This document shows, one piece after another, positions 1 to 64,000 of a DNA stretch of 64,000 nt. Numbering within the stretch: position 1 is the first letter of the stretch; each line of letters opens with the position of its first letter. The position numbers and the translations under genes are program-made. The notes below the pieces were generated by a model. That model was not told where the DNA came from. It made no database searches and saw nothing but the letters and a program-made list of their open reading frames with translations. The stretch lies in the sequence record MH494197.1. One strand, 5' to 3'.

Positions 1-1371
1 AAAACAAGTCGCTGATAACACTGATTTATCATATGGCGGTGATTATTATGGATCAGATAGTACCGTTGTGTCAAGCATTGGTGATTTAATTTTGGTGACA
101 CTCCAAGTCGTAACTATAATCTCGAAGCTATCACCTTAAGTTGCGTCTACCAAGTCCAAGAAGCAACTCCTGACTTGAAAATCCCGATTGTTCTTCAACT
201 TTAACACTATGGACATCACAATTCATTATAACACAATGATTCAGCGTTTGGGAAGAAAAATTATGCCGTGACGTAATCGAACTTCCTAACTTACGTGATT
301 TTGATGTACTTGGTAAAGATTCTGGTTTAAACCGCTTCTATGTAGTACAAGATGGGTTTAGAACGTCAGAAGGTTACTCAGTTACATGGCAACATCACAT
401 TTACAAACTCCGTGTTAAACCTCTTACTGATTCACCAGAGTACTCTGACCTTCTAGGTAACAATAACTACCCTGATGACCCAGATGATCCAAACAACGGC
501 AATGGTAATACTGATGATGGCTCTTCAGAGAACAGCAGCTATGGTAATGAAATGGATATTATGAACCGTATCATTATGCAAGCTGATGATGAAGTACCAT
601 ACATTCATTTTACTAACGAACACTTGTTCGATGACAGACCAGATACTGTTGATTTGTCTAAGTATATGCTAAATGGATACGAATTACCAGAGGAACCAGC
701 AAATAAAATGTATTTCCTCAAGAAAACTTACCCAGTACTGAAAGAACTATCTAATGATACATGGATTTCTGTAGAAGTCAAGCGTGGAACAATCTTTCCT
801 CGCAAACCGATGGATGGTGACTTCTTCTTTAAAGAAAACGAGGCTGATGTCACTGGCTTCTCATTGTATCAATACGATAAATCTGCCAAAAGTGGCTAAA
901 TTGTGATGTTGAGTATACTACAGAAAGCACACCACCACAAGGGGTTGATGATTTTTATATTGAATACAAAGAACCACACATTTATCAGTACTTAAATGGT
1001 AAATGGGGAGAACCAGAAGTAACTTACGTTAATGACCCATTCACTTCTAATAGTGTTTATGGAAATATCGATTCACAACAAGATTATCGTCCTAAGATTC
1101 CTCCAGCACGAGGTACAGTTCCTGAAGGTAACATGTTCCCAAGTGATGCAGTTGATGGTGATTACTACTATCGTACCGATTATACACCAGTAACCCTATG
1201 GGAATACAGTGCGTCCAAGAATTCTTGGGTGATTTTCGATTACGGTGGTAGAAAACCGTGGAAGGTGCAGATCTTGCTCTAACAGAATTTGTTAATAGCC
1301 CGAACCGTGTGCCATTACATGATGCAGTTAAACCTAATACAGTGTATCGTATACATAAGGATTCAGAATGA
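1..1371 (+). CDS. Neck/head-completion protein (T4 gp14-like), 5'-truncated by the window edge, frameshifted
   Basis: Reading continues through several indels into ORF 552..899 and on to a TGA overlapping the ATG at 1368. It lies directly upstream of a gp15-like gene; the family call rests on context and recalled similarity. Confidence 0.5.
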
Positions 1372-2690
1372 AAATAGATTATTATTATGATGGTCAATTT
1401 CGTCGAGTACTGAAACATCTTATCAGAGTGTTTGGTGAATTTCAAGTACAAAATGGTGTTGATGCTGACGGAAAACCAAAATATAAGAAAGTTCCTTGCC
1501 GCTATGCAGATATTTCACGTATGGCAGCAGCAATTATTAATGGTAACAGTGAGAACGTGCTTCCAACAGCACCAATCATGACCATTAGTGTAAACCAACT
1601 TAAACTAGATCGCAAGTCAGTTCGTTCAAACGCAAATGAAACATTGGTTATGGGGACTAACAAGTCCCGAATTAACGAATATACTAAAGACTTAGATAAA
1701 CAGTATAAAGTAACTCGTCATAACCCAGTACCTTGGACATTTACTTTTGATGTTAATATTTGGGTTACACAAACACAAACCAAAATGGAACTATTTGAGC
1801 AAATTTCAACATTGTTTGCTCCTAGTATTCAATTACAACTCTCCGAGAACCCATTGGATTGGACATCATTGAGTGATGTGGAGTTAATTGACTGTCAATT
1901 TACTACTCGTGGTTTCCCACAAGGAACCGATAGTGATTTGGATATAATGATTTTGACATTTGAAACAACAATTTGGTTCTCTTTGCCAGCTATTGTTGAG
2001 AAACCAAAACTTATTCAACAAATTACCACCAATATTAAAGGTGCTCGTGATGAACTTGATTTTGAAATTGGTAATTACTCGGATATCATTACTGATGTAT
2101 TCACACCAAAGAACTTATGTATTAAAGTTGATGAAATAACAAACTCTGAACTTAATATTCCAGATACTTACCAACTCACTCTTGTTAGTCAATCACTATC
2201 AGAAACATCACCAAATGGTGGAATTTATTCATGGGAAAAATACCTTAAGTACTTGGACCCAGAATATGAAGACAAGACGGTTGGTATCAAATTCCAACAA
2301 GCTATAGAAGAGGACAACCCACTAAAAGGACACATCTCTTCATTTGGTGAAGGTGCTGAATCTAACAAGATTGTAGTTCAGCTTGATAATAGTAATTATA
2401 CTGTTGATTATACAATACATGGATTCATTAGTAAAAGCTCTTTGTTATATAACGCACTGCCTGAACAATATTATGTAAATAATAGCATACATAACATCAT
2501 TTACAAAGAGACTGAAATCCCAGCGAACTATTTGTTTAAAATTACCAATGATGGAGCAGAACTTATTGAGCCATCACTAGTACACAACTATGTTTATAAT
2601 ATGGAAGATAGTGGATATTATAGATATAATGACAAATTCAAATGGCATAAGAGTATTATGTCAGTATATCGTCAGGGTATTGGAAAATAA
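1368..2690 (+). CDS. Tail terminator / sheath stabilizer (T4 gp15-like)
   Basis: Intact 440-aa ORF. The N-terminus YYYDGQFRRVLKHLIRVFGEFQV...KVPCRY and HNPVPWTFTFDVNIW resemble gp15 family motifs. Confidence 0.7.
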   Translation: MKIDYYYDGQFRRVLKHLIRVFGEFQVQNGVDADGKPKYKKVPCRYADISRMAAAIINGNSENVLPTAPIMTISVNQLKLDRKSVRSNANETLVMGTNKSRINEYTKDLDKQYKVTRHNPVPWTFTFDVNIWVTQTQTKMELFEQISTLFAPSIQLQLSENPLDWTSLSDVELIDCQFTTRGFPQGTDSDLDIMILTFETTIWFSLPAIVEKPKLIQQITTNIKGARDELDFEIGNYSDIITDVFTPKNLCIKVDEITNSELNIPDTYQLTLVSQSLSETSPNGGIYSWEKYLKYLDPEYEDKTVGIKFQQAIEEDNPLKGHISSFGEGAESNKIVVQLDNSNYTVDYTIHGFISKSSLLYNALPEQYYVNNSIHNIIYKETEIPANYLFKITNDGAELIEPSLVHNYVYNMEDSGYYRYNDKFKWHKSIMSVYRQGIGK

Positions 2691-2719
2691 CTTTCACTGA
2701 CAAATAAGGAGGTGTTGTT

Positions 2720-3181
2720 ATGAATGAAGCAGTAGGTGCTATATTTTTATCTAAAAGTACTGGACATATGATGTTAAACTTGAGATCAGAAAGAAGTACG
2801 TATTCTAACAACTGGGCATTTGTTGGTGGGAAGCTTGAGTATAATGAAACTCCGTTACAGGGTCTTATGCGTGAGATTAAAGAAGAGCTAGGTGATTCTA
2901 TTCCAACGATAATAGATATTATACCATTTGATGTATTCTGTACGAAGAATGGTAAATTTAAATATTATTCATTTGTCATTGTAGTTGAAAATGAATTCGT
3001 ACCTACTTTAAATCATGAGAGTTCGGGTTATGCATGGGTTAAGATTGGCTCATGGCCCAAACCATTACATCCGTGCAAAAACACATTACTTAACACAAAT
3101 TTAATGAAGGATTTCTATTCATTGTGGGAAAGTATACGACAAGGTACACAGTTTGTCAACAGCTTACCATATCGATATTAA
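2720..3181 (+). CDS. Nudix hydrolase
   Basis: Nudix box GGKLEYNETPLQGLMREIKEELG; RBS AAGGAGG upstream. Confidence 0.9.
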   Translation: MNEAVGAIFLSKSTGHMMLNLRSERSTYSNNWAFVGGKLEYNETPLQGLMREIKEELGDSIPTIIDIIPFDVFCTKNGKFKYYSFVIVVENEFVPTLNHESSGYAWVKIGSWPKPLHPCKNTLLNTNLMKDFYSLWESIRQGTQFVNSLPYRY

Positions 3182-3182
3182 T

Positions 3183-3210
3183 AAAAAGGAGCCAATGGCT
3201 CCTTTTTCTT
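3183..3210. terminator. Bidirectional intrinsic terminator between convergent genes
   Basis: aaaaaggagcc-aat-ggctcctttttctt. Confidence 0.85.
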
Positions 3211-4303
3211 TATACCCCAATTAGTGGGATACCTGTTATGTTAAGTAGAACAGATGCTTGAAGCTTAACTGACTCACCTGCCGAAAGGTTGTTTACTATA
3301 CCATCGACGCGGAACCCTAAGTTTTTATTAGAGTTGAGAGAGTTAATCACCCAGTTTTCGTAATCCGCTTTTGTAATACCATTCGGATTTGGGAGAGTTG
3401 GATCAACATCATTAATTACCATAGAAACATCCCAATTCGGGCGACTACTTGTAATTACATCCTTGATTGATTCTAGTTGTGTAATGCGACGTGGATCTGG
3501 AATCTGACTTGCACCAATTGAACCGAAAAATGTACCTTGGTTATCAACATAGAACTGACCTTTAATGAAAAATGTTTTGAATTATACGGAAGAGAAACAA
3601 TTTCACCTGATGAATCACTAACTTCACGAATCATAATTTTCAATTCATAAAAATAGTTACTACCAAATTCAAACACACCAGTACCATTTGTGAATGTTGT
3701 CCAGTTATTTGAATCAACCTGTGAAGTACCACCCATATTGAAGTACGCTAATGGCTTAGTACTGTTACTTTGTGTAAATTCAATATATTTCTTACCTGTA
3801 TCATAGTTGATATCAAGTAGTGTTGAGTACTCTTTATTTTCTGGACGAGATGTTTGAATTTCACGCCATTCTTTATTTTTCATTAGGACACGAAGGAATC
3901 ACCATTACTGGTAAGAACCATACGACCCATAATACTATTTTCACCATCTGGTACTGTGTTGAAAATTGAAATCATTGGGATAGATGCCCAGTCAGCTTCA
4001 GATGCAGTATCTACTGGCTGACGAGCATTATCAACTAATGCAAGAAGTAGTTCGCCAGTGTTGCCAGTATTTCTGTACCAAATCTGACCATTAACGTTAC
4101 CACGAGGTGCAGTAGCTCCACTGAAGTTCTCAACCAAGTGGAGGAAGTTTTCGTTCCATGCTTGACCGTAACCAACTTTATTTCGACCTGCAAAGTTTAA
4201 CGGTACTGGGTTACTACCGTTGGTTTGGTCCTAATATTACGTTATTTGGAATGGTAGCATAAACGCTACCATTACTTCTATAAATTGTATAACTTACACT
4301 CAT
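3210..4303 (-). CDS. Baseplate/virion structural protein (frameshifted)
   Basis: Fragments 3883..4137, 3473..3883 and 3210..3422 join into one gene starting at ATG 4303; includes GYGQAWNENFLHLVENFSG...GQIWY typical of jumbo-phage baseplate proteins. Confidence 0.5.
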
Positions 4304-4315
4304 ATCATCACCTTA

Positions 4316-4922
4316 TTATTGTAGTTGGACACGAACTGTGTATTTGATTTGCAAAACACGGTTAGCACTTTTCTCAACTGGGTGAAAAATAATATGGGTA
4401 AGTGGAATACCGCTATCACCATTTGTATATAAACCCAATTCGTCAAATACATATGTCCCATCCATGCTAGTACCAGAGCTAACACCTTGGTCAGATGGCT
4501 CACCTAAACCTAATGTGCAAATACAGACGATATCAGTGTAAGCTTGGCACGGAATGTGAACAGTTGTAATGTTGTTATATTGTGAATCAATACCAGCAGA
4601 GATACGTGGGTTGATTTTTTCAGATAAGTCTGAGAATATAGACCACCGAAAGAAGTAACGCGTGGTTTCTTGTATGTGATACGACCAGTACTCAAAACTA
4701 CTGTTCCACCATTACCAAAACGCATCTCACTAATAGATCCAATAGGAATACCAGTACTATCTTGATTATAAGCCAACGCATTAGCAATAGCAGTACTCAT
4801 ATTTTCAGGGTGAATTGCGTTTGATTTATCCAAAACGATTTTTGGTTAGATGGATCAGTAACGTCAGTAATTAGTACATGACCCTTAACAAATAGTTTTG
4901 GTTGTTCTGTTTCTAATTTCAT
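4316..4922 (-). CDS. Conserved virion protein (frameshifted)
   Basis: ORF 4510..4833 (NAIHPENMSTAIA...RFGNGGT) extended through indels; located in a structural operon. Confidence 0.45.
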
Positions 4923-4966
4923 TTCTAATCCTTAGTAGTTAATTAAAATTTGTTCTAACTTACCAG

Positions 4967-5428
4967 CTAAACTTTTTGTACATCAGATGGATACTTGCTA
5001 ATGTAATCACGGTCAATACCGACTTTCAGATAGGTAAAGTTTCCGGTTAAGGTTTCAGCGAATGTACCAGTTGTACCTTGTTCTCTAATAAGGTCACCGC
5101 CATTTGGGTTAAGAATGACATTATCAGTAAATTCAAGATAGAAGTTGCAGCTTTCGGTAAATTTAATTGGGAACCAATCATCGTCAGATGGATTACTTGC
5201 CAGTGTAGCGAGTACGTAAATTCTACCAATGAAGTTACGTAGGGTAAAGGATATTGTATGTAATCCTGTAGTACTACCATAATAGCCGCCACTAGCTAAT
5301 GGTAATGTTTGTTCGTTCCAATGATAATCTAAGTTAGCAGGATACCAGCTATCTGATTCAGGAAATTCTTGCCATGAACCATCTTTAGTTTTTCTTTTGA
5401 AGAGGAAGTCTTTTGATCTTAATGCCAT
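4967..5428 (-). CDS. Hypothetical structural protein
   Basis: Intact 153-aa ORF downstream of a TAAATA late-promoter motif. Confidence 0.55.
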   Translation of the reverse strand: MALRSKDFLFKRKTKDGSWQEFPESDSWYPANLDYHWNEQTLPLASGGYYGSTTGLHTISFTLRNFIGRIYVLATLASNPSDDDWFPIKFTESCNFYLEFTDNVILNPNGGDLIREQGTTGTFAETLTGNFTYLKVGIDRDYISKYPSDVQKV

Positions 5429-5459
5429 TGTTAAGCCCTTTTAGTAGTGAACTTTCATT

Positions 5460-5501
5460 TATTTATTAATGGCAACGAAATGTATTTTGTACTGATAAAT
5501 A
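5460..5501. promoter_or_regulatory. Divergent pair of T4-like late promoter motifs (TAAATA)
   Basis: TATTTA at 5460-5465 (minus) and TAAATA at 5496-5501 (plus) between divergent structural genes. The same hexamer precedes other structural genes (9766, 14840, 21501 plus; 36476, 37249, 40297, 42152 minus). Confidence 0.6.
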
Positions 5502-5537
5502 TTGGTATATGACATTAACTCATACAAGGGAAATATT

Positions 5538-6663
5538 ATGACAATTTCATTCAACAATGGGTCAGGTGGTTCATGTAATAATTCTGGCATCAAAAGTTTA
5601 GTTATTAACGCTGCTGGACATTTAATTGTAACCTATTCCGACAATACAATCCAAGACCTAGGTCTAGTGGTTGGACAAAATGGTGCTAACGGTAGAAACT
5701 TTTATCCAAATGAGATAGGTTTTGAAGTTCCTAATGAACTCTTCCGTGTTGGTGAAGAACTAGGGTGGTGTTATCTTAGTCTTGCAAACGGCACTAGTAC
5801 TTTATATTTTAAATCAAACGATGCCCAAGAAACAATTAGTACTTGGAACCGTGTAGAGTTTGGTAAAGGTGATACTGGTGAAGCTGGTAAACCATTCCAC
5901 ATTGACAGTTCTGGTACGGCGTTTCCAACAACTGGTCTTTTCGATAATTACACATTCTATAATACTGAAGATGGTAAATTATATTTCTATCAAAGCGTAA
6001 CTGCAACATGGAGTGATGGTATTCCTTTCCGTGGTGAACAAGGTCTACGTGGTCGTTTCCATATTGATAGTACTGGTAGTCAATTCCCAAGCATTGATAA
6101 TCTACCACAAGATTATTGCTTCTATAACACGACAGATGGTAATTTGTATTATGTCGATATCGTAACTACATCATCAACCCCAACTAAAGAGTGGAGTGCT
6201 GGTATCTTATTCCGTGGAAAAGACGGTGAAGAAGGTAAGCAAGGTGAACAAGGTATTCAGGGTGAACGGTAAAGATACAGTTGTTATCATCAACACTATT
6301 GATCATTCATGGACTAACGCATTGTTAGTTATTGGTACATGCCCTGCTGGATACCTAGTAACTAATATCGAAGTTGATATTAACCAAGCATATGATGAAC
6401 CAGTAAATGAAATGTTTGTACGTTTCGGTGGTGAAGCACAAGAAGATATTGGTGGTACTGTAATTGCACCTGTTGATTATTTCGATATCAACCGCAAAAT
6501 GCGTTACATTGTTAACGAAACCAACCACGAAGTATCAAGTAAAGATGAAATCATTTCTTGTGTATTCAATGATTCCGTAAACAACAGTTCATTTGGTGAA
6601 ATGAAGATCGTTTGTACTTTATCATGGCAAGCACCTATTCAGCCTATTCAAGATAACATTTAA
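5538..6663 (+). CDS. Tail fibre-associated protein with short collagen-like G-X-Y stretch (frameshifted near 6270)
   Basis: ORFs 5502..6272 and 6196..6663 overlap in different frames; GKDGEEGKQGEQGIQGE; repeated FHIDSxGxxFP...FYNTxDGxLY units. Confidence 0.55.
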
Positions 6664-6676
6664 AGAGGGTTGATAA

Positions 6677-8805
6677 ATGGCAGTTTTTCCAATTTAGAAG
6701 GGACCATGATGCCAACATTCAAGTTGGGTAAACGTGGTGCTTCTATTAATTTTGTAAACGATTCTGTCGCAATCAAAGACTTTTAGGCGAAACGTTCCTA
6801 CCTGTTAAGGTGGGAACTCCTAATGACGATGATTCCGCAGTAAACGTTAGGTATCTTGAAGATAACCCAAATGCTTTATTTGGCGTACTTCCACCAACAA
6901 ATGACATTGGTAAAAATAACAACACTTATTTTCAAGTTGATTCTGAGGGTATTGTTGATATCTTTGCAAAACAAATGATGTTTGGGTAAAATCATTATAC
7001 ATTAATAAAAATGTCCTTTCCAGTGTTAACGGTGCTGATTATATCGGACTTATTACTGGAGGAACACTTCAACAGGCACAGTTTTACATAACACCAGAAG
7101 AGTTTGGTGCAAAGGTGATGGCATCACTGATGACACGGCGGCGTTAACGCATGTGCAGTTTATGCTAAAGAACACAAAATCCAAATTCAAGCTGGTGGTA
7201 ATTATCGTATCAGAACTGCTGTTTATTTGAATGATATTCAATGGTTTGGTGGTACAATCACTGGTAACGGTGGCACAATGGTATCGGTACTGAATAGTAC
7301 AATCCAACAAGCAACATTAACAGGATGTTATTTAAAATTCTTTGGTGGTAATGGTAAATTTTATTTTAATAAATTTATTAATATTACAAGTACTGCTGCA
7401 TTTCTAATGCAAGGTATGACTGAATCAGGTACTATCGACTTCTGCTTTAATGAAATGACACAATGTAAGTACGGTGTTCTTCAGCAAGGCACTGGTGAAA
7501 AATGACAGTTGGGCGTTATTCATACAACCACATCCATGATATATATGGTGATGCAATTGAATTGAACGTAGTCAACTCACATTACCCAGACGGATTTGTA
7601 ATAGAAGGCAACTTGATTGAAAACGTAGATGGTACAAATGCACCAATTCCTCTTTCAAACTGGGGTATTGGTATCGGTGTTGCAGGTTCTGGTCCTTATG
7701 ATGTGAATGCTGATGATTCACAATATGTAAAAAATTCGTTATAAAAATAACCGCTTGTACAATGTCCGTCAATGTATTCACGTTGAGTTGGGTAAAGACT
7801 TTAAAATTCTCAATAATGAAGTTTATCCATCAACGTTGGTATCAATTGGTACTGGTTTGACAACCGCTGGTGTAATTACTTATGGTTCTGTTGATTTTAT
7901 TATTGATGGCCTATCTGGGCATCTATTAAATGATCCATCAGTAACTAACCGTATGGTTTCTATTAACTGGGGCGTAACATCTGGTAAATTTGCTGGTCCT
8001 CCACGAAACTTTAAATTATGTAATCTCCACATTCCTGAGTCGTCTATTATTGTGTATACTTCAGGCTCTGATAATTGGCTAAATACTACTGAACTTTCTA
8101 ATATTACATGTAGTAGAATTCAATGGCGTGGATTGCCGTCATCTTCCAAGTTTAATAATATCAGTACTAAAGAACTTGATGTTATTGGACAACACCTTGC
8201 AACTGAAGGTGAAGGAGGGGCTTATATACTCGCTCTAAATATACATATACCAACTGGACTAATTGTGTTGTTCAAGATGATTGTAACATATCAAAATATA
8301 GTTTCTCAAGAATGTATGTTGACCGTATTGACCAATCATCTAATAACTTTAAAGTAACCACTGCAATTGATGGAACGGGTCATCGTGGACCTGTAGTAAT
8401 ACCTGTAGTTGAACAGTATTACGTGCCTTATGATGTTTTTCCGGTGGGAGATATTTCCCAACAGGAACAATTATCCATAAACAATCAGGTGGAAAATTTA
8501 TTGTTACAGTAGGTGGTTCTTTCTTTGGTCGATATGACACAATTAGACAAACAGTTGCAGGACAAACTTATATCGAAGCATTGGGTGTATCATGGGGTGA
8601 TAATCAATATGCTAAAGCTGCTGGAACCGAAATCCTAATCACAGGAGCAGGGGAAAATGGCGAAGATTTAAAACATATATCACTAGAGCAGTTTATGTTG
8701 TTAATAATGCGTATCGTATCGATATTGCCGATCCGATTGTTACTGCTACCGCAGCAGGGCATTATTGAAAGCTGCTCAACCAATAACATATATCACCCTA
8801 TCTTA
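6677..8805 (+). CDS. Tailspike with WcaM-like (colanic acid-degrading) beta-helix domain, frameshifted
   Basis: Fragments contain NWGIGIGVAGSGPY...QYVKNF and RQCIHVELGKDF, matching recalled WcaM motifs (NWGIGIGLAG; RQLxHVENGKHF). An FGAKGDGITDDTAA pectate-lyase-type start lies near 7100-7140. Confidence 0.7.
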
Positions 8806-8820
8806 AAGGAGATTATAAAA

Positions 8821-9715
8821 ATGGCAGTTTTTCTAATTTAGAAGGAACCATGAAGAAGACCTTCATACTTGGTAAAAATGGTGCACAAATTGCCACTAAT
8901 GGTAATGTTGTTCAAATCCAGAACTACACGGGTACACAACTTCTTCCTGTTTCAGCAGGTGACCCAACCGCAAATACACACTTGGTTACATTGGGTTATT
9001 TGAATACACATAGCGGTGGTGGTGGCGGTTCCGGTATTTTACGTGGAACTATTGCACCATCTGAATCAATCGGTGTAGATGGTGACGCTTACTTCTTAGT
9101 TGACAGTACTAATATTATTCAGATCTATATTAAAGACCTTGGTGTTTGGAAGCCTCTCCAAAGCACAACTCCGTACTGATAGTTCTTACGTTACTACTGA
9201 AATCGTTCCTGTATCGGCATTTACATTAGTTCACGGAACAACAGATCAATATACTTATTCTTTACCTGAATCAGTACATGGTCGTGGTCCAGATATTATG
9301 GTTCAGCTACAGGGTGATCCCGGTAACATCCCACTTGACACTGTATTCCAAACTAACGTCACTGTGAGTGGTATTGGTGACATTACGATTGATGTTATTG
9401 GTCAAATTACTGAATACACAAGTGTCAAAGTCAACATCATAGGAGCAACAACAATGACAGTACCTTATAGTAAATTAATTAATATAGCAGATTGGGTAGC
9501 ATCTGGTGATGATTACACCATTACTGTTCCAGCGTCAGAACATAACCAAACACCTGACAATTTGTATATTTCTATATATTCAAATAAAACACCGCAGTAC
9601 AGCAGCATCACCATTTGAACTGGTAATAACCGAAACTCAAATTGATGCAAGTGGTAATGTTACATTCACTTCTGATGAAGCGTTTAGTGGTAAAATAGTA
9701 ATTTCCGGTAAATAA
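8821..9715 (+). CDS. Tail fibre/spike-associated protein sharing the N-terminal anchor of the tailspike (frameshifted)
   Basis: After one-base correction both 6677 and 8821 start MAVFSNLEGTMxxTFxLGKxGA; fragments 8850..9179, 9100..9618, 9506..9715. Confidence 0.6.
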
Positions 9716-9716
9716 A

Positions 9717-9754
9717 AAATAATCCAGACTGCGTTCCATCGAGTCTGGATTTTT
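9717..9754 (+). terminator. Intrinsic terminator
   Basis: aatccagact-cgttccatc-gagtctggattttt stem followed by a T-run. Confidence 0.7.
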
Positions 9755-9829
9755 ATATTAATAACTAAATATATGTATATTAACAAGGTCAAATGTATTT
9801 TATGCTTTTGCCTATTTGGAGGGAACTAA

Positions 9830-12800
9830 ATGTACTCGATTAAAACAGATCTAGATATAACTGGTGGTGCAACGGTTGGTAAAGATCTTCTTGTGAAAGG
9901 CGATGCAGTATTCAATAAAAATCTAACAGTTAATGGAACTGTAACTTTTGCTGACGCTGTATTCACTGCAATTGAAGCAGGAACTGTAGACATTTCATCT
10001 ACACTAGATGTTGCTGGTAAAGCATCATTGAATGGTGGAATTGAAGTTCATGGTAATTCCGTAATTGGTAATTTGCCTGTTGGCTCTGATACTGCAACGA
10101 TTAATTCTAATGCACAATTCCAAAGCCCAGTATCAATGGCAGGTAACCTAACACAAACCGCTGGCACTGCTGTACTAAAAGATACCCAAGTGGCATCAAT
10201 GGATGTTCTTGGAACTTCTTCATTTAAAGGTAATATTACTGCTGAAACTGGCACTACCGCAGCATTTGACAAAATAACTGCAACTGATGCAACATTCACA
10301 AACACTGCAACTACTGATATCACATCAACTGGAACTGCAAACTTTAAAGATGTGAATATTTCCGGTACACTAGGTGGAACATTTAGTCTATCTGATGTTA
10401 ATGCAACAACTCTAACTGTTTCTGGTTTAACCAGTCTACAAGGTGGTGTTACATTAGGTTCCAACATTACTGGTGTGAATAGTAGTGCAAACTTCCGTGA
10501 TATTAAAATTGGTTCCAATGCTGCAAACACTAACTACCGTTTGAGCTTTAACTATTCTGCTCCAAGTCTTCGCCCAACTGTAATTCTACAGAACGAAATC
10601 CAATCAGAATTGATGTCTCCAGCTACCCTAAGTGTATTGAAAACTGCATCTTTTGGTGATTCGTCATTATCCACTTTTGGTATTACTGGTAATGGTCTAA
10701 ACAAACTAGATTACCTAACAGTATCTGGTAACTCTGTTCAAGATCCAGCAACTCCACTATTACAAGTAACTTCAGGTAAAACTAAAGTTCATGATTTCGA
10801 AGTAACAGGAACTGCAACTATTCCTAACATTGAAAGTACTGGTACTGCTAATTTTAATAACATCAACGTATCTGGTACACTCGGCGGTACTTTCAGTCTT
10901 GATGATATTGAAGCAAACACTCTAACTGTTTCTGGATTAACTAGCCTTGTTGGTGGTGTAACTTTAGGTGCTGATATTTCCGGTGCTAATAGTACTGCTA
11001 ATTTTAAAGCAGTAAGTTTAGGACAAAACGCAGCCGATGCTAACGTTAAGTATGGTTTTGCTTATTCTGCCCGGTGCTCGTCCAACTGTAATTCTACAAA
11101 ATGAAATTCAGTCTGAACTAGTATCTCCAGCAGTACTAAATGTACAAAAACTGCTACCTTTGGTGATGCATCTCTTGCAACCTATGGTATCACAGGTAAC
11201 GGTCTAAACAAACTAGATTATCTATCTATTACTGGTAATGGTACACAAAGTCCAGCTACCCCACAACTACAAGTAGCTGGTAAATCAGTACTAAATGATG
11301 TTGAATTCACTGGTACTGTAACTGGTCTAACTGTTGATGTGAGTGGACAAGATCTAACTCCTAAATCAGTAGTTGCTGCTGAAGCAATCAAAGGTCAAAC
11401 CCTTGAATCAGTTGGTCAAACCACCGTAGGAACTAACCTACAAGTTGGTGGAACTGCTAATGTTGTTGGTGCACTAACTGGTACTGCTGCTACCTTCACT
11501 GGTGATGTAAGTGCTGCTAAAGGTACTTTCAGTGGTGATGTTAGCGTTACTGGTCAAACTGTAACTGTACGTGATTTAGTAGTAACTGGTACAACTACTG
11601 GTGTAACTGCCCAAGCTGATGTTGATGGTCTTGATATCGCCCCAAATAAAGTTGATGTTACAACAACACTATCTGTTGCTGGGGACACTACTTTAGCTGG
11701 CCTAACTGCTAGTTCAGTAACCAGTACTGGTGATGTTACTGGTGCGTCTGTATCTGGTAATACAGTAACTGCGGCTGGTGCACTATCTGGTGGTTCTCTT
11801 GCAGTAACTGGTGCTGGTTCTATGGCTTCACTAACTGTTCCAAGTATTACTGGTGACACTACTTTTGCTAATAACGTAACTATTACTGGAACACTAACTC
11901 CGAGTAGTATAGATTTAAGCACTACTGATGTAAGTGCTGCTTCTTTAACAACTACTGGTAACGTAACTGTTGGTGGTTCTCTTGCAGTAACTGGTGCTAT
12001 TGATTTGTCTGCTGCTGATGTAGTAACAAAATCAGTTAGTGCAACTAACCCAAGTACATTTGGTGTAATTAATGCATCTTCTGTTGTCGCAACTGGTGAC
12101 GTTTCAGGTGGCACTCTAACTACTACTGGTGCAGCGAAAGTAGGAACACTAACTAGTACTGGTGTAGTATCTGGTTCGCGTTTGTCTTCTGGTACTGCAA
12201 CAATCTCAACTTCTGTAACAGTTCCAACTTTACAAGCTGAAGCTGCTGGTGCTGGTACACTAAATCTAGCAAGTAATGTTGTCGCGGCAAAGATCTAACT
12301 GTCACTGGTGTATTCAAACCTGAAGGTGGTCTTGACCTAACAACTGTTGATATTACTGCAAACTCACTAACTACTACTGCTGATGTTAATGTTGGTGGAA
12401 ACTTAGTAGTTGATGGTACTTTTGACCTAAGTGCTGCTGATGTGTCTGTGAAATCTCTTGCAAGTGCAGAGACAATTACAAGTGCTGGTGTTATTACCGT
12501 TACCGATTCAACCAATACTAGTTCGTTACCTAAAATTACTTCAACTGATGCAACACTCTTTACAGTAAATGCAGGTACTATTAATGCAACTGGCAACAGT
12601 GTACTACAAAGTGTATCAGCTACTCAAGTAACTGCAACTAGTGCTGAATTGACTGGTGTTGGTCTTGGTCTTCAAGTCGATAATGATGCAAACGTTGGTG
12701 GTGCATTATCTGTTGGTGGAATCGCAACTGTTGGTTCTTTAACAACAACTGCTGCTTCTCTTAATATTGCAAAAATACTGCAATCACTGGTGATTTAGCT

Positions 12801-14759
12801 GTATCTGGCACACTAACTGCTGGTTCAATCGACCTAAGCAATACTGATGTAACCGTTAAATCTCTTGATTCACTAGGTAACGCACACATTGCTGGTGACC
12901 TAACTGTAGATGGTGCATTCGACTTAAGTGCAACTAACCTTGTAGCTGCAAGTCTAGCAAGTACTGGTTCTACTACTGTTGGAACTGATCTAGTACTAAC
13001 AACTGGTGTTGTGACTGGTAGCCCAGCTATCTCTGGTAATACAACAATCGGTGGAACTCTTGGTGTAACTGGTGCTGTTAACCTAACTGATATTGTTAAT
13101 ATCGGTAAGAAAGTAACAGTGAGTACTGGTGGTATTCAGGTAGTTGATGGTGGTATCAATACTAACACAATTAACGTTTCTGGTGCTTCTACTCTAGCAG
13201 GAACTTCCATTACTGGAACTTTAGGTGTAACTGGTGCTTCTACTCTAGCAGGTGTATCTGCGACATCACTAACAGTTTCTGGTGACAGTACTGTTCAGAA
13301 ACTAACTGTCCAAGGTGAATTGATCCCACAAGGTGGTCTTGACCTAAGCGGTGCAGACATTACTGCTAATAGTCTAACTACTGCAACAACTATCAATGCA
13401 ACTGGCCTAAGTACTCTAAGTGGTGGTGTTAGTACTTCTACTGTGACTGCATCTGGTCTAGCAACTGTTGGAAGTTTAACTTCTACTGCAAACGCATCAG
13501 TTGGTGGCAATTTGGGTGTAACTGGAACTCTAGATGTTACTGGTGCTACTACTGTATCTTCACTAACAGCTACTGGTGCAGTGAAAACTGGCACAACCCT
13601 AACTGTTGGTACTCCAGTTGGTGAACAACCTGAAACTGTACAGATCATTCCAGATACTTATATTGCTGGTAAATTGCGTGTAATCGGCGGTATTAACGCT
13701 GAAATCGACGTAAGTGGTCAAACACTAGAACCATATGCAATTGAAGCTGCTGCAACACTATCTGCTGTTGGTAACATTACTTCTGGTGCAACCATCGTTT
13801 CTAAAGCTGCAACAATTGGTGATGTTGGTTCACAAAACAACAACCTAACTGTTAATGGTAACGTAGTAACTAATGGTGACTTCACCGTTACTGGTGTACT
13901 AAATGCACAATTGAACCAAGCAGATTCCGATGTAGCTGTTAAATCTTTAACTGCAACTAATAACGTTGCGGCTGGTACTTCAATCACTGCTGGAACATCC
14001 ATCACTGCATCAGGCTTACTAAAAGGTAATTCGTTAGAAGTCACCACTACTGGTTCATTTGGTGGTGCAGTAACTATGTCAAGTGGTGCAAACATCACTG
14101 GTACTGTTGGTATCACTGCTGGTGACCTAACAGTAGGTGGTAATATCTCTGCAACTGGGACTGCTGGATTCGGTGCAACAACCGTTTCTACCATTACAAC
14201 ATCAGGTTTAGCTACACTTGCAAGTGCATCTGTAACTGGTGCTCTAACTGTAGGTGGTACATTAACTGCAAATGGTAACACTGTGATTGGTGATGCTGCT
14301 GCTGATACTTTAACTGTAAATGCAACATCGACATTTAAAGAGAACGCAACATTTGATAAGAACCTAACAGTGACTGGTTCTATTAACACCACCACTGCAA
14401 ACTTCACCACAAACAACATGGTAACTAAGAAATATTCTGTTATCCCTGCTAGTGTTACTGCTTCTACTGCTGCTGTAGGTGGTACTTGGACACCAGATGG
14501 TACTACTAACGTATATCGCTTAACTCTTGACCAAAGTGTTACAATGGATTCCATCGCGGGTCTAATTGGTAGTGGTCAAGCATGTTCAGTGTATATCTAT
14601 GTAACTCCATCTGTTGCTGATACTACTTTCACCTTCGGTGGTGCATACTCTGTAGTTTCTGGTACAGTAAGTGCTGTAGTTGGTCAAACAAGTATTATCC
14701 AAGTAATCTATGATGGTTTCAGTACTGTGTTTGATACCTTCGTTGCACAACGTGTATAA
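9830..14759 (+). CDS. Giant Gly/Thr/Val/Ala-rich fibre protein A (about 1640 aa after indel correction)
   Basis: Fragments 9830..11104, 11339..12298, 12442..12798 and 13011..14759 form one continuous repetitive protein with a C-terminal WTPDGTTNVY domain. Confidence 0.75.
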
Positions 14760-14777
14760 CATTTTAAATTAATAATT

Positions 14778-14806
14778 AAAGCCAACTAAAATAGTTGGCT
14801 TTTTCT
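14778..14806 (+). terminator. Intrinsic terminator
   Basis: aaagccaact-aaaat-agttggcttttcttt. Confidence 0.8.
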
Positions 14807-14905
14807 TTGTATTAGATAATAGTGTTTTGTGAATTAAACTAAATATAAGTATATTAACAAAAGATGGGTTATGAATATATAGTTCATCGTTATAGGAGGG
14901 ACTCT

Positions 14906-17900
14906 ATGTACTCGATTAAAACGGATCTTGATGTATCTGGTAATTCCACGGTAGGTAAGGATCTTTTGGTCAAAGGTAATGCAGTATTCAGTAATGACCT
15001 AACGGTTAATGGGGAAGTGTCTTTTGCTAACGCAGTATTCACTGCAATTACCGCTGGTTCTGTGAATGTCACAGGTGCATTGGATGTTGCTGGTAAGGCA
15101 ACCTTATCCGGTGGTGCTGATGTTTCAGGTGCTGCGACATTTGCAGGAAACATTACTGCTGCTGACGGCACAACTGCAAAATTTGATAACTTAGAAGCTA
15201 ATTCAGGATCATTTAATTCTGTTGAATCAACTGATATTACTTCAACTGGCACAGCAACTTTTAAAGATGTAAACATTTCTGGTACACTTGGTGGTACTTT
15301 TAATCTTTCTGATATTAATGCTACAACACTTAATGTGTCTGGTGCTTCAGCACTAACTGGTTCAGTCACATTGGGTGCAAATATCACTGGTCTTGCAAGT
15401 ACTGCAAACTTCCGTGATATTCGTATCGGGCCTAATGAAGAAGGTCAAGCATATAGACTAAACTTTGGTTACACCGTTCGGACAACGACCAACCGTTCTT
15501 CTACAGAACGAAGTTCAATCCGAACTAATGTCTCCTGCTAAGTTGAATGTTCTACAAACTGCAACATTTGGTGATTCTTCACTTTCAACTTACGGTATTA
15601 CAGGTAATGGTTTAAACAAATTAGATTATGTAACTATTTCTGGTAACGCAATTCAATCACCAACCACTCCTTTACTTGAAGTAACTAAAGGTAAAACTAA
15701 AGTTGTTGATTTAGAAGTGACTGGCGTAGCAACTATTCCTAATATCGAAAGTTCTGGTACTGCAAACTTTAACAACATCAACGTATCTGGTACTATTGGT
15801 GGTAGTTTTGATTTAGATGATATCCAAGCAACAACATTATCAGTATCCGGTGCTTCAGCACTAACTGGTGCAGTTACATTGGGTGCAAACATCACTGGTC
15901 TAGCAAGTACTGCAACATTCAAAGCAATCAATTTGGGTCAAAATACCGCTGATGCTAACGTTAAGCTAGGTTTTGCATATACTGCACCTAGTGCACGTCC
16001 AACAGTCTTGTTAGCAAACGAAGTTCAATCTGAACTAATGTCTCCTGCTAAGTTGAACGTTCTACAAACTGCAACCTTCGGTTCTGCTGCACTATCTACC
16101 TATGGTATTACTGGTAATGGTCTAAACAAATTAGATTATCTAACAATTACTGGTAACGCAACACAAAACCCTGCTACTCCACAACTTCAAGTTGGTGGTA
16201 AAGCAATTCTTAATGATGTTGAATTTACAGGTACTGTAACTGGCCTAACTGTTGATGTGAGTGGACAAGATCTAACTCCTAAATCAGTAGTTGCTGCTGA
16301 AGCAATCAAAGGTCAAACTCTTGAATCAGTTGGTCAAACAACTGTAGGTTCATCTCTACAAGTTGGTGGTACTGCAACTGTTACTGGTGCATTATCTGCT
16401 GCCGCTGGTACTTTCAGTGGTGATGTTAGTGGTTCTAAAGGTATCTTCAGTGATAGCGTATCCGGTACAAGTGCAACCTTTACTGGGGATGTTAGCGGTG
16501 ATAACGCAACCTTTAGTGGCGATTTATCTGCTGTAGCTGGCACTTTCAGTGGTGATGTAACCGTAACTGGTCAAACAATCACTGTTAAAGACTTGGTAGT
16601 AACTGGAACTTCAACTGGTGTAACTGCAATCGCTGACGTTGACGGTCTTGATATTGCTCCAAACAAAGTTGATGTTACAACAACTCTATCTGTTGCTGGT
16701 GAATCAACTCTTGCTGGTGTTACAGCAACTTCAATCAATAGTACTGGTGCAATTGCAGGTACTGCAATTTCTGGCTCTACTATTACAGCAACTGGTGAAA
16801 TTTCTGGTGCATCATCTGTAGTAACTGGTCTTTCTAAATCTGGTAGCGTTGAAACTGGTGCTCTAAAGGCATCTTCTGTTGAAACTGCAATCATTAGCAA
16901 CACTGCTGGTGTGTCAATAACAAACAACACTTCAATTGCAGGTAATCTATCTGTAACTGGAACTGTTACCCCGTGCAATTGACCTAAGTACTACTGATAT
17001 TGATGCTAAGTCTCTAACAACTACTGAAGGTGCTAACATTGGTGGTGACCTAGTTGTTGCAGGTACAGTTGATCTAAGTGCTGCTGACGTTGCTGTTAAA
17101 TCTCTAACCAGTACTGGTGCAGTTATTAGTTCTGAAGGTACAGTAAGTAGTGTTCTACCTAAACTTTCCAGTACTGAAGCTAATATTACCACAGTAACTG
17201 CAACCACTGCAAATGCTACCACACTAAATGTAACTGGTACATCAACTCTAGCTGGTGTTAACGCTTCTGGTGCTATTACTTCTGCAACTAACATTACCGC
17301 TACTGGTGTATTAAAGGTGCATCTGTTGAAACTGCGTCAATCAGCAATGCTGATGGTGTAGCAATTAACAATAACACTACAATCACTGGTAATTTGGACG
17401 TATCTGGGACATTGACCCGTGCAATTGACCTAAGTACTACTGATATTAGTTCTAAGTCTCTAACCACAACTGAAGGTGCTACAATTGGTGGCGATCTTGT
17501 GGTAGCAGGTACTGTTGATCTAAGTGCTGCTGATGTGTCGGTGAAATCTCTTGCAAGTGCAGAGACAATTACAAGTGCTGGTGTTATTACAGTTTCGGAT
17601 ACAGTGAATTCTAGCACTCTACCAAAACTAATTACTACTGATGCAACTATTGGTGCTGTCCATGCAGCTACTATTGAAACAACTGGTTCAAGTACACTAA
17701 AACAAGTATCTGCTACTGAAGTAACAGCTACAAGTATTGTACTAAATTCAGTTGGTGAAGGTTTACGTGTTGACAATAATGCAAACATTAATGGTATATT
17801 AAGTGTTAATAATATTACTTCTACCAATGATACTATTGCAATTGCGAAAAGTGCTGCTATTACTGGTGATCTGACCGTATCTGGAACTGTTACCCCGGTG

Positions 17901-20608
17901 CAATTGACCTAAGTACTACCGATATTAGTTCTAAATCCTAAGTACTACTGAAGGTGCTACAATTGGTGGTGACCTAGTTGTTAATGGTTCAATTGATTTA
18001 AGTTCTTCCAATGTTTCAGCAATTACCCTTGCTAGTTCTGGTAATACTACCGTTGGTGGTAACCTAGTACTAACAACTGGTGTTGTGACTGGCAGCCCAT
18101 CTGTATCTGGTAACCTTTCAGTTGCAGGTACTGCGGCAGTAACTGGTGCAACTACCTAACTGATATCGTAAATATCGGTAAGAAAGTAACTGTAAGCACT
18201 GGTGGTATTCAAGTAGTTGCAGGTGGTATTAATACCGACGCTATATTAGTATCCGGTGATACAACTTTAAACAACACTACTGTAAACACTACCTTAAATG
18301 TAACTGGTCAAAGTACAGTTGCTGCACTAAGTGCTGCATCTTTGAATGTATCTGGTGATAGTACTGTTCAAAACTAACAGTTGAAGGTGAATTGGTTCCA
18401 CAAGGTGGTATCGACCTAACTGGTGCAGATATTTCTGCTAATAGTCTTGCAACTGCTTCAACAATCACTGCAACTGGACTAAGCACACTAAGTGGTGGTG
18501 TAAGTACTACTAATGTTACTGCATCTGGTACAGTGAATGCTGGTAGTTTGGATGTTACTAACAACGCAACCGTTGGTGGTAATTTGGGTGTAACTGGTTC
18601 ATTAACTTCTGGACCATTGAGTGTAACAGGCATTGCGAATATTACTGGTGTAACAACTGTTGGTTCATTGGTTTCCGGTGCTGTATCTGGTAGTACTGGT
18701 ACATTTAGTTCAACATTAGGTGTAACTGGTGCAGCTACATTTGACAATGACGTAACTGTTGAAGGTGTATTCACCCCAGCAGGTGGTTTAGACCTAACAA
18801 CTTCTGATATTACAGCTAAGAGTTTGTCAGTATCTGAAACTATTCACTCTGATGGTGCAGCTTCCTTTGGTGGTAACACAACAGTAGGTGGTACATTGGG
18901 TGTAACTGGTGCAGTAACTGCTCCATCGGCAACCCTAAGCGGTACTGGTACTGCACTAGCAGTAACTAATAATGCAACTATTGGTGGTACATTGGGTGTA
19001 ACTGGTCAAGCAACACTTGGTTCTATAGTAACTTCTGGTGTATCTGCAACAAGTGGCTCTTTCAGTACTACTCTTGGCGTTACTGGTGCTGCGACATTTG
19101 GAAACGATGTAACTGTAGTTGGAACACTAACTCCGGTAGCTTAGATCTAACTGGTGCAGATATCTCTGCTAAAACACTAACTCTATCTGAAACATTAAAT
19201 GCGACAGGTAATACTACCCTTGGTGGAACATTAGGTGTAACTGGTTTAGCAACAATTGGTGGAACACTAACGTCTGGTGCAGTAACTGCTCCATCTGCAA
19301 CCTTGAATGGTTCAGGAACTGGTCTAGCAGTAACTAACAACGCAACCGTTGGTGGTACATTAGGTGTAGTTGGTCAAACAACACTAGGTTCTGTTAAAAC
19401 TGGTGCAACTCTAACAGTTGGTACACCATTAGGTGAGCAGCCTGAAACTGTACAGATTATGCCAGACACTTATATTGCTGGTAAACTACGTGTTGAGGGT
19501 GGTATTAACGCAGATATCGATGTTGGTGGACAAACACTAGAACCGTTTGCAGTAATAGCATCTGATTCTTTATCTTCTGCTGGTAATATTACTGCTGGTG
19601 CGGCAATTATTTCAAGTTCTGCAACAATTGGTGAAGTCGGTTCACAAAACAACAACCTAATCGTTAATGGTAACGTTGTAAACAACGGTAACTTCACTGT
19701 TACTGGTGTACTAAATGCACAATTGAACCAAGCAGATTCCGATGTAGCTGTTAAGTCTTTGACTGCAACTAACAACGTAGCTGCTGGAACCACATTAAGT
19801 GCAGGTACTGCAATTACTGCTGGTACTTCCATCACTGCAACTGGATTACTTAAAGGTAATACTTTATTACTACTACTGGTTCATTTGGTGGTGCAGTAAC
19901 TATGTCAAGTGGTGCAAACATCACTGGTACAGTGGGTATTACTGCTGGTAACCTAACAGTGGGTGGTGATATCTCTGCAACTGGCACTGCTGGATTCGGT
20001 GCAACAACCGTTTCTACAATTACAACATCAGGTTTGGCTACACTTGCAAGTACATCCGTTACTGGTAACGCAACAGTAGGTGGAACACTAGCAGTAACAG
20101 GAGCACTAACTGCGAATGGTAACGTAACATTAGGTGACGCAGCGGCTGACGTTCTAACCGTTAATGCAACTTCATCATTTAAAGAAAATGCTGTGTTTGA
20201 TAAGGCAGTAACAGTAACTGGTGAACTAACCACTACTAATGCTAACTTAACTACTACAACAGTAACTACCAAAAGTATGATGTAATCCCAACTCAAGTTA
20301 CATCATCAGTAATTGCTCCAACCGGAACATGGACTCCAGATGGTACAAGTAACGTGTACTTCATCACTCTAGACCAAGATACCACGTTGGCTCCAATTAC
20401 TGGCCTAATTGGTGGCGGTAAAGCTGCATCAGTATACATCTATGTTAAACAAGATACAACTGGTAACAGAAACTTTACAACTGATGGTACTTATGCTGTT
20501 GTTGATGGTGAACTAAACAAAACTGCTGGTAGCGTGACCATTTACCAAGTAATTTATGATGGTGTAAGTCCAGTTACTGATTTGTTCATTGCACAACGTA
20601 CTGCTTAA
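14906..20608 (+). CDS. Giant fibre protein B, paralog of A (about 1900 aa after indel correction)
   Basis: Starts MYSIKTDLD like A, with the same GGAGGG RBS; shares blocks with A and ends in the homologous WTPDGTSNVY...FIAQRTA domain. Confidence 0.75.
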
Positions 20609-20672
20609 TAATTATAATAAAAAACGGTGTCATCAATTATGGTGACACCATCTTAACAAGTGAGGTAGTTAT

Positions 20673-21449
20673 ATGTTTACATATGTAAAAGGTAGTTCTA
20701 AAGAAAATTATGAATTGGGTAACATCATCTCCAACCCAGTTGGTGTTAAGGGTTTAAAAGAACGCCGGGCAACTCCAGATGATGAACAAACATATCGTTA
20801 TTTGTACAGTGATATTCGTGCACTTTATGGTATTTCAAGTAAAGATGGTTCTGAAATTGAACCTAATAACGCTGTTCGCAAAGAAGAGGGTTTCTGGTGG
20901 TTGGAATATAAGAATGTTGGTAATGTGAACGCAATTAATGAGAATTTGGAATATATTAAACTACAAGATAGTAATCAACCAGTCATCACATTCTTAGAAG
21001 AAGCAGAAGGTGAATATAAAGAGTTAACAGTACTGAAAACTTATAATTATGTTGATATGGACATTGCAGCAGTTAAATCTGATCTGAAAGCACGCACAGT
21101 ATCATCTCGTAGTGATCGTATTAATGCTGGTTATATGTTTAACGGTCATCGTTATAGTACTGATCTAGCTGGTCGTCAAATGCTTCTTAATTATTATACA
21201 CAAGTAACTTCCGGTTCAGATAGCGTTTCGATTTTCCTTGATGACGCAATTGTAAAACTATCTGCTGCTGAAATGACTCAACTATACACTGAAGCATTTG
21301 CTATGGTTGAATCCCTATTTGCAGAGTGTAATAAGCAATGTGCTGACATTGATGCAGTTCCTGATGCTGATGAAGATGCAATTTATAAAGCACAACAGGC
21401 GGCTGTATGGGTATATGAAGGTATTGATATTCCTGAGCGTACTCGTTAA
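20673..21449 (+). CDS. Putative tail fibre assembly/chaperone protein (DUF4376-like C-terminus)
   Basis: Directly follows the fibre genes; GYMFNGHRYSTDLAGRQML plus a helical C-terminus. Confidence 0.5.
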   Translation: MFTYVKGSSKENYELGNIISNPVGVKGLKERRATPDDEQTYRYLYSDIRALYGISSKDGSEIEPNNAVRKEEGFWWLEYKNVGNVNAINENLEYIKLQDSNQPVITFLEEAEGEYKELTVLKTYNYVDMDIAAVKSDLKARTVSSRSDRINAGYMFNGHRYSTDLAGRQMLLNYYTQVTSGSDSVSIFLDDAIVKLSAAEMTQLYTEAFAMVESLFAECNKQCADIDAVPDADEDAIYKAQQAAVWVYEGIDIPERTR

Positions 21450-21540
21450 TTTATATTTTTTTAAAGGTCAACTATGGTTGGCCTTTTCTTTTATCTAAAA
21501 TAAATACTTAATATATAATCTATTCTGAGGAAATATTTAA

Positions 21541-23501
21541 ATGAGTATAAATCGAATTAGAGGTGATGGTGGTGTAATTATAGATAGTCAGGCATTTCTA
21601 GAATTACCTAAAGCACCGACTAAAGAAACCGCTGATGTGGTTAGATCAGGGATGATTAGATACAATAAAGGATGGAAAGCATTTGAAGGTGTACTAGACT
21701 TTGAAGATGGTTCAATGGCATATCGACGTTTTGCAAACCTAGATGCAAACGGTAAACTTCTTACTTCCCAATTACCAGATTCAGTAACTAGTGGTTTACA
21801 ATTTGTTGGTACATATAATCCCATCCCAGATGATATCGATCCACCTTTAGCACAAACTCCACTACCAGCACCATCACCATCGCTTAATGGTGATTATTAT
21901 GTCGTTCGTGGTATAATGGATGCCGCACAAGCACATTATGAAGCAAATAATCCACAAACAAGTCCTGTTACATTTACACCTACAAATCCAACTGGACAAG
22001 GTAATTGGATTGAAATTTTATATTATGTTGACTCTAATCCAAATATATCTGGTGCTAAACTAGTAACATACGCTTTTGCTAGAATTATTACTGCATCTAT
22101 TCCCAGTACTGGACATGATGGCCTTGAAAATTTAGCAACAGATACTGACTTGACCAAACCATTTGCATCTGGTGTTCCAATGAACCAAACTGCACTTTCA
22201 GATGGCGATTGGATTATTATAACTGAAGATAAGAATATACGTCTTCGTCAGTCAAGAACAAGCATTTCCGCTGCTTCAGTATTATATGACAATACTGTAA
22301 TGATTGCAAATCATCGTCAATTTAGAACAAACGCAGGGACCGTTCAAACATCCATAGATAACGTTGTGATTGAGTGTTTACGTAGAACTGGCGATTCCAT
22401 GTATAATGATGGAACAGACGGCTCTGGGCGTTTTGGGGTGGTGTATGGCAGTGCAGCAGCACCAGCATTGACATTTAATAATAATCCGTTTGACCCAACG
22501 AACAACCCGTAATGACCCAACTAAGTGGTCCGATGCTAATACTGGTATATTCCATCCAGCAGATGATGCAATTGGTTTTACAACAGCCGGAACTGAGCGT
22601 GTTCGAATTAATAATGGAACACTAACATTATTCCAAACTACCGCTACACCAGCAGCTACGCCAGTAATACGTTTTGATAATGCATCAAACACAAACGTAG
22701 GGATAAGTGCAAGTAGTAATATTATTTCTTTAAGTTCAATGAATAAAATTCAAGTTGAATTTAAAAATGGTGAATCACATTTTCATGGAAATATTATTGT
22801 AGATGGATCAACATCACTAACAGGTGATTTAAACGCAGGTAACATCACTGCCAGCGGAATTTAGTTGTTAAAGGTAATACAACACTAGGCGACACTACTG
22901 GCGACACTATTACAGTTAATGGTGTTAGTACTTATAATGCAAATACTAATTTCAATGGAACTAATAACAAATTCAAAACATAAACTTACTAGAGAATGGT
23001 GTATTCACATTAGAAAGTACTACAAACCAAAGTGATATAAAACTACTTGGTGCAGACTTACGTTTCACTATGGGAAGTTATGCTGATGTAAGTATATATG
23101 ATAACGGTGTTATTCGTACTCGTTTCAACCGATATGGTATTCAATTACCAGTACTGGCTACAATTGATAACTCAGTTGGTGTTGATGGTATGATTGCATA
23201 CTCAAATACCGAACGTACATCGATGCAGAAGGTCCAAGGACAATGGGTTCCAATTGGTTCTGGTTCTGTACGTACTGACCCGTTTACTGCGTCAGCGTGG
23301 GTTTTAAACGGCTCATATTACACATTAACAGTAACTGCTAGTAACATAGTAACTGCTGAAATTCAAGAACTCGTAAGTACTGGTGTTTACACTCGTGTTG
23401 AAGTTGATAGTGTCACATTCAATGGAACAAGCGTAGTGTTCAGTATTCCTGCAACTCCTGATGTGAGATTTGCCGGACGTACACTGGTTACATTAAGATA
23501 A
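21541..23501 (+). CDS. Virion structural/fibre protein (about 650 aa, frameshifted)
   Basis: Fragments 21541..22512, 22490..22864 and 23070..23501; TAAATA at 21501; GMIRYN and GMIAYS repeats typical of fibre modules. Confidence 0.55.
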
Positions 23502-23502
23502 T

Positions 23503-23530
23503 AAAAAGGAGACTTATGTCTCCTTTTCTT
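23503..23530. terminator. Bidirectional intrinsic terminator
   Basis: aaaaaggagac-ttat-gtctccttttctt between convergent genes. Confidence 0.85.
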
Positions 23531-24457
23531 TATACAGCCATTGGTGCTTTGATCGTTGGCATTGGATCGTAATTAACTAATTTGAAAGAATCCATAGTGA
23601 AATCTTCAATATCAGTAATAGTAGGATCTAACCATAATTCTGGTAATGTACGTGGTTCACGTTGGAGTTGCTCTTTTACTTGTTCAATATGGTTTTGATA
23701 GATATGGCAGTCGCCACCATTCCAAATAAATTCACCAACATCTAACCCTGTAATTTGTGCAATCATATGAGTTAGTAGTGAGTAACTACTAATATTAAAT
23801 GGCACACCAAGGAATAGATCAGCACTACGTTGATGAAGAATACAACTTAGTTTACCCTGTACAACACAAAACTGCACAAAGCTATGACAGGGTGGCAAAG
23901 TCATAGCATCAAGCTCACCAACGTTCCATGCACTTAGAATGTGACGACGACCATATGGATCAGTATTGATACCTTCAATAACTTGTTTTAGCTGGTCAGT
24001 TACGACGCATAATAACACCATGTGAACCAGTATAATCAATAACTTTATACCCTTTATCTTTTAGTTCTTGAATTTCTTCAGTACTGGAACTGAATTTATA
24101 ATCTTCCCATTCACGCCATTGTTTACCATAAACTGGGCCAAGCTCACCATCAGAATACCCAAGGCTTACACCTTGATTAAGGTAGTTGTCTGTCCAAATT
24201 GTTTTCTTTTCTACATCACGTGTCCCGTGTAAAATTTCACACAGACGACGCTCATCGTGAGAACCTTCAATAAACCATAACAATTCTGAAGTCATTGCTT
24301 TCCAAGCTAAACGTTTAGTAGTTACTGCTGGGAAACCTTCTTTTAGGTCAAAACGCATTTGTTGTCCGATTAGCTTGATAGTGCCAACACCAGTACGATC
24401 AACGCTTTCGACACCTTGATCCAGAATTCTTTGATATAGTTCTTGTAGTTGTTTCAT
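23530..24457 (-). CDS. thyA: Thymidylate synthase (one frameshift near 24000)
   Basis: [67 protein letters not shown] motifs. Confidence 0.95.
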
Positions 24458-24458
24458 T

Positions 24459-25044
24459 TTACGTCCTTGAAAAATGTAATAAAGTGTTCCATGTGTTTTG
24501 TGTAGCATTACGTGAACCAATCCCAGTCCAGTTACCGTGTGGTGCTGGTATTGAGAATGTTTCAGTAAACTCTTTCAGTACTGTATCATAATAAAATACA
24601 GAGCGAGTGTTCATATCATAACAATATATTTCTGGATTGTCAACTGAATCCATATACATCTGTACGGCCCATGCAGTTCCACCTGAAACTTGCGTAGGTG
24701 ATGTAATATTTGCAATACAATATACTCTTTTGTATTAAGTATCTGGTAACTATTCCTTGCAAGTAAGTTATATACATACGAACCGCTTAGGAACTTTACG
24801 GCGTAAAGAGTAACATGCAATGTTTAATTGTTTTAATATTGAACTATCACAAAGGATATTGGGTGGAATTTCTAATATAGTATTTTCATCTACGCTGCTT
24901 TGGTGACCCTTGAATGAAAAATTTATTACTTCAAATCCATTGTCTTTTGCATAGATAGAAAAAGGCGGTCAGCACCTGCTGCCCGCCACTGAAACATACA
25001 TTAGATAAACCATTGATTGCTTCATCTAATTCTATTTTATTCAT
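24459..25044 (-). CDS. Putative SLOG/YspA-like nucleotide-binding protein (frameshifted)
   Basis: Starts MNKIELDEAINGLSNVCFSG(R/G)AAGADRLF and has a C-terminal WTGIGSRN; glycine-rich loop typical of the SLOG family. Confidence 0.45.
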
Positions 25045-25049
25045 TTATA

Positions 25050-25701
25050 TTATTTTGCTTTACGTTCTGCAAATGCCTGTTTAACTTTCTCAATTGCTTT
25101 GGTTTGTGAAATTCCTTCTGGGATTTCAATATAGAAAGTTTTGCTATCAGGTGCTACAGGTGTTGCTTGAACTTGTGGACGTAGAGATGGTTCTAAGTTG
25201 TAAGCACGTTCAAAGTGCTCTTTAGCCAACTGCTCATAACGTTGTGCATCTTTAAGTAGTTGCTCAACAATGGTAGCTTCTTCAACAGAAGTATCAACTT
25301 CTTGTGGCTTGAATGGGTTGTATTCTTTAACTTTACCATCTTCATGTTTTTAGCATCATTATCATTGATTGCGTTGTTTAGAACATCAAGAGAAATCTTA
25401 CTGTTTCCACCAACATGCATATCAATATCACAAGTACGTGCACGACGCAAATGTTGTAGATTATGAAGAACATCTAGCATTTTGCGACCGTCTAGATGAC
25501 CAATCTTATGCATAACTTCCCACAAATCTACATTCGATTGACCTTGATTCATTACTAAATCTGCAACAGATTGAGCATATGCTTCAGGAAGTGAGTCGCG
25601 ATAAACAATGAGACAATGTTCTGGATCATCAGGAGTGAACGCCATACCACAAATACTCGTGAACCCGTATTACGTACTACACCAACGTGACGAATAGCCA
25701 T
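25050..25701 (-). CDS. Conserved phage hypothetical protein (frameshifted)
   Basis: ORF 25193..25645 extended to ATG 25701 (MAIRHVGRSTNTGSRVFVVW...). Confidence 0.5.
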
Positions 25702-25703
25702 TA

Positions 25704-25933
25704 TTATTCTCCTTTATTTTGTTCAGCAGCAGCTTGTGCAGCATCAGCTTCTTCTTGTGCTTTGATATCTTCGAGTGCAGAGTTAGCAAACTCAACAAAC
25801 TTAGATACGACTGGAGCAACATCAACAAGTTCTTCGACTTTAAATGAATTACGAGCCACAGCAGCTTCCATGATTTTAGCAGCGTTGATTAGGTCGATTA
25901 GTGTTAGTTGAATTTTTCTGGTTCTTGTTCCAT
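25704..25933 (-). CDS. Small acidic helical hypothetical protein
   Basis: RBS GGAGAG; IQLTLIDLINAAKIMEAAVARNSFKVEEL... Confidence 0.5.
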
Positions 25934-26033
25934 TTTAATACTCTCCATGTATGTTGTTACAAATATAATTATATCACCTTTTTCCAAGCTGTCCCGCTGA
26001 AAAAGTAGAAACGGAATTTTCCGTTCTCATTAT

Positions 26034-27447
26034 TTAGTACTTAGCTACGTTGACGCTTTTGTCAGCTTCATATTCGTAGTGTACAGTTTCGCCAAATGGT
26101 GCTTGTTTGTTAGGATTGCTGTGGATAACAAACAGTGTCTTACAGTAATCAGGATCACCCCATGACTGCCACGGCTCACCATCGGTAAACATAATAAGCT
26201 GTTTAGGCTTATAGTTGTCATGCTTCATATGAACCCATACTGCTTCAAAGTCAGTACCACCACCACCTTTCACTGGATATTCGAGAATCTTACTCTCTTC
26301 ACCAGTTTTGTAATCTTTCACAGTATAAACTTCAGTATCGAACGTCATGATACGGATTTTAAATTGTTTAAACTGCTTAGTGATACCCAGTACTTCACTG
26401 ATGAAATCACGGAGCATATCTTCAGAGATAGAACCGGATGCATCTAGTGCAATTGCAATATCAATATCATCATCTGGTTTCATACCGGGAAGATTGGATT
26501 CCCGTAGAATGAACCAGAACTACCAAAACCAGCACCCCATGAACGACGATTAGGATTTTGATAAGTTGCATCAGACTTCAACCAGCTACGCAGTGTGCGG
26601 TGAAGTTTAGAACGCCAGTCAATCTTAGGTTCTTTGAAGTTGTTAATCATACGTGCGATTTCAGCAGGAGTACCACCTGCACGAGCAGCATTCATCATTG
26701 CTGTTTTGAAATCATCCATATAATCACGTTTTTGTTTCTCACTTGAACCACCCTCTTGACCTTCTTGTGGAACGTCATGCTGGTCGATTGTTGTACCTTT
26801 GCCTTTACCATCTTTGATATCACCAAAAGTACCGCGTGATTTACCTTCACCCTCACCACTACCAGCCTGTGGATTTCCTTCACCTTCTCCGTCTTGATCC
26901 TGCTTATCTTCTTCTTCGAGAATATTATAAATCTCTTCAGCAGTCATACCATCGTACTTTTTATCGTACAGCCATTGGCTTTGGATTTTACCAATTTTAT
27001 CACGAACAAGAATCTGGTTAATTGCATAGTCAGCAGCACGGTTATAACGCTGCGGGTCACGCATACCACGACGCAAGAAGTGGTCATATGCACAGTGAAG
27101 AATTTCATGACAAATAACTGCAATCAGGTTTTCATCAGTCAAACCTTCTGTCATTTCTTTAAGTTGTTCTTCAGTTACTTCAGGATGTTTCTCACGAATT
27201 GCTTCTTCGTATGCTGACTTTTGGATTGGTCCTGAATACCCATGATGAATTCTACGTTGTAGAATAAATGCTTACCATCTACAGCCAAAGTACGACACCA
27301 TGTGTTGTTTGCAACTGGACGCAGACGAGAAGCCAGTACACCAAAGAATGGGAATGTTAGCATTAAAGATGTGCGAGCTAAGATCAGACGATCTTGACAT
27401 TCTTTCTGGAGAGCCGGAGTAACATCACTGAAACGTTTATCTGACAT
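26034..27447 (-). CDS. Metallopeptidase-like + vWA domain protein (MoxR partner), frameshifted
   Basis: TLAVDGKHLFYN, HEILH (HExxH), IALDASGSISE (MIDAS), GGGGTDF, FTDGE. Confidence 0.85.
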
Positions 27448-27520
27448 TTGTATTTCCTCGTTTAGTTAAGATAAAGAAGGATACCATGTGGTATCCTCCT
27501 TGTCAACACTCTTTTAATTA

Positions 27521-28846
27521 TTAACCAAGAGAGCGTGCTTTACGTACTAGGTCAGAGTACTTCATAACGAAGTCTTTAAACGCTGGTACATCTTTAATCG
27601 TAATCGCTACTTTATGAAGCGTGATGGTACGAATCGCCAGTACTGCCAGTTCTGCTTGAGTTGCAGAGAAGTTATGGTCTAGGAAGGTGATGAAGTTGTT
27701 GCACAGCTTACCCCAATCTTCCACTGGTAGACGTTGTTCTTGCTTCTCATTGTAGAGGTCGATAATTTTGTAAACCAGATTCAGAGTGATGAAGTAGTTC
27801 GCGGAAATATCGAGCGAAGCATCAATCTCTTTAATCTCACCCTGTAGGATGGACATGGTATCTGGTAGTTTAGCTACGTTATCAACATACTCGATGTATT
27901 CAGTTGCTACGCCTTCACCAACACGACCTGCAATCATCGCACGGAACACTTCTTTATCAATGTTCTTAACTTTCTTCAGATCTTCGTAGCGTGCTACTGC
28001 TTCCCATGAACGTGGAGAAGTACCACCACAGTGAGAAGGATCTTGTGGGCTAAGGGTGTTGAAGTGTTTAGCACCAGTGTTGTTGATGAACGCTACAGTT
28101 GCTGGGTTCAAACGCTTGCCAATCGCATAATCGTTAATCCAATCTTGATGATAAGGAATCATTTCGATGTGGGTCATACGGTCACGCAGTGGTGTAGCTA
28201 GAGAGAACGTTACACCGCCATCAGTTTCACGGTTACCTGCTGCGAGAATCAGTGCAGTCTTAGGTAGCTTCATCTCACCAACACAACGGTCGAGGATTAG
28301 CTGATAAGACGCTGCCTGTACAATCGGCATTGCAGAGTTGATTTCGTCAAACAGAATAACACCTTTCCAATCTGGAGACAGTTTCAGTACTTTAGGTGCT
28401 GCCCACACAACTGCTGTTTCAGCGATGTAATCTTGTGCACTAGCCAGTTCAGATTCAATCAGTTGCTTACCATCCATATCAAGGAACACTTTCTCTGGAA
28501 CTGGGATACCACGAAGGTCACTTGGTTCAATCTGAGACAAACGGAAATCGATAAAGTTAGTGTCTTGGTCGATTAGTTTGGCTTCAAACGCTGCCAGTTC
28601 ACGGCGAAGTTGATCAGCATTTTCAGTATCAGCTTCGATTTGTTGTTTCATGAACTCAATTTTGCCACGTTATCTTTACGCAGTGGGTAGTTCTCATCAG
28701 CGTATTGACGTGCGATAGCAGATTTACCGATACGGGCTACCCCAAATCATCAGGCTATCTTGAATCATGTCAGCCAGTGCCATTGCTTCTTTAGCTTTCT
28801 TAGGAGTCAGTTTTACGTTCAGGATATCGTTGTTTTGAGTAGACAT
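27521..28846 (-). CDS. MoxR-type AAA+ ATPase (frameshifted near 28700)
   Basis: Walker A WGSP(G)IGKS, DLRGIP, Walker B ILFDEINSA, AAGNR, LRDRMTH. Confidence 0.9.
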
Positions 28847-28887
28847 GTATATTTTCCTTTTGTTGGATAAAATCGTTTAGGTTTCTA

Positions 28888-29325
28888 TTATAGCCAATCC
28901 GTGGGCAAAGTAAAGGAACTGTGTTAAAAGAATTTTAACTTATCAGTTCCTTTGTTACTTCATGAATCATCCGTGTATTTAAAAGGCATTTCTCTTTGCC
29001 GTCTTGATGTGTCATTATATCACATCGTTCAGGCTTGTCAACAACTTTTTTATTTCTTTTCAATCTCACATCTTGTGATTTTGAAAACTTGCTTCGTGGT
29101 GGTCATTATAACACATCATTCGGCGTTGTCAACATCTTTTTCTTTATTTTCGAAGCTACATGTGCATCGAAAATAACATTCTAAAATCATCACCACACAA
29201 TGTTAACTCTGTAACTATCATTTGCGTCGAGAGGTATATGTACTGCCCTTCTACATAGTAGGGTGAAGTACATATCCTATCAAGCGATGTAAAGATTATA
29301 GAACTTTTGAACTCTCTTTGCAAGG
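28888..29325 (-). promoter_or_regulatory. Cluster of about four sigma70-like early promoters driving the MoxR operon
   Basis: Minus-strand TTGACA-N16-TATAAT at 29014-29041 and 29105-29132 (near-duplicate elements with extended TG), TTGCAA-N17-TATAAT near 29296-29324, and another TATAAT near 28888. Confidence 0.75.
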
Positions 29326-29528
29326 GGATTTTTGTAAATTCGTAAAGAATGTTTTCTTTACAAATTGTATATCCAAACTTGCTAAGTCTTAAACCACCGC
29401 CAGTTCTGAAATTTTCAAAATTGACATCAGAAGCATACGGTCTGTTAATTCAGCGTCTGATCCATGTACTTCTCTAACTTTTAAAAGTACATCGTTTTGA
29501 AATTCAGTACTGTTGTGTGGTTCAGGAA

Positions 29529-29926
29529 TCATAAATTACATCCCCACGAAACCCTGTCTTGCTGCATATGAAGGAGCATCTTTAACTTTATAGTCTTGGA
29601 CACCATCTTTACCAATTTTCGGACCCATATCTTTGGTTCCGAAGCAGCAATCAGTGGATTCATCAACTTCTTCAGTACTTTCATCATTATATCGAACATC
29701 CGATAAAATGTCACACGCTTTTGAAGCTTTTCTACGATTTCTTTTGATCTTCACCTGATTTAACCTTATCCACAATGTGGATAAGGCATTCGGTGATATC
29801 TTTAAGTAAATCGGTGGCAACAGCATCAGAAGGAGTCTCAACTGCAAAACTTTCTTCTTCAGTAGATTCTTCACTAGAAGTGATTTCATCTAATGCTTCA
29901 ACCAATTCACGATAATTATATCCCAT
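29529..29926 (-). CDS. Acidic hypothetical protein (frameshifted)
   Basis: MGYNYRELVEALDEI... joined to the C-terminal part of ORF 29536..29889; start approximate. Confidence 0.4.
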
Positions 29927-30909
29927 CTTATTTGTCCCTAGAAATTGTTGATATTTCTTCTGGAGACTTTCGAAAATGTCTTCGACTTCTTCATCGCTTT
30001 CATCTTCTAGTTCTTCGTTACCTTCCACGGACTCATCACTCTCATTAACATTGAGTGGGTTGTCACCTAGAGCAGTACACGGAAACTTAGGTTCAAATTT
30101 GTGAACACGGTTCTCGTTACCGTCATTGTCATAGTACTCTGGTTCAGGACGATTGTCAACATCTTCATCAACGACACGTCTCCAGTAGAACTTGTTACCC
30201 TTGGTAATAACAACAAAGTGGTCACCTTCTACACCATTAGTTTTAGCTTGACCGTCACGAACAGCATCAGCTTCAGTGTTGTAAGGGCCAAAATCAGTAC
30301 TGTCACCTTGTTCTTCATCTTCAGAGATGGTTAGGTCTGGTAGGAAAGTGTTTTCTTCAACTTTAACTTCAGTATCTGGGTTACCTTCTACAGAATATTC
30401 ATCTTCTGGTTCGTCTTGAAGACCAGCTAGAGATAGCATACGACTGAAATCGAATTCTTCTTCGATGATTTCTTCTTCTTCCTCTTCTTCAACTGATTCT
30501 AGTTGAGGTTGACCGGAAAGATCTAAAGAAAACTCTTCTTCATCTGCAACACGGCTCTTCGAACTCTGCATCCATACTTACTTCTTCAGAATCACCACCA
30601 AAATCACCAGCTTCAGCAGATAGTGAGTCAGCAGCAACTTCTAATGGGTCTTCAACAGGTGCATCAATTGCACCATCCATTGAACCACCAACTTCTTCTT
30701 CTGCACCAGCACCAATTGAATCCATATCGAGTGGTGCGATTGGTGTAGAAAGGGTCATTGACCCATAGAAGGAACTGGAGCAGCAACAGGAGAAGCTTGA
30801 CGCTCGGCTTGACCAGCTAGTGCAAGCATACGAGATAGTGTTTCTAGATCTTCAGATTCTAGTCCTGCGATATCGATTTTAACTTGTGCTTCATTAATTT
30901 TTTAGCCAT
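29920..30909 (-). CDS. Very acidic, low-complexity late protein (scaffold/core-like), frameshifted
   Basis: Fragments 30540..30758 and 29732..30571; E/D-rich; late motif TAAATA upstream near 30945. Confidence 0.5.
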
Positions 30910-30931
30910 TTTAAATAAATCCTTTTAGTTA

Positions 30932-32433
30932 TCAATCATTCTTATTTAATGATTTTAAAATTTGCACTGTTTCATCCTTTTTACCAGATAGTAAAATGTC
31001 AGCAGCAATTAGAGAAACCTCATCACCACGCGTTAAGAGTACTGTAATTTTCTTAGCGTAAGGTGATTCTTTAATTCGTGAAGCCAATGATTGAACTTCA
31101 TCACCGGAGCAGGAACTTCAGGTTCTGGCTCTGATACAGGTTCTGGTTCTTTAGTAGGTTCAGCTTTTGGTTCAACTACATCAGTACTTGATACTTCAGC
31201 ATCTACTTTATCTTCAGGTTCTTCTTCTTTCTTATCAGCACGTTCTGCATCATAACGAGCAAGAATGTCATCAGCAGTTGATTTTGGAATCAATTTACCA
31301 TCAGCACTAATAAAGCGGTTACCACCGATATAAGAATACTCTGTGCCTTTCTTAGATTTTACTTTAGTTCCGATTTTCATTGCACCAGAACTATTATGGC
31401 GAATTATATCACGTTGAGCAGCACGTTCAACACTTTTGCAGCACTAGAATTTAGTTGTTTTTAGTTTCTACATCAAACCATGCATTTTTTGTTTAATGTA
31501 TGTTTTACCTTTATTTGAAGTAATGCGGTAACCATGTGGAACCACAACAGATTCAGTTTCTTCAATCTCTTCATCTGCTTCATTAATGGATTCTTTTGTT
31601 GCGAATACTGGCTGTTTTACTGGTTGTTTAGGTTGTTCTGGCTTTTCACCTGAACCAAAACGTTGTTCACCTGATTCATGATCACCAGTTAGTGAAGGAA
31701 AATCACCGGGTTAGCCTTAACAAATTGTTGATATGCATTAAAGATTACATGTGCATTTTGTTCTGGAATTACAACATTACCATCATTATCACAAAATTCT
31801 TTACCATTCCATTCTGAACGAGTATTACCTTGTACTAATGTAGATTTAATTGGAATTAGTTTGTTTTTGGTGCTAATTGGCGAGCAATACGCATACCTTC
31901 ATCGGAAAGTTTACGTGTCATTGCTGGGTCAACTGGACGTCCAGATTTTGCATCAACAAAACGGTGATTTTAGGGATGAATTTAAATCCACTAACTTCCA
32001 TACCTGCTGGAATAGAAATATCATCAGCATATGGTGGAAGGATATAGAATTTTAGGGAGTTCCATTCTTTTGTAGAGTTTCTTTTGAAACATTATATACA
32101 CGGTGGTCATCTGCCATTAGTTCAGTGATAATTTCACTTTCAGTTAGTAGAATTCCATCTTTAGAATTGAAACGATTTTCACCAAGAAATGTACACTCTT
32201 TACCTTCAAGAATATATTTTTACCAATTTTATATTCACTAGAAGATAGATTGTGCTCAACAATCTGTTGTCGAGCACTTGCGTACATGGATGGGTATTTT
32301 TAGGGTCTACCATTAACATATTATTGTCGTTAAACCAGAAACCTTCTAGAAATACATATTTGCCACCAGTGTGAGAAGTATATACATATCCATTAGGTAC
32401 TGTGGTAGTTTCAGTACTGAAAAAATTATCCAT
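30932..32433 (-). CDS. Hypothetical protein with Pro/Glu-rich linkers (multiple frameshifts)
   Basis: Starts MDNFFSTETTTVPNGYVY; includes fragment 31033..31380; repeated G-x-x-Y-x-F/Y-x-G-x-x-W/F units. Confidence 0.4.
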
Positions 32434-32445
32434 GTGTTGATTCTC

Positions 32446-32989
32446 CTTAAGAAAGCATACGCAAAAGTTGTTCACGCTGCTCTGGACTTAATTTTTGTAG
32501 AGCATCAGGATACTAGAACCTTGTGCTTTTGGCTGTTCCTGTGGTGCTGGTTGTGGAGCATTGTCAGGTTGAGCTTGTGGTGCAGGACGTTGTTGTTCTT
32601 CACCTTTATCATCATCACGATAATCATTCATCAAGTCACGTGCTGCTGCCAATAGAGCAGAACCAACATCTTTAGGAGTAAAAGTACGACGACTGTTATT
32701 TCCCGTGTTTTATATCAAGGTTATTTCCTTTGAAGAATTGTGCAACATCAGCATATGGTACTGATGGCTGTGCTTTACCGTATTTGCGACCAACATAGCG
32801 TTTAAATTCAGCCCAAAGACGGTTTGCTTCTGCACCAACTTCTTGTGCACCTTGTTCTACTTGACCACTACCGAAAAAGCCTTTTACTTTTCCTTTTGCA
32901 CTATCTACTGCACTTTGTGAACGACTATATGGACGAGCTTCATTTAGCTCTTCATCATTATAGTCTAACATTTCATTAAGTATACTCAT
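32446..32989 (-). CDS. Hypothetical structural protein (frameshifted)
   Basis: ORF 32696..32989 continues into a P/Q/A-rich tail. Confidence 0.45.
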
Positions 32990-33523
32990 GTCTCAATCCT
33001 TTTACCAAAACCAGCACTCATATATTGAGAGTATTTATTGTCACTTTTAACTGCTTCAATCGCATCTTTAACTGCGGTTACAGCACGTTCTTCACCAGCT
33101 AAATCATGGCTGTCTTCTGGTTTGCCAAAATCAACACCAATTACTGGTTCGTAATCGTCAAAGTCAATATCATCTTCGAGTTCGGTCATTTCTTGTTGAC
33201 GTGGTTCATCTTTACTACGTACACGGATTAGAGCTTCAGTCATACTTAGTAGGTTGCCAATTTCATACATTAGTACGTTTGATTGAACACCACGGTGGCA
33301 TTTGAAATCAAACATCCAAATTTCACCACAATCTAATTCATAAAAATCTAGTGGTCTTTCCATGAAAATAGTTTTCTTTAGTGCACCAATATCAAATGCA
33401 TCATAACGATCCATTAGGCGTTGTGATACTTTACTTAGTTGCTCATTGGTAGGTTCAACTGCAAACTTGACTCGGTATTCAAAACTGGTTTTTATCCGTT
33501 AGGATTTGTTGTAATCTATTCAT
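32986..33523 (-). CDS. Conserved jumbo-phage structural protein
   Basis: ORF 32986..33414 extended to ATG 33523 (YRVKFAVEP...). Confidence 0.5.
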
Positions 33524-33550
33524 TTTAATAACTCCATAAGGTCGTTTAAG

Positions 33551-34562
<1,012 letters not shown>

Positions 34563-35653
34563 TTAAAAATCTCCTAATATGTTGCCTAATCCGAATTTTG
34601 AGCTTGCAGAAGAAACGATGCTTCCTAAACCAATAGCATTTGCACCTCTTGTCACTGCGGAACCTATGTTTCGGATGGTATCAGGAGTAATGTCACCACG
34701 AAGGATATCACCAGCACTACTGATTATATCACTAACTGATGTTCCTGCTCGGATAATTTTACCAACTGTCGAAATTCCTTTAGTTTTGTCATCAAGTTCA
34801 CCAAAGTACTTAAAGAATCCACTCACACCAAGACCTTCAGTATCGGTGATGAGTTGTGCAATTTCCATTGTAGGGACACCAATACTCAAGTACCCTTCAG
34901 GACCAAAGTTGTTACACGCTTCATAACGCATAGTCAAAGATAATAGTGCTGGGTCACCTTCACTTTCCATAGATTTAGTTTCTAATTGTATATCTTCGAT
35001 GAATACATTTATCATGTTATGAACTGTATAGGTTTCATTATCAATTTCATAGATATTAATTGATTTGAAAAGTACTGGTTGTCGTAGTTACCATTGTTCA
35101 TTACAGAACGACCCCAGTTTCCACCTAAACCATTGAAATTTTCTGGTGTACTGAGTACGTCATTTCGGTAAGATTGTGGGTTCTTGTCAAAGAAGTCACC
35201 ATAGTAGAACTTACGATATGCGTCCATTAAAAGATATCCAGCACCATCGACGGTATCATAGAAAACAACATTACTGGGTTTATAAACAATATCACCAGTA
35301 ACTAAACGTTTTTGTTGTATTGGTTTACGGTTTCAACACTGAAAGAAAAGCTAGGAAGTGTTACGTCTTTTACAAAGCACGATACATTATTAACATCAAA
35401 ATCAGTATGTGTATCTGGGAGTTGAGTTTTAATAAAGTTCTTTGCGAACGGGTTAGTACAAATTCGATAATAAAACTGTTCTTAAATTTTGGTAAATTAT
35501 AGAATGAAAAACCCATTTCACCTGCTGTACCAAACACTCGTTGTGCAGCGTTATAATTTTCAAAAGCTGGATCTCTAATGATGTTGATATTGTCAATAAC
35601 ACCATTAACTATACTAGTTCCAGTACTGACAAATGAATCAAAAAATCACTCAT
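34563..35653 (-). CDS. Tail tube-like / baseplate-tube junction protein (frameshifted)
   Basis: Joins 35012..35227 and 34563..35015; ETVNQYNKKRLV...VFYDTVD and LTMRYE resemble gp19/gp48/gp54-like folds. Confidence 0.55.
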
Positions 35654-35664
35654 GGGTTATCTCC

Positions 35665-36441
35665 TTATAATCCAATGCTACCGAAAACACGGTCAATGAT
35701 ATCTAATCCTTGGTTTACGTTTTCAGGTAAAAGTGAATTTATTCTAGTACTGTACATTTCTTCGATATTATCGAATTGGATACAATTATCAGGTTTTATT
35801 GTAATAACCATTTCAACAGGAGAACTTGAACTATAGTCAAGTGAATCATATGATATATTTTGTATAACACATCCTGTTAGTACAAAGTACTCCATAACGC
35901 CAGCACTATTGTATGATGATCCACCAATGAACTGATCAACAGCGTTGACTAATCCAGTATTGTTGGTAGCGGCAGTTGTTGCATTAACTAATGTGTTTCT
36001 TCCCAAGTCTTCTAGTGTATCATCAGAGTTGCGACCATTCAACATCTGAATGACAATTCCGAACTTATATGAACCATAATCATGGTCAGTTCTGGAAGTA
36101 ATTCTTCGTTGAAAATCTAATTGTTTCTGTAATTGTCTTGACAAGGCTTTTGCTGATGCATTACCAACTGAATCACGGATAGTTAAAGTAATTGGGTCCC
36201 AATCGTGACTACCAATGTAAGATGTATTTGTTGTAAATTGATATAGTTTATGAGTACTGAAAGTAACAGTAGGTCTATCAACTTTATCAACATCTAATGC
36301 AATGTGATCACGCTCATCTATATCAGTACCGAAATTATATACAATAACACGAAATTTGTATTTTGCTTTCGGTTGTAACATTGAACGGTTACGTCCTGAT
36401 GGTAGAGGAACGCCATATTTATTAATCATGTTATTTGCCAT
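35665..36441 (-). CDS. Tail tube protein paralog (T4 gp19-like)
   Basis: LQPKAKYKFRV, WDPITLTIRDSVGN, GCVIQNISYDSLDYSSS. Confidence 0.8.
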   Translation of the reverse strand: MANNMINKYGVPLPSGRNRSMLQPKAKYKFRVIVYNFGTDIDERDHIALDVDKVDRPTVTFSTHKLYQFTTNTSYIGSHDWDPITLTIRDSVGNASAKALSRQLQKQLDFQRRITSRTDHDYGSYKFGIVIQMLNGRNSDDTLEDLGRNTLVNATTAATNNTGLVNAVDQFIGGSSYNSAGVMEYFVLTGCVIQNISYDSLDYSSSSPVEMVITIKPDNCIQFDNIEEMYSTRINSLLPENVNQGLDIIDRVFGSIGL

Positions 36442-36484
36442 AGCAACCTCTTTTATTTTATAAGGTATTATACTTTATTTAGCA

Positions 36485-36515
36485 TAAAAAGCCCCGAACT
36501 AGTTCGAGGCTTACG
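36485..36515 (-). terminator. Intrinsic terminator after the major tube gene
   Basis: aaaaagccccgaac-ta-gttcgaggctt. Confidence 0.65.
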
Positions 36516-36528
36516 TTTAAAAGAAAAA

Positions 36529-37213
36529 TTAATTTTCGTAGAAGTTACTATCTGGTAGAGTAGTACTACTAATGTTGGTTTGTGCACCACTAATAGAGGT
36601 AGCAGTGGATGGGTTACCGAAACCAGTAATTTCATCACCGAACGCTTCACCATTAGGACCGAGTTTTGCACAGCCGTCTGGTTGAATTGTCATAGAAATA
36701 ACTTGTGCTTCACTTGAGGAATAATCCCAGTCACCAAAGTTACTAGATTCGATAAAGCAGCCTTGACATACCCAAGTACTCAAAGTACCTTCAAAAGGTT
36801 AGAAGTGTTTTCACTATTGGAGCCATCTAGCTCTTGAATCCACATTTCAAATTTGAACTGGGAATCAGTCATACGAGATTCTTGACTGTAATAGTTAAAT
36901 TCTTTACGCATTTGGTTATAAAGAGCTTTAGCAGAAGCATTACCAACTGAATCACGGAAAGCCACATCAATAGTATCCCAAGTATACTTACCTTTATAGT
37001 GAGCAGAACTGTTATAACTATGCACAGTGACGTTTTCATGTGATACAGATACAGCACCAACGGTGTTGGTATCTAGGTAATCATATTGCCATCGTCGTTA
37101 GCACCGAAGCCAAAGAAAACAACACGGAATTTATATTTTGCTTTAGGTTGTTTCATAGAGATACGACCACCGCCAGCGAGCGGAACGCCATATCGATCAA
37201 GCATTGTAGCCAT
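36529..37213 (-). CDS. Tail tube protein (T4 gp19-like), frameshifted
   Basis: MKQPKAKYKFRV, WDTIDVAFRDSVGN, WVCQGCFIESSNFGDWDYSSSE. Confidence 0.85.
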
Positions 37214-37583
37214 TTATATTCTCCTGTTATGGAATGACATCTTTATATTATTTATCTATTACTTACACTTTTATTGAAGTATCTCATCAACAGGAAACCA
37301 ATCTATATTCACACAATACAAGTACTTTTTCTTGTTTATGATCTGTATAGTTTACACCAACCGACCATTTACCATTTGTGTAAACATTGTATTCTCGAAT
37401 TATACCGACAATGTTCCAAATTTTGTATAAAAGCTTTAAGGATTTTACGGCATCGTCCTGTGTCGCTACAGTTTTACTTACATCTTGTAATGTTTTTAAG
37501 TATTTCTTCCATATTATTCCTGATCGTTGAATTAATAACATAACGTATTTAATTTTAAACAATAAAAGGAACCAAAAGGTTCC

Positions 37584-40246
37584 TTAGTGTTTTATTGAGT
37601 CTTTTCAATACGAATAGGTACGTAAATGAAGTTGATAGACTTAGTAGGTTGGATTGCAATATCCATCCAAAGTTCGTTACGGTCAATACGTTCAGAAGTG
37701 TTGTTACTTTCGTCACAAACTACTGCGAAGTTGTATAGACCTTGTTGTTGAACGATTTCAGCTAGAAGCTATTCACTACACCACTGAATTCCTGACGAGT
37801 ACTTGGAGTATTCAAACGGAATAGGAATGGTTCAGAGATGATTTCTAGTTGACGACGAATGTAAACAACCAAACGAGCAACGTTAACACGGCTTAGTGCA
37901 GAGGTTTGGTTAGCAGATAGTGTTTTATCACCATATACTAGCAAGCCACGGTTAGGACGCATTGCAATTGGGTTAATGTTGTTGGTATACATCACGTCAC
38001 GTTGACCTTGGTTGTATACTACTGGTTGATATTCACCTTCACTGTTAATGAAACCAGTACTTGCAGCGTTGGTTACAACACCACGAGTAGTACCAGCAGG
38101 TGGATACCATACAAAACTAACACTATCACTGTACGCATAGGTACGCATTGCAACAGTACTGCCGGAACCGCTACTTCTTCACCATCAACGTTAGTACTTA
38201 GACACCAGCCCATGTACTGAGCAGCATAATCATATGCAGAAGTACGGCCTACTGAACCATTACTTGGTGCGTTATTCGCGTTAGTAGCCCATTCTTGAAC
38301 TGCACTACCGTTTCCGGTTGGGTTCAAACGAGCAGGTACATCAGTTACAATGAACGCTGTTTCTTTACGATCAGTGTTTAGGGTAATACATTCATCTAGA
38401 GTTTCTACATAACCGGAACACAGATTAGGTTGAAGTCGATGAATTCAGAACGGATATCATCATTACCGACGATTACAGCAGCTAGTGCTTCAACGATTAG
38501 TTTGCGTTGTGCTGCACGACCGAATAGACCTGCACCATCAAGACTAACACCACTAACAACTTGCCATTGACCATTAACCATTTTCTTAACAACACCTTCG
38601 GTATTACCGAGGTCAATTGCAAGCATACCATTCTGATAAAGAGCAGCAGAAGCAACTTGTTCAGGGAAGTTAAAGTCAGCGAAAATCATACCGTTTAGAG
38701 TACTTTGGTCAGTATTGTCTAGTTTAACCCACTCACCATCAACGTTACGATAGAAATCATAACCATCAATGCCTTGAGATAGAGGGCGTACCCAAATTAG
38801 GCGGTCAGCCGATGGCTCATCAACTTGAACGTATTTGTTATCTTCTTGTACTAGATCCCATTCGTCATTTGCAACATCTGCAATGTACATGGTAACAGTT
38901 AGGTTATCTGAATTACCGAAATCATACCAAATAGTACCGTCTTTAGCAATACTACGTGGAACAGAAGAGCTAACACGCAAGTTATTAACGTTAACTAGAG
39001 AATAGTTGTTACTATCTACAGTTAGTTTAGCTAGTTCATTCGCTGCAAAAATATCATCACCGCTTTGGGTAACTTTAAAGCTATAACCTTTGGTGTTTGT
39101 AACTACCAAACCGCCATTAGATTCACGTTTGAATTTGAATCCATCATTGATAAGATCAGCACTAACATTTAGATTATCGATGATAGTTTGAGTATTAATT
39201 ACGCCACCTTGTGGTACTGCAAGTACTTTAACAGATTTGTTTAGGTAAGCGAAAGTCAAATAACTATTTTCACCAGCTTGCTCAATAACAGTTTCACCTA
39301 GTGGTACTGCTGGAGCACTAATTGCTGATAGTTTTGCACTTTGAATATAGAAAGAGAAACTCTTACTATCGTCATCAAAACGGCAAGCAATATAACTGTT
39401 GTTTAGTACACCACTCTTAGCTTCAACTTCTTGGAAAGAATTACCAGTATATGCTGGAACGATATTCCAAACTTGAGTTAGAGATGCATAACGTTTTAGA
39501 ACAAAGCGAGTGCCAAAATAGTTTGAACCATTTTGAGTATAACCATCACGAATCCATACGTTACCTTGTTCAACAGTTGAACCAACTGGAACTTTGTTGA
39601 TTGGTGATAGATAAGTTTCAACCTGTACTAGACCAGATGCTGCACGTTTGTACATAAGCATTTGACCATTACTTGGCTTATAACGTAGAACTAGATCATC
39701 AACGTTTAGACCAACTAGGCTAACATCGTCAACTTCTTCAGAACTTACGATGGTAACAGGCTTCAATTGCCAGTCATAGAAGCTGCTTGGGCTGTCTTTC
39801 TTAGCAACATAAGCTTCAATTTGTGATTGAGCAGCATCAAACCATAGAGTACCATTTGGTACTGGGCCAGTTGGTGCAGTTGCACTTGGTGATAGTTGAG
39901 CCAAATCGATATCAGCACGAATAACATATGCACGGTTGGTGATACCTAGATAAGAATATACAGCATGTAGACCATATTCGTTTAGTTCGTCACCTTGAAC
40001 AACTGAACCATTGTTCATTTGGAAAATTGGTGAGCCAAATGTATCTAGTGAGCTTTTCTGTGATGTTAGTAGCTGTAGTTTACCAGCGTTTGCTTTAGTG
40101 GTTCCGCAGCGATTGCACTGCTACCGGAACAAGTTTGTCTTCAGCAGTAGCGATTACAAATAGTGGTACTGTGCGAGCAGCAGCAGTACTCATACTTTCA
40201 TCAGTTACTGAAATGGAAACGCCGGTGAGAGTAGATCTCCTGCCAT
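37584..40246 (-). CDS. Tail sheath protein (T4 gp18-like), frameshifted
   Basis: PGVSISVTDE at the N-terminus, ELNEYGLHAVYSYLG, WYPPAGTTRG, QRDVMYTNNINPI, GDKTL...SALSRVNVARL, AIQPTKSINFIYVP. Confidence 0.92.
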
Positions 40247-40340
40247 ATTAAATCCTCCAAAAATAATTGGTTATTCGAATTATATTCGTATAGTCTTATT
40301 TATTGAAGGATTTGAATGTCAAGTCCTAATTGTTTTAATT

Positions 40341-40962
40341 TCACTTATTGGCATAAATAACGCTCAATGCTTGTTGGTGCAACGCTTCAATTGTGCTATT
40401 ATTTTGTACAATGATATCAGGATTATTGATACCAATCCACGCCCATTCAGATTCATGAACTGATTCTAACTCAATTGGTTTCATGCTAATATCACCTTTA
40501 TTAAAAGATGCTGCTAAACCATACCAGTGTGGGAGGGTACGCTGAACTTCAATCACAATACCATTTAATGAACGAATCATTTTTAGTTCATTTGGGAATC
40601 GACAGTCAGTAATGATAATATTCCTTCAACAGATTGCATTGACTTCTAAACTATGGACCCAAATATCATTATGAAAGTACTTACGCAAAATATTAGTACC
40701 GTAATTCTGTAATACCCATCGAGGGAAACATCATCACGCCCCAACTTCTCGCACCAGTACTGGTCTGGCTCTTCACGGAGTTTACGACTTTCCTTAGTCG
40801 AACCCTCAAGCATTTCACGATCCATCCAAAGATAGCAGCAACTGAATCTTTAAGATTAGTTGCAAATGACATTCTTGTGTAACCATTATTGATAAAAGTT
40901 TCACCAAAAGTATCTTTGCCACTACCGATAGTACCGTTAATTGCAATTATTTGTCTTTCCAT
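40341..40962 (-). CDS. Deoxynucleoside monophosphate kinase (T4 gp1-like), frameshifted
   Basis: IAINGTIGSGKDT P-loop, SFATNLKD, PRWVLQNYGT, IITDCRFPNE. Confidence 0.88.
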
Positions 40963-40980
40963 AATACTTCTCCATGTATA

Positions 40981-41259
40981 TTATATAAGTACTACTAAAT
41001 CCTTTCCTACTAAACATTCAAGTAATCCAACTATAAACTCACTCCCATAATATATAGTAACATAAGTGATGTAGAATGTTTCACCATTATCATCACGACA
41101 TATACTCGCCCACGCGTTTATTCGATCTCTACCGAAAACATCTACGATTGATTCTTTTATAAATTTCCAGTTCTTTTCGGTTGATTCATAATCCAATGTA
41201 GGTGCTCCACAAGTATATTTGTTATACATTGCATACACTGCATCTATGTTGTTATTCAT
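40981..41259 (-). CDS. Hypothetical protein
   Basis: 92-aa ORF with RBS AAGGA. Confidence 0.5.
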   Translation of the reverse strand: MNNNIDAVYAMYNKYTCGAPTLDYESTEKNWKFIKESIVDVFGRDRINAWASICRDDNGETFYITYVTIYYGSEFIVGLLECLVGKDLVVLI

Positions 41260-41333
41260 GTCAGGTTCCTTTAGATTAATATTATCATTATATCACAACA
41301 TATAAAAAGACCCCATATAGAGTCTTTTTTGTT

Positions 41334-42121
41334 TTATCCGATAATCATTCCAAGTGGATCACCACCATCTTTGTATCTCTTCAACTGTTCTTTAAGCTGT
41401 TCTTGAAGTTGTGCACCTTCATTACGTAATGTATCACCATCCATAGAGAATGTACCCTGTGGTCCGCAATGTAGCAAATTTAGCACGGTTGCGACCCAAC
41501 ATAATCATAGCTTCAGACAATGCCCAGTCACGTAGCCAAGGATAGCTTTGTTGACGTTGGAATAGCAATGGTTCAGGTATATTATGATATACATGTAATA
41601 GCACTTCTTCAGTACCACGAATATCACGGTCAATTATTAGTTTTTGGTCATTGGGTTGAACTGGAAGATGATTTCTCTACCAAACATACGCCCAACTAAT
41701 TCTTGGAACTGAAAACTAAAATCATAAGTAGTTAAGTCATAACCACCAGCGTTACGTGCAGACGTTAAAAGGTAAGTGTTGGTAAATGCGAGTGAAAAAG
41801 GGTCTACTGAGTTACCACTTCCAGAACTTAGATAACCGTTACCATAACGATAAATCTGTTTGACAATTTCAACTTCAGTAGGGAGCATGTATACAGATTG
41901 TGAATCATAGAATTTCATGTTCAAGAATGCTTCTTCTTTGAAGCAGAACTCCATGCTCGGTAGTTTGATACCGCATTATCAATTGCAATTTCCAATTGAC
42001 CATCAGTAATTTCAACTTCAACTGCACCAGCACCTAACATTTGAGTGATAACATCTTTCAGTTTTTCACGATGATCAAAGTTTGGAGCATCTGGGTTTCC
42101 ACCCATATAATCGTAAGACAT
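41334..42121 (-). CDS. Neck protein (T4 gp13-like), frameshifted
   Basis: MLGAGAVEVEITDGQLEIAIDNA; WLRDWALSEAMIMLGRNRAKF...GPQG...MDGDTLRNEG. Confidence 0.8.
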
Positions 42122-42328
42122 AAAAAGCACCTCATTAATGTTTATATACATTATTTAGAGGTGCTAATAGTTATTTGGAATTATACAAGCAATACAAGTA
42201 TACCATAGGAGCAAAATGTTCGGTATCAACTAAGTATATTAACTGGGTGTCATATATACCGTACAAATCTCGAAATTTATCTCTGTACAGCAACAATGAC
42301 TTATTGTTGTGTGGGTCAACCCAGTACT

Positions 42329-42757
42329 TTAAGTCATTGTAGTGCAACGTGTTATTACGGTAACCTGATAATATTTGTTTTTAGCCAACTTTTTACAATT
42401 ACTTAGTAAATGCATGATGGCATCAGCGGTAAATGGTCCCAGTACTAAAACTTCTTCTCCATTACCGAAGATACTCAATGGTACAGATTGTTGTCCTGCT
42501 AGATATTCGATTTGTTCTAATTCGAAAATGTCATCAGCAGCATAAACAACCTGTTCCATTTCATTATCTTTAATCCATGACTGCCAATGTTCTTTAAACT
42601 GCTTCGCTTCGTATTCCAGTACATAGTTAGGTGATTCTGGATTGTACTGATGTAGCATTGTCATACCAGCCATAACCAGTTCTTTTGGTGATGGAGTAGA
42701 ATCTTTCAGTACTACGATAGCTTGGATAGTTTTAACTTTAACGTTTTGAGCAGCCAT
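42329..42757 (-). CDS. Peptidyl-tRNA hydrolase type 2 (PTH2)-like protein, divergent
   Basis: QAIVVLKD, W...MEQVVY, VLVLGP...I..L....KKL pattern of the PTH2 fold; DAGxT motif not evident. Confidence 0.5.
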   Translation of the reverse strand: MAAQNVKVKTIQAIVVLKDSTPSPKELVMAGMTMLHQYNPESPNYVLEYEAKQFKEHWQSWIKDNEMEQVVYAADDIFELEQIEYLAGQQSVPLSIFGNGEEVLVLGPFTADAIMHLLSNCKKLAKNKYYQVTVITRCTTMT

Positions 42758-42772
42758 TAGATACCTCTATTA

Positions 42773-43069
42773 TAGAATGATTTTGTTATCAGGAACAATC
42801 AGTGCTGGTTTTTCTTCGATAGCCTTGATTGCTTCAACATAAGCTTCAACTAGTGCAGGGTTTGCATCGCTGATGCTAATGATGTTGGATTTATAAAAAT
42901 AACGCCTTTTTCAGAACTAATGAATTCTAGGTAATCACGTAGAATGATTTCACCTTGTTCGTCAGTACCTAGCTGTGCTGGGTAGTTAACTACTACTGCT
43001 TCTGGTGCATCATTTTGTAGAATTGCTAGTACTGCCAACGCTGTTGATGTTTAGTAGTTTAACGGTCAT
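42773..43069 (-). CDS. Hypothetical protein (frameshifted)
   Basis: MTVKLLNINSVG...VVNYPAQLG...KPALIVPDNKIIL. Confidence 0.45.
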
Positions 43070-43093
43070 AGTCATTTTGTCAAGTCCTTTTGT

Positions 43094-43570
43094 TTATTTT
43101 AGAAAGTATAAGTGTTTTTCTGCATTAACCAGTCTGTGGTCAATGATTTCTTTGATAACGTTCCAGTTACCACCGCCTAAATCGGCTCCAATTTTCGGGA
43201 AGTGTACATGAACAGTGCGTTCAACGTTACATAAGTAATTGAGTTGTTTGAAAACATCATCGATTGCATCATAACTCACATACTTAGAACCGTCATTACC
43301 ATAGTACTTTTGGGTAATGCAGTTTGCGATAAGCAAATCATCACTTATAGAAGAATATGAAATTTGTCCTGTTCTTAGAAATCCCATTTCCTTTTCATAT
43401 GCTTTATAATCATCATATGCCATCGGATAACGATTTCTTAGTTCTTTTGCAAAACCCGAACCCATCTTACCCTGTGCATTACAACCATGAGCGATTATAT
43501 GCAACGCGGTTTGATCATCAGTAACAGTGTTGAACAATTCAAACAAATTACCTAGGTGTTCATGTATCAT
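43094..43570 (-). CDS. Macrodomain ADP-ribosylglycohydrolase (TARG1/DarG-like)
   Basis: GNLF, IAHGCNAQGKMGSGFA, IANCITQ, FPKIGADLGGGNW. Confidence 0.88.
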   Translation of the reverse strand: MIHEHLGNLFELFNTVTDDQTALHIIAHGCNAQGKMGSGFAKELRNRYPMAYDDYKAYEKEMGFLRTGQISYSSISDDLLIANCITQKYYGNDGSKYVSYDAIDDVFKQLNYLCNVERTVHVHFPKIGADLGGGNWNVIKEIIDHRLVNAEKHLYFLK

Positions 43571-43613
43571 TATATTCTCCGAAAGAAAGGACTCTGTAAT
43601 CAGAGTCCTTAAT

Positions 43614-43877
43614 TTATATTTTATTCTTCTTCACCGAATCGAATTTTTTCAATTCTTTTCGTTGTTTGCGAGCAATGGTACTTTTGTGAAGTCTATTACC
43701 ACGTTTTGTGTCTTTCGTAATGTACCATGAATCTTCTGGTGCATCATAATCACAATAACCATCTTCTGTAATCGTCCCTAAGAAAGCAGACTTTTTAGGA
43801 ATGGATGTTTGAGCTTTAGCAGCGAATTGGCCTTTTGCTAATTGTTCACGAAAACTGAGCATAATAGTATCTCCCAA
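43614..43877 (-). CDS. Small basic hypothetical protein
   Basis: 87-aa ORF with K/R-rich C-terminus. Confidence 0.5.
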   Translation of the reverse strand: MGDTIMLSFREQLAKGQFAAKAQTSIPKKSAFLGTITEDGYCDYDAPEDSWYITKDTKRGNRLHKSTIARKQRKELKKFDSVKKNKI

Positions 43878-43907
43878 ATTGTTACGAAGAACTTGTGTTC
43901 TTCATTA

Positions 43908-44150
43908 TTATTTAGGGTTGCTCGAAACCTCTACTGAAGCGATGAATGCCAAAATATCATCTTTACTGAAAGCTTCAATAATATAAGCAACCGCTTTATC
44001 GTACTGTTCTTTCTTAGTAGTGTATTCTTTCATTTTGTGAATTTTACGTTGTGCTTTAACTTTTGCAGCTTCCATATCAGGCATTTTAAATTCAACACCC
44101 AATGTGTCAGCTAAATGTTTTGCACGAGATGATACTTTATCAATATTCAT
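43908..44150 (-). CDS. Hypothetical protein
   Basis: 80-aa ORF translationally coupled (TAATG) to glutaredoxin. Confidence 0.55.
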   Translation of the reverse strand: MNIDKVSSRAKHLADTLGVEFKMPDMEAAKVKAQRKIHKMKEYTTKKEQYDKAVAYIIEAFSKDDILAFIASVEVSSNPK

Positions 44151-44395
44151 TAATTCCAGCGACCTTCTTTAAGACCTTCAACGAAACCAGTACAGCCACG
44201 GAACGTAAACATCGTTTACGAAAATTTGTGGAACCTGTCGTACTGGCTCACCACATAGTTCAGATAGTTTAGCACCATCAATACCAGCGGTAACATATCG
44301 ATAAACTCCATATCAAATTTGTTATTTTCACATACTGCTTTAGCAGTGTCGCAGAATTTACAACCAGTAGTGCGACCATAAATTTTAACTTTCAT
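44150..44395 (-). CDS. Glutaredoxin (frameshifted)
   Basis: MKVKIYGRTTGCKFCDTAK (CxxC) and VRQVPQIFV...GCTGF. Confidence 0.85.
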
Positions 44396-44827
44396 TTCTT
44401 TTCCTTTATTTCGTTGAAACATCGTAACAGCCTTTATTATACTGTTACACATTCGTTCAGTCAAATACTTTTGACAATCTAGTACATCAATGTACATGAA
44501 CTTATCCAATTCTGGGTGACTTCTACCATATCTGTTTGTGTAAGTACTTTTACACTCCAACTCTTCTGGTATAGGCTTATCTTTGGCTGTATAGAAAAAT
44601 AAAACTAAACGTTTCCCTTTCTATACGATACATCACCAAGAAACAGAAGATCATCTTCATCGATTTCATATCCTGTCTCTTCGTAGCATTCACGTACAGC
44701 AGCCTCTTTAAATGTTTCTGTACCTTCAGTTTTACCTTTAGGTAAGTCCCAGTGATTCTGTCCGTGTTGTATGCCCGATAAGTATCTGACCATCACGATA
44801 AAATATTATACCACAGCTATAACGCAT
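44392..44827 (-). CDS. Nudix hydrolase (Ap4A hydrolase-like), frameshifted
   Basis: MRYSCGII..., WDLPKGKTEGTETFKEAAVRECYEETG, HPELDKF. Confidence 0.85.
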
Positions 44828-44902
44828 AATCTTATCTCTTTATCATCAAGTGATGTTCAGATACTAGTAATTATATCAGAAGATGTTAACTTGTCCCAGC
44901 TT

Positions 44903-46013
44903 TTAGAACATTTGCTTGATTGCTTCAATACGCAATTCAGCAACAAAATCACGAATCTCCGATGTTTGGAGTTCACCATCTTTCACTAACTGCTGAATAT
45001 CAGGTAATTCAACATCAGTATAACGATCATAAACTTTAATAATCAAATCTTCAAGTTCAGAATCAATTTCTTTGTTCAAAATGAAGTTTTCCAGTACTTT
45101 GTAAAGGAAATCTTCACCACCATTGTTTTTGATATTCATATCCAGTAAGATTTGTCCCATTTCAACTGGGGTCTTCTTACGGAAGGTTTTAATATCTTCA
45201 CGGAAACGCTTGATGTAATTATAAACTTCACGTACTTAACTGGAACCTTAATGGAACCGTTAAGTACTGAATCATTATTTACTTCTTCATTTTCAAGAAG
45301 TACTGTCCATAAGAAATATGGTTTATATTCTTCTGTACAATTTACAGAGATAGAATCAATTAATTCCAGACGTTTCTTGGTAACTGGAACTGTAGTAAAT
45401 GCCTTTTCGTAATAACCAAATTGTACCAGAGTTTTGATAAACTTGGAAGGGTTTTCTTCAGAAAGTGCTTTTCGAATTCAACAAAACACGATCTGGAACT
45501 AGATGGTCTAGTTCACCAGTACTAACCATATCTTTACACATTGTCATAGTATCATCATGGATTGTAAAGTCGGAGTAACGCGTAGCGAAACGGGCCAAAC
45601 GTAGAACACGCAATGGATCTTCTTTAAAGTGTTCTGATACATGACGAAGTACTTTGTTCTTGATATCAGCTTTCCCGCCATAAGGGTCGATGTGAATCTG
45701 GAGTACTGGATCATATGCAATACTATTGATTGTGAGATCACGACGATATAGATCTTGTTCTAGTGTCACACCTTTGTATTCACTTCGAAACCACCATATC
45801 CAGTACCAGTTTTACGCTCAGTACGGGCTAATGCGTGTTCATTACCTTCTGGACTTAGATATACAGGAAATCCTTACCTACTTGCTTGTATCCAATACTT
45901 TGCAAGTATTTAATATCGGATTCGGTAGCACCGACAATAACATAATCTTTGTCTTTTGCACGGATGCCCATTAAACGGTCACGAACGTAGCCACCAACCA
46001 AATACTTTTTCAT
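44903..46013 (-). CDS. cca: tRNA nucleotidyltransferase (CCA-adding enzyme, class II), frameshifted
   Basis: [16 protein letters not shown]...[52 protein letters not shown]. Confidence 0.93.
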
Positions 46014-46014
46014 A

Positions 46015-46136
46015 TCATTCCCCATCAACCAATCACGTAGACGTTCCCAGAAGCCTTTTGGCTGATATTCTGGATATTCATATTCATCTGTTCCTTGCTC
46101 GGAAACACCCCAATCTTCTTCTAATACTGTAATCAC
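46015..46136 (-). CDS. Small acidic protein, paralog 1
   Basis: [39 protein letters not shown](E*) after restoring one G. Confidence 0.55.
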
Positions 46137-46194
46137 AATGCCTCCAATTAAATTAATCTATCACGTAGACGGTCGTAATATTTTGCATGTATAT

Positions 46195-46569
46195 CTAGTA
46201 TACACTGAAATGACGGATAGTCAATACTAAATGTATCATCAATGAACATGTACTGATCAAGTGTTTCAGGACCATTATCATAAACTGGCAATGAACCTTC
46301 TTTTTTAACAGTGTGTTCCACATCAAATCACATGTAGTATCGAAAATTGCGTATGCTAATTCTATCTTACTTTTTCTAAGTGTAATTAATAATTCATCAT
46401 TCTCTACTAACGCGTTTCGTATTTTTACACGTACTGTACCCTGAAATTTATTAGTGGTTAGTACTCTATATTGATTATACGAAATCATGCCTCGTATTTC
46501 AGTACTGATTTCTTGTTCAGAAAAGTACCTTAATGTACTGTGGAAATTTGGTATTTTACGAATGTCCAT
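46195..46569 (-). CDS. Hypothetical protein (accessory paralog family)
   Basis: 124-aa ORF rich in I/Y/F. Confidence 0.45.
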   Translation of the reverse strand: MDIRKIPNFHSTLRYFSEQEISTEIRGMISYNQYRVLTTNKFQGTVRVKIRNALVENDELLITLRKSKIELAYAIFDTTCDLMWNTLLKKKVHCQFMIMVLKHLISTCSLMIHLVLTIRHFSVY

Positions 46570-46966
46570 TCAAATTCCTTTCGTATATATGGTATACGTT
46601 CATTATACTATTATATAGTTCAAAGTCAAATCCAAATGTGTCATCAATGAACTGATATTGTAGATACTCTTCATATGAAGCATCAATTGGTAATGAGCCA
46701 GAACGAATATCATCTGATTTAAAATCGTCAATATATCTTAATGTTATTTCTTCATCAACAGTGATATCTATCATCAACGTATCGTCACTGTACCAAAGGT
46801 TATGTATACGGATGTAAAGTTTCTTAGCACGATTAAAACTAGATACATTGGTATTGCGATGGAGTTTATCTAAGTTGAAGTAAAACCGGCTCGTTTTACT
46901 TATGTTTTTCATATGTTCTGCAATCGAATCAATTATATAATCAATGTTGAATGTTCTCATAAACAA
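46556..46966 (-). CDS. Hypothetical protein (accessory paralog family)
   Basis: C-terminal LPIDASYEEYLQYQFID motif resembling its neighbours. Confidence 0.55.
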   Translation of the reverse strand: MFMRTFNIDYIIDSIAEHMKNISKTSRFYFNLDKLHRNTNVSSFNRAKKLYIRIHNLWYSDDTLMIDITVDEEITLRYIDDFKSDDIRSGSLPIDASYEEYLQYQFIDDTFGFDFELYNSIMNVYHIYERNLNGHS

Positions 46967-47139
46967 ATCTCATAGCGGTTTGTGTTTGGATTGTAGCAAT
47001 AGGTATCATTAATTTTAACACGGTTTAAGTGTTATTGTTGTTCCTACTTCAGTACTGGGTTCTGCATCACAATAAATCATCACACCAACGCCACAGATTA
47101 AAGCTAAGATACAAATAATAGCACATATTATATATTCCA

Positions 47140-47264
47140 TCACTCCCCATCAGCCAATCAAAGAGACGTTCCAAGAAGCCATTAGGCTTGTATTCTGGTT
47201 CTTTGTTCACGTCGGTTTCTTGTTCATAAACACCCAAATCTTCTTCAAGTATAATTGTATTCAT
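47140..47264 (-). CDS. Small acidic protein, paralog 2
   Basis: MNTIILEEDLGVYEQETDVNKEPEYKPNGFLERLFDWLMG(E*). Confidence 0.55.
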
Positions 47265-47647
47265 TATATATTATACTCTATTATACCATCATCACTTTCA
47301 CCAGACAACCACTTAATGTAATTTACTTTGTAGAAATTAATCAATGCATAAGTGCTGTACTCAATCAACAAGTGATCTCTCAAGAATTCGTCTTGAGCAT
47401 ATCCATCTTCATCCAAATCTGTTGGAATATCAGTTTCTTTGTCTTGAATGTGTAAAGTTATTGTGTCTTTTGTTATACAAATTTTTATATGATTACAAAT
47501 AGTAATGATGATTATGCTATATGTTCTATTGAAATATATTGTGAAATCTTCATTAATATTATATCTTCGACTTTCTTCATATTTCTGATATGGGTCGAAA
47601 TGTGATAAATTAACTTTAATTAATGTATTTCTCAACTTACACCTCAA
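47264..47647 (-). CDS. Hypothetical protein (accessory paralog family)
   Basis: 127-aa ORF with IPTDLDEDGYAQ motif. Confidence 0.55.
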   Translation of the reverse strand: MRCKLRNTLIKVNLSHFDPYQKYEESRRYNINEDFTIYFNRTYSIIIITICNHIKICITKDTITLHIQDKETDIPTDLDEDGYAQDEFLRDHLLIEYSTYALINFYKVNYIKWLSGESDDGIIEYNI

Positions 47648-48042
47648 TCATATAAAGTAATTATACATTTTATTGTACAATATAAAAGGTCTTTCACATT
47701 ATCATAAGTAATATCAGATATATCATGAATTAATGATAACTGAAAAATGAAGCTTCGTCTATCTCTACTGGGATTATAACATCATAGTCTTCGTCAATTT
47801 TATGGGTGTAGTATTTTATGTGATCAGCATTCAACACAAGGTTGTATTTTGTATCATCTTCAATTAATCCGACAAATTGAGATTTTTGATTAATAAAAAT
47901 CCAATCCCAACACAACGGTTATCTGGATATGGATAGTACCATCTATTAATAACTAGGTGTTCAGGTAAGTCCATATCATGTGTTGATATTAAAGATTTTA
48001 CAATTCCCATCCGGAATAATTCATAATTAAAACTCCATAAGA

Positions 48043-48071
48043 AAAGGGACAGAATAATCTCTGTCCCTTTA
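48043..48071 (-). terminator. Intrinsic terminator
   Basis: aaaagggacaga-ataatc-tctgtcccttt. Confidence 0.8.
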
Positions 48072-48160
48072 TTATATCTTACTCTTCGTCTTCAGTCAAG
48101 TCTTCTTGAACTGGATGTTCGGGTGGTTACGGCGATGCAATTTGATGCTTTTGTCTTTAC

Positions 48161-48409
48161 CTAAGACAGTTTCCATTTTTCAAATGAATCACCAATTGCT
48201 TTGTATAAATCTGCATCATCGGCGGTGACAATCTTACCACCTGATGTTAAAGTTACGGAATATTGATTCTTATGCTCTTTCTTCACATGAACACCGATAT
48301 AAAGTACTGAAGAATCACTAAATTTCGTTAGTACATTTGCTTCTGCATGAATCGCGTCATTGATTGCTGGAGTAATATCAACATTACCTTGGATAACTAA
48401 ATCTAGCAT
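48161..48409 (-). CDS. Hypothetical protein
   Basis: 82-aa ORF with RBS GAGGTAGG. Confidence 0.55.
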   Translation of the reverse strand: MLDLVIQGNVDITPAINDAIHAEANVLTKFSDSSVLYIGVHVKKEHKNQYSVTLTSGGKIVTADDADLYKAIGDSFEKWKLS

Positions 48410-48423
48410 AATTTACCTACCTT

Positions 48424-49342
48424 TTAGAGTGAGCTTAACAGCAAATCCGCTCTGTTTGTAACTTGGCGATACCACAAGGAATTCATGATTTCTTTCTTGA
48501 ACTTCTTAGGGTTATCCATTTTAACACTTTTCCAAAGTTTGTCAAATGTTGCCAACTTATCAACGCCCATTGTGTATGACATTTCAAACAGGATACGCTG
48601 CTGTTCTTTTGTCAGATTAACTGCATCTTTCTTCTGCATCAATAGTGTAAAGTCCTCGTAAGTCCTTTTCATATCTTGCATTAAAAGTTTGTTGGCCTGT
48701 GCTTTGGTAATCCCGTTTCTGTACTTCATTGCATCAGAATCTTTCTTACCCAAATAATGCCCATAACCAATTGTATAATTACCTTTCATGTCCTTATAGG
48801 GATGAAATTTAGAATTGTGGAAAGGAACTCCAACTTTCCCACCAAGTAATTTACGTTTGTTCTTGGACTGAAATTCAATAGAACCTTCAGCTTCTTTGAT
48901 GTGATCGACAATTTCTGGATCTTTATAATCAAACAGTACAGTCACATCTGGTAACAATACGTTCTTCAAATCCTCTTTGTTGGGATAAAGATACCTGAGA
49001 AGTATGAAGAGTTGCATTTAAGTTGATATTCTTCAACAAAATGACATAATCTTCAATCTGTACATTTTAGGTTTAAATTTCTGTGCAATAGAATAATAAC
49101 TATCTCCGGTTGAACCGTATAATGTTTCTCGCTGCTTGGAACTGCCTTTGGTACTGATACCTTTAGTAGTTCCTGCTTTTGAATTTACAACTTGTGGTTT
49201 TAAATTATGCACCTGACTTTCGTCTAATGATGATGCACGATCACTTTGAGAAAAACCATAAAATCCAATCGCAGCGAATAGGGCTGATGAAACTAACACG
49301 CCTATGGCAATTTTAGTTTTCAGTGCTTTTTCGCTTTTTCAA
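48424..49342 (-). CDS. T4-type (GH24) lysozyme with N-terminal signal anchor and LysM-like domain (frameshifted)
   Basis: IKEAEG...YKDMKGNYTIGYGH, MSYTMGVDKLATFDKLW, SLWYRQVTNRA. Upstream fragment has GDSYYSIAQKF (LysM) and a basic N-terminus plus hydrophobic IAIGVLVSSALFAAIGFYGF; TTG start after AAGGAGG. Confidence 0.8.
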
Positions 49343-49509
49343 AACGCCTCCTTTGTTGGTTGTTAACAATGAGCAATCACAAAGAGGGCAAAGAGGCCAT
49401 TTGCAAAAGCCTCATTGGACTTTCTACAGTACTCATTTGTTCTTTGGAACATTTAAGTAGTATAGCATACTTTTTAGTTATATCAAGACCTATTTACCAA
49501 ATAACCACA

Positions 49510-49916
49510 TTAATCGTAGTATGTTCTACCAATGGTGATGTGATATTTGAAATATTTAGATGCCAAACCCAGTTCATTACGAATATGTGCAATGAAATCA
49601 TCTTCAAACTCTATGATAAAGAATGACCGGTTTCTTATTGTCTTTTACTTCTTCGATGAAAGGATCGAACTTAATCTTAACTTTCATACCATCGTACTTT
49701 TCCAGTACTCTGGATTTGGTGGCACTTCACCACGAACGATACTGACATGTGCTCCCCATTGTGGGTCTTTAATATCAATATGTAAGTCAGTTCTGATGAA
49801 GTACTGGTAGTATCGAACCAACTGTAATGGAAGTTGCAGTACTAACCAGAAGTCCTTCTTCTTTTCATAGTGCCACGATCTGGATCATACACCAGAGTTC
49901 CTTCCATTTCAATCAT
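49510..49916 (-). CDS. 2H phosphoesterase family protein (frameshifted; absent from the ORF track)
   Basis: Manual translation gives PQWGAHVSIVRGE and KYHITIGRT, the two Hx(S/T) motifs. Confidence 0.75.
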
Positions 49917-50273
49917 ATTTTACCTATAAATTTACATATATATTTTTATTTTCAATACGAACATAAGTTTCTAAAACATCTTTCGGAATTTTATTACTTG
50001 TTTTGTACCATGTAGTATTATCTACTAAAACAAAAGTTTCACCTTCAGTTTCACCAAATGTACTTAGTGCATAAATGAAGTAGTTTGGTGATGCACTACA
50101 ATAAACATCAGCATTAATTTCAATCATATTTTACACCACAATAAAGCTTAATACAACGAGTGTAATAAACACACCCACAATGGCGGTCATTTCAGGGTTA
50201 GCATCGTATGTATAACGGATGCACTTTAGAAAATCTTTACCAAACTTTTTTAGTCCATTCATATATTTTCCTT

Positions 50274-50620
50274 TCATTTCTTGTGTAAAGGGTCGGCACT
50301 TTCATAATAGATTGTATCATTGTTTCGCTCAATAGTAAAACTCTTTTGACACAACTCTTCAGCTAAACCCTTAGCATAGTTTAATACATCTCGGTTGAGA
50401 TATACTTCTTCTTTTGGGAAGCGTGGGTACTGAATAATACGAGCACACATTCCACTTTCAAGACCACCCGTGTAGATGTATTCACACGGAATCAATTGTA
50501 CACAAAATCCAAGCTTGAATGCAAACTTTCGTGTGTACTCTCTTGCTGTTTGATATCACCAGCAATATGAATATTCCAGTACTGTGTTTCAACTGTACCT
50601 TTGTCGATGTATTTCATACT
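50274..50620 (-). CDS. Conserved phage hypothetical protein
   Basis: IPCEYIYTGGLESGMCARIIQYPRFP; start approximate. Confidence 0.45.
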
Positions 50621-51014
50621 CATCTCCAATTATAGCATAAAAATCCTACTTGCCCAAATCTTCTATAATTCTTTTATGATATCATTGTTTTCCAGACATA
50701 AAGTACTGAAATTTCTACCTGTTTTTCATTGAGTTCATTAATCTCAAGCATAAGATAACCATAAGTGATATCTTGAACCCTACTTCGTTTTACCCTTGAG
50801 TACAGTCTGATGGGTACAGATACGCGAGTATTCAAAAGAATTCTGATAAATCATAACGATATACGGTATTCATTCTTGTAACGTTTACGACTGTACGATT
50901 CTAAACACTGTGGAAACGTCTATCAAACATACTACTTCTTAGTTGAAGTATGATTGGATCTAACTTATGCGAGAAATACTTTTGATTATTTTATTAAATC
51001 TTGTTACATGTCGT

Positions 51015-51506
51015 TTACGCCATCTCATAATCAAACCTTAAAAATATAATAGGAAAGTATTTTGTTTCCGAATCTGAAATACTGTTACAGTAATCTTTCA
51101 ATTCATCATGGATAACATTCAAATGAATAGTAGGATAGTTCATAGGTTTCTGTACTGGGCCAGTGGCATATACGCAATCTGTTCTATCCCAACTTACATA
51201 TTGGGTTGGGTAATTATCTTTAGTACGTTCTTCAATAATAATATTATATTCTGGTGTATTGAATACATACATATCACATTGTGAAATGTACTGAACATTA
51301 AAATCACCATCAGTTAGATGGATCATGTTCCCATCGCAATATAAGCATGATGGTTCAGTGTATCCTAAAATTGAAGATAAAGTTCTGAAGTTTGCTCGGA
51401 CCCAAATATACCAAATTCGTGTGTAAACAAATATCAATGAAACGTTTGAAGACTTCAGTTTCGTTATGCATATAGATACCTTAAAAGACCCACATAGTGA
51501 GGTCAA
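51015..51506 (-). CDS. Hypothetical protein
   Basis: 163-aa ORF; true start uncertain. Confidence 0.4.
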   Translation of the reverse strand: MTSLCGSFKVSICITKLKSSNVSLIFVYTRIWYIWVRANFRTLSSILGYTEPSCLYCDGNMIHLTDGDFNVQYISQCDMYVFNTPEYNIIIEERTKDNYPTQYVSWDRTDCVYATGPVQKPMNYPTIHLNVIHDELKDYCNSISDSETKYFPIIFLRFDYEMA

Positions 51507-51734
51507 ACACTTTTAAACGTTATCATCATCCAAAGCTTCACGGTAAACATAATAAACATGCGTACCTAGAAGAACAATGAGTACAATGAATACTAACCAG
51601 AATGGTACAAAATGCAGTACAAGTGCAAATGCCATTACGGTAATAACCATCACTACTGAACTAAAAATAAGACTAGTCGCTTTTTAAATCCAGATAGTAC
51701 ATCATTCAAAACGCGTTTCATAAATGAATCAACC

Positions 51735-52308
51735 ATTTTATTCCTCATATAATCCATATAGCAAGTTCTGCATAGACTCTTGTATGATTCATCACCACCA
51801 ATAAAGACTTTATCAGTACTTTCAACTATACGGGCATTCATAGTGGCTTCTTTGCCACACTTCTGATTCTCACACACGTTCTTAAGTTCATGTATGTCAT
51901 CAGCTATTTCGAACAGTCTTTGTGAACCTTCAAAAGATTGATTCAAAATCTGTTCGTATTCCATAACAGGAAACATCAACACCATAATTATCTGCTATAT
52001 CAGCTAAATGGTCAATTTGTTCTCTGTTTAAAATTGACATTCATCAACATAGATACTGTTAATGTCAACGTCATTTTTGAGTGTTTCTTTAACTTTAAGA
52101 AGAACACTAATGTCATTTTTGGAATTACTTCAGCCACAGCTTCGATGCCAATTCTTGAAGTAATCTTTCCTGTTCCATAACGATCATCAAGTGCACTGGT
52201 TAAGTAAATTACCTTCATTCCATTTTTCTTATGGTTATATGCTTTTTGTAAAAGATGAGTACTTTTACCACTAGACATACTACCATAGTAATATACTAAT
52301 TTACCCAT
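51735..52308 (-). CDS. tdk: Thymidine kinase (frameshifted)
   Basis: YYGSMSSGKSTHLL, DDRYG...ITSRIG, YVDECQF, FEGSQRLFEIADDIHELKNVC, IGGDESYKSLCRTC. Confidence 0.93.
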
Positions 52309-52747
52309 TTTAATCCTTAAGTACGTGTGCTTACATTTTAATCTATTACCATAGGATGAAATTGGGATATTGAACATTTCTATTTTACCCTCTTTTAAAA
52401 GACGTAAAATATCTGGATCGTTTTGGTTTGTACACAATGAAGACCATTGACTTGAATTTCTAAACCATTCTTCAGAAATTCATAAATCTTCTGTCTACGC
52501 TTCCCACCGAAACTTTCATTTCGGATAACATCTCTTAGGTCTTTATATTCTTGTTTTAATTTCCTGTCAAAAGTGTTCCATCTTTCTTTCTGATTTCTTC
52601 AATACACTTATATTGAGTTTGTCCTCTAAGAGCCATATTTGACCTCGTTGGGATATTTCTTCATTAACTCATGTAAACGTTGAATTTCCTGATTTTTCTT
52701 ATGTTCTTCATCATACTTCTTAGAAAGATTCTTTCTTGTATTTGTTT

Positions 52748-53104
52748 CTAATAATCTAAAATTAGTACAGAATCTATCATTTTTAGCAACGTTCTTACGT
52801 AACGCATCAAAACAGTACTGAAATAGTTATCCAATGGAAAAGAAGTATCAGTGTAATTATAAAAATCCATTACATTTGTCATGTTCACATGTTCAATTAC
52901 CGCACCATTGTGCGTTACAATAAACATTATATCACCATAATTACAATTTGCATCAGTACGGTACAGATATAAATGATCACGTAAATAATCTTTTAATTTA
53001 TGTTCAATACCACTTTGTTCAGTACTTTGAAATACCAAAACTTCACCATAGATTGTATTACCTTCATAATCATTTGGTTCGCGGATAATTGTAAGGTTAT
53101 ACAT
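52748..53104 (-). CDS. Hypothetical protein
   Basis: 118-aa ORF with RBS AAGGAG. Confidence 0.55.
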   Translation of the reverse strand: MYNLTIIREPNDYEGNTIYGEVLVFQSTEQSGIEHKLKDYLRDHLYLYRTDANCNYGDIMFIVTHNGAVIEHVNMTNVMDFYNYTDTSFPLDNYFSTVLMRYVRTLLKMIDSVLILDY

Positions 53105-53112
53105 ATAACTCC

Positions 53113-53403
53113 TTATACCGGAGATACGGTACTCAGCATTAGTAGAGCAGTGTTTTCATCAATTTCATGTTGATTGTCGCACACTAGTGTTTCCAATAGG
53201 TCTGGATTGTAATAATAATGTTCATAATCTGTATCATTTGGAATATGGTGATAGGTGAATACAATGTCAAATACATCATCATCATTTTCACTTTTGAAAC
53301 GCTTTAATTCTTCTACACTTTCAACAAAACCATACTCTTCAAAAGCAGTAGTACCATCAGTAAGTTTCATCCATGCACTTGCGACAATTTTCATAAATTT
53401 CAA
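53113..53403 (-). CDS. Hypothetical protein
   Basis: 96-aa acidic ORF. Confidence 0.55.
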   Translation of the reverse strand: MKFMKIVASAWMKLTDGTTAFEEYGFVESVEELKRFKSENDDDVFDIVFTYHHIPNDTDYEHYYYNPDLLETLVCDNQHEIDENTALLMLSTVSPV

Positions 53404-53462
53404 ATCCTTATTCTTTTGTAATGTTTAGTTTAGAAACGAAATGGTTTTTGCTTCTTCAAATG

Positions 53463-53990
53463 TCATTGAAGTATATACTGGTTCCAATTATCGTCAAGAT
53501 CTGTAAGTACTTTAACTTCCATTACATCTTCAGGTGTGTAGAATTGCCATGTGTTATGATCTGGTTCATAATTAGGGTCTAGTGTGAAAACTGTTCCATT
53601 CTGACCATAAACTTGTCCATCCTCTAATAGCTCACGAAATAAGTCTTCCCCAGTTGTTGGGTCTTCGTATGCATTATAAAAGGAAAACAACATTCTCAAC
53701 ATCAGTTCGGTAGTACCATCGTCTTCATCATATTCAACCAAACGGTCCTGATGAAATACTAGGTCAATAGCACCAATGCGAGGTTTATTATGTGGAGTTT
53801 TGATTTCTTGCTGGGAATTGTAATCCATACGTTCAGTACTGATGAATACACCACTTGGTGTGATTTCAATACCAGATACATTTTCTGGTGAATAATAAGA
53901 GTCACACATATCATCAATATGCATGTGCTCATGATACACTTCCATTTCAGGGTTCTGCATCAACAGTGCTGCTAGGTCTTTTGCTTTCAA
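53463..53990 (-). CDS. Hypothetical protein, paralog of 54762..55340
   Basis: MKAKDLAALLMQNPEMEVYH...ITPSGVF...WQFYTPEDV. Confidence 0.65.
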   Translation of the reverse strand: MKAKDLAALLMQNPEMEVYHEHMHIDDMCDSYYSPENVSGIEITPSGVFISTERMDYNSQQEIKTPHNKPRIGAIDLVFHQDRLVEYDEDDGTTELMLRMLFSFYNAYEDPTTGEDLFRELLEDGQVYGQNGTVFTLDPNYEPDHNTWQFYTPEDVMEVKVLTDLDDNWNQYILQ

Positions 53991-54579
53991 TCTTCAATCT
54001 CCATAGAGTCATCACTTTCGTAATCATCACTAGTGTACTTAGTTTTACCTCAATACCATTCTCATGAAGGTATGTGATAAAGCCATTACCATGAACGAAT
54101 TGATTATAATATGTATTTTCTTCTACATGTGAGTCATAATCATCTTCGTAATATGTGGGCATTGTAACATCATGACCAGCACTTTGCAAGTACTGGAACA
54201 ATTCTTTCAGAACTACTTCGATATCACCTTCTTCTGTGCCATAACAATATGCAGGTTCACCGTGAGTGAATTTGAATCCTTTACAGGAAACTGTATAAAT
54301 GTCACTCATGTTCATACCACAATCATCACATTCATGTATAGAACAATGCTGGTGGAATTTAATCTTTTGATTTGCATTTAGAAAATCCTGTAAAGATGTA
54401 GTAGACATTGGACTATCAGCACCATCATACCACAGTGATGTATATGGCTGAACTGAACTAATATCAATACAGAATCCTTCACGCTCACATTTTCGAGCGA
54501 ATTCTTCAGTAGTTAGTTTGTTACCAAAAGAAATCTCAAATTCATAACTAGACATATCAATATCAGTACTGTAAATCAA
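53990..54579 (-). CDS. Hypothetical Cys-containing protein
   Basis: ORF 53947..54579 with CSIHECDDCG. Confidence 0.5.
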
Positions 54580-54761
54580 TGTACCATCATATGTAATATG
54601 GAGTTTAGAATCTGCGTCAAAAGACGATCTGAAATAGCTTCATAATCATCTTCAGGAACTGCTTCAATAAGACGGGCCATTAGTCCAGATGTTACGCGTA
54701 ATCACTCATTTTTAATCCTTTTTTTATTTTTCAAGTTTATCAATAATAGAAGGTGATACTT

Positions 54762-55340
54762 TTACATTGAATTCAGAATCAGGAAAATCTTTAGAAAATG
54801 AATCAATTTGTTCTTGTGAAAGTTCTTCTTTTGTGGAAATAACATTTTAACTAAATTTTTACCACATTCAATTGCTTCATCATACGACATAGTTTCCCAT
54901 GTTCCATGCCAAGTACTAGGTTCATATTCTGTCAGTACAGAAATGAAATCAATATCATCGGGTGTATACCAAACAGCATTTTGATTCCCTGATGGTGCTG
55001 ATTGATTTTTACCTAATAAAACAATTGGCTTTTCATAAGGAATGTTAAATATCAACCCAGATTCTAAGTTAAGAACAGTTTGAATAGATGAACCCTCCAA
55101 TTTTGGAGTAATAGTACCATCCTTAAAGAAAATTTGTACATGACCCAAGAGTGGGGTTTCATATGGTGTAAGTACATTTTCAGAAACTGATGTGGGTTTT
55201 GCCGTTGTGAAAATACCAGATGGGGTGACCATTAATTTATTATCAAAATTCTGATAATGCAATTCACTATCCACATCATAATGATAAATGTCTAGATTTG
55301 GTTGAGATAGTAGTAATTTTGCTAAATCATGAGATTTCAT
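54762..55340 (-). CDS. Hypothetical protein, paralog of 53463..53990
   Basis: MKSHDLAKLLLSQPNLDIYH...VTPSGIF...WYTPDDI. Confidence 0.65.
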   Translation of the reverse strand: MKSHDLAKLLLSQPNLDIYHYDVDSELHYQNFDNKLMVTPSGIFTTAKPTSVSENVLTPYETPLLGHVQIFFKDGTITPKLEGSSIQTVLNLESGLIFNIPYEKPIVLLGKNQSAPSGNQNAVWYTPDDIDFISVLTEYEPSTWHGTWETMSYDEAIECGKNLVKMLFPQKKNFHKNKLIHFLKIFLILNSM

Positions 55341-55419
55341 TTTATTTCTCCAAAGAAAAGGAGAGTCACAATGACTCTCCATATATTTTATTGTAAAACT
55401 TTGAGTTTGTAAAGCATTC

Positions 55420-55826
55420 CTTCACAAAAACTCATAATGTCTTCTAGCGTGTTAGTACTACCATAGTCTTCAGCCTCTTCTAGCATAGCATGAATGGCTT
55501 TACATTGACTAACATATTCTTCAAGAATTGGTACACAATCCTCGATAGGGTAAAACGATAACTGTTACCAGTACCTACCTGCAATGCCCGCGAGTGTTCA
55601 TAATACCCTCTACAAATGCATCAACGTACTCAGGTAACTCTTTGTATAGTTCATCCAATTGTAGGTGCTTCGTGTAGAAATGGCTCTGTAAATGCCAGTT
55701 GTGAGCAGCAGCACTTAAAAATAAACTATTCTCAATAAATGTAAGTAGTACTTCATCATAAGAACTATCTTCTTCAGTATCTCCGATAAAGTCCATTACA
55801 TGTCGTAAATCATTAATATTTTCCAT
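55420..55826 (-). CDS. Ferritin/Dps-like four-helix protein (DUF5856-like), frameshifted
   Basis: AAAHNWHLQSHFYTKHLQLDELYKELPEYVDAFVEG resembles the Dps helix A/B pattern; 3' end approximate. Confidence 0.55.
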
Positions 55827-56002
55827 AAATCTCTCCTTAGAGTTATTCTATGGTATTTAGTTAATAATAAAGGTAACTTCAGGATTCATTTCTGAAACTG
55901 CATTTCTCTTACTTCTATTCCATAGTACTCTATTGTTATATAATGAAGAATCACAAATTATAAGTAAGCAATTCCTTAATCTACTTACAGTACTTTGATT
56001 AC

Positions 56003-56284
56003 TTAAATCAGTTTCTGTAACAAAAATACATTATCAGGAACTTCTACAGGAATTGATTTATCAAAGAAGAAAACTACAATAGGTCTGTTTGTATGAACTA
56101 AATTAATAAAGTCTAAAATACTGTTATAAAATTCAGTTCCTTTGTTTAAACTTAATGGATCTTTGATTCTCTTCAAATAGGTCTGAACCAAATTATGATC
56201 GCTTTTGATTTGATACTCAAAATATTCTTTGAATAACATTTGTGTTAATTCAGATGTATTGGATATTTTCGTTGTGTTACTCAT
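56003..56284 (-). CDS. Hypothetical protein
   Basis: 93-aa ORF. Confidence 0.5.
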   Translation of the reverse strand: MSNTTKISNTSELTQMLFKEYFEYQIKSDHNLVQTYLKRIKDPLSLNKGTEFYNSILDFINLVHTNRPIVVFFFDKSIPVEVPDNVFLLQKLI

Positions 56285-56414
56285 TCACTTCGTTCTCTCG
56301 TAACTCAAGAAGTCACTACGTTTACTTCGTAAACTAGTTCCTTCTGAAAATGATAATGTACTTTAAAAGCTTGACGGATTTGTTGAGGACTATTTCATCC
56401 CCGAGGAAGAAGGT

Positions 56415-56922
56415 AATAAAAAGAGACAATTAAGTCTCTCTGACGATGATGGCATCGGATATTATCGAATTGCGAATTTCTCAAATTTTGGACGGATCTT
56501 TCCTGTACCAAAATTTAGAGAAAAGCGGGTTGCTCGGTTTCTCTCTATCGCAGTCATATGCAACGGTCGCTGGTCTTTTCATCAACAGCACTCAGTACTA
56601 AACTCTATTCGATCAAAGTAGTACCTGTTCTCAAATTTTGGACGCAACTTTCTTGTAAAATCGCGTCCACAATCCTGAACTCCTTAGCAAATTCGTAAGG
56701 TGCGAACCTTATACATCTATCTAGGAACTCTCTGTGTGCTTGGAGTTCTTTATACAGCCGTGTCGCCGTGATTCGTGGTCTTATCTCGTGTTTGTTTGAT
56801 TGCCAGTACTCTAACAGGTTTCTTTTGCTGTTCGCTACAACGGTAAAGCTCATCTATCCTTTACATTTTCAAGAGAAGTAGGTTCTCATTATCCATTTTT
56901 CAATGTCCGTTGTCATTTTACA
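56415..56922 (-). ncRNA. Candidate large structured non-coding RNA (family unknown)
   Basis: About 41% GC versus under 30% in the downstream flank; at least six hairpins; 17-nt direct repeat; extended -10 TGaTATAAT upstream and a hairpin plus U-tract terminator downstream. Confidence 0.5.
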
Positions 56923-56928
56923 ATATAC

Positions 56929-56956
56929 ATTATATCACTAGGATGTATTATGTCCC
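56929..56956 (-). promoter_or_regulatory. sigma70-like promoter with extended -10
   Basis: Minus strand GGGACA-N16-TATAAT with TG at -15/-14. Confidence 0.55.
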
Positions 56957-57123
56957 GTTACATGTATACCTTTTTCAAATCCTTGGAACAACGGTCAAAA
57001 TTGTGTTGATGAATTCGACATCCTCTTTGATATTGGAGTCTATAGCATCATTCTCGTTTCTTGTTGTGTTCCTGTATTTGTGTTCAGGGTGATTGTATAC
57101 CACCTTGACTACATTATTTAGGT

Positions 57124-57369
57124 CTACAAAAATGACGATTTTTGCGTATAGGAAGCCTGAAGCTTGATGAGTTTACCATCGTTTTGTAGATTAGTCTTGT
57201 GAATTAGTTCTTCAATACCATCTAAATGGCTATAGCTATCCTGTTCTTTGACGAATGTAACAGTTACCAGTACTGACTTCTCATCTCCAAAGTCAGAGAT
57301 ATTTTTAACAGCACTGATGATTTCTAAGTTTGAAAAATCTAATTCTTTTAGCATTACAAATATTTCCAC
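57124..57369 (-). CDS. Hypothetical protein
   Basis: 81-aa ORF. Confidence 0.45.
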   Translation of the reverse strand: MEIFVMLKELDFSNLEIISAVKNISDFGDEKSVLVTVTFVKEQDSYSHLDGIEELIHKTNLQNDGKLIKLQASYTQKSSFL

Positions 57370-57710
57370 AAAGTTCGATAAGTGATAATTTCTTCTCTGG
57401 TAACAGAAACTTCATAGCACTTAACACCATCAGTTTCATTTCTGAATGGTTCTGCTGGTCTATCTTCTGTTAAACCTCGTTCATACGTACAATGATAATA
57501 TTTGTTCGTGTTCATGTCAAGAAAAACTAGATCAAATTCTTCTGTCCATCGTCTATGCCCTTTACTTTCATTACTAATGATTTTGTACTTAACATCGGGA
57601 TTGAATGATTCAGTACTGTCATCCCATGTACCATAGTCAGTATATTCATCATCTTCATCTAACTCTGCCAGATGCCACATTAACTGTGGTAAAAAGATTT
57701 TAGATTTCAT
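57354..57710 (-). CDS. Hypothetical protein
   Basis: 118-aa ORF, RBS GGAG; GHRRW...LVF...YERGLTE motif common in large phages. Confidence 0.6.
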   Translation of the reverse strand: MKSKIFLPQLMWHLAELDEDDEYTDYGTWDDSTESFNPDVKYKIISNESKGHRRWTEEFDLVFLDMNTNKYYHCTYERGLTEDRPAEPFRNETDGVKCYEVSVTREEIITYRTLWKYL

Positions 57711-57725
57711 TTATTTTCTCCAAAA

Positions 57726-57753
57726 ATAGGGACTCGATTTCTCAAGTCCCTAT
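57726..57753 (-). terminator. Intrinsic terminator-like hairpin
   Basis: atagggact-cgatttctca-agtccctat. Confidence 0.6.
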
Positions 57754-57960
57754 CATAACATATTAATTGTGATTATTCAATTTCTTTTGTTCTTTTTAGA
57801 GCTTTCATATGTCAAAATCACGAACATGCCATATATGGTCGGTTTCCCATAGTTCTGTACGTAAACGGCGTTCTTCCAATTCTTCTGGAGTAGGAATTTT
57901 AGATTTCTTCTTATCTTTATTGAAAAATCATTCATATGTTCTTCCAGTAGATTTCTACCC

Positions 57961-58365
57961 TTAACTTTTTCGGAATTCATCTACTGATTCAGTTTTATTA
58001 GAACGAAGACTGTTACAACGTGAACACATGGTGTTGTAATTTGACTCTAAATCAGGTCCACCCTTAGATGCTAGTTGGTTATGATCTACTGTCATCAGTA
58101 CTTCATATAGACCACAAACTGCATAGACATTTAAGTGAGGTTTACCATATACCGGATCAGTGCTATGTGAACGCTCAATGCGAACTTCAGTGGCTTCAAT
58201 ACCACACGCAACGCATTTACAATTCTTAACGAATGTAAGTACTTTTTGTGGGAAGTATCGGAAAGTAACACCGTTATATGTATAGCGTTTCATCTGTGTA
58301 CTTCTTTGATTTAACTCATCAAGAAGTGATAGTTTGGCAACATAGTAGACCTGATATTTTGACAT
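57961..58365 (-). CDS. HNH endonuclease
   Basis: CVAC, MTVDHNQLASKGG...NYNTMCSRCN. Confidence 0.85.
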   Translation of the reverse strand: MSKYQVYYVAKLSLLDELNQRSTQMKRYTYNGVTFRYFPQKVLTFVKNCKCVACGIEATEVRIERSHSTDPVYGKPHLNVYAVCGLYEVLMTVDHNQLASKGGPDLESNYNTMCSRCNSLRSNKTESVDEFRKS

Positions 58366-58367
58366 TT

Positions 58368-58681
58368 TTAATCCTCGGATTTAATTTTAACCTTAACATC
58401 TTGATTTTGTAAATCACGAATAGTTTTAATTAATGCATCATGTTTTAGTGCACAGTCATTGTACATTGCATCCCATTTTACGAGTACTGCAAGAATTTCA
58501 GCACCATCATATCCTCTGAACCCGTTTTATCGACCATGATTTTACTTGGTAGTGGTGTATTTTCGTCACAACGTTCAAGTAAGATTTCTTGTTCTACAAT
58601 TGGTTTAGGTTGATACTTAATTTCTTCAGCACAACCACTAATTAATAGAAAAGAAATTGCAAATACTAAAGCGTATTTCAT
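58368..58681 (-). CDS. o-spanin (Rz1-like outer-membrane lipoprotein), frameshifted
   Basis: Signal peptide with lipobox LISG-C; Pro-rich; ends YNDCALKHDALIKTI; ATGA-coupled to the i-spanin. Confidence 0.75.
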
Positions 58682-59050
58682 TTGAATTTATTCCTCGCTG
58701 CAAGGGAATTCTGTTTAAGTTCATTCAGAAGTTTAACGCCATCTTCATCTAGACATACGTTTTTGTAAACTTCTCTTTCTACTATAATAGGCACTTGTGT
58801 CTCGATAACTTTAGCATTATCTTGCATTATCTTTTTGGTTTCTATATAGTTTTTGCATTTTCTTGCTGCATCTTAGCGAGTGCAGAATCAACTTTCTTTT
58901 CTATTTTTGGTCAATACTTTCTTTATAACCAGTATAATAAGTATTTGCTGACCATCCACCGTAAACACAACCTGCCATTACTCCTACTACCAAAATTGGT
59001 TTCCAATATGGTATTAAAACTTTTGAAACAATAATTTCTAGTACACTCAT
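58678..59050 (-). CDS. i-spanin (Rz-like), frameshifted; absent from the ORF track
   Basis: MSVLEIIVSKVLIPYWKPILVVGVMAGCVYGGW TM segment, coiled coil, VYKNVCLDEDG. Confidence 0.75.
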
Positions 59051-59090
59051 AATAACATCTCCTATAGTTGGTAATATTATTTAGAGTGTA

Positions 59091-59518
59091 CTATATTATA
59101 TGTTTACAACATTTTTGAATATGATCTACGAGTTTATACAGTTTAGTGTTTTCATTCTCGTATTCCAAATCAACTTCAACTTTGAATTCTTCTTCAAGTT
59201 CCATGATCATTTCAATCCAGTCAAGCCAATCGAATTTAAATTTTTCCACGACTTCACATTTAGTAAGATGGAAGTTCATTGATACATCTTTTTCGGATGC
59301 ATTTTGTCGCGACTTGTAATGAATTTGACAATTGCTTTTTCAACGTCAGTTAGTTCACGTGTGCGATATTCTGGTTCAAGATACCATTCGCCATTATTGA
59401 TAGCTTCCAACGAAAGTCTAAGTTCATGCATTAGTTTATAACGATCAGTACTTTTATGGATGCGGTTAACTTCGCGATTCAGTACACGTAGTGCGTCTTT
59501 GATTTGTTCGTTTAGCAT
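59091..59518 (-). CDS. Protein with C-terminal acyl carrier protein-like domain lacking the conserved Ser
   Basis: FKFDWLDWIEMIMELEEEFKVEV aligns with the ACP motif LGADSLDxVELVMxLEEEF; helix I (TDVEKAIVKFI) joins after a one-base correction near 59290. Confidence 0.65.
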
Positions 59519-59529
59519 AACAATCCTCT

Positions 59530-60717
59530 TATTTTTTCTGTACCATTGCATTTCACGGATATCTAATAGTACCTTCGTAGCCAACTTTATGTTTGGTCGC
59601 TTCGGTAGATGGGTCTTATGATACGCCACATTTCGGATGTAGCCTTTTCGTTGAAATAATCCATAACTTCTTGATACAACCACTTCCCGTTACGAATGTC
59701 CATCAACATAGCAGCATCCGGTCGGTGAACTTGGATGATGCCAGTTTCAAGTGCTTCCTGTGCTGTATTCAGCAGCCTGATTATGCATAGCATGTTTGCA
59801 GTCATAACCGTGGTGTGATTCAAGAATAGCACGTTTGGCATTACGATTCTGCTTCCATTTGTGATAACTCTTACGGTTCTCACTATTTTCTTTGTATTCC
59901 TTTTCATTGAATTTTACAATGAGTTCAGGACGAACTTTCAATTCTTCTGTAGTACGTTCTTTGTTGAAGTAACGTAGTGAACCATCAGCATTCACTGTAC
60001 TTTCATTCGGGTTGATAATTACCCCAAAGATGTTTTCACCGTAATGGATTAGTTCATATCCAGAATTGTAATTCAATAAATTGAAATCACGATCTAATAC
60101 TTTATCAGTACTATAATTATGTACTAAACGTACAAAATGATATTGTTTCAATGCTTGTGTTGAAACTTAATAAGTATCACGCATGTATTTTTCAAAATCA
60201 ATTTTTGTAGCATTGAATGGGTGAAGATTGGATTTATTCAAACGTCAGAATATCATTCGTCAACTGGATGTTCTTCTAAAATTTCATTTAGTTTACGTTC
60301 AGCAATTCGTTCCTTATCGAGCCAGCCGTGGTGATTAGACATACGCTTAACCTGATTGTATGCATATCCACTGTATGAGTGTGCAATCTTTGAACTCAAT
60401 AATTGCTGATTGAATGAGCGTAGATAGTCATAGATTTCAGTACTTTCTACGATGTGTTCCGGTTTAACCCATAGTGATTCAAGAATGTTTGGGTTAGCTT
60501 CAGTATGAACTTAAGTACTGATTGATTTCATAAAATTTAGTATCTTCTTCAGAAGTATCTGAAACTTCCTTAACATTAAAAAAGGAGTTAGGATATATTC
60601 TTTGTTTGCAAGGAAGATACCACGATAATCTGTATCACTTTCTGGTGTGCTTGTGCCATACGCCTGTGAACCAGCTAAGTGTTTCACAATAGTTTGTTCT
60701 AGAAAATTGTTTTTCAT
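59530..60717 (-). CDS. RlaP-like (Pol beta superfamily) nucleotidyltransferase, multiple frameshifts
   Basis: LAGSQAYGTSTPESDTDYRG, NPNILE, YDCKHAMH..RLL, LMDIRNGKW, KTHLPKRP. Confidence 0.8.
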
Positions 60718-61144
60718 AAGTAAATCGTTAACTCCTTTAGAAAACCATTATAGTATCGTTTAAAATCATGATCCAGTACTTGATAGTCATTGTAACTAAA
60801 TCCAAGATTGATGATGGTATCTTCTTGGAAGAATTTCTCTTCATTCATTACTTCGATGGGTTCGTATTCTTTCCCACCTTTATATACTTTGTAAAGAACA
60901 TACCATCATTGTTAATTTCAACGTACATGAAATTATTTTCTGGATCTCGTGGACACACAATGTTTAGTGAACTTGTCCCATTGTTATTATATTCGTATGA
61001 AATAATATCAAAAGAATCGATACCATAACATTTGGACTTTTCTTTGTCACCAAGACTTTTCTATCTGTACTCATATTGCGTATAGTACTGTAGATATCAT
61101 CGATTGTAGTCATAATTAACCACCGTACTTTGACTTATATGTTT

Positions 61145-61537
61145 CTAAAGATAAAGAAATGCGATTTTGCTTTTAATTCTTTCATCAATATCCTTTGAAT
61201 TCTTAACACTTCTGTATACATCAGCTAATAAATTATAATCTTCTTTATTTGAGCTATGTAATGCCCAACCTATATCTGTTTTGATTCGAACATATGCTTT
61301 ATTTGATGTGAAATAAAAATTGAATCCGTTAGACCCATCAAAAATATCATAAGTATTTACCCAATCTCCATAAGGAAAACTCATTGGTACTGACTCATAA
61401 TCAATGGTGATATCCGATAAATTTTTAGAACAGTACTTTACAAAGTGGTAAACAATCGGATCACATTTTGATAATTCGTATTTGTATTCAATGATAGTTT
61501 TTCTATTAGTATCATTGATGGCATATTCTTTTATCAA
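61145..61537 (-). CDS. Hypothetical protein
   Basis: 130-aa ORF. Confidence 0.5.
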   Translation of the reverse strand: MIKEYAINDTNRKTIIEYKYELSKCDPIVYHFVKYCSKNLSDITIDYESVPMSFPYGDWVNTYDIFDGSNGFNFYFTSNKAYVRIKTDIGWALHSSNKEDYNLLADVYRSVKNSKDIDERIKSKIAFLYL

Positions 61538-61616
61538 TGGACTTTTTGATGATAAGAGTCCATAGAAACGATTCTAATCCAGTTTCATCAACTTTTCTTT
61601 CTTTTGAAAAATGAAA

Positions 61617-61970
61617 TCATTTATATAAACCCTTAATTTTTTGTCTATTATGTATATCATTTTGCTGAATTTTCAAATTAGTAAGATTGTGTCTTACACC
61701 TTCAACGCCACGCATTATTTGTAACATAATTAGTGATTCGTCATATGTTAGAACATTGCTATTATTATCGATATATACTTTCACTCCACTTTCAAGATAA
61801 TCATTTTCTTTGGAGTTAAAGTTTCTAATAAAACTTAACGCCATTTGTTGCATCACTGAATACATATCGTTCCGCACCGTAGAATGTTTTCCACGAAATA
61901 AACCGCCTTCTTCAAACTTCCAACGACTGGATTCATAATCATTAACGTAATCAATGATTAATGGTAGCAA
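61617..61970 (-). CDS. Hypothetical protein
   Basis: 117-aa ORF. Confidence 0.5.
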   Translation of the reverse strand: MLPLIIDYVNDYESSRWKFEEGGLFRGKHSTVRNDMYSVMQQMALSFIRNFNSKENDYLESGVKVYIDNNSNVLTYDESLIMLQIMRGVEGVRHNLTNLKIQQNDIHNRQKIKGLYK

Positions 61971-62707
61971 AGGTGTTTGCTCAATTTATATTTTGCTTCT
62001 AAAGAACAGACGATCTTGATCTGTATTGATGATATCTTTAAGTGTGAAACTTTTTGATATAATTTTAAAGATAATTTCATGCCAAATTAAAGTACTGTTT
62101 TGTTTTCCAACTGGGCCAAAAACATATTCATTCCTCATTAGTATAAATCAGTAATGTCTTTGTATGCATTAATCTGTTTTTGTTGTAATGAAAGTTCATT
62201 GAGTTTAGTTACCATTTTATCTACACCAACACGTATATAGAAAATAATAAATGAATCTAACTTGCCTAGAGTAATTCTTGAACTGTAAGTTGAAAGTTTT
62301 CTTGCATAAACATAAATTTCTTCTTCACGGTAAACGTTTCTCAATCAGCAAGTTTTCCACACCATTCGGCTCATAATCAATTTCGAACTCTACGCCTATC
62401 ACAGTATCTTGAATGATATCAGTATATGAACCACCGAAAAATACTCTCTTGGTTTGGCTCTCCAACGAGGACTAAATGGGTCAGATGCGTATTCTTTAAA
62501 AATTTGTAAAAGGACATTTTACTGAGCATATATTTCATCTCAATTAGTGCTTTGCGGTCATCATCAGTTTTAAACTCTGCTTTGAGCGATGGACTTTTAC
62601 ACGCTTAACTAAATTGTTGTACATCTTTAATGTACGTTGGTCTTTCATTTCTTGGATTTTGTGACGCTTTGGTGGTAGTAAAGATTTGACCATAATTTCC
62701 TCCTGTA

Positions 62708-62735
62708 TTTTCTAGCATTATACACATAAAGAAAA
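62708..62735 (-). promoter_or_regulatory. sigma70-like early promoter overlapping a terminator hairpin
   Basis: TTGACG-N16-TATAAT with TGTG just upstream of the -10; hairpin aagcccgtc-aata-gacgagctt at about 62724-62746. Confidence 0.65.
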
Positions 62736-62753
62736 GCCCGTCAATAGACGAGC

Positions 62754-64000
62754 TTAAAATTTTAATGCCAACGTGTACCAGAGCTTGAAGGAACACCAGA
62801 ACTTGCAGGGATAAGAACCACGCTTGGTTGTACTAGGTCTGTATGTCAAGAATCGTGTTACCTTTTCCGTATCAATTGACGTGATACTCGTACTTCCAGT
62901 AACAATATCACCAACGTATACGTTTGTCAATGTCTCATCAAGAAGAGTTGTACTGATAACGTATGCCGCTTTTCTTGTGTTACGGTTCATTTGAATGTAA
63001 AGATAAAAAAGTACTGTTAGCTGGGTTAGTTTTAATAGACTTAATTCTATGGTTTGAATCGCTAATCTATCAAACATACCACCAAGGAATACCGGAACTT
63101 CACGGGTGAAGTACACCGTGAAACCTTCAGCAACATCTTGTGAAACTACTACGATTTTATCTTGTACAGTTCCTGAACCATCAATCAACCCATCCATCTG
63201 TGCTGATGTTGTCCCAAAGAGACTAAACACTGCTTTAGTTTGATAATCTGAATCTTGAAGATGATAGTATCCAAATCCAACACGGTATAACTCCGTGCTG
63301 GAATGCATTGCCATTATCTATGTAGCTGGATGACATAAATCGGTTAGATGTAATCAAACCATTCACTGTTTTAGCAATCATCAATTTGAATTGAGCATTA
63401 CCAGTTGTGAAAACTGATGAACTGCATCAACCCCAATATAACCAAATCCAGAATACTTTGCAACAGTTAGACCAGTACAGCGTTTCATATAGGCTTCAGT
63501 TACAATACCTGTTACAGAATTAAGTGTTTCGTATCTAGAACTCACCATAGTCGCAGAACTAATATTGGTTCCTGAAATGGTAACATCAACTTCAGAATAT
63601 ATTGCATAACCTTGGTTATTGCCTAAGTTATGCAGAAACCACCGCAATAGATTTTGAGAAAGAACTATCTGGTACATAATATAAAGCAATTTTACCAGTA
63701 AATGCTCCTACTATTCCAATATTAGCAAGTATTTCTTGTTTTAATGTTTCCAGAACATTATCACCAATTATAAGAACCATCAAATTCTAAAGTATCTGGG
63801 TTAAACAAACCACCACTTGTTTGTATACACCTTCAATGAATGATGTCCCATAGCATTTAACTGAACCGTCGTGTCAATTAATGAAATCATACCTGTATAT
63901 TTGTAGTTGTCGAGGCGAATTCGGTTGGCTTGTGGTGCAAAACCATTAAGTGTTGTATTGTTTTGTACTGAATTGAACTGGAAGGTTGGTTCAGTACCAA
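62754..64000 (-). CDS. 3' part of a large, probably structural protein (frameshifted, starts beyond the window)
   Basis: Fragments 62754..63314 and 63381..63689 are S/T/G/V-rich beta-type sequence. Confidence 0.45.

Follow-up and report, generated by a model that had tools for sequence, protein, structure and literature searches.

The palindrome AGTACT appears, from its abundance and conservation, to be a DNA word that acts in cis and is kept by selection in the Enterobacterales jumbo phages related to RaK2 and 121Q, and, on account of this enrichment and selection, it is probably read by some protein as a signal on phage DNA. The stretch of DNA analysed here (the window) comprises the final 64 kb of Escherichia phage CMSTMSU, an Asteriusvirus and jumbo phage of E. 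coli (MH494197.1), and contains 138 copies of the hexamer against the 21.5 expected from base composition, a 6.4-fold excess at a density of 2.16 per kb. The first-pass annotation of this DNA had given 130-135 copies, about 22 expected and an enrichment of about six-fold, an observation confirmed by the exact count, whereas its interpretation is partly supported; among its example coordinates, seven are exact and the other two err by 1-2 nt (439 instead of 441 and 4792 instead of 4793). The copies are located as follows.

1-64000, no strand assigned, AGTACT start positions, first part: 439, 734, 987, 1406, 2248, 2756, 3758, 3826, 4687, 4753, 4792, 5270, 5796, 5838, 6069, 7389, 8163, 9105, 10835, 10991, 11132, 11287, 11723, 12155, 12960, 12992, 13122, 13287, 13410, 13431, 14721, 15398, 15906, 16740, 16987, 17110, 17170, 17433, 17912, 17941, 18066, 18360, 18503, 18692, 19064
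1-64000, no strand assigned, AGTACT start positions, second part: 21029, 21156, 22105, 22927, 23016, 23150, 23376, 24080, 24577, 26036, 26389, 27556, 27639, 28386, 29506, 29674, 30133, 30296, 31038, 31183, 32413, 34268, 34326, 34805, 35071, 35622, 35746, 35886, 36253, 36562, 36775, 37321, 37798, 38056, 38155, 38193, 38699, 39222
1-64000, no strand assigned, AGTACT start positions, third part: 40185, 40676, 40756, 40988, 42323, 42441, 42708, 43028, 43303, 44543, 45093, 45263, 45299, 45518, 45648, 45702, 46460, 46501, 47051, 48303, 49428, 49704, 49800, 49838, 50578, 50702, 51815, 52258, 52814, 53021, 53506, 53835, 54189, 54565, 54912, 55454, 55747, 55924, 55989, 56594, 56805, 57269, 57612, 58097, 58238, 58483, 59447, 60107, 60439, 60514, 60775, 61084, 61432, 62091, 63010

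Excess over composition and codon usage

Under Markov models, the expected number of copies is 22 at order 1 (z = 28), 38 at order 2 (z = 17), 60 at order 3 (z = 10) and 122 at order 4 (z = 1.4). The annotation had named loss of the excess under control for codon usage or 4-5-mer composition as evidence against its own reading, and at order 4 the excess does, formally, largely disappear; however, such a fit is circular and offers no independent explanation, since the 5-mers AGTAC and GTACT (220 and 238 copies in the window) carry the same signal, and the excess survives the codon control. AGTACT ranks first among all hexamers after both synonymous-codon shuffling (z = 13.4) and codon permutation (z = 15.4), in agreement with the earlier argument that the bias is not purely driven by amino acids. 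The 30-nt contexts of the 138 sites are all distinct, and therefore the count is not inflated by repeats. The sites are evenly spread, with 13-20 copies per 8 kb, and their index of dispersion (0.74) is a little below that of a random distribution (p = 0.06). The neighbouring hexamers AGTACA (35 copies), TGTACT (39), GGTACT (44), AGTACC (31) and TGTACA (26) all stay at or below 3.5-fold, compared with 6.4-fold for AGTACT, so that the excess is specific to the palindrome and the equal enrichment of non-palindromic neighbours such as AGTACA and TGTACT, also considered beforehand, is not seen. Moreover, 24 palindromic hexamers and GCGC are missing from the window, which upholds the contrast drawn between this excess and the avoidance of palindromes by phages.

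The sites occur in genes of both strands and in all three codon frames, as had been noticed at first reading, with 58 copies as AGT-ACT, 21 as nAG-TAC-Tnn and 33 as nnA-GTA-CTn against nulls of 22.6, 5.9 and 10.0 (2.6-, 3.6- and 3.3-fold), and another 26 copies outside called ORFs. The protein sequence itself bends to AGTACT: the Ser-Thr dipeptide is found at 1.4-1.6 times its expected frequency and is spelled AGT-ACT 2.7-3.7 times more than codon usage would predict. The location of sites between genes, also claimed previously, is mostly an artefact in the window because of deletions of one or two bases with respect to Ecwhy_1 (96 over 24 kb, including 63 within homopolymers), and the six 'non-coding' sites that were checked all lie inside intact ORFs of this relative. 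In 121Q, the non-coding DNA contains 121 copies against 6.9 expected.

The relatives compared were 121Q, Turkey5, RaK2, GAP32, Serratia BF and Ecwhy_1, with T4, Pseudomonas PA5oct and Xanthomonas XacN1 as outgroups and 100 kb of E. coli K-12 sampled as the host. The signal reaches 4.6- to 19-fold across 121Q (4.6-13-fold per 50 kb), Turkey5 (6.3-fold), GAP32 (16-fold), Serratia BF (6.8-fold) and RaK2 (7-fold, and 19-fold in its early region), and the excess is shared by four genera of jumbo phages that infect Enterobacterales, with Escherichia, Klebsiella, Cronobacter and Serratia as hosts. None of the outgroups has an excess (0.35-fold in T4, 0.1-fold in PA5oct and no copies against 6.3 expected in XacN1), yet T4 and PA5oct have a similar G+C content. 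The density in the AGTACT-rich phages, 2-6 copies per kb, is 35-100 times that of the K-12 sample (0.06 per kb). No earlier report of this signal was found in the open-access literature searched.

Conservation, context and placement of the sites

Individual AGTACT sites are under purifying selection, synonymous positions included. Among three Asteriusvirus clades (Ecwhy_1, 121Q and Turkey5, 80-85% identical), the hexamer is conserved in 82% of cases versus 42% for frame-matched hexamers (p = 1e-6), with 66% versus 32% and 64% versus 35% in further comparisons between clades, and a codon-matched conservation test gives 65 observed against 47 expected. The proposal to follow synonymous changes among relatives proved informative, as synonymous third positions are conserved inside the sites at 92% versus 70% outside (p = 2e-5), and at 95% versus 64% in a second comparison (p = 5e-8). 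New sites derive from many different precursors, some through 2-3 changes, and the deamination-type neighbours AGTATT and AATACT stand at 0.82-0.85 of the null, so a mutational drive was rejected; for a drive of the very-short-patch-repair type, like that on CCWGG in E. coli, this depletion is far too small to supply the excess. The sites kept in the three clades are the following.

27639..47056, no strand assigned, 19 AGTACT copies at the same aligned position in Ecwhy_1, 121Q and Turkey5: starts 27639, 29506, 29674, 31038, 32413, 34326, 35071, 35622, 36562, 36775, 37798, 38155, 38193, 39222, 42708, 43028, 45263, 45702, 47051

The preferences for the flanking bases (C>A>T>>G at -1 and G>T/A>>C at +1) are mirror-symmetric and repeated in five phages. 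They mirror each other without complementarity at each site, which is the pattern expected of two independent half-sites, and the A before and the T after GTAC contribute almost independently, with a little synergy. The preferred form appears to be one that lacks G at -1 and C at +1, TTCAGTACTGAA being seemingly the strongest. The enrichment in all frames, the conserved synonymous positions and the symmetric flanks together indicate that AGTACT acts at the DNA level, as had been proposed. The extended forms map as follows.

32410..32421, no strand assigned, sole window copy of the extended 12-bp palindrome TTCAGTACTGAA, the form recurring in the 121Q non-coding cluster
733..57618, no strand assigned, 27 copies of the 8-bp palindromic form CAGTACTG: starts 733, 11722, 13286, 14720, 17109, 17169, 21028, 22104, 23149, 24079, 24576, 27638, 29505, 30295, 32412, 34325, 35621, 38154, 40755, 46500, 47050, 50577, 52813, 53834, 54564, 57268, 57611

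The early promoters of 121Q, GAP32, RaK2 and BF, of the sigma-70 type, carry AGTACT in constant positions next to their -35 and -10 boxes, in two copies about 21 bp apart: one starts 7 nt before TATAAT and the other 27-29 nt before it, abutting TTGACA. Symmetric sites that keep their spacing to the two boxes throughout a set of co-regulated promoters are characteristic of a transcription-factor operator, and this is the arrangement of the early promoters in these four phages. AGTACT pairs spaced 20-22 bp are over-represented. When 2.9 million viral contigs were searched for exact matches to the double-AGTACT promoter module, 17 DNA stretches had it, versus 1 and 0 for two control palindromes; single occurrences of the module are also seen in each of two groups of uncultivated viral contigs, unrelated to these phages, and in one further contig. 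About 15 copies, with consensus (A)TTCAGTACTGAA(T), cluster in a 2-kb non-coding region of 121Q (135.2-137.2 kb) at a sign change of the GC skew, where an origin of replication may lie, and GAP32 shows a similar cluster in a large non-coding region at 2.4-4.3 kb. This placement at promoters and in non-coding clusters, seen in the relatives only, suggests either an operator for a protein or a mark of epigenetic type. None of 31 sigma-70-like promoter matches in the window has AGTACT at the module positions, and no promoter-type or clustered site was found there, so that the regulatory reading is drawn wholly from the relatives.

Candidate readers of the word

The reading that we tentatively favour, as quite possible rather than probable, is that AGTACT would be the recognition site of a putative symmetric DNA-binding protein encoded by the phage, used both as an operator and as a sequence-based self mark. 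We infer that a protein binds the word, that this protein is phage-encoded, and also what its binding achieves. The candidate would have two-fold symmetry and a gene outside the window. At the strong sites it would be an operator-binding regulator of early sigma-70-type promoters, which at the promoter pairs and the 121Q cluster would shut off or time early transcription, perhaps acting at an origin of replication in the latter. Intragenic copies (2-3 per kb, the only kind in the window) would be weaker sites loading the same protein genome-wide, and this loading may provide a 'self' mark on unmodified phage DNA, which the word could be because of its density relative to the K-12 sample. In 30 window ORFs, Pfam detected neither DNA-binding nor methyltransferase domains, and adding seven candidate 121Q proteins to the scan brought up no cognate DNA-binding protein either. 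A simple operator logic leaves the keeping of about a thousand weak intragenic sites without explanation. As a separate observation, all the sequence evidence fits a methyltransferase as the symmetric reader equally well.

The main rival, which we regard as rather unlikely, is a methylation mark, in which a phage methyltransferase would modify AGTACT or GTAC and the methylation state would be read as Dam-GATC is by SeqA and MutH; full on virion DNA and half after replication, it could time early promoters, control an origin or direct repair. Type II methyltransferases read symmetric 6-bp words, and the flank symmetry suits such an enzyme as well as a binder. GATC clusters at oriC and overlaps Dam-regulated promoters, and AGTACT in the relatives overlaps early-promoter elements and clusters in a non-coding region at the GC-skew switch, with the 20-22 bp spacing of its pairs also in line with this mark. 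Methylation alone, however, gives no account of a 6-16-fold enrichment, and to our knowledge GATC is not over-represented in Dam+ bacteria; nor are the deamination products of AGTACT strongly depleted. The clade does encode, outside the window, a Dam-family N6-adenine enzyme (121Q gp417, Pfam PF05869; GAP32_068) and a C5-cytosine enzyme (121Q gp91, PF00145), and 2-3 methyltransferases were reported for RaK2 and CBB (PMC3622015, PMC5259590). The suggested search for a GTAC/AGTACT methyltransferase nevertheless identified none, as no enzyme of the clade can be assigned to either specificity, and the Dam family, with homologues in more than 2000 phage records, is not confined to the AGTACT clade. 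Moreover, the methylcytosine detected by bisulfite in RaK2 lies in a CpG context, which is missing from AGTACT (PMC3622015), and DNA of the 99% relative fEgEco12 cuts as predicted with ten enzymes, ScaI not among them, so that bulk modification is absent (PMC13070987). No SMRT or nanopore data, and no ScaI or RsaI digests, bearing on AGTACT methylation were found in the literature searched.

It seems improbable that AGTACT, through its GTAC core, is a phage primase start or a loading, nicking or protection site in recombination-dependent replication, for which density and not position would matter. A density of 2-3 per kb with slightly over-even spacing would suit Okazaki priming sites, a palindrome would serve both strands whatever the fork direction, homologues of T4-type primase, helicase, UvsX and UvsY are encoded by the phage, and the sites cluster at the GC-skew switch. 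Selection for density predicts turnover, however, and strong positional conservation was found instead, and the fixed positions beside the -35 and -10 boxes are not accounted for. Known primase sites are 3-5 nt long, and we know of no report of their over-representation, while signals of the Chi type are asymmetric and strand-oriented, unlike this word.

A similarly small chance is given to a host reader, either RNA polymerase or an Enterobacterales-wide DNA-binding protein, which the phage would recruit or titrate by accumulating the word. The promoter module recurs in unrelated viral contigs, so the reader could belong to the host, as its RNA polymerase or another factor, and not be a clade-specific phage protein, and the excess is limited to relatives infecting Enterobacterales, being missing in the Pseudomonas and Xanthomonas ones. 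Host range and phage lineage are nevertheless confounded in the sample, so that a phage gene specific to the clade would account for the distribution just as well, and AGTACT is depleted in T4, although this phage infects the same host. AGTACT forms the core of the SlmA binding site GTGAGTACTCAC (PMC3020112), but the flanks of that site are missing from the phage sites, in which G is the rarest base at -1 and C at +1. Finally, a scarcely credible excess without function, as a by-product of codon or dipeptide usage or of the purging of other palindromes, would be in keeping with the preferred codons AGT, ACT and GTA, the tail-fibre genes rich in Ser, Thr and Gly and the near-reproduction of the count by the circular order-4 model, but is already contradicted by the codon nulls, the similar enrichment in all three frames and in 121Q non-coding DNA, the synonymous conservation and the outgroups.

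Resemblance to known systems

The analogies with HIP1 and Dam-GATC drawn in the first pass are reasonable as descriptions. Like HIP1 of cyanobacteria (GCGATCGC), whose reader is still debated, as is that of AGTACT, the phage word is a short palindrome many-fold over-represented genome-wide, over composition (6.4-fold) and codon-aware nulls (z = 13-15) alike, evenly dispersed, present in every reading frame of genes as well as in non-coding DNA (121Q), and shared by a clade while lacking in T4, PA5oct and XacN1. Unlike HIP1, it is a 6-mer (an 8-12-mer at the strongest sites) of a virus rather than a cell, with fixed promoter positions, a cluster at a GC-skew switch, measurable site-by-site conservation and no linked methyltransferase found. 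Dam-GATC of Enterobacterales (SeqA, MutH) is likewise symmetric and dispersed, overlaps some promoter elements and forms pairs about two helical turns apart, as AGTACT does in the relatives, and its clustering at an origin may have a counterpart in the 121Q cluster; but it is not over-represented genome-wide, and it marks the host, whereas AGTACT, a putative mark known from sequence, would mark the phage.

The proteins p6 of phi29 and TF1 of SPO1 coat phage genomes and also silence early promoters; by analogy, the proposed reader would be a single protein along phage DNA that represses early promoters and helps replication. p6 recognizes DNA bendability and TF1 hydroxymethyluracil DNA, whereas the specificity of the proposed reader would come from a defined palindrome. 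The E. coli SlmA site shares the central AGTACT (PMC3020112), but the phage sites miss its outer GTG/CAC arms and disfavour its flanking bases; identity with this site was rejected, as no data set has more than one GT.AGTACT.AC, which does not exceed chance, and G(-1) and C(+1) are disfavoured. The recombination hotspot considered at first reading fits poorly, since a Chi-like signal is asymmetric and oriented, whereas AGTACT is its own reverse complement with mirror-symmetric flanks; full Chi has only 3 copies in the window. Chi and DNA uptake sequences, both asymmetric and strand-oriented, resemble this symmetric word in being short, kept at high density by selection and, as proposed for AGTACT, read by a protein machine.

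Abundance of AGTACT in the window and coding constraints

The window is identical to positions 322,443-386,442 of MH494197.1, which are the final 64 kb of Escherichia phage CMSTMSU. This jumbo myovirus of 386 kb is an Asteriusvirus of the 121Q/PBECO4 group, with Klebsiella phage RaK2 as a relative. The genes recognised in the window are listed below.

Gene content of the window
About 1-23 kb, + strand: tail-sheath stabiliser and tail-fibre genes
Minus strand: thymidylate synthase, ATPase, structural proteins, tail tube and sheath, CCA-adding enzyme, lysozyme, thymidine kinase and many small uncharacterised genes
57961-58365, - strand: short ORF encoding an HNH endonuclease domain, amid otherwise unannotated small genes

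The record is flagged UNVERIFIED_ORG. Compared with phage Ecwhy_1, which is 98% identical, the window is short of one or two bases at 96 places in the 24 kb between 25000 and 49000, 63 of them in homopolymer runs, and runs of A6/T6 number 8 in CMSTMSU against 29-44 in its relatives. These missing bases are likely sequencing errors, and the same losses probably occur throughout the window. Because of them many window genes look split, such as those for the tail sheath, thymidylate synthase, CCA enzyme, thymidine kinase and the tail fibres labelled 'FliK'.

The hyper-abundance of the palindrome AGTACT claimed by the first-pass annotation was borne out, with 138 copies in the window (13-20 per 8-kb bin) for 21.5 expected from base composition, which makes it the extreme outlier among the 64 palindromic hexamers (runner-up, 2.1x). 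The 30-nt contexts of the 138 copies are all different, so the count is not inflated by repeats, and a general flexibility of TA-centred palindromes was rejected, as TTTAAA, ATTAAT, GTTAAC, CTTAAG and TGTACA show no enrichment. Markov models of orders 1-3 predict 22, 38 and 60 copies, and order 4 predicts 122. The possibility that the excess would vanish under 4-5-mer composition thus holds numerically at order 4, but the fit is circular and no refutation, because the 5-mers AGTAC (220) and GTACT (238) are the same signal as AGTACT. Non-palindromic neighbours are not equally enriched: in the NGTACN table AGTACT reaches 6.4x and all other cells stay at or below 3.5x, with A before and T after GTAC acting close to independently and with slight synergy (121.8 expected against 138 in the window; 482 against 590 in the relative 121Q). 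An explanation of the excess as a by-product of composition is hardly credible.

A codon or amino-acid artefact was rejected on several grounds. When, in 148 greedily called ORFs (83% coding), synonymous codons were shuffled within genes or whole codons were permuted, AGTACT remained the top hexamer in both cases (z=13.4 and 15.4) and the next-ranked words overlapped it. Each frame is enriched over its null, with 58 against 22.6 copies as AGT-ACT, 21 against 5.9 as nAG-TAC-Tnn and 33 against 10.0 as nnA-GTA-CTn, in agreement with the earlier view that the bias is not purely driven by amino acids. Moreover, the Ser-Thr dipeptide is over-used in the window (155 against 113) and AGT-ACT encodes 58 of these dipeptides for 21 expected, so that the protein sequence appears to be shaped by the DNA word rather than the reverse. 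As for copies inside and between genes, those within genes were confirmed in all frames, but the 26 window sites outside called ORFs lie mostly in frameshift-damaged coding sequence; in the non-coding DNA of 121Q, on the other hand, there are 121 AGTACT for 6.9 expected.

Words such as CTGGTG, ACTGGT and GGTGGT are 8-11x over composition at window 9800-23000 (z about 5 after codon control). They stem from the repetitive tail-fibre genes, which are rich in Gly and Thr; Chi is not their source, as its complete sequence is found only 3 times in the window. At 75,464-75,555, 121Q has a tRNA-Ser whose anticodon, ACU, is unusual and would pair with AGU; it also has a tRNA-Thr(UGU). The in-frame palindrome AGT-ACT is composed of the codon AGT and the Thr codon ACT.

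Distribution among phages and loss of other palindromes

The AGTACT signal is a property of a clade and not of one genome. The same enrichment was found in independent genomes from other laboratories, which rejects an artefact of poor assembly, whereas the non-enterobacterial relatives PA5oct and XacN1 show no excess.

AGTACT in phages and host (observed against expected)
121Q, 200 kb: 590 against 68 (non-coding, 121 against 6.9), 8.7x; 4.6-13x per 50 kb
Turkey5, 23 kb: 48 against 7.6, 6.3x
RaK2 (Klebsiella), 1-50 kb: 119 against 17, 7x
RaK2, early region: 72 against 3.7, 19x
GAP32 (Cronobacter), 1-40 kb: 217 against 13, 16x
Serratia BF, 30 kb: 68 against 10, 6.8x
T4: 6 against 17, 0.35x
Pseudomonas PA5oct: 1 against 10, 0.1x
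Xanthomonas XacN1: 0 against 6.3, 0
E. coli K-12, 100 kb: 6 against 23 (0.06 per kb), 0.26x

Short palindromes, as targets of restriction enzymes, are expected to be lost from phages, and the contrast that the first-pass annotation drew with this usual depletion proved sharp: while AGTACT is enriched 6.4x, the window has no GCGC at all, for 73 expected, and no copy of 24 among the 64 palindromic hexamers. Likewise, 200 kb of 121Q lack GCGC (162 expected), palindromic hexamers and type IIS sites, GGTCTC, GGCGGA, GAGGAG and CAGCTC among them. GCGC is missing from every AGTACT-enriched phage sampled, it occurs at 7.2 per kb in the E. coli K-12 sample, and no such extreme avoidance of restriction sites was seen in T4 or PA5oct. 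The set of purged palindromes varies among the window phage, 121Q and RaK2, since GGTACC is absent from the two E. coli phages and present in 12 copies (2.9x) in RaK2 1-50 kb.

Conservation, symmetry and special contexts of the sites

Alignment of window 25,000-49,000 with Ecwhy_1, 121Q and Turkey5 (80-85% identity between clades) revealed that AGTACT is conserved more often than frame-matched hexamers, at 82% against 42% (p=1e-6), 66% against 32% and 64% against 35%. Retention at synonymous positions among relatives, a check named earlier, is also clear: at codons that still encode the same amino acid, third positions are identical in 92% of cases within sites and 70% outside (p=2e-5), and in 95% and 64% in a second comparison (p=5e-8). 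The effect holds in a codon-matched test, with 65 observed for 47 expected. All three clades have 19 window sites in common, together with a turnover of 29 lineage-specific sites and 23 missing from one lineage. Gains come from many different precursors, some of them two or three substitutions distant, and the transition neighbours AGTATT and AATACT are only mildly depleted (0.82-0.85x), which rejects a repair-driven, Vsr-type (VSP-like) origin of the excess and indicates that selection can supply it.

The bases flanking the sites in five phages follow mirror-image preferences (C>A>T>>G at -1; G>T/A>>C at +1), but complementary pairs at single sites are not in excess. This is the pattern to expect if a protein with two-fold symmetry reads each half-site independently on duplex DNA, and it argues against a hairpin or cruciform function in coding DNA. 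Some intergenic terminator stems of 121Q, made of two AGTACT copies, are the sole hairpin-type use seen.

The sigma-70-type promoters in the early-gene regions of 121Q and GAP32 have AGTACT at two constant positions. The downstream copy lies one base upstream of TATAAT (AGTACT-N-TATAAT) and the upstream one abuts or overlaps TTGACA or TTGCAA, at a spacing of 20-22 bp. When 2.9 million viral contigs were scanned, the exact module AGTACTTGAC-N8-12-AGTACT-N1-2-TATAAT was found in 17 stretches. These belong to RaK2 (four copies), to BF and 121Q, and to three sets of uncultivated contigs that are unrelated, whereas two control palindromes placed in this frame had 1 match and none. The unrelated IMG/VR contigs (two groups whose GC is about 0.41, and a single AT-rich contig) have one such promoter each and a mild AGTACT excess of 1.6-5.8x, the two promoter copies counted in; no cultured relatives of them were found, and PHROGs matches of the module-bearing contigs (terminase, endonuclease VII, polynucleotide kinase) were uninformative. 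The occurrence of the module in these contigs keeps alive the idea that a host protein reads AGTACT, which we nevertheless consider improbable. Recognition by the E. coli protein SlmA was rejected: its site GTGAGTACTCAC has an AGTACT core (PMC3020112), but the SlmA arms are absent from the phage sites, which use the bases next to the SlmA core least of all.

A 2-kb non-coding region of 121Q (135.2-137.2 kb) contains 15 AGTACT copies, whose consensus extends to (A)TTCAGTACTGAA(T), and a similar cluster is found at GAP32 2.4-4.3 kb. GC skew switches sign in the 121Q region although the flanking genes on both sides share direction, which suggests that it may be a replication origin or a regulatory hub. 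A role of AGTACT as a priming or recombination signal seems unlikely. The same 121Q region has a separate run of GATGGCTR repeats spaced by 8, 16 or 24 nt. Neither promoter module, cluster nor terminator stems occur within the window, where the extended forms amount to one TTCAGTACTGAA (32,410) and 27 copies of the 8-bp form CAGTACTG.

Candidate readers and possible roles

A palindrome enriched 6-16x, with conserved silent positions and against a purge of similar words, implies some protein that reads phage DNA, and AGTACT is very likely a selected DNA-level signal. The reading we favour, still tentatively, is a symmetric phage DNA-binding protein. The strong, operator-type sites of this putative protein would be those of the clustered region and of early promoters, while the weaker dispersed sites would mark the unmodified genome.

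The main rival, rather doubtful in our view, is a methylation mark together with its reader. The phage methyltransferase proposed for AGTACT or GTAC has candidates in 121Q outside the window region, namely gp91, a C5-cytosine methyltransferase, and gp417, a Dam-family N6-adenine enzyme (PF05869) of a widespread family with homologues in more than 2000 phage records. Neither assignment was sustained, as specificity cannot be inferred from sequence, and Pfam scans of 30 window ORFs recognised no methyltransferase or DNA-binding domain, only tail-sheath stabiliser, NUDIX, lysozyme, thymidine kinase, HNH and DUF4376. Bulk modification is unlikely because DNA of fEgEco12, which is a relative at 99%, was cut as predicted by ten enzymes, ScaI not among them (PMC13070987). 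In RaK2, methylcytosine was reported in CpG context and the DNA was cut only by certain, methylation-tolerant enzymes (PMC3622015); the absence of palindromes may contribute to this resistance.

Beyond a binding protein as such, it is conceivable, if somewhat unlikely, that AGTACT serves RaK2/121Q-like jumbo phages as a sequence-encoded 'self' code coupled to early shut-off and origin function. In phages with unmodified DNA and nearly all restriction-type palindromes purged, the code would be read by a factor specific to the clade, which could be a binding protein or else a methyltransferase paired with a reader. Measured densities extrapolate to about a thousand sites in each genome, and the reader would tell phage from host DNA by a 35-100-fold contrast in site density, this recognition being coupled to the shut-off of early promoters and to the origin. 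Such a code would be a counterpart of the hydroxymethylcytosine of T4 without base modification. AGTACT is similar in form to the cyanobacterial HIP1 and the enterobacterial Dam-GATC, but unlike them it is viral, has a promoter and cluster architecture and stands against an extreme palindrome purge. In the open-access literature searched, the frequency of AGTACT in these phages goes unmentioned, and no digestion with ScaI or RsaI is described. Finding the reader could explain how large phages that carry no modified bases tell their DNA from that of the host, how early genes are switched off and where replication starts. Such a finding would also supply a simple sequence signature by which to spot the clade in metagenomes.

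Follow-up and report, generated by a model that had tools for sequence, protein, structure and literature searches.

A previously undescribed family of large pseudoknotted non-coding RNAs in RaK2-like jumbo phages and integrase-associated bacterial islands

The RNA locus in phage CMSTMSU

The window, that is, the whole stretch of DNA analysed here, comprises 64,000 nucleotides of MH494197.1, the genome of Escherichia phage CMSTMSU, an Asteriusvirus and 121Q-like jumbo coliphage. Positions 56366–56938 on the minus strand, inside an annotation gap, hold a gene of ~570 nt for a non-coding RNA of a previously undescribed family. A preliminary description had proposed a stand-alone structured phage RNA of ~500 nt on this strand, and the proposal was strongly supported by conservation and covariation, with no conserved ORF and no Rfam match. 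It did not recognise a multi-copy family with four copies per genome plus copies in bacterial islands. The GC-richer block that it reported at 56341–56820 had exactly 195 G or C among 480 positions (40.6%), compared with 26.5% in the AT-rich downstream flank (55800–56290), 34.4% in the upstream flank, and 36.7% in the entire window. The choice of strand from G-U pairs was also right, the pairs being compatible with the minus strand alone.

The features of the locus, by position in the window, are listed below.

56929–56956, minus strand: promoter with a −35-like GGGACA (56951–56956), a 16-nt spacer, TG (56936–56937) and a −10 TATAAT (56929–56934)
56366–56922, minus strand: structured RNA body, copy A of four paralogs, with 5′ leader, 5′ domain, 3′ pseudoknot core and conserved 3′ block
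56907–56913, minus strand: 5′ strand of pseudoknot PK1, ACAACGG, whose partner CCGUUGU (56837–56843) lies in the P2 loop
56857–56876, minus strand: hairpin P1, loop GAAAAyGUA near-invariant; 5 of 5 pairs covary, 96% of cells paired
56849–56856, minus strand: conserved (C/U)AGAUGAG directly after P1
56834–56849, minus strand: hairpin P2 (G-N-A...U-N′-C), whose loop is the PK1 3′ strand; 100% paired
56827–56831 with 56754–56758, minus strand: helix P3, 100% paired; 4 of 5 pairs compensated
56814–56817 with 56766–56769, minus strand: helix P4, 99.5% paired
56725–56748, minus strand: hairpin P5, 5 of 5 pairs covary
56738–56740 (P5 loop) with 56686–56688, minus strand: pseudoknot PKb, just ahead of UAAGGGAG; GC25/UA15/AU4 and CG25/AU20
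56761–56763 (ACA) with 56713–56715 (UGU), minus strand: long-range helix PKa, 98.7% paired; GC40/AU11, UA48/CG3
56696–56711, minus strand: hairpin P6 (UAAGGU-UCGC-ACCUUA), 2 of 4 pairs covary
56627–56679, minus strand: hairpin P7 with peripheral module 1, UGGACGC...GCGUCCA AAAUUUGAGAA; closing pairs covary
56594–56625, minus strand: long hairpin P8, 12 of 12 pairs covary
56607–56613 (AUCGAAU, P8 loop) with 56464–56470 (AUUCGAU), minus strand: pseudoknot PKc, 7 of 7 pairs covary; 99.4% of cells paired
56471–56589, minus strand: 3′ core, made of P9, the H-type pseudoknot S1/S2 and P10
56569–56589, minus strand: hairpin P9, part of the 3′ core
56560–56564 with 56529–56533, minus strand: S1 of the H-type pseudoknot, GUUGC/GCAAC; 100% paired
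56541–56545 with 56521–56525, minus strand: S2 of the H-type pseudoknot, GAGAG/CUUUy; 100% paired, covarying
56548–56552 with 56471–56475, minus strand: helix P10, UA18/CG15/AU11
56479–56518, minus strand: hairpin P11 with peripheral module 2; closing pairs covary
56442–56456, minus strand: hairpin M1 (GAUG...CGUC) with the first CGUCA motif; covariation weak
56412–56439, minus strand: terminator-like hairpin AGAGAC-UUAAUU-GUCUCU plus U-rich tract, an optional internal insert
56366–56405, minus strand: conserved 3′ block, a C-run/G-run hairpin followed by GAUGAAAuAGUCCUCAACAAAUCC-GUCAAG with the second CGUCA motif
56276–56345, minus strand: downstream conserved hairpins, GUUUAC-GAA-GUAAAC (56320–56334) and GUUAC...GUAAC (56276–56306, loop GAACGAAGUGA)

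A scan against a sigma-70-like consensus scored the extended −10 promoter previously read from 56956 to 56929 at 10 of 12, joint-best in the region and the sole TG-extended site, and transcription would start at about 56922. The site lines up with G(A/G)AAC-N15-TGnTATAAT, an element conserved upstream of every homolog. Of the 30 occurrences of this pattern in the CMSTMSU genome, 28 are on the gene-rich strand, and the RNA's promoter belongs to a class in use throughout RaK2-like phages. It resembles the 'TGAAACG' promoter class of phage CBB, which the CBB authors placed mainly in front of DNA-synthesis genes (PMC5259590). For every family member, the 5′ and 3′ RNA ends and the abundance are predictions deduced from sequence alone.

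The CMSTMSU assembly contains apparent homopolymer errors (for example, CCCCTGCGGGGGG in 121Q reads CTC--GGGG in the window). The structural reference consisted of 121Q and other relatives, and the window copy was left out because of its assembly indels.

Two ORFs are present in the window at this locus, one of 82 aa (56605–56853, minus strand) and one of 51 aa on the plus strand, which is annotated in 121Q as gp516, and an error-prone assembly might break a frame artificially. Nevertheless, a protein-coding gene or pseudogene, whether made of the 82-aa ORF, the 51-aa ORF or a frame read through stops, is vanishingly improbable, and for practical purposes this explanation is already refuted. 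The 82-aa ORF exists in the window and is not conserved: 121Q has two stops in it, other homologs carry stops or frameshifts, and the antisense 51-aa frame is kept in 6 of 52 copies. No conserved reading frame was found across the homologs, and none stays open: even in well-assembled relatives every frame has stops and frameshifts, and indels within conserved blocks are not multiples of three. The preliminary description had regarded a conserved 82-aa ORF lacking compensatory pairing as contrary evidence; we found a broken frame and helices whose substitutions are compensatory. A mini-ORF after GGGGGGAUG was unconserved on inspection, and continuation of the 82-aa frame beyond its ORF by reading through stops ran into frameshifts in 121Q and others.

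Conserved fold and boundaries

The RNA forms at least 18 helices with at least five pseudoknots around the nearly invariant core GACCGUUGC...GAUAGAGAGAAAC...ACCCGCUUUCG, and the copy A body gave a full-length nhmmer match (E = 3e-142). Covariation was analysed in 52 non-redundant copies with a curated structure comprising 20 helices, four of which form pseudoknots, and 90 pairs in total. This structure was 94.6% paired, compared to 77% in column shuffles and 36–42% in slid controls, and 65 of the 90 pairs showed compensatory changes. Double-change cells numbered 827 against 244 ± 15, and none of 500 shuffles attained the observed value on any measure. RNAalifold predicted 70 pairs, 40 of them compensated. 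Covariation, which had been suggested as a check on the structure, was thus massive, with pairing kept by compensatory changes on the minus strand. Little or no compensatory change was seen in M1, M2, and the C/G hairpin.

In the 5′ domain, PK1 had at least 12 distinct compensated variants among homologs (e.g., CUGAUUGA/UCAAUCAG, CUGAAAGG/CCUUUCAG, and GUGUGG/CCACAC), and one pair of P2 was counted as UA31/CG14/AU7. P3 and P4 enclose a variable insert plus the conserved CACGGCAAUGCGGC, and the UGU strand of PKa lies within a conserved GAUAGAyrUAUAAGG. P6 is shorter in Mimasvirus (UAAG-GUCA-CUUA). The most conserved sequence of the family is the 3′ core, GACCGUUGC...GAUAGAGAGAAACnGnnnnACCCGCUUUCG, which still matches RaK2 by blastn; compensated variants of S2 were found in RaK2 and XaC1. 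All five stems proposed earlier turned out to be helices of the family consensus, with the module hairpins outside the scoring: 56478–56522 is P11 with module 2, 56518–56543 is S2 of the core pseudoknot, 56639–56669 is the module-1 hairpin in P7, 56696–56711 is P6, and 56725–56748 is P5.

The two CGUCA motifs change in step, to CUUCA in RaK2, CGACA in the homolog L105 and CGAAG in a divergent clade that retains the 3′ domain alone. They probably share one pairing partner, which would be the M1 5′ strand, either within the molecule or in another one. Different RNAalifold runs paired the 3′ CGUC motif with CAGAUGAG or with ACGA, and neither pairing was supported by the variants in RaK2, L105 and the divergent clade; the curated structure omits this long-range pairing.

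The perfect 17-nt direct repeat TTCTCAAATTTTGGACG reported previously is present at both 56478 and 56628, and it extends to 30 nt at 90% identity. The longest exact repeat in 300 shuffles of the region was 12 nt. One repeat copy (56628–56644) falls in module 1 of P7 and the other (56478–56494) in module 2 of P11. The peripheral module is optional, occurring zero to two times per RNA copy and being absent from many copies, so that the internal repeats are real and lie outside the core. An origin of the iteron type was rejected, as there are just two repeats, 150 nt apart, in optional hairpin modules that many homologs lack.

At the 3′ end, the GAGAC hairpin (56422–56439) and the U/T-rich tract (56412–56422) exist as described earlier, but they do not mark the boundary that they had been taken for, as conservation runs ~60 nt further. 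This terminator-like hairpin occurs in about half of the copies, where it covaries (GAGAC/GUCUC versus GUACAC/GUGUAC). Neither the C nor the D paralogs have it, and many metagenome copies lack it too. Its island version is weak and has no U tract, and a terminator scan of the window did not call the GAGAC hairpin, which is possibly a partial terminator. The block CCCC-UGC-GGGGGG-AUGAAAAUG.CCUCAACAAAUCUCGUCA located 3′ of it is kept in all copies, including those without the hairpin. The C/G hairpin of this block was 98% paired with one-sided changes only, and in the window it is degraded by assembly indels.

Further downstream, the hairpin GUUUAC-GAA-GUAAAC is present at 56320–56334 as the preliminary description had stated. 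In other phages and in islands, too, the RNA is followed by hairpins of this kind, whose stems show compensation. The hairpin at 56276–56306 overlaps the start codon of the next gene (56282–56284). Both lie downstream of the RNA and are candidate parts of the same transcript. The loop motif ACGnAGUGA occurs 17 times in the genome, which is close to chance and shows no enrichment, and it is therefore no general regulatory site. The B copies are followed ~150–200 nt further downstream by a bidirectional terminator and then a convergent gene, so the B paralog, at the least, is transcribed as a unit of its own.

These boundaries bear on whether the element could be a cis-acting leader, namely a huge riboswitch-like or attenuator RNA, or a processive antitermination RNA (as in HK022 put and EAR), that controls read-through into downstream genes; in islands, the transcription that it drives would be antisense to cI, the convergent repressor. 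Such a role is improbable. It would account for the internal hairpin with its U tract, for the conserved hairpins of copy A that reach the next start codon, for the co-orientation of most copies with downstream genes, and for the convergence of island RNA with cI. However, the B copies precede a terminator and a convergent gene, the genes downstream of the other copies are mutually unrelated, the conserved RNA extends beyond a hairpin that about half of the copies lack, and the size and complexity are far above those of known leaders. For some copies, the internal terminator-like hairpin and the hairpins running up to the next start codon would also fit a cis role, which speaks against action in trans.

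Known RNA families and relatives of the RNA

The search with cmscan against Rfam 15 that had been suggested was run with permissive filters (E ≤ 10 on positions 55000–58500 of the window, and E ≤ 1 for seven homologous loci of good quality), and no family matched, ROOL, GOLLD, OLE, HEARO, raiA, tmRNA, RNase P, and 6S included. The hits that appeared were at chance level; they concerned unrelated small families (E of 0.06–8) and were far under gathering scores. ARAGORN found no tRNA and no tmRNA in 25 loci, and literature searches found no description of the RNA family.

Large, intricately folded RNAs of bacteria and phages are rare; the few classes include OLE, GOLLD, ROOL, raiA, and HEARO, and each known class opened new biology or a new RNA architecture. 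The RNA family described here is large, with at least five pseudoknots and strong covariation, and its presence in cultured coliphages makes it directly testable experimentally. It resembles GOLLD, ROOL, and OLE, which are also large (500–800 nt), intricate, pseudoknotted non-coding RNAs (cryo-EM in PMC12286853), occur in phages or prophage-like elements, are often unannotated and were discovered via covariation. Unlike them, it has 3–5 diverged paralogs per genome and no adjacent tRNAs, it belongs to jumbo phages of Enterobacterales rather than to Lactobacillales or rumen organisms, and it had no sequence or structure match to them by cmscan.

Group I introns have a similar size, a pseudoknotted core and a presence in T4-like phages. 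The model RF00028 (Intron_gpI) found no match at E ≤ 10 on positions 55000–58500 or at E ≤ 1 on the seven homologs, and all copies of the RNA are intergenic with their own promoter and flanks of unrelated complete genes. The resemblance to group I P7 (R/S) elements that the preliminary description had seen did not hold, since AUAGUCC is limited to Asteriusvirus A copies and is replaced elsewhere by AAUGUCC, AUUGCC or AAAUCCC. A degenerate or ORF-less mobile ribozyme, being a group I-like remnant or another self-splicing or self-cleaving element at four sites, is highly improbable. The multiple copies, the richness in pseudoknots, the sizes typical of group I, an HNH endonuclease gene ~1 kb away in the window and the R/S-like resemblance would suit it, but no Rfam ribozyme or intron model scored even at E ≤ 10, the element interrupts no gene, only one paralog in a single genus shows the resemblance, and the paralogs are old and do not reflect a recent spread.

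In the related jumbo phage PA5oct, RNA-seq defined four unannotated, ORF-free non-coding RNAs of 236–619 nt, two of which are highly expressed from the terminal repeat (PMC7318152). The RNA family is likewise unannotated and ORF-free, and copy A also lies in a terminal-repeat region, a likeness that is an analogy only. A search with nhmmer --max using the family profile against PA5oct ncRNA001, 002, and 004 found nothing even at E ≤ 100.

Full-length homologs were found in RaK2, GAP32, CBB, fHe-Yen9-04, Serratia BF, Munch, and XaC1, as well as in 61 metagenome loci and eight bacterial genome loci. Profile searches recovered 31 and then 69 further matches with E values down to 1e-156. Cultured coliphage carriers include 121Q, PBECO4, phAPEC6, and Sharanji, the last having E. 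coli K-12 MG1655 as its host on record. The Asteriusvirus genomes 121Q and CMSTMSU have four paralogs each. Those of CMSTMSU are diverged (~70% identical), co-oriented and accompanied by a terminal-repeat copy, lie at ~24/379, 73.5, 184, and 294 kb of the record, and are all in annotation gaps. In the other RaK2-like genera, blastn gave three to five matches in each genome, and at this sensitivity it gave only one in RaK2/K64-1. Several paralog lineages are common to different genera, and island copies are nested among phage copies.

The RNA region is more conserved than the flanking genes. When BLASTn was used to compare the locus with related phages, as had been suggested, only the RNA region of a 2.5-kb query still matched Mimasvirus. 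The homologs sit in annotation gaps of 560–910 nt, and the RNA family accounts for an apparently "empty" stretch of 600–900 nt that recurs across dozens of published genomes of jumbo phages. In some of these genomes, spurious small ORFs have been called there.

Candidate roles in phages and islands

On balance, we judge it probable that this RNA of an undescribed family acts in trans while the phage infects its host, and that it does so as a folded molecule. Such behaviour is to be expected from the many invariant unpaired nucleotides and nested pseudoknots. The RNA would be a component of a ribonucleoprotein, serve as a decoy or sponge, or be capable of self-assembly or catalysis, and the variable peripheral modules and ancient paralogs would confer different specificities. 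The copies in islands would be directed at the very phage or host partner that the phage copies have, by exploiting it, sensing it or interfering with it.

An RNA-primed replication origin, the main competing explanation, seems unlikely. Here the promoter would yield a structured pre-primer, like ColE1 RNA II or the T4 oriF/oriG R-loop transcripts, whose 3′ part (the G-run and an AT-rich spacer) would stay in a persistent hybrid and, once processed, would act as the primer for the leading strand. Four copies would serve the 350-kb genome, and islands without replication genes would borrow the phage replisome via the element. The four co-oriented CMSTMSU copies and their positions fit such a scheme, as do the size of ~550–700 nt, a promoter class placed by the CBB authors mainly before DNA-synthesis genes, a G6 run and AT-rich stretch after the structured part, and the RNase H and replication proteins of T4 type that the phage encodes. 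It is also in keeping with island types that have just the integrase and this element in common and lack a recognisable replicase. On the other hand, T4 origins require no elaborate RNA fold, and priming leaves five pseudoknots and long invariant single-stranded stretches unexplained. A consensus scan of the plus strand over the 5′ 150 nt of the RNA found no promoter resembling that of an antisense RNA I, cumulative GC skew tracked gene orientation and left the loci unmarked, and the optional internal terminator-like hairpin would oppose read-through priming. The RNA is comparable to the ColE1 and T4 transcripts in being promoter-driven and ~550 nt long, with a fold that could govern R-loop formation, in having several copies per large genome and in being borrowable by replicase-less elements; it differs from them in a far more complex and conserved fold, in the absence of homology and in having no RNA I-type promoter. 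If it were an origin, it would be of an RNA-structure-dependent rather than an iteron type. The rough spacing of four co-oriented copies, together with islands devoid of replication genes, would also fit origin function, which counts against the trans-acting reading.

Copies of the RNA were also found in small chromosomal islands of Enterobacterales, adjoining large serine or tyrosine integrases. The island RNA lies behind a similar promoter motif and is convergent with a cI repressor, and the island cargo is anti-phage, DarT-type and others. Some island types have only the integrase and the RNA element in common, with no recognisable replicase. These integrase-adjacent copies suggest that jumbo phages and mobile islands are connected at the level of RNA, in a way not described before.

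We tentatively consider, as a rather doubtful extension of the trans-acting reading, that the RNA is a functional module common to RaK2-like phages and the integrase islands that parasitise or defend against them. It might be a structured RNA that would license replication or propagation; alternatively, islands may have copied a self-assembling RNA complex, behind a similar promoter motif, as a means of hijacking, sensing or poisoning a phage that infects. If true, no large structured RNA before it would have been shown to serve as shared currency in a phage-satellite or phage-defence conflict. The RNA islands share with the satellites and islands P4, PICI, and PLE a helper-exploiting layout of integrase, CI/Ner-type switch and defence cargo, but we know of no satellite family carrying a 570-nt structured RNA in common with its putative helper. 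A search of a plasmid collection for the RNA family gave no match. Among 5426 complete E. coli genomes, two had matches, both of them partial and unannotated.

Distribution of the RNA and quality of the source record

In blastn, the window corresponds to 322443-386442 of MH494197.1, the genome of the Asteriusvirus Escherichia phage CMSTMSU, a RaK2-like jumbo phage belonging to the 121Q/PBECO4 group. A 2.5-kb query around the ~570-nt candidate non-coding RNA (copy A) matched Asteriusvirus genomes over its full length, and in GAP32 and CBB, which belong to distant genera, the DNA-level match was limited to 56372-56886, that is, to the RNA. With the 667-nt RNA region as the query, 71 phage records matched, with hosts in Escherichia, Klebsiella, Salmonella, Erwinia, Yersinia, Cronobacter, Pectobacterium, Serratia, and Xanthomonas. 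Most records had 3–5 matching places, and most matches had no annotated feature beneath them. In 121Q, GAP32, CBB, fHe-Yen9-04, RaK2, Munch, SNUABM_47, and XaC1, the match fell in an annotation gap of 560–910 nt, inside which a tiny ORF was occasionally called.

The remainder of the CMSTMSU record was fetched in pieces and searched locally, yielding three further paralogs (~70–74% identical), all in the same orientation as the other copies:

294.1-294.7 kb of the record: paralog B, in an unannotated gap
73.4-73.9 kb of the record: paralog C, in an unannotated gap
184.0-184.5 kb of the record: paralog D, in an unannotated gap

Searches with a conserved core pattern recovered 21 loci in IMG/VR (4 of these in 121Q), 61 metagenome loci, and 8 loci in bacterial genome assemblies. 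Almost all of them gave full-length profile HMM matches (500–600 nt, E down to 1e-156). In the phylogeny, each of the four Asteriusvirus paralogs paired 121Q with CMSTMSU, and several paralog lineages were common to several genera, indicating that the duplications are old. A divergent, more GC-rich metagenomic clade (L056, L062, L080, L081, L088, L099) had a recognisable 3' pseudoknot core and a very different 5' domain.

The CMSTMSU record is flagged UNVERIFIED_ORG. Many of its genes, among them those for ribonucleotide reductase, PhoH, tRNA nucleotidyltransferase, ClpP/ClpA, and topoisomerase, are each split into 2–4 CDSs, and homopolymer indels relative to 121Q occur inside the RNA, so that neither single-base indels nor the presence or absence of ORFs in the window can be trusted. 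Structural details were thus taken from 121Q and other relatives rather than from the window copy. A near-duplicate of 56290-56956 (97.8% identity) is present at 23.7 kb of the 386-kb record (L005:23712-24387), at a distance of 355 kb. Since CBB has a direct terminal repeat of 22 kb (PMC5259590), this is most likely a terminal direct repeat assembled twice, and the 2% divergence of its two copies roughly gives the assembly error rate. On the minus strand, a Dps-like gene (55575-55826) and the gene directly downstream of the RNA (56003-56284) encode 83 aa and 93 aa, versus 136 aa and 142 aa in 121Q; both are probably assembly truncations.

Covariation, pseudoknots and lack of coding capacity

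RNAalifold predicted 70 pairs from 25 copies, of which 40 had compensatory changes and almost none were broken. A curated structure of 90 pairs in 20 helices was built on an alignment of 52 copies (each <97% identical to any other) after a scan of all column pairs for covarying diagonals. Its observed values were reached by none of 500 shuffles on any measure.

Table. Support for the curated structure (measure; observed; column shuffles; 3' partners slid 1–3 columns)
Cells forming a standard pair; 94.6%; 77.0 ± 0.4%; 36–42%
Pairs changed on both sides; 65/90; 49.0 ± 2.2; 26–34
Cells changed on both sides; 827; 244 ± 15; 80–155
Covariation score; 0.50; 0.18; 0.07–0.09

The evidence for structure is covariation, not folding energy, as the MFE z-scores of the 121Q copy were modest (−3.3 sense, −2.9 antisense). 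G-U pairs are frequent and compatible with the minus strand only, as the preliminary description had argued, and the five stems it listed can all be matched to helices in the consensus of the family. The minus strand of this locus encodes a structured RNA.

Four of the 20 helices cross others:

56607-56613 with 56464-56470, minus: 7-bp loop-to-strand pseudoknot (7/7 pairs covary, 99.4% paired)
invariant core, minus: H-type pseudoknot, GUUGC/GCAAC with GAGAG/CUUUC
56761-56763 with 56713-56715, minus: short pseudoknot helix
56738-56740 with 56686-56688, minus: short pseudoknot helix

GAGAG/CUUUC is compensated to AGGGG/CCUCU in RaK2 and to GGAAG/CUUCC in XaC1 and the chromosomal islands of enterobacteria. 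A fifth pseudoknot (PK1), between the 5' leader and the P2 hairpin loop, is represented by at least 12 different compensated sequence pairs. From 5' to 3' on the minus strand, the unit consists of:

56956-56929: promoter
leader, with the PK1 strand at 56907-56913
P1, with invariant loop GAAAAyGUA, then conserved (C/U)AGAUGAG
P2
P3 and P4, enclosing a variable insert
P5, its loop pseudoknotted just upstream of invariant UAAGGGAG
P6
P7, bearing optional module 1
P8, a long hairpin
P9
pseudoknot core and P10
P11, bearing optional module 2
hairpin M1, holding the first CGUCA motif
56412-56439: optional hairpin and U tract
CCCC-UGC-GGGGGG hairpin, damaged in the CMSTMSU assembly
conserved block AUGAAAAUG.CCUCAACAAAUCUCGUCA, ending at ~56366

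The GC content of 56341-56820 is 195/480 (40.6%), compared with 26.5% in the AT-rich downstream flank and 36.7% in the whole window. The 17-nt direct repeat at 56478 and 56628 is perfect and can be lengthened to 30 nt with 90% identity (longest in shuffles, ≤12 nt). It had been taken for an internal repeat of the RNA; the repeat is real, but it is the 3' half of both modules, whose consensus is (G/U)UACAAUAUAGAUCCGUCCAAAAUU and which form the tips of two different helices, with 0, 1, or 2 per copy. The two CGUCA motifs change together, to CUUCA twice in RaK2, CGACA twice in L105, and CGAAG at both places in the divergent clade, with matching changes in the 5' strand of M1; this suggests a shared pairing partner, by alternative pairing or in trans.

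Coding potential did not follow the family. Among 29 copies, the longest stop-free stretch shifted strand and frame from copy to copy, and single-base indels were tolerated in conserved blocks. The 82-aa ORF pointed out earlier (56605-56853, minus) exists in the window but is not conserved: its region has two stops in 121Q (DNA 95% identical) and stops and frameshifts in all others, and the pairing in the helices is compensatory. The window also contains a 51-aa plus-strand ORF, which bears the annotation gp516 in 121Q; only 6 of the 52 copies retain this frame free of stops. Protein-coding readings are unlikely, as is a ribozyme or intron remnant. Published annotations contain tiny CDSs within the RNA, namely a pair of 23-aa ORFs in fHe-Yen9-04 (L004:2580-2732) and antisense gp516 (51 aa) in 121Q (L001:2669-2824), which are almost certainly spurious gene calls.

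No family in Rfam 15 matched the RNA, literature searches, including those by sequence strings, found no description of it, and PA5oct ncRNAs 001, 002, and 004 showed no homology. It is a new RNA family, and the preliminary interpretation as a structured ncRNA was essentially right.

Promoter, ends and neighbouring genes

The proposed extended −10 promoter (56956 to 56929, minus; GGGACA-16-TATAAT with TG) is a joint-best consensus match and the sole TG-extended one in the region. The CMSTMSU genome contains 30 instances of the motif G(A/G)A(A/C)(A/C)-N13-17-TGnTA(T/C)A(A/C)T, 28 of them on the gene-rich strand; the motif is similar to the TGAAACG-type promoter described in CBB and GAP32 (PMC5259590). 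Island copies L105, L106 (S. fonticola), and L108 (E. chinensis) have a similar upstream motif, GAAAC or GAAAT followed by TGnTATACT. About 1 kb upstream of the promoter lies a 134-aa HNH endonuclease ORF (57961-58365, minus), a shortened counterpart of 121Q gp513 that nothing observed ties to the RNA. No tRNA was found near the RNA.

The hairpin and U tract, previously read as the terminator, turned out to be internal; only about half of the copies keep them, and island versions have no U tract. Downstream of the 3' block, an AT-rich spacer is followed by two hairpins with compensated stems; in copy A, the second of these extends over the start codon (56282-56284) of the following gene. A cis-acting leader or antiterminator is nevertheless unlikely, as the B copies count against it. 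In the B paralogs of 121Q, CBB, GAP32, and others, beyond the downstream hairpins lies a bidirectional terminator (AAAAAAACCAGC...GCUGGUU), then a gene in convergent orientation; the RNA is predicted to be a stand-alone unit there. This terminator (AAAAAAACCAGC-loop-GCTGGTT) was conserved ~150–200 nt past the B-type RNA, before the conserved convergent gene, in L015, L022, L020, L026, L025, and L018. Genes downstream of non-B copies are mutually unrelated, encoding hypothetical proteins, ADP-ribosylglycohydrolases, and a DNA methyltransferase. Taken as a whole, the sequences describe a family of elaborately folded RNA genes, predicted to be transcribed from their own promoters as stand-alone units.

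ADP-ribosylglycohydrolase genes were close to or directly downstream of one paralog in several jumbo phages (L023, L032, L037 with Munch gene 372, L014, and L021). The phage enzymes could serve as counter-defence against ADP-ribosylating systems such as those of the islands.

Possible roles and the bacterial islands

The RNA is closest in kind to GOLLD, ROOL, and OLE, which are ornate large RNAs, and closest in possible mechanism to ColE1 RNA II and the T4 origin transcripts. No test placed it in the GOLLD/ROOL/OLE, ColE1-type, or T4-origin classes. An RNA-primed replication origin would explain both the number and shared orientation of the copies and the islands that lack a replicase, but it leaves the complexity of the fold unexplained, and we consider it doubtful. 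Its nested pseudoknots and the large number of nucleotides that are both invariant and unpaired point to an RNA working via its three-dimensional fold, which may well act in trans as a folded molecule. Such an RNA might form part of a ribonucleoprotein, serve as a decoy, self-assemble, or have catalytic activity, with paralogs and modules diversifying its specificity, and the islands might use it to exploit or counter phage.

The 8 bacterial matches were in Enterobacterales assemblies, including the complete chromosome of Serratia fonticola and a contig of 484 kb from Enterobacter chinensis. The island copies nest within one lineage, together with copies from XaC1 and from a metagenomic phage contig of 349 kb. 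The E. chinensis island, inserted in the 5' end of ppdD, has the order truncated ppdD pilin gene, 563-aa large serine recombinase, RNA, convergent CI-like S24 repressor, Ner-like HTH, and 286-aa membrane protein. In sister islands an LprI-like protein follows, a tyrosine integrase replaces the serine recombinase, and extra cargo includes, for example, DarT, ADP-ribosylglycohydrolase, and a UvrD-like helicase. Only an integrase and the RNA are common to all island types. Partial matches were found in 2 of 5426 complete E. coli genomes; in the one inspected, LR-29-1, the match lies in an island adjoining ffs, where the PGAP annotation leaves 1.4 kb empty.

Across bacterial and metagenome loci (L108, L057, L045, L061, L063, L101, L104, L095, L096, L052, L087), the recurrent layout was large serine or tyrosine integrase, RNA, CI-like S24 repressor, Ner-like HTH, 286-aa membrane protein, LprI-like lysozyme-inhibitor protein, and small serine recombinase. 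The cargo of L057 (RNA-sense 7543-11249) resembles a DarTG-type defence with a glycohydrolase in place of the macrodomain antitoxin: it encodes a DarT-like ADP-ribosyltransferase, an ADP-ribosylglycohydrolase of 544 aa, and a UvrD/GajB-like helicase. In the S. fonticola island, the RNA is accompanied by a serine recombinase gene and two ParB-like genes; the island is adjoined by two nearly identical rof genes in tandem (L106:4775-5490), suggesting a duplicated integration target.
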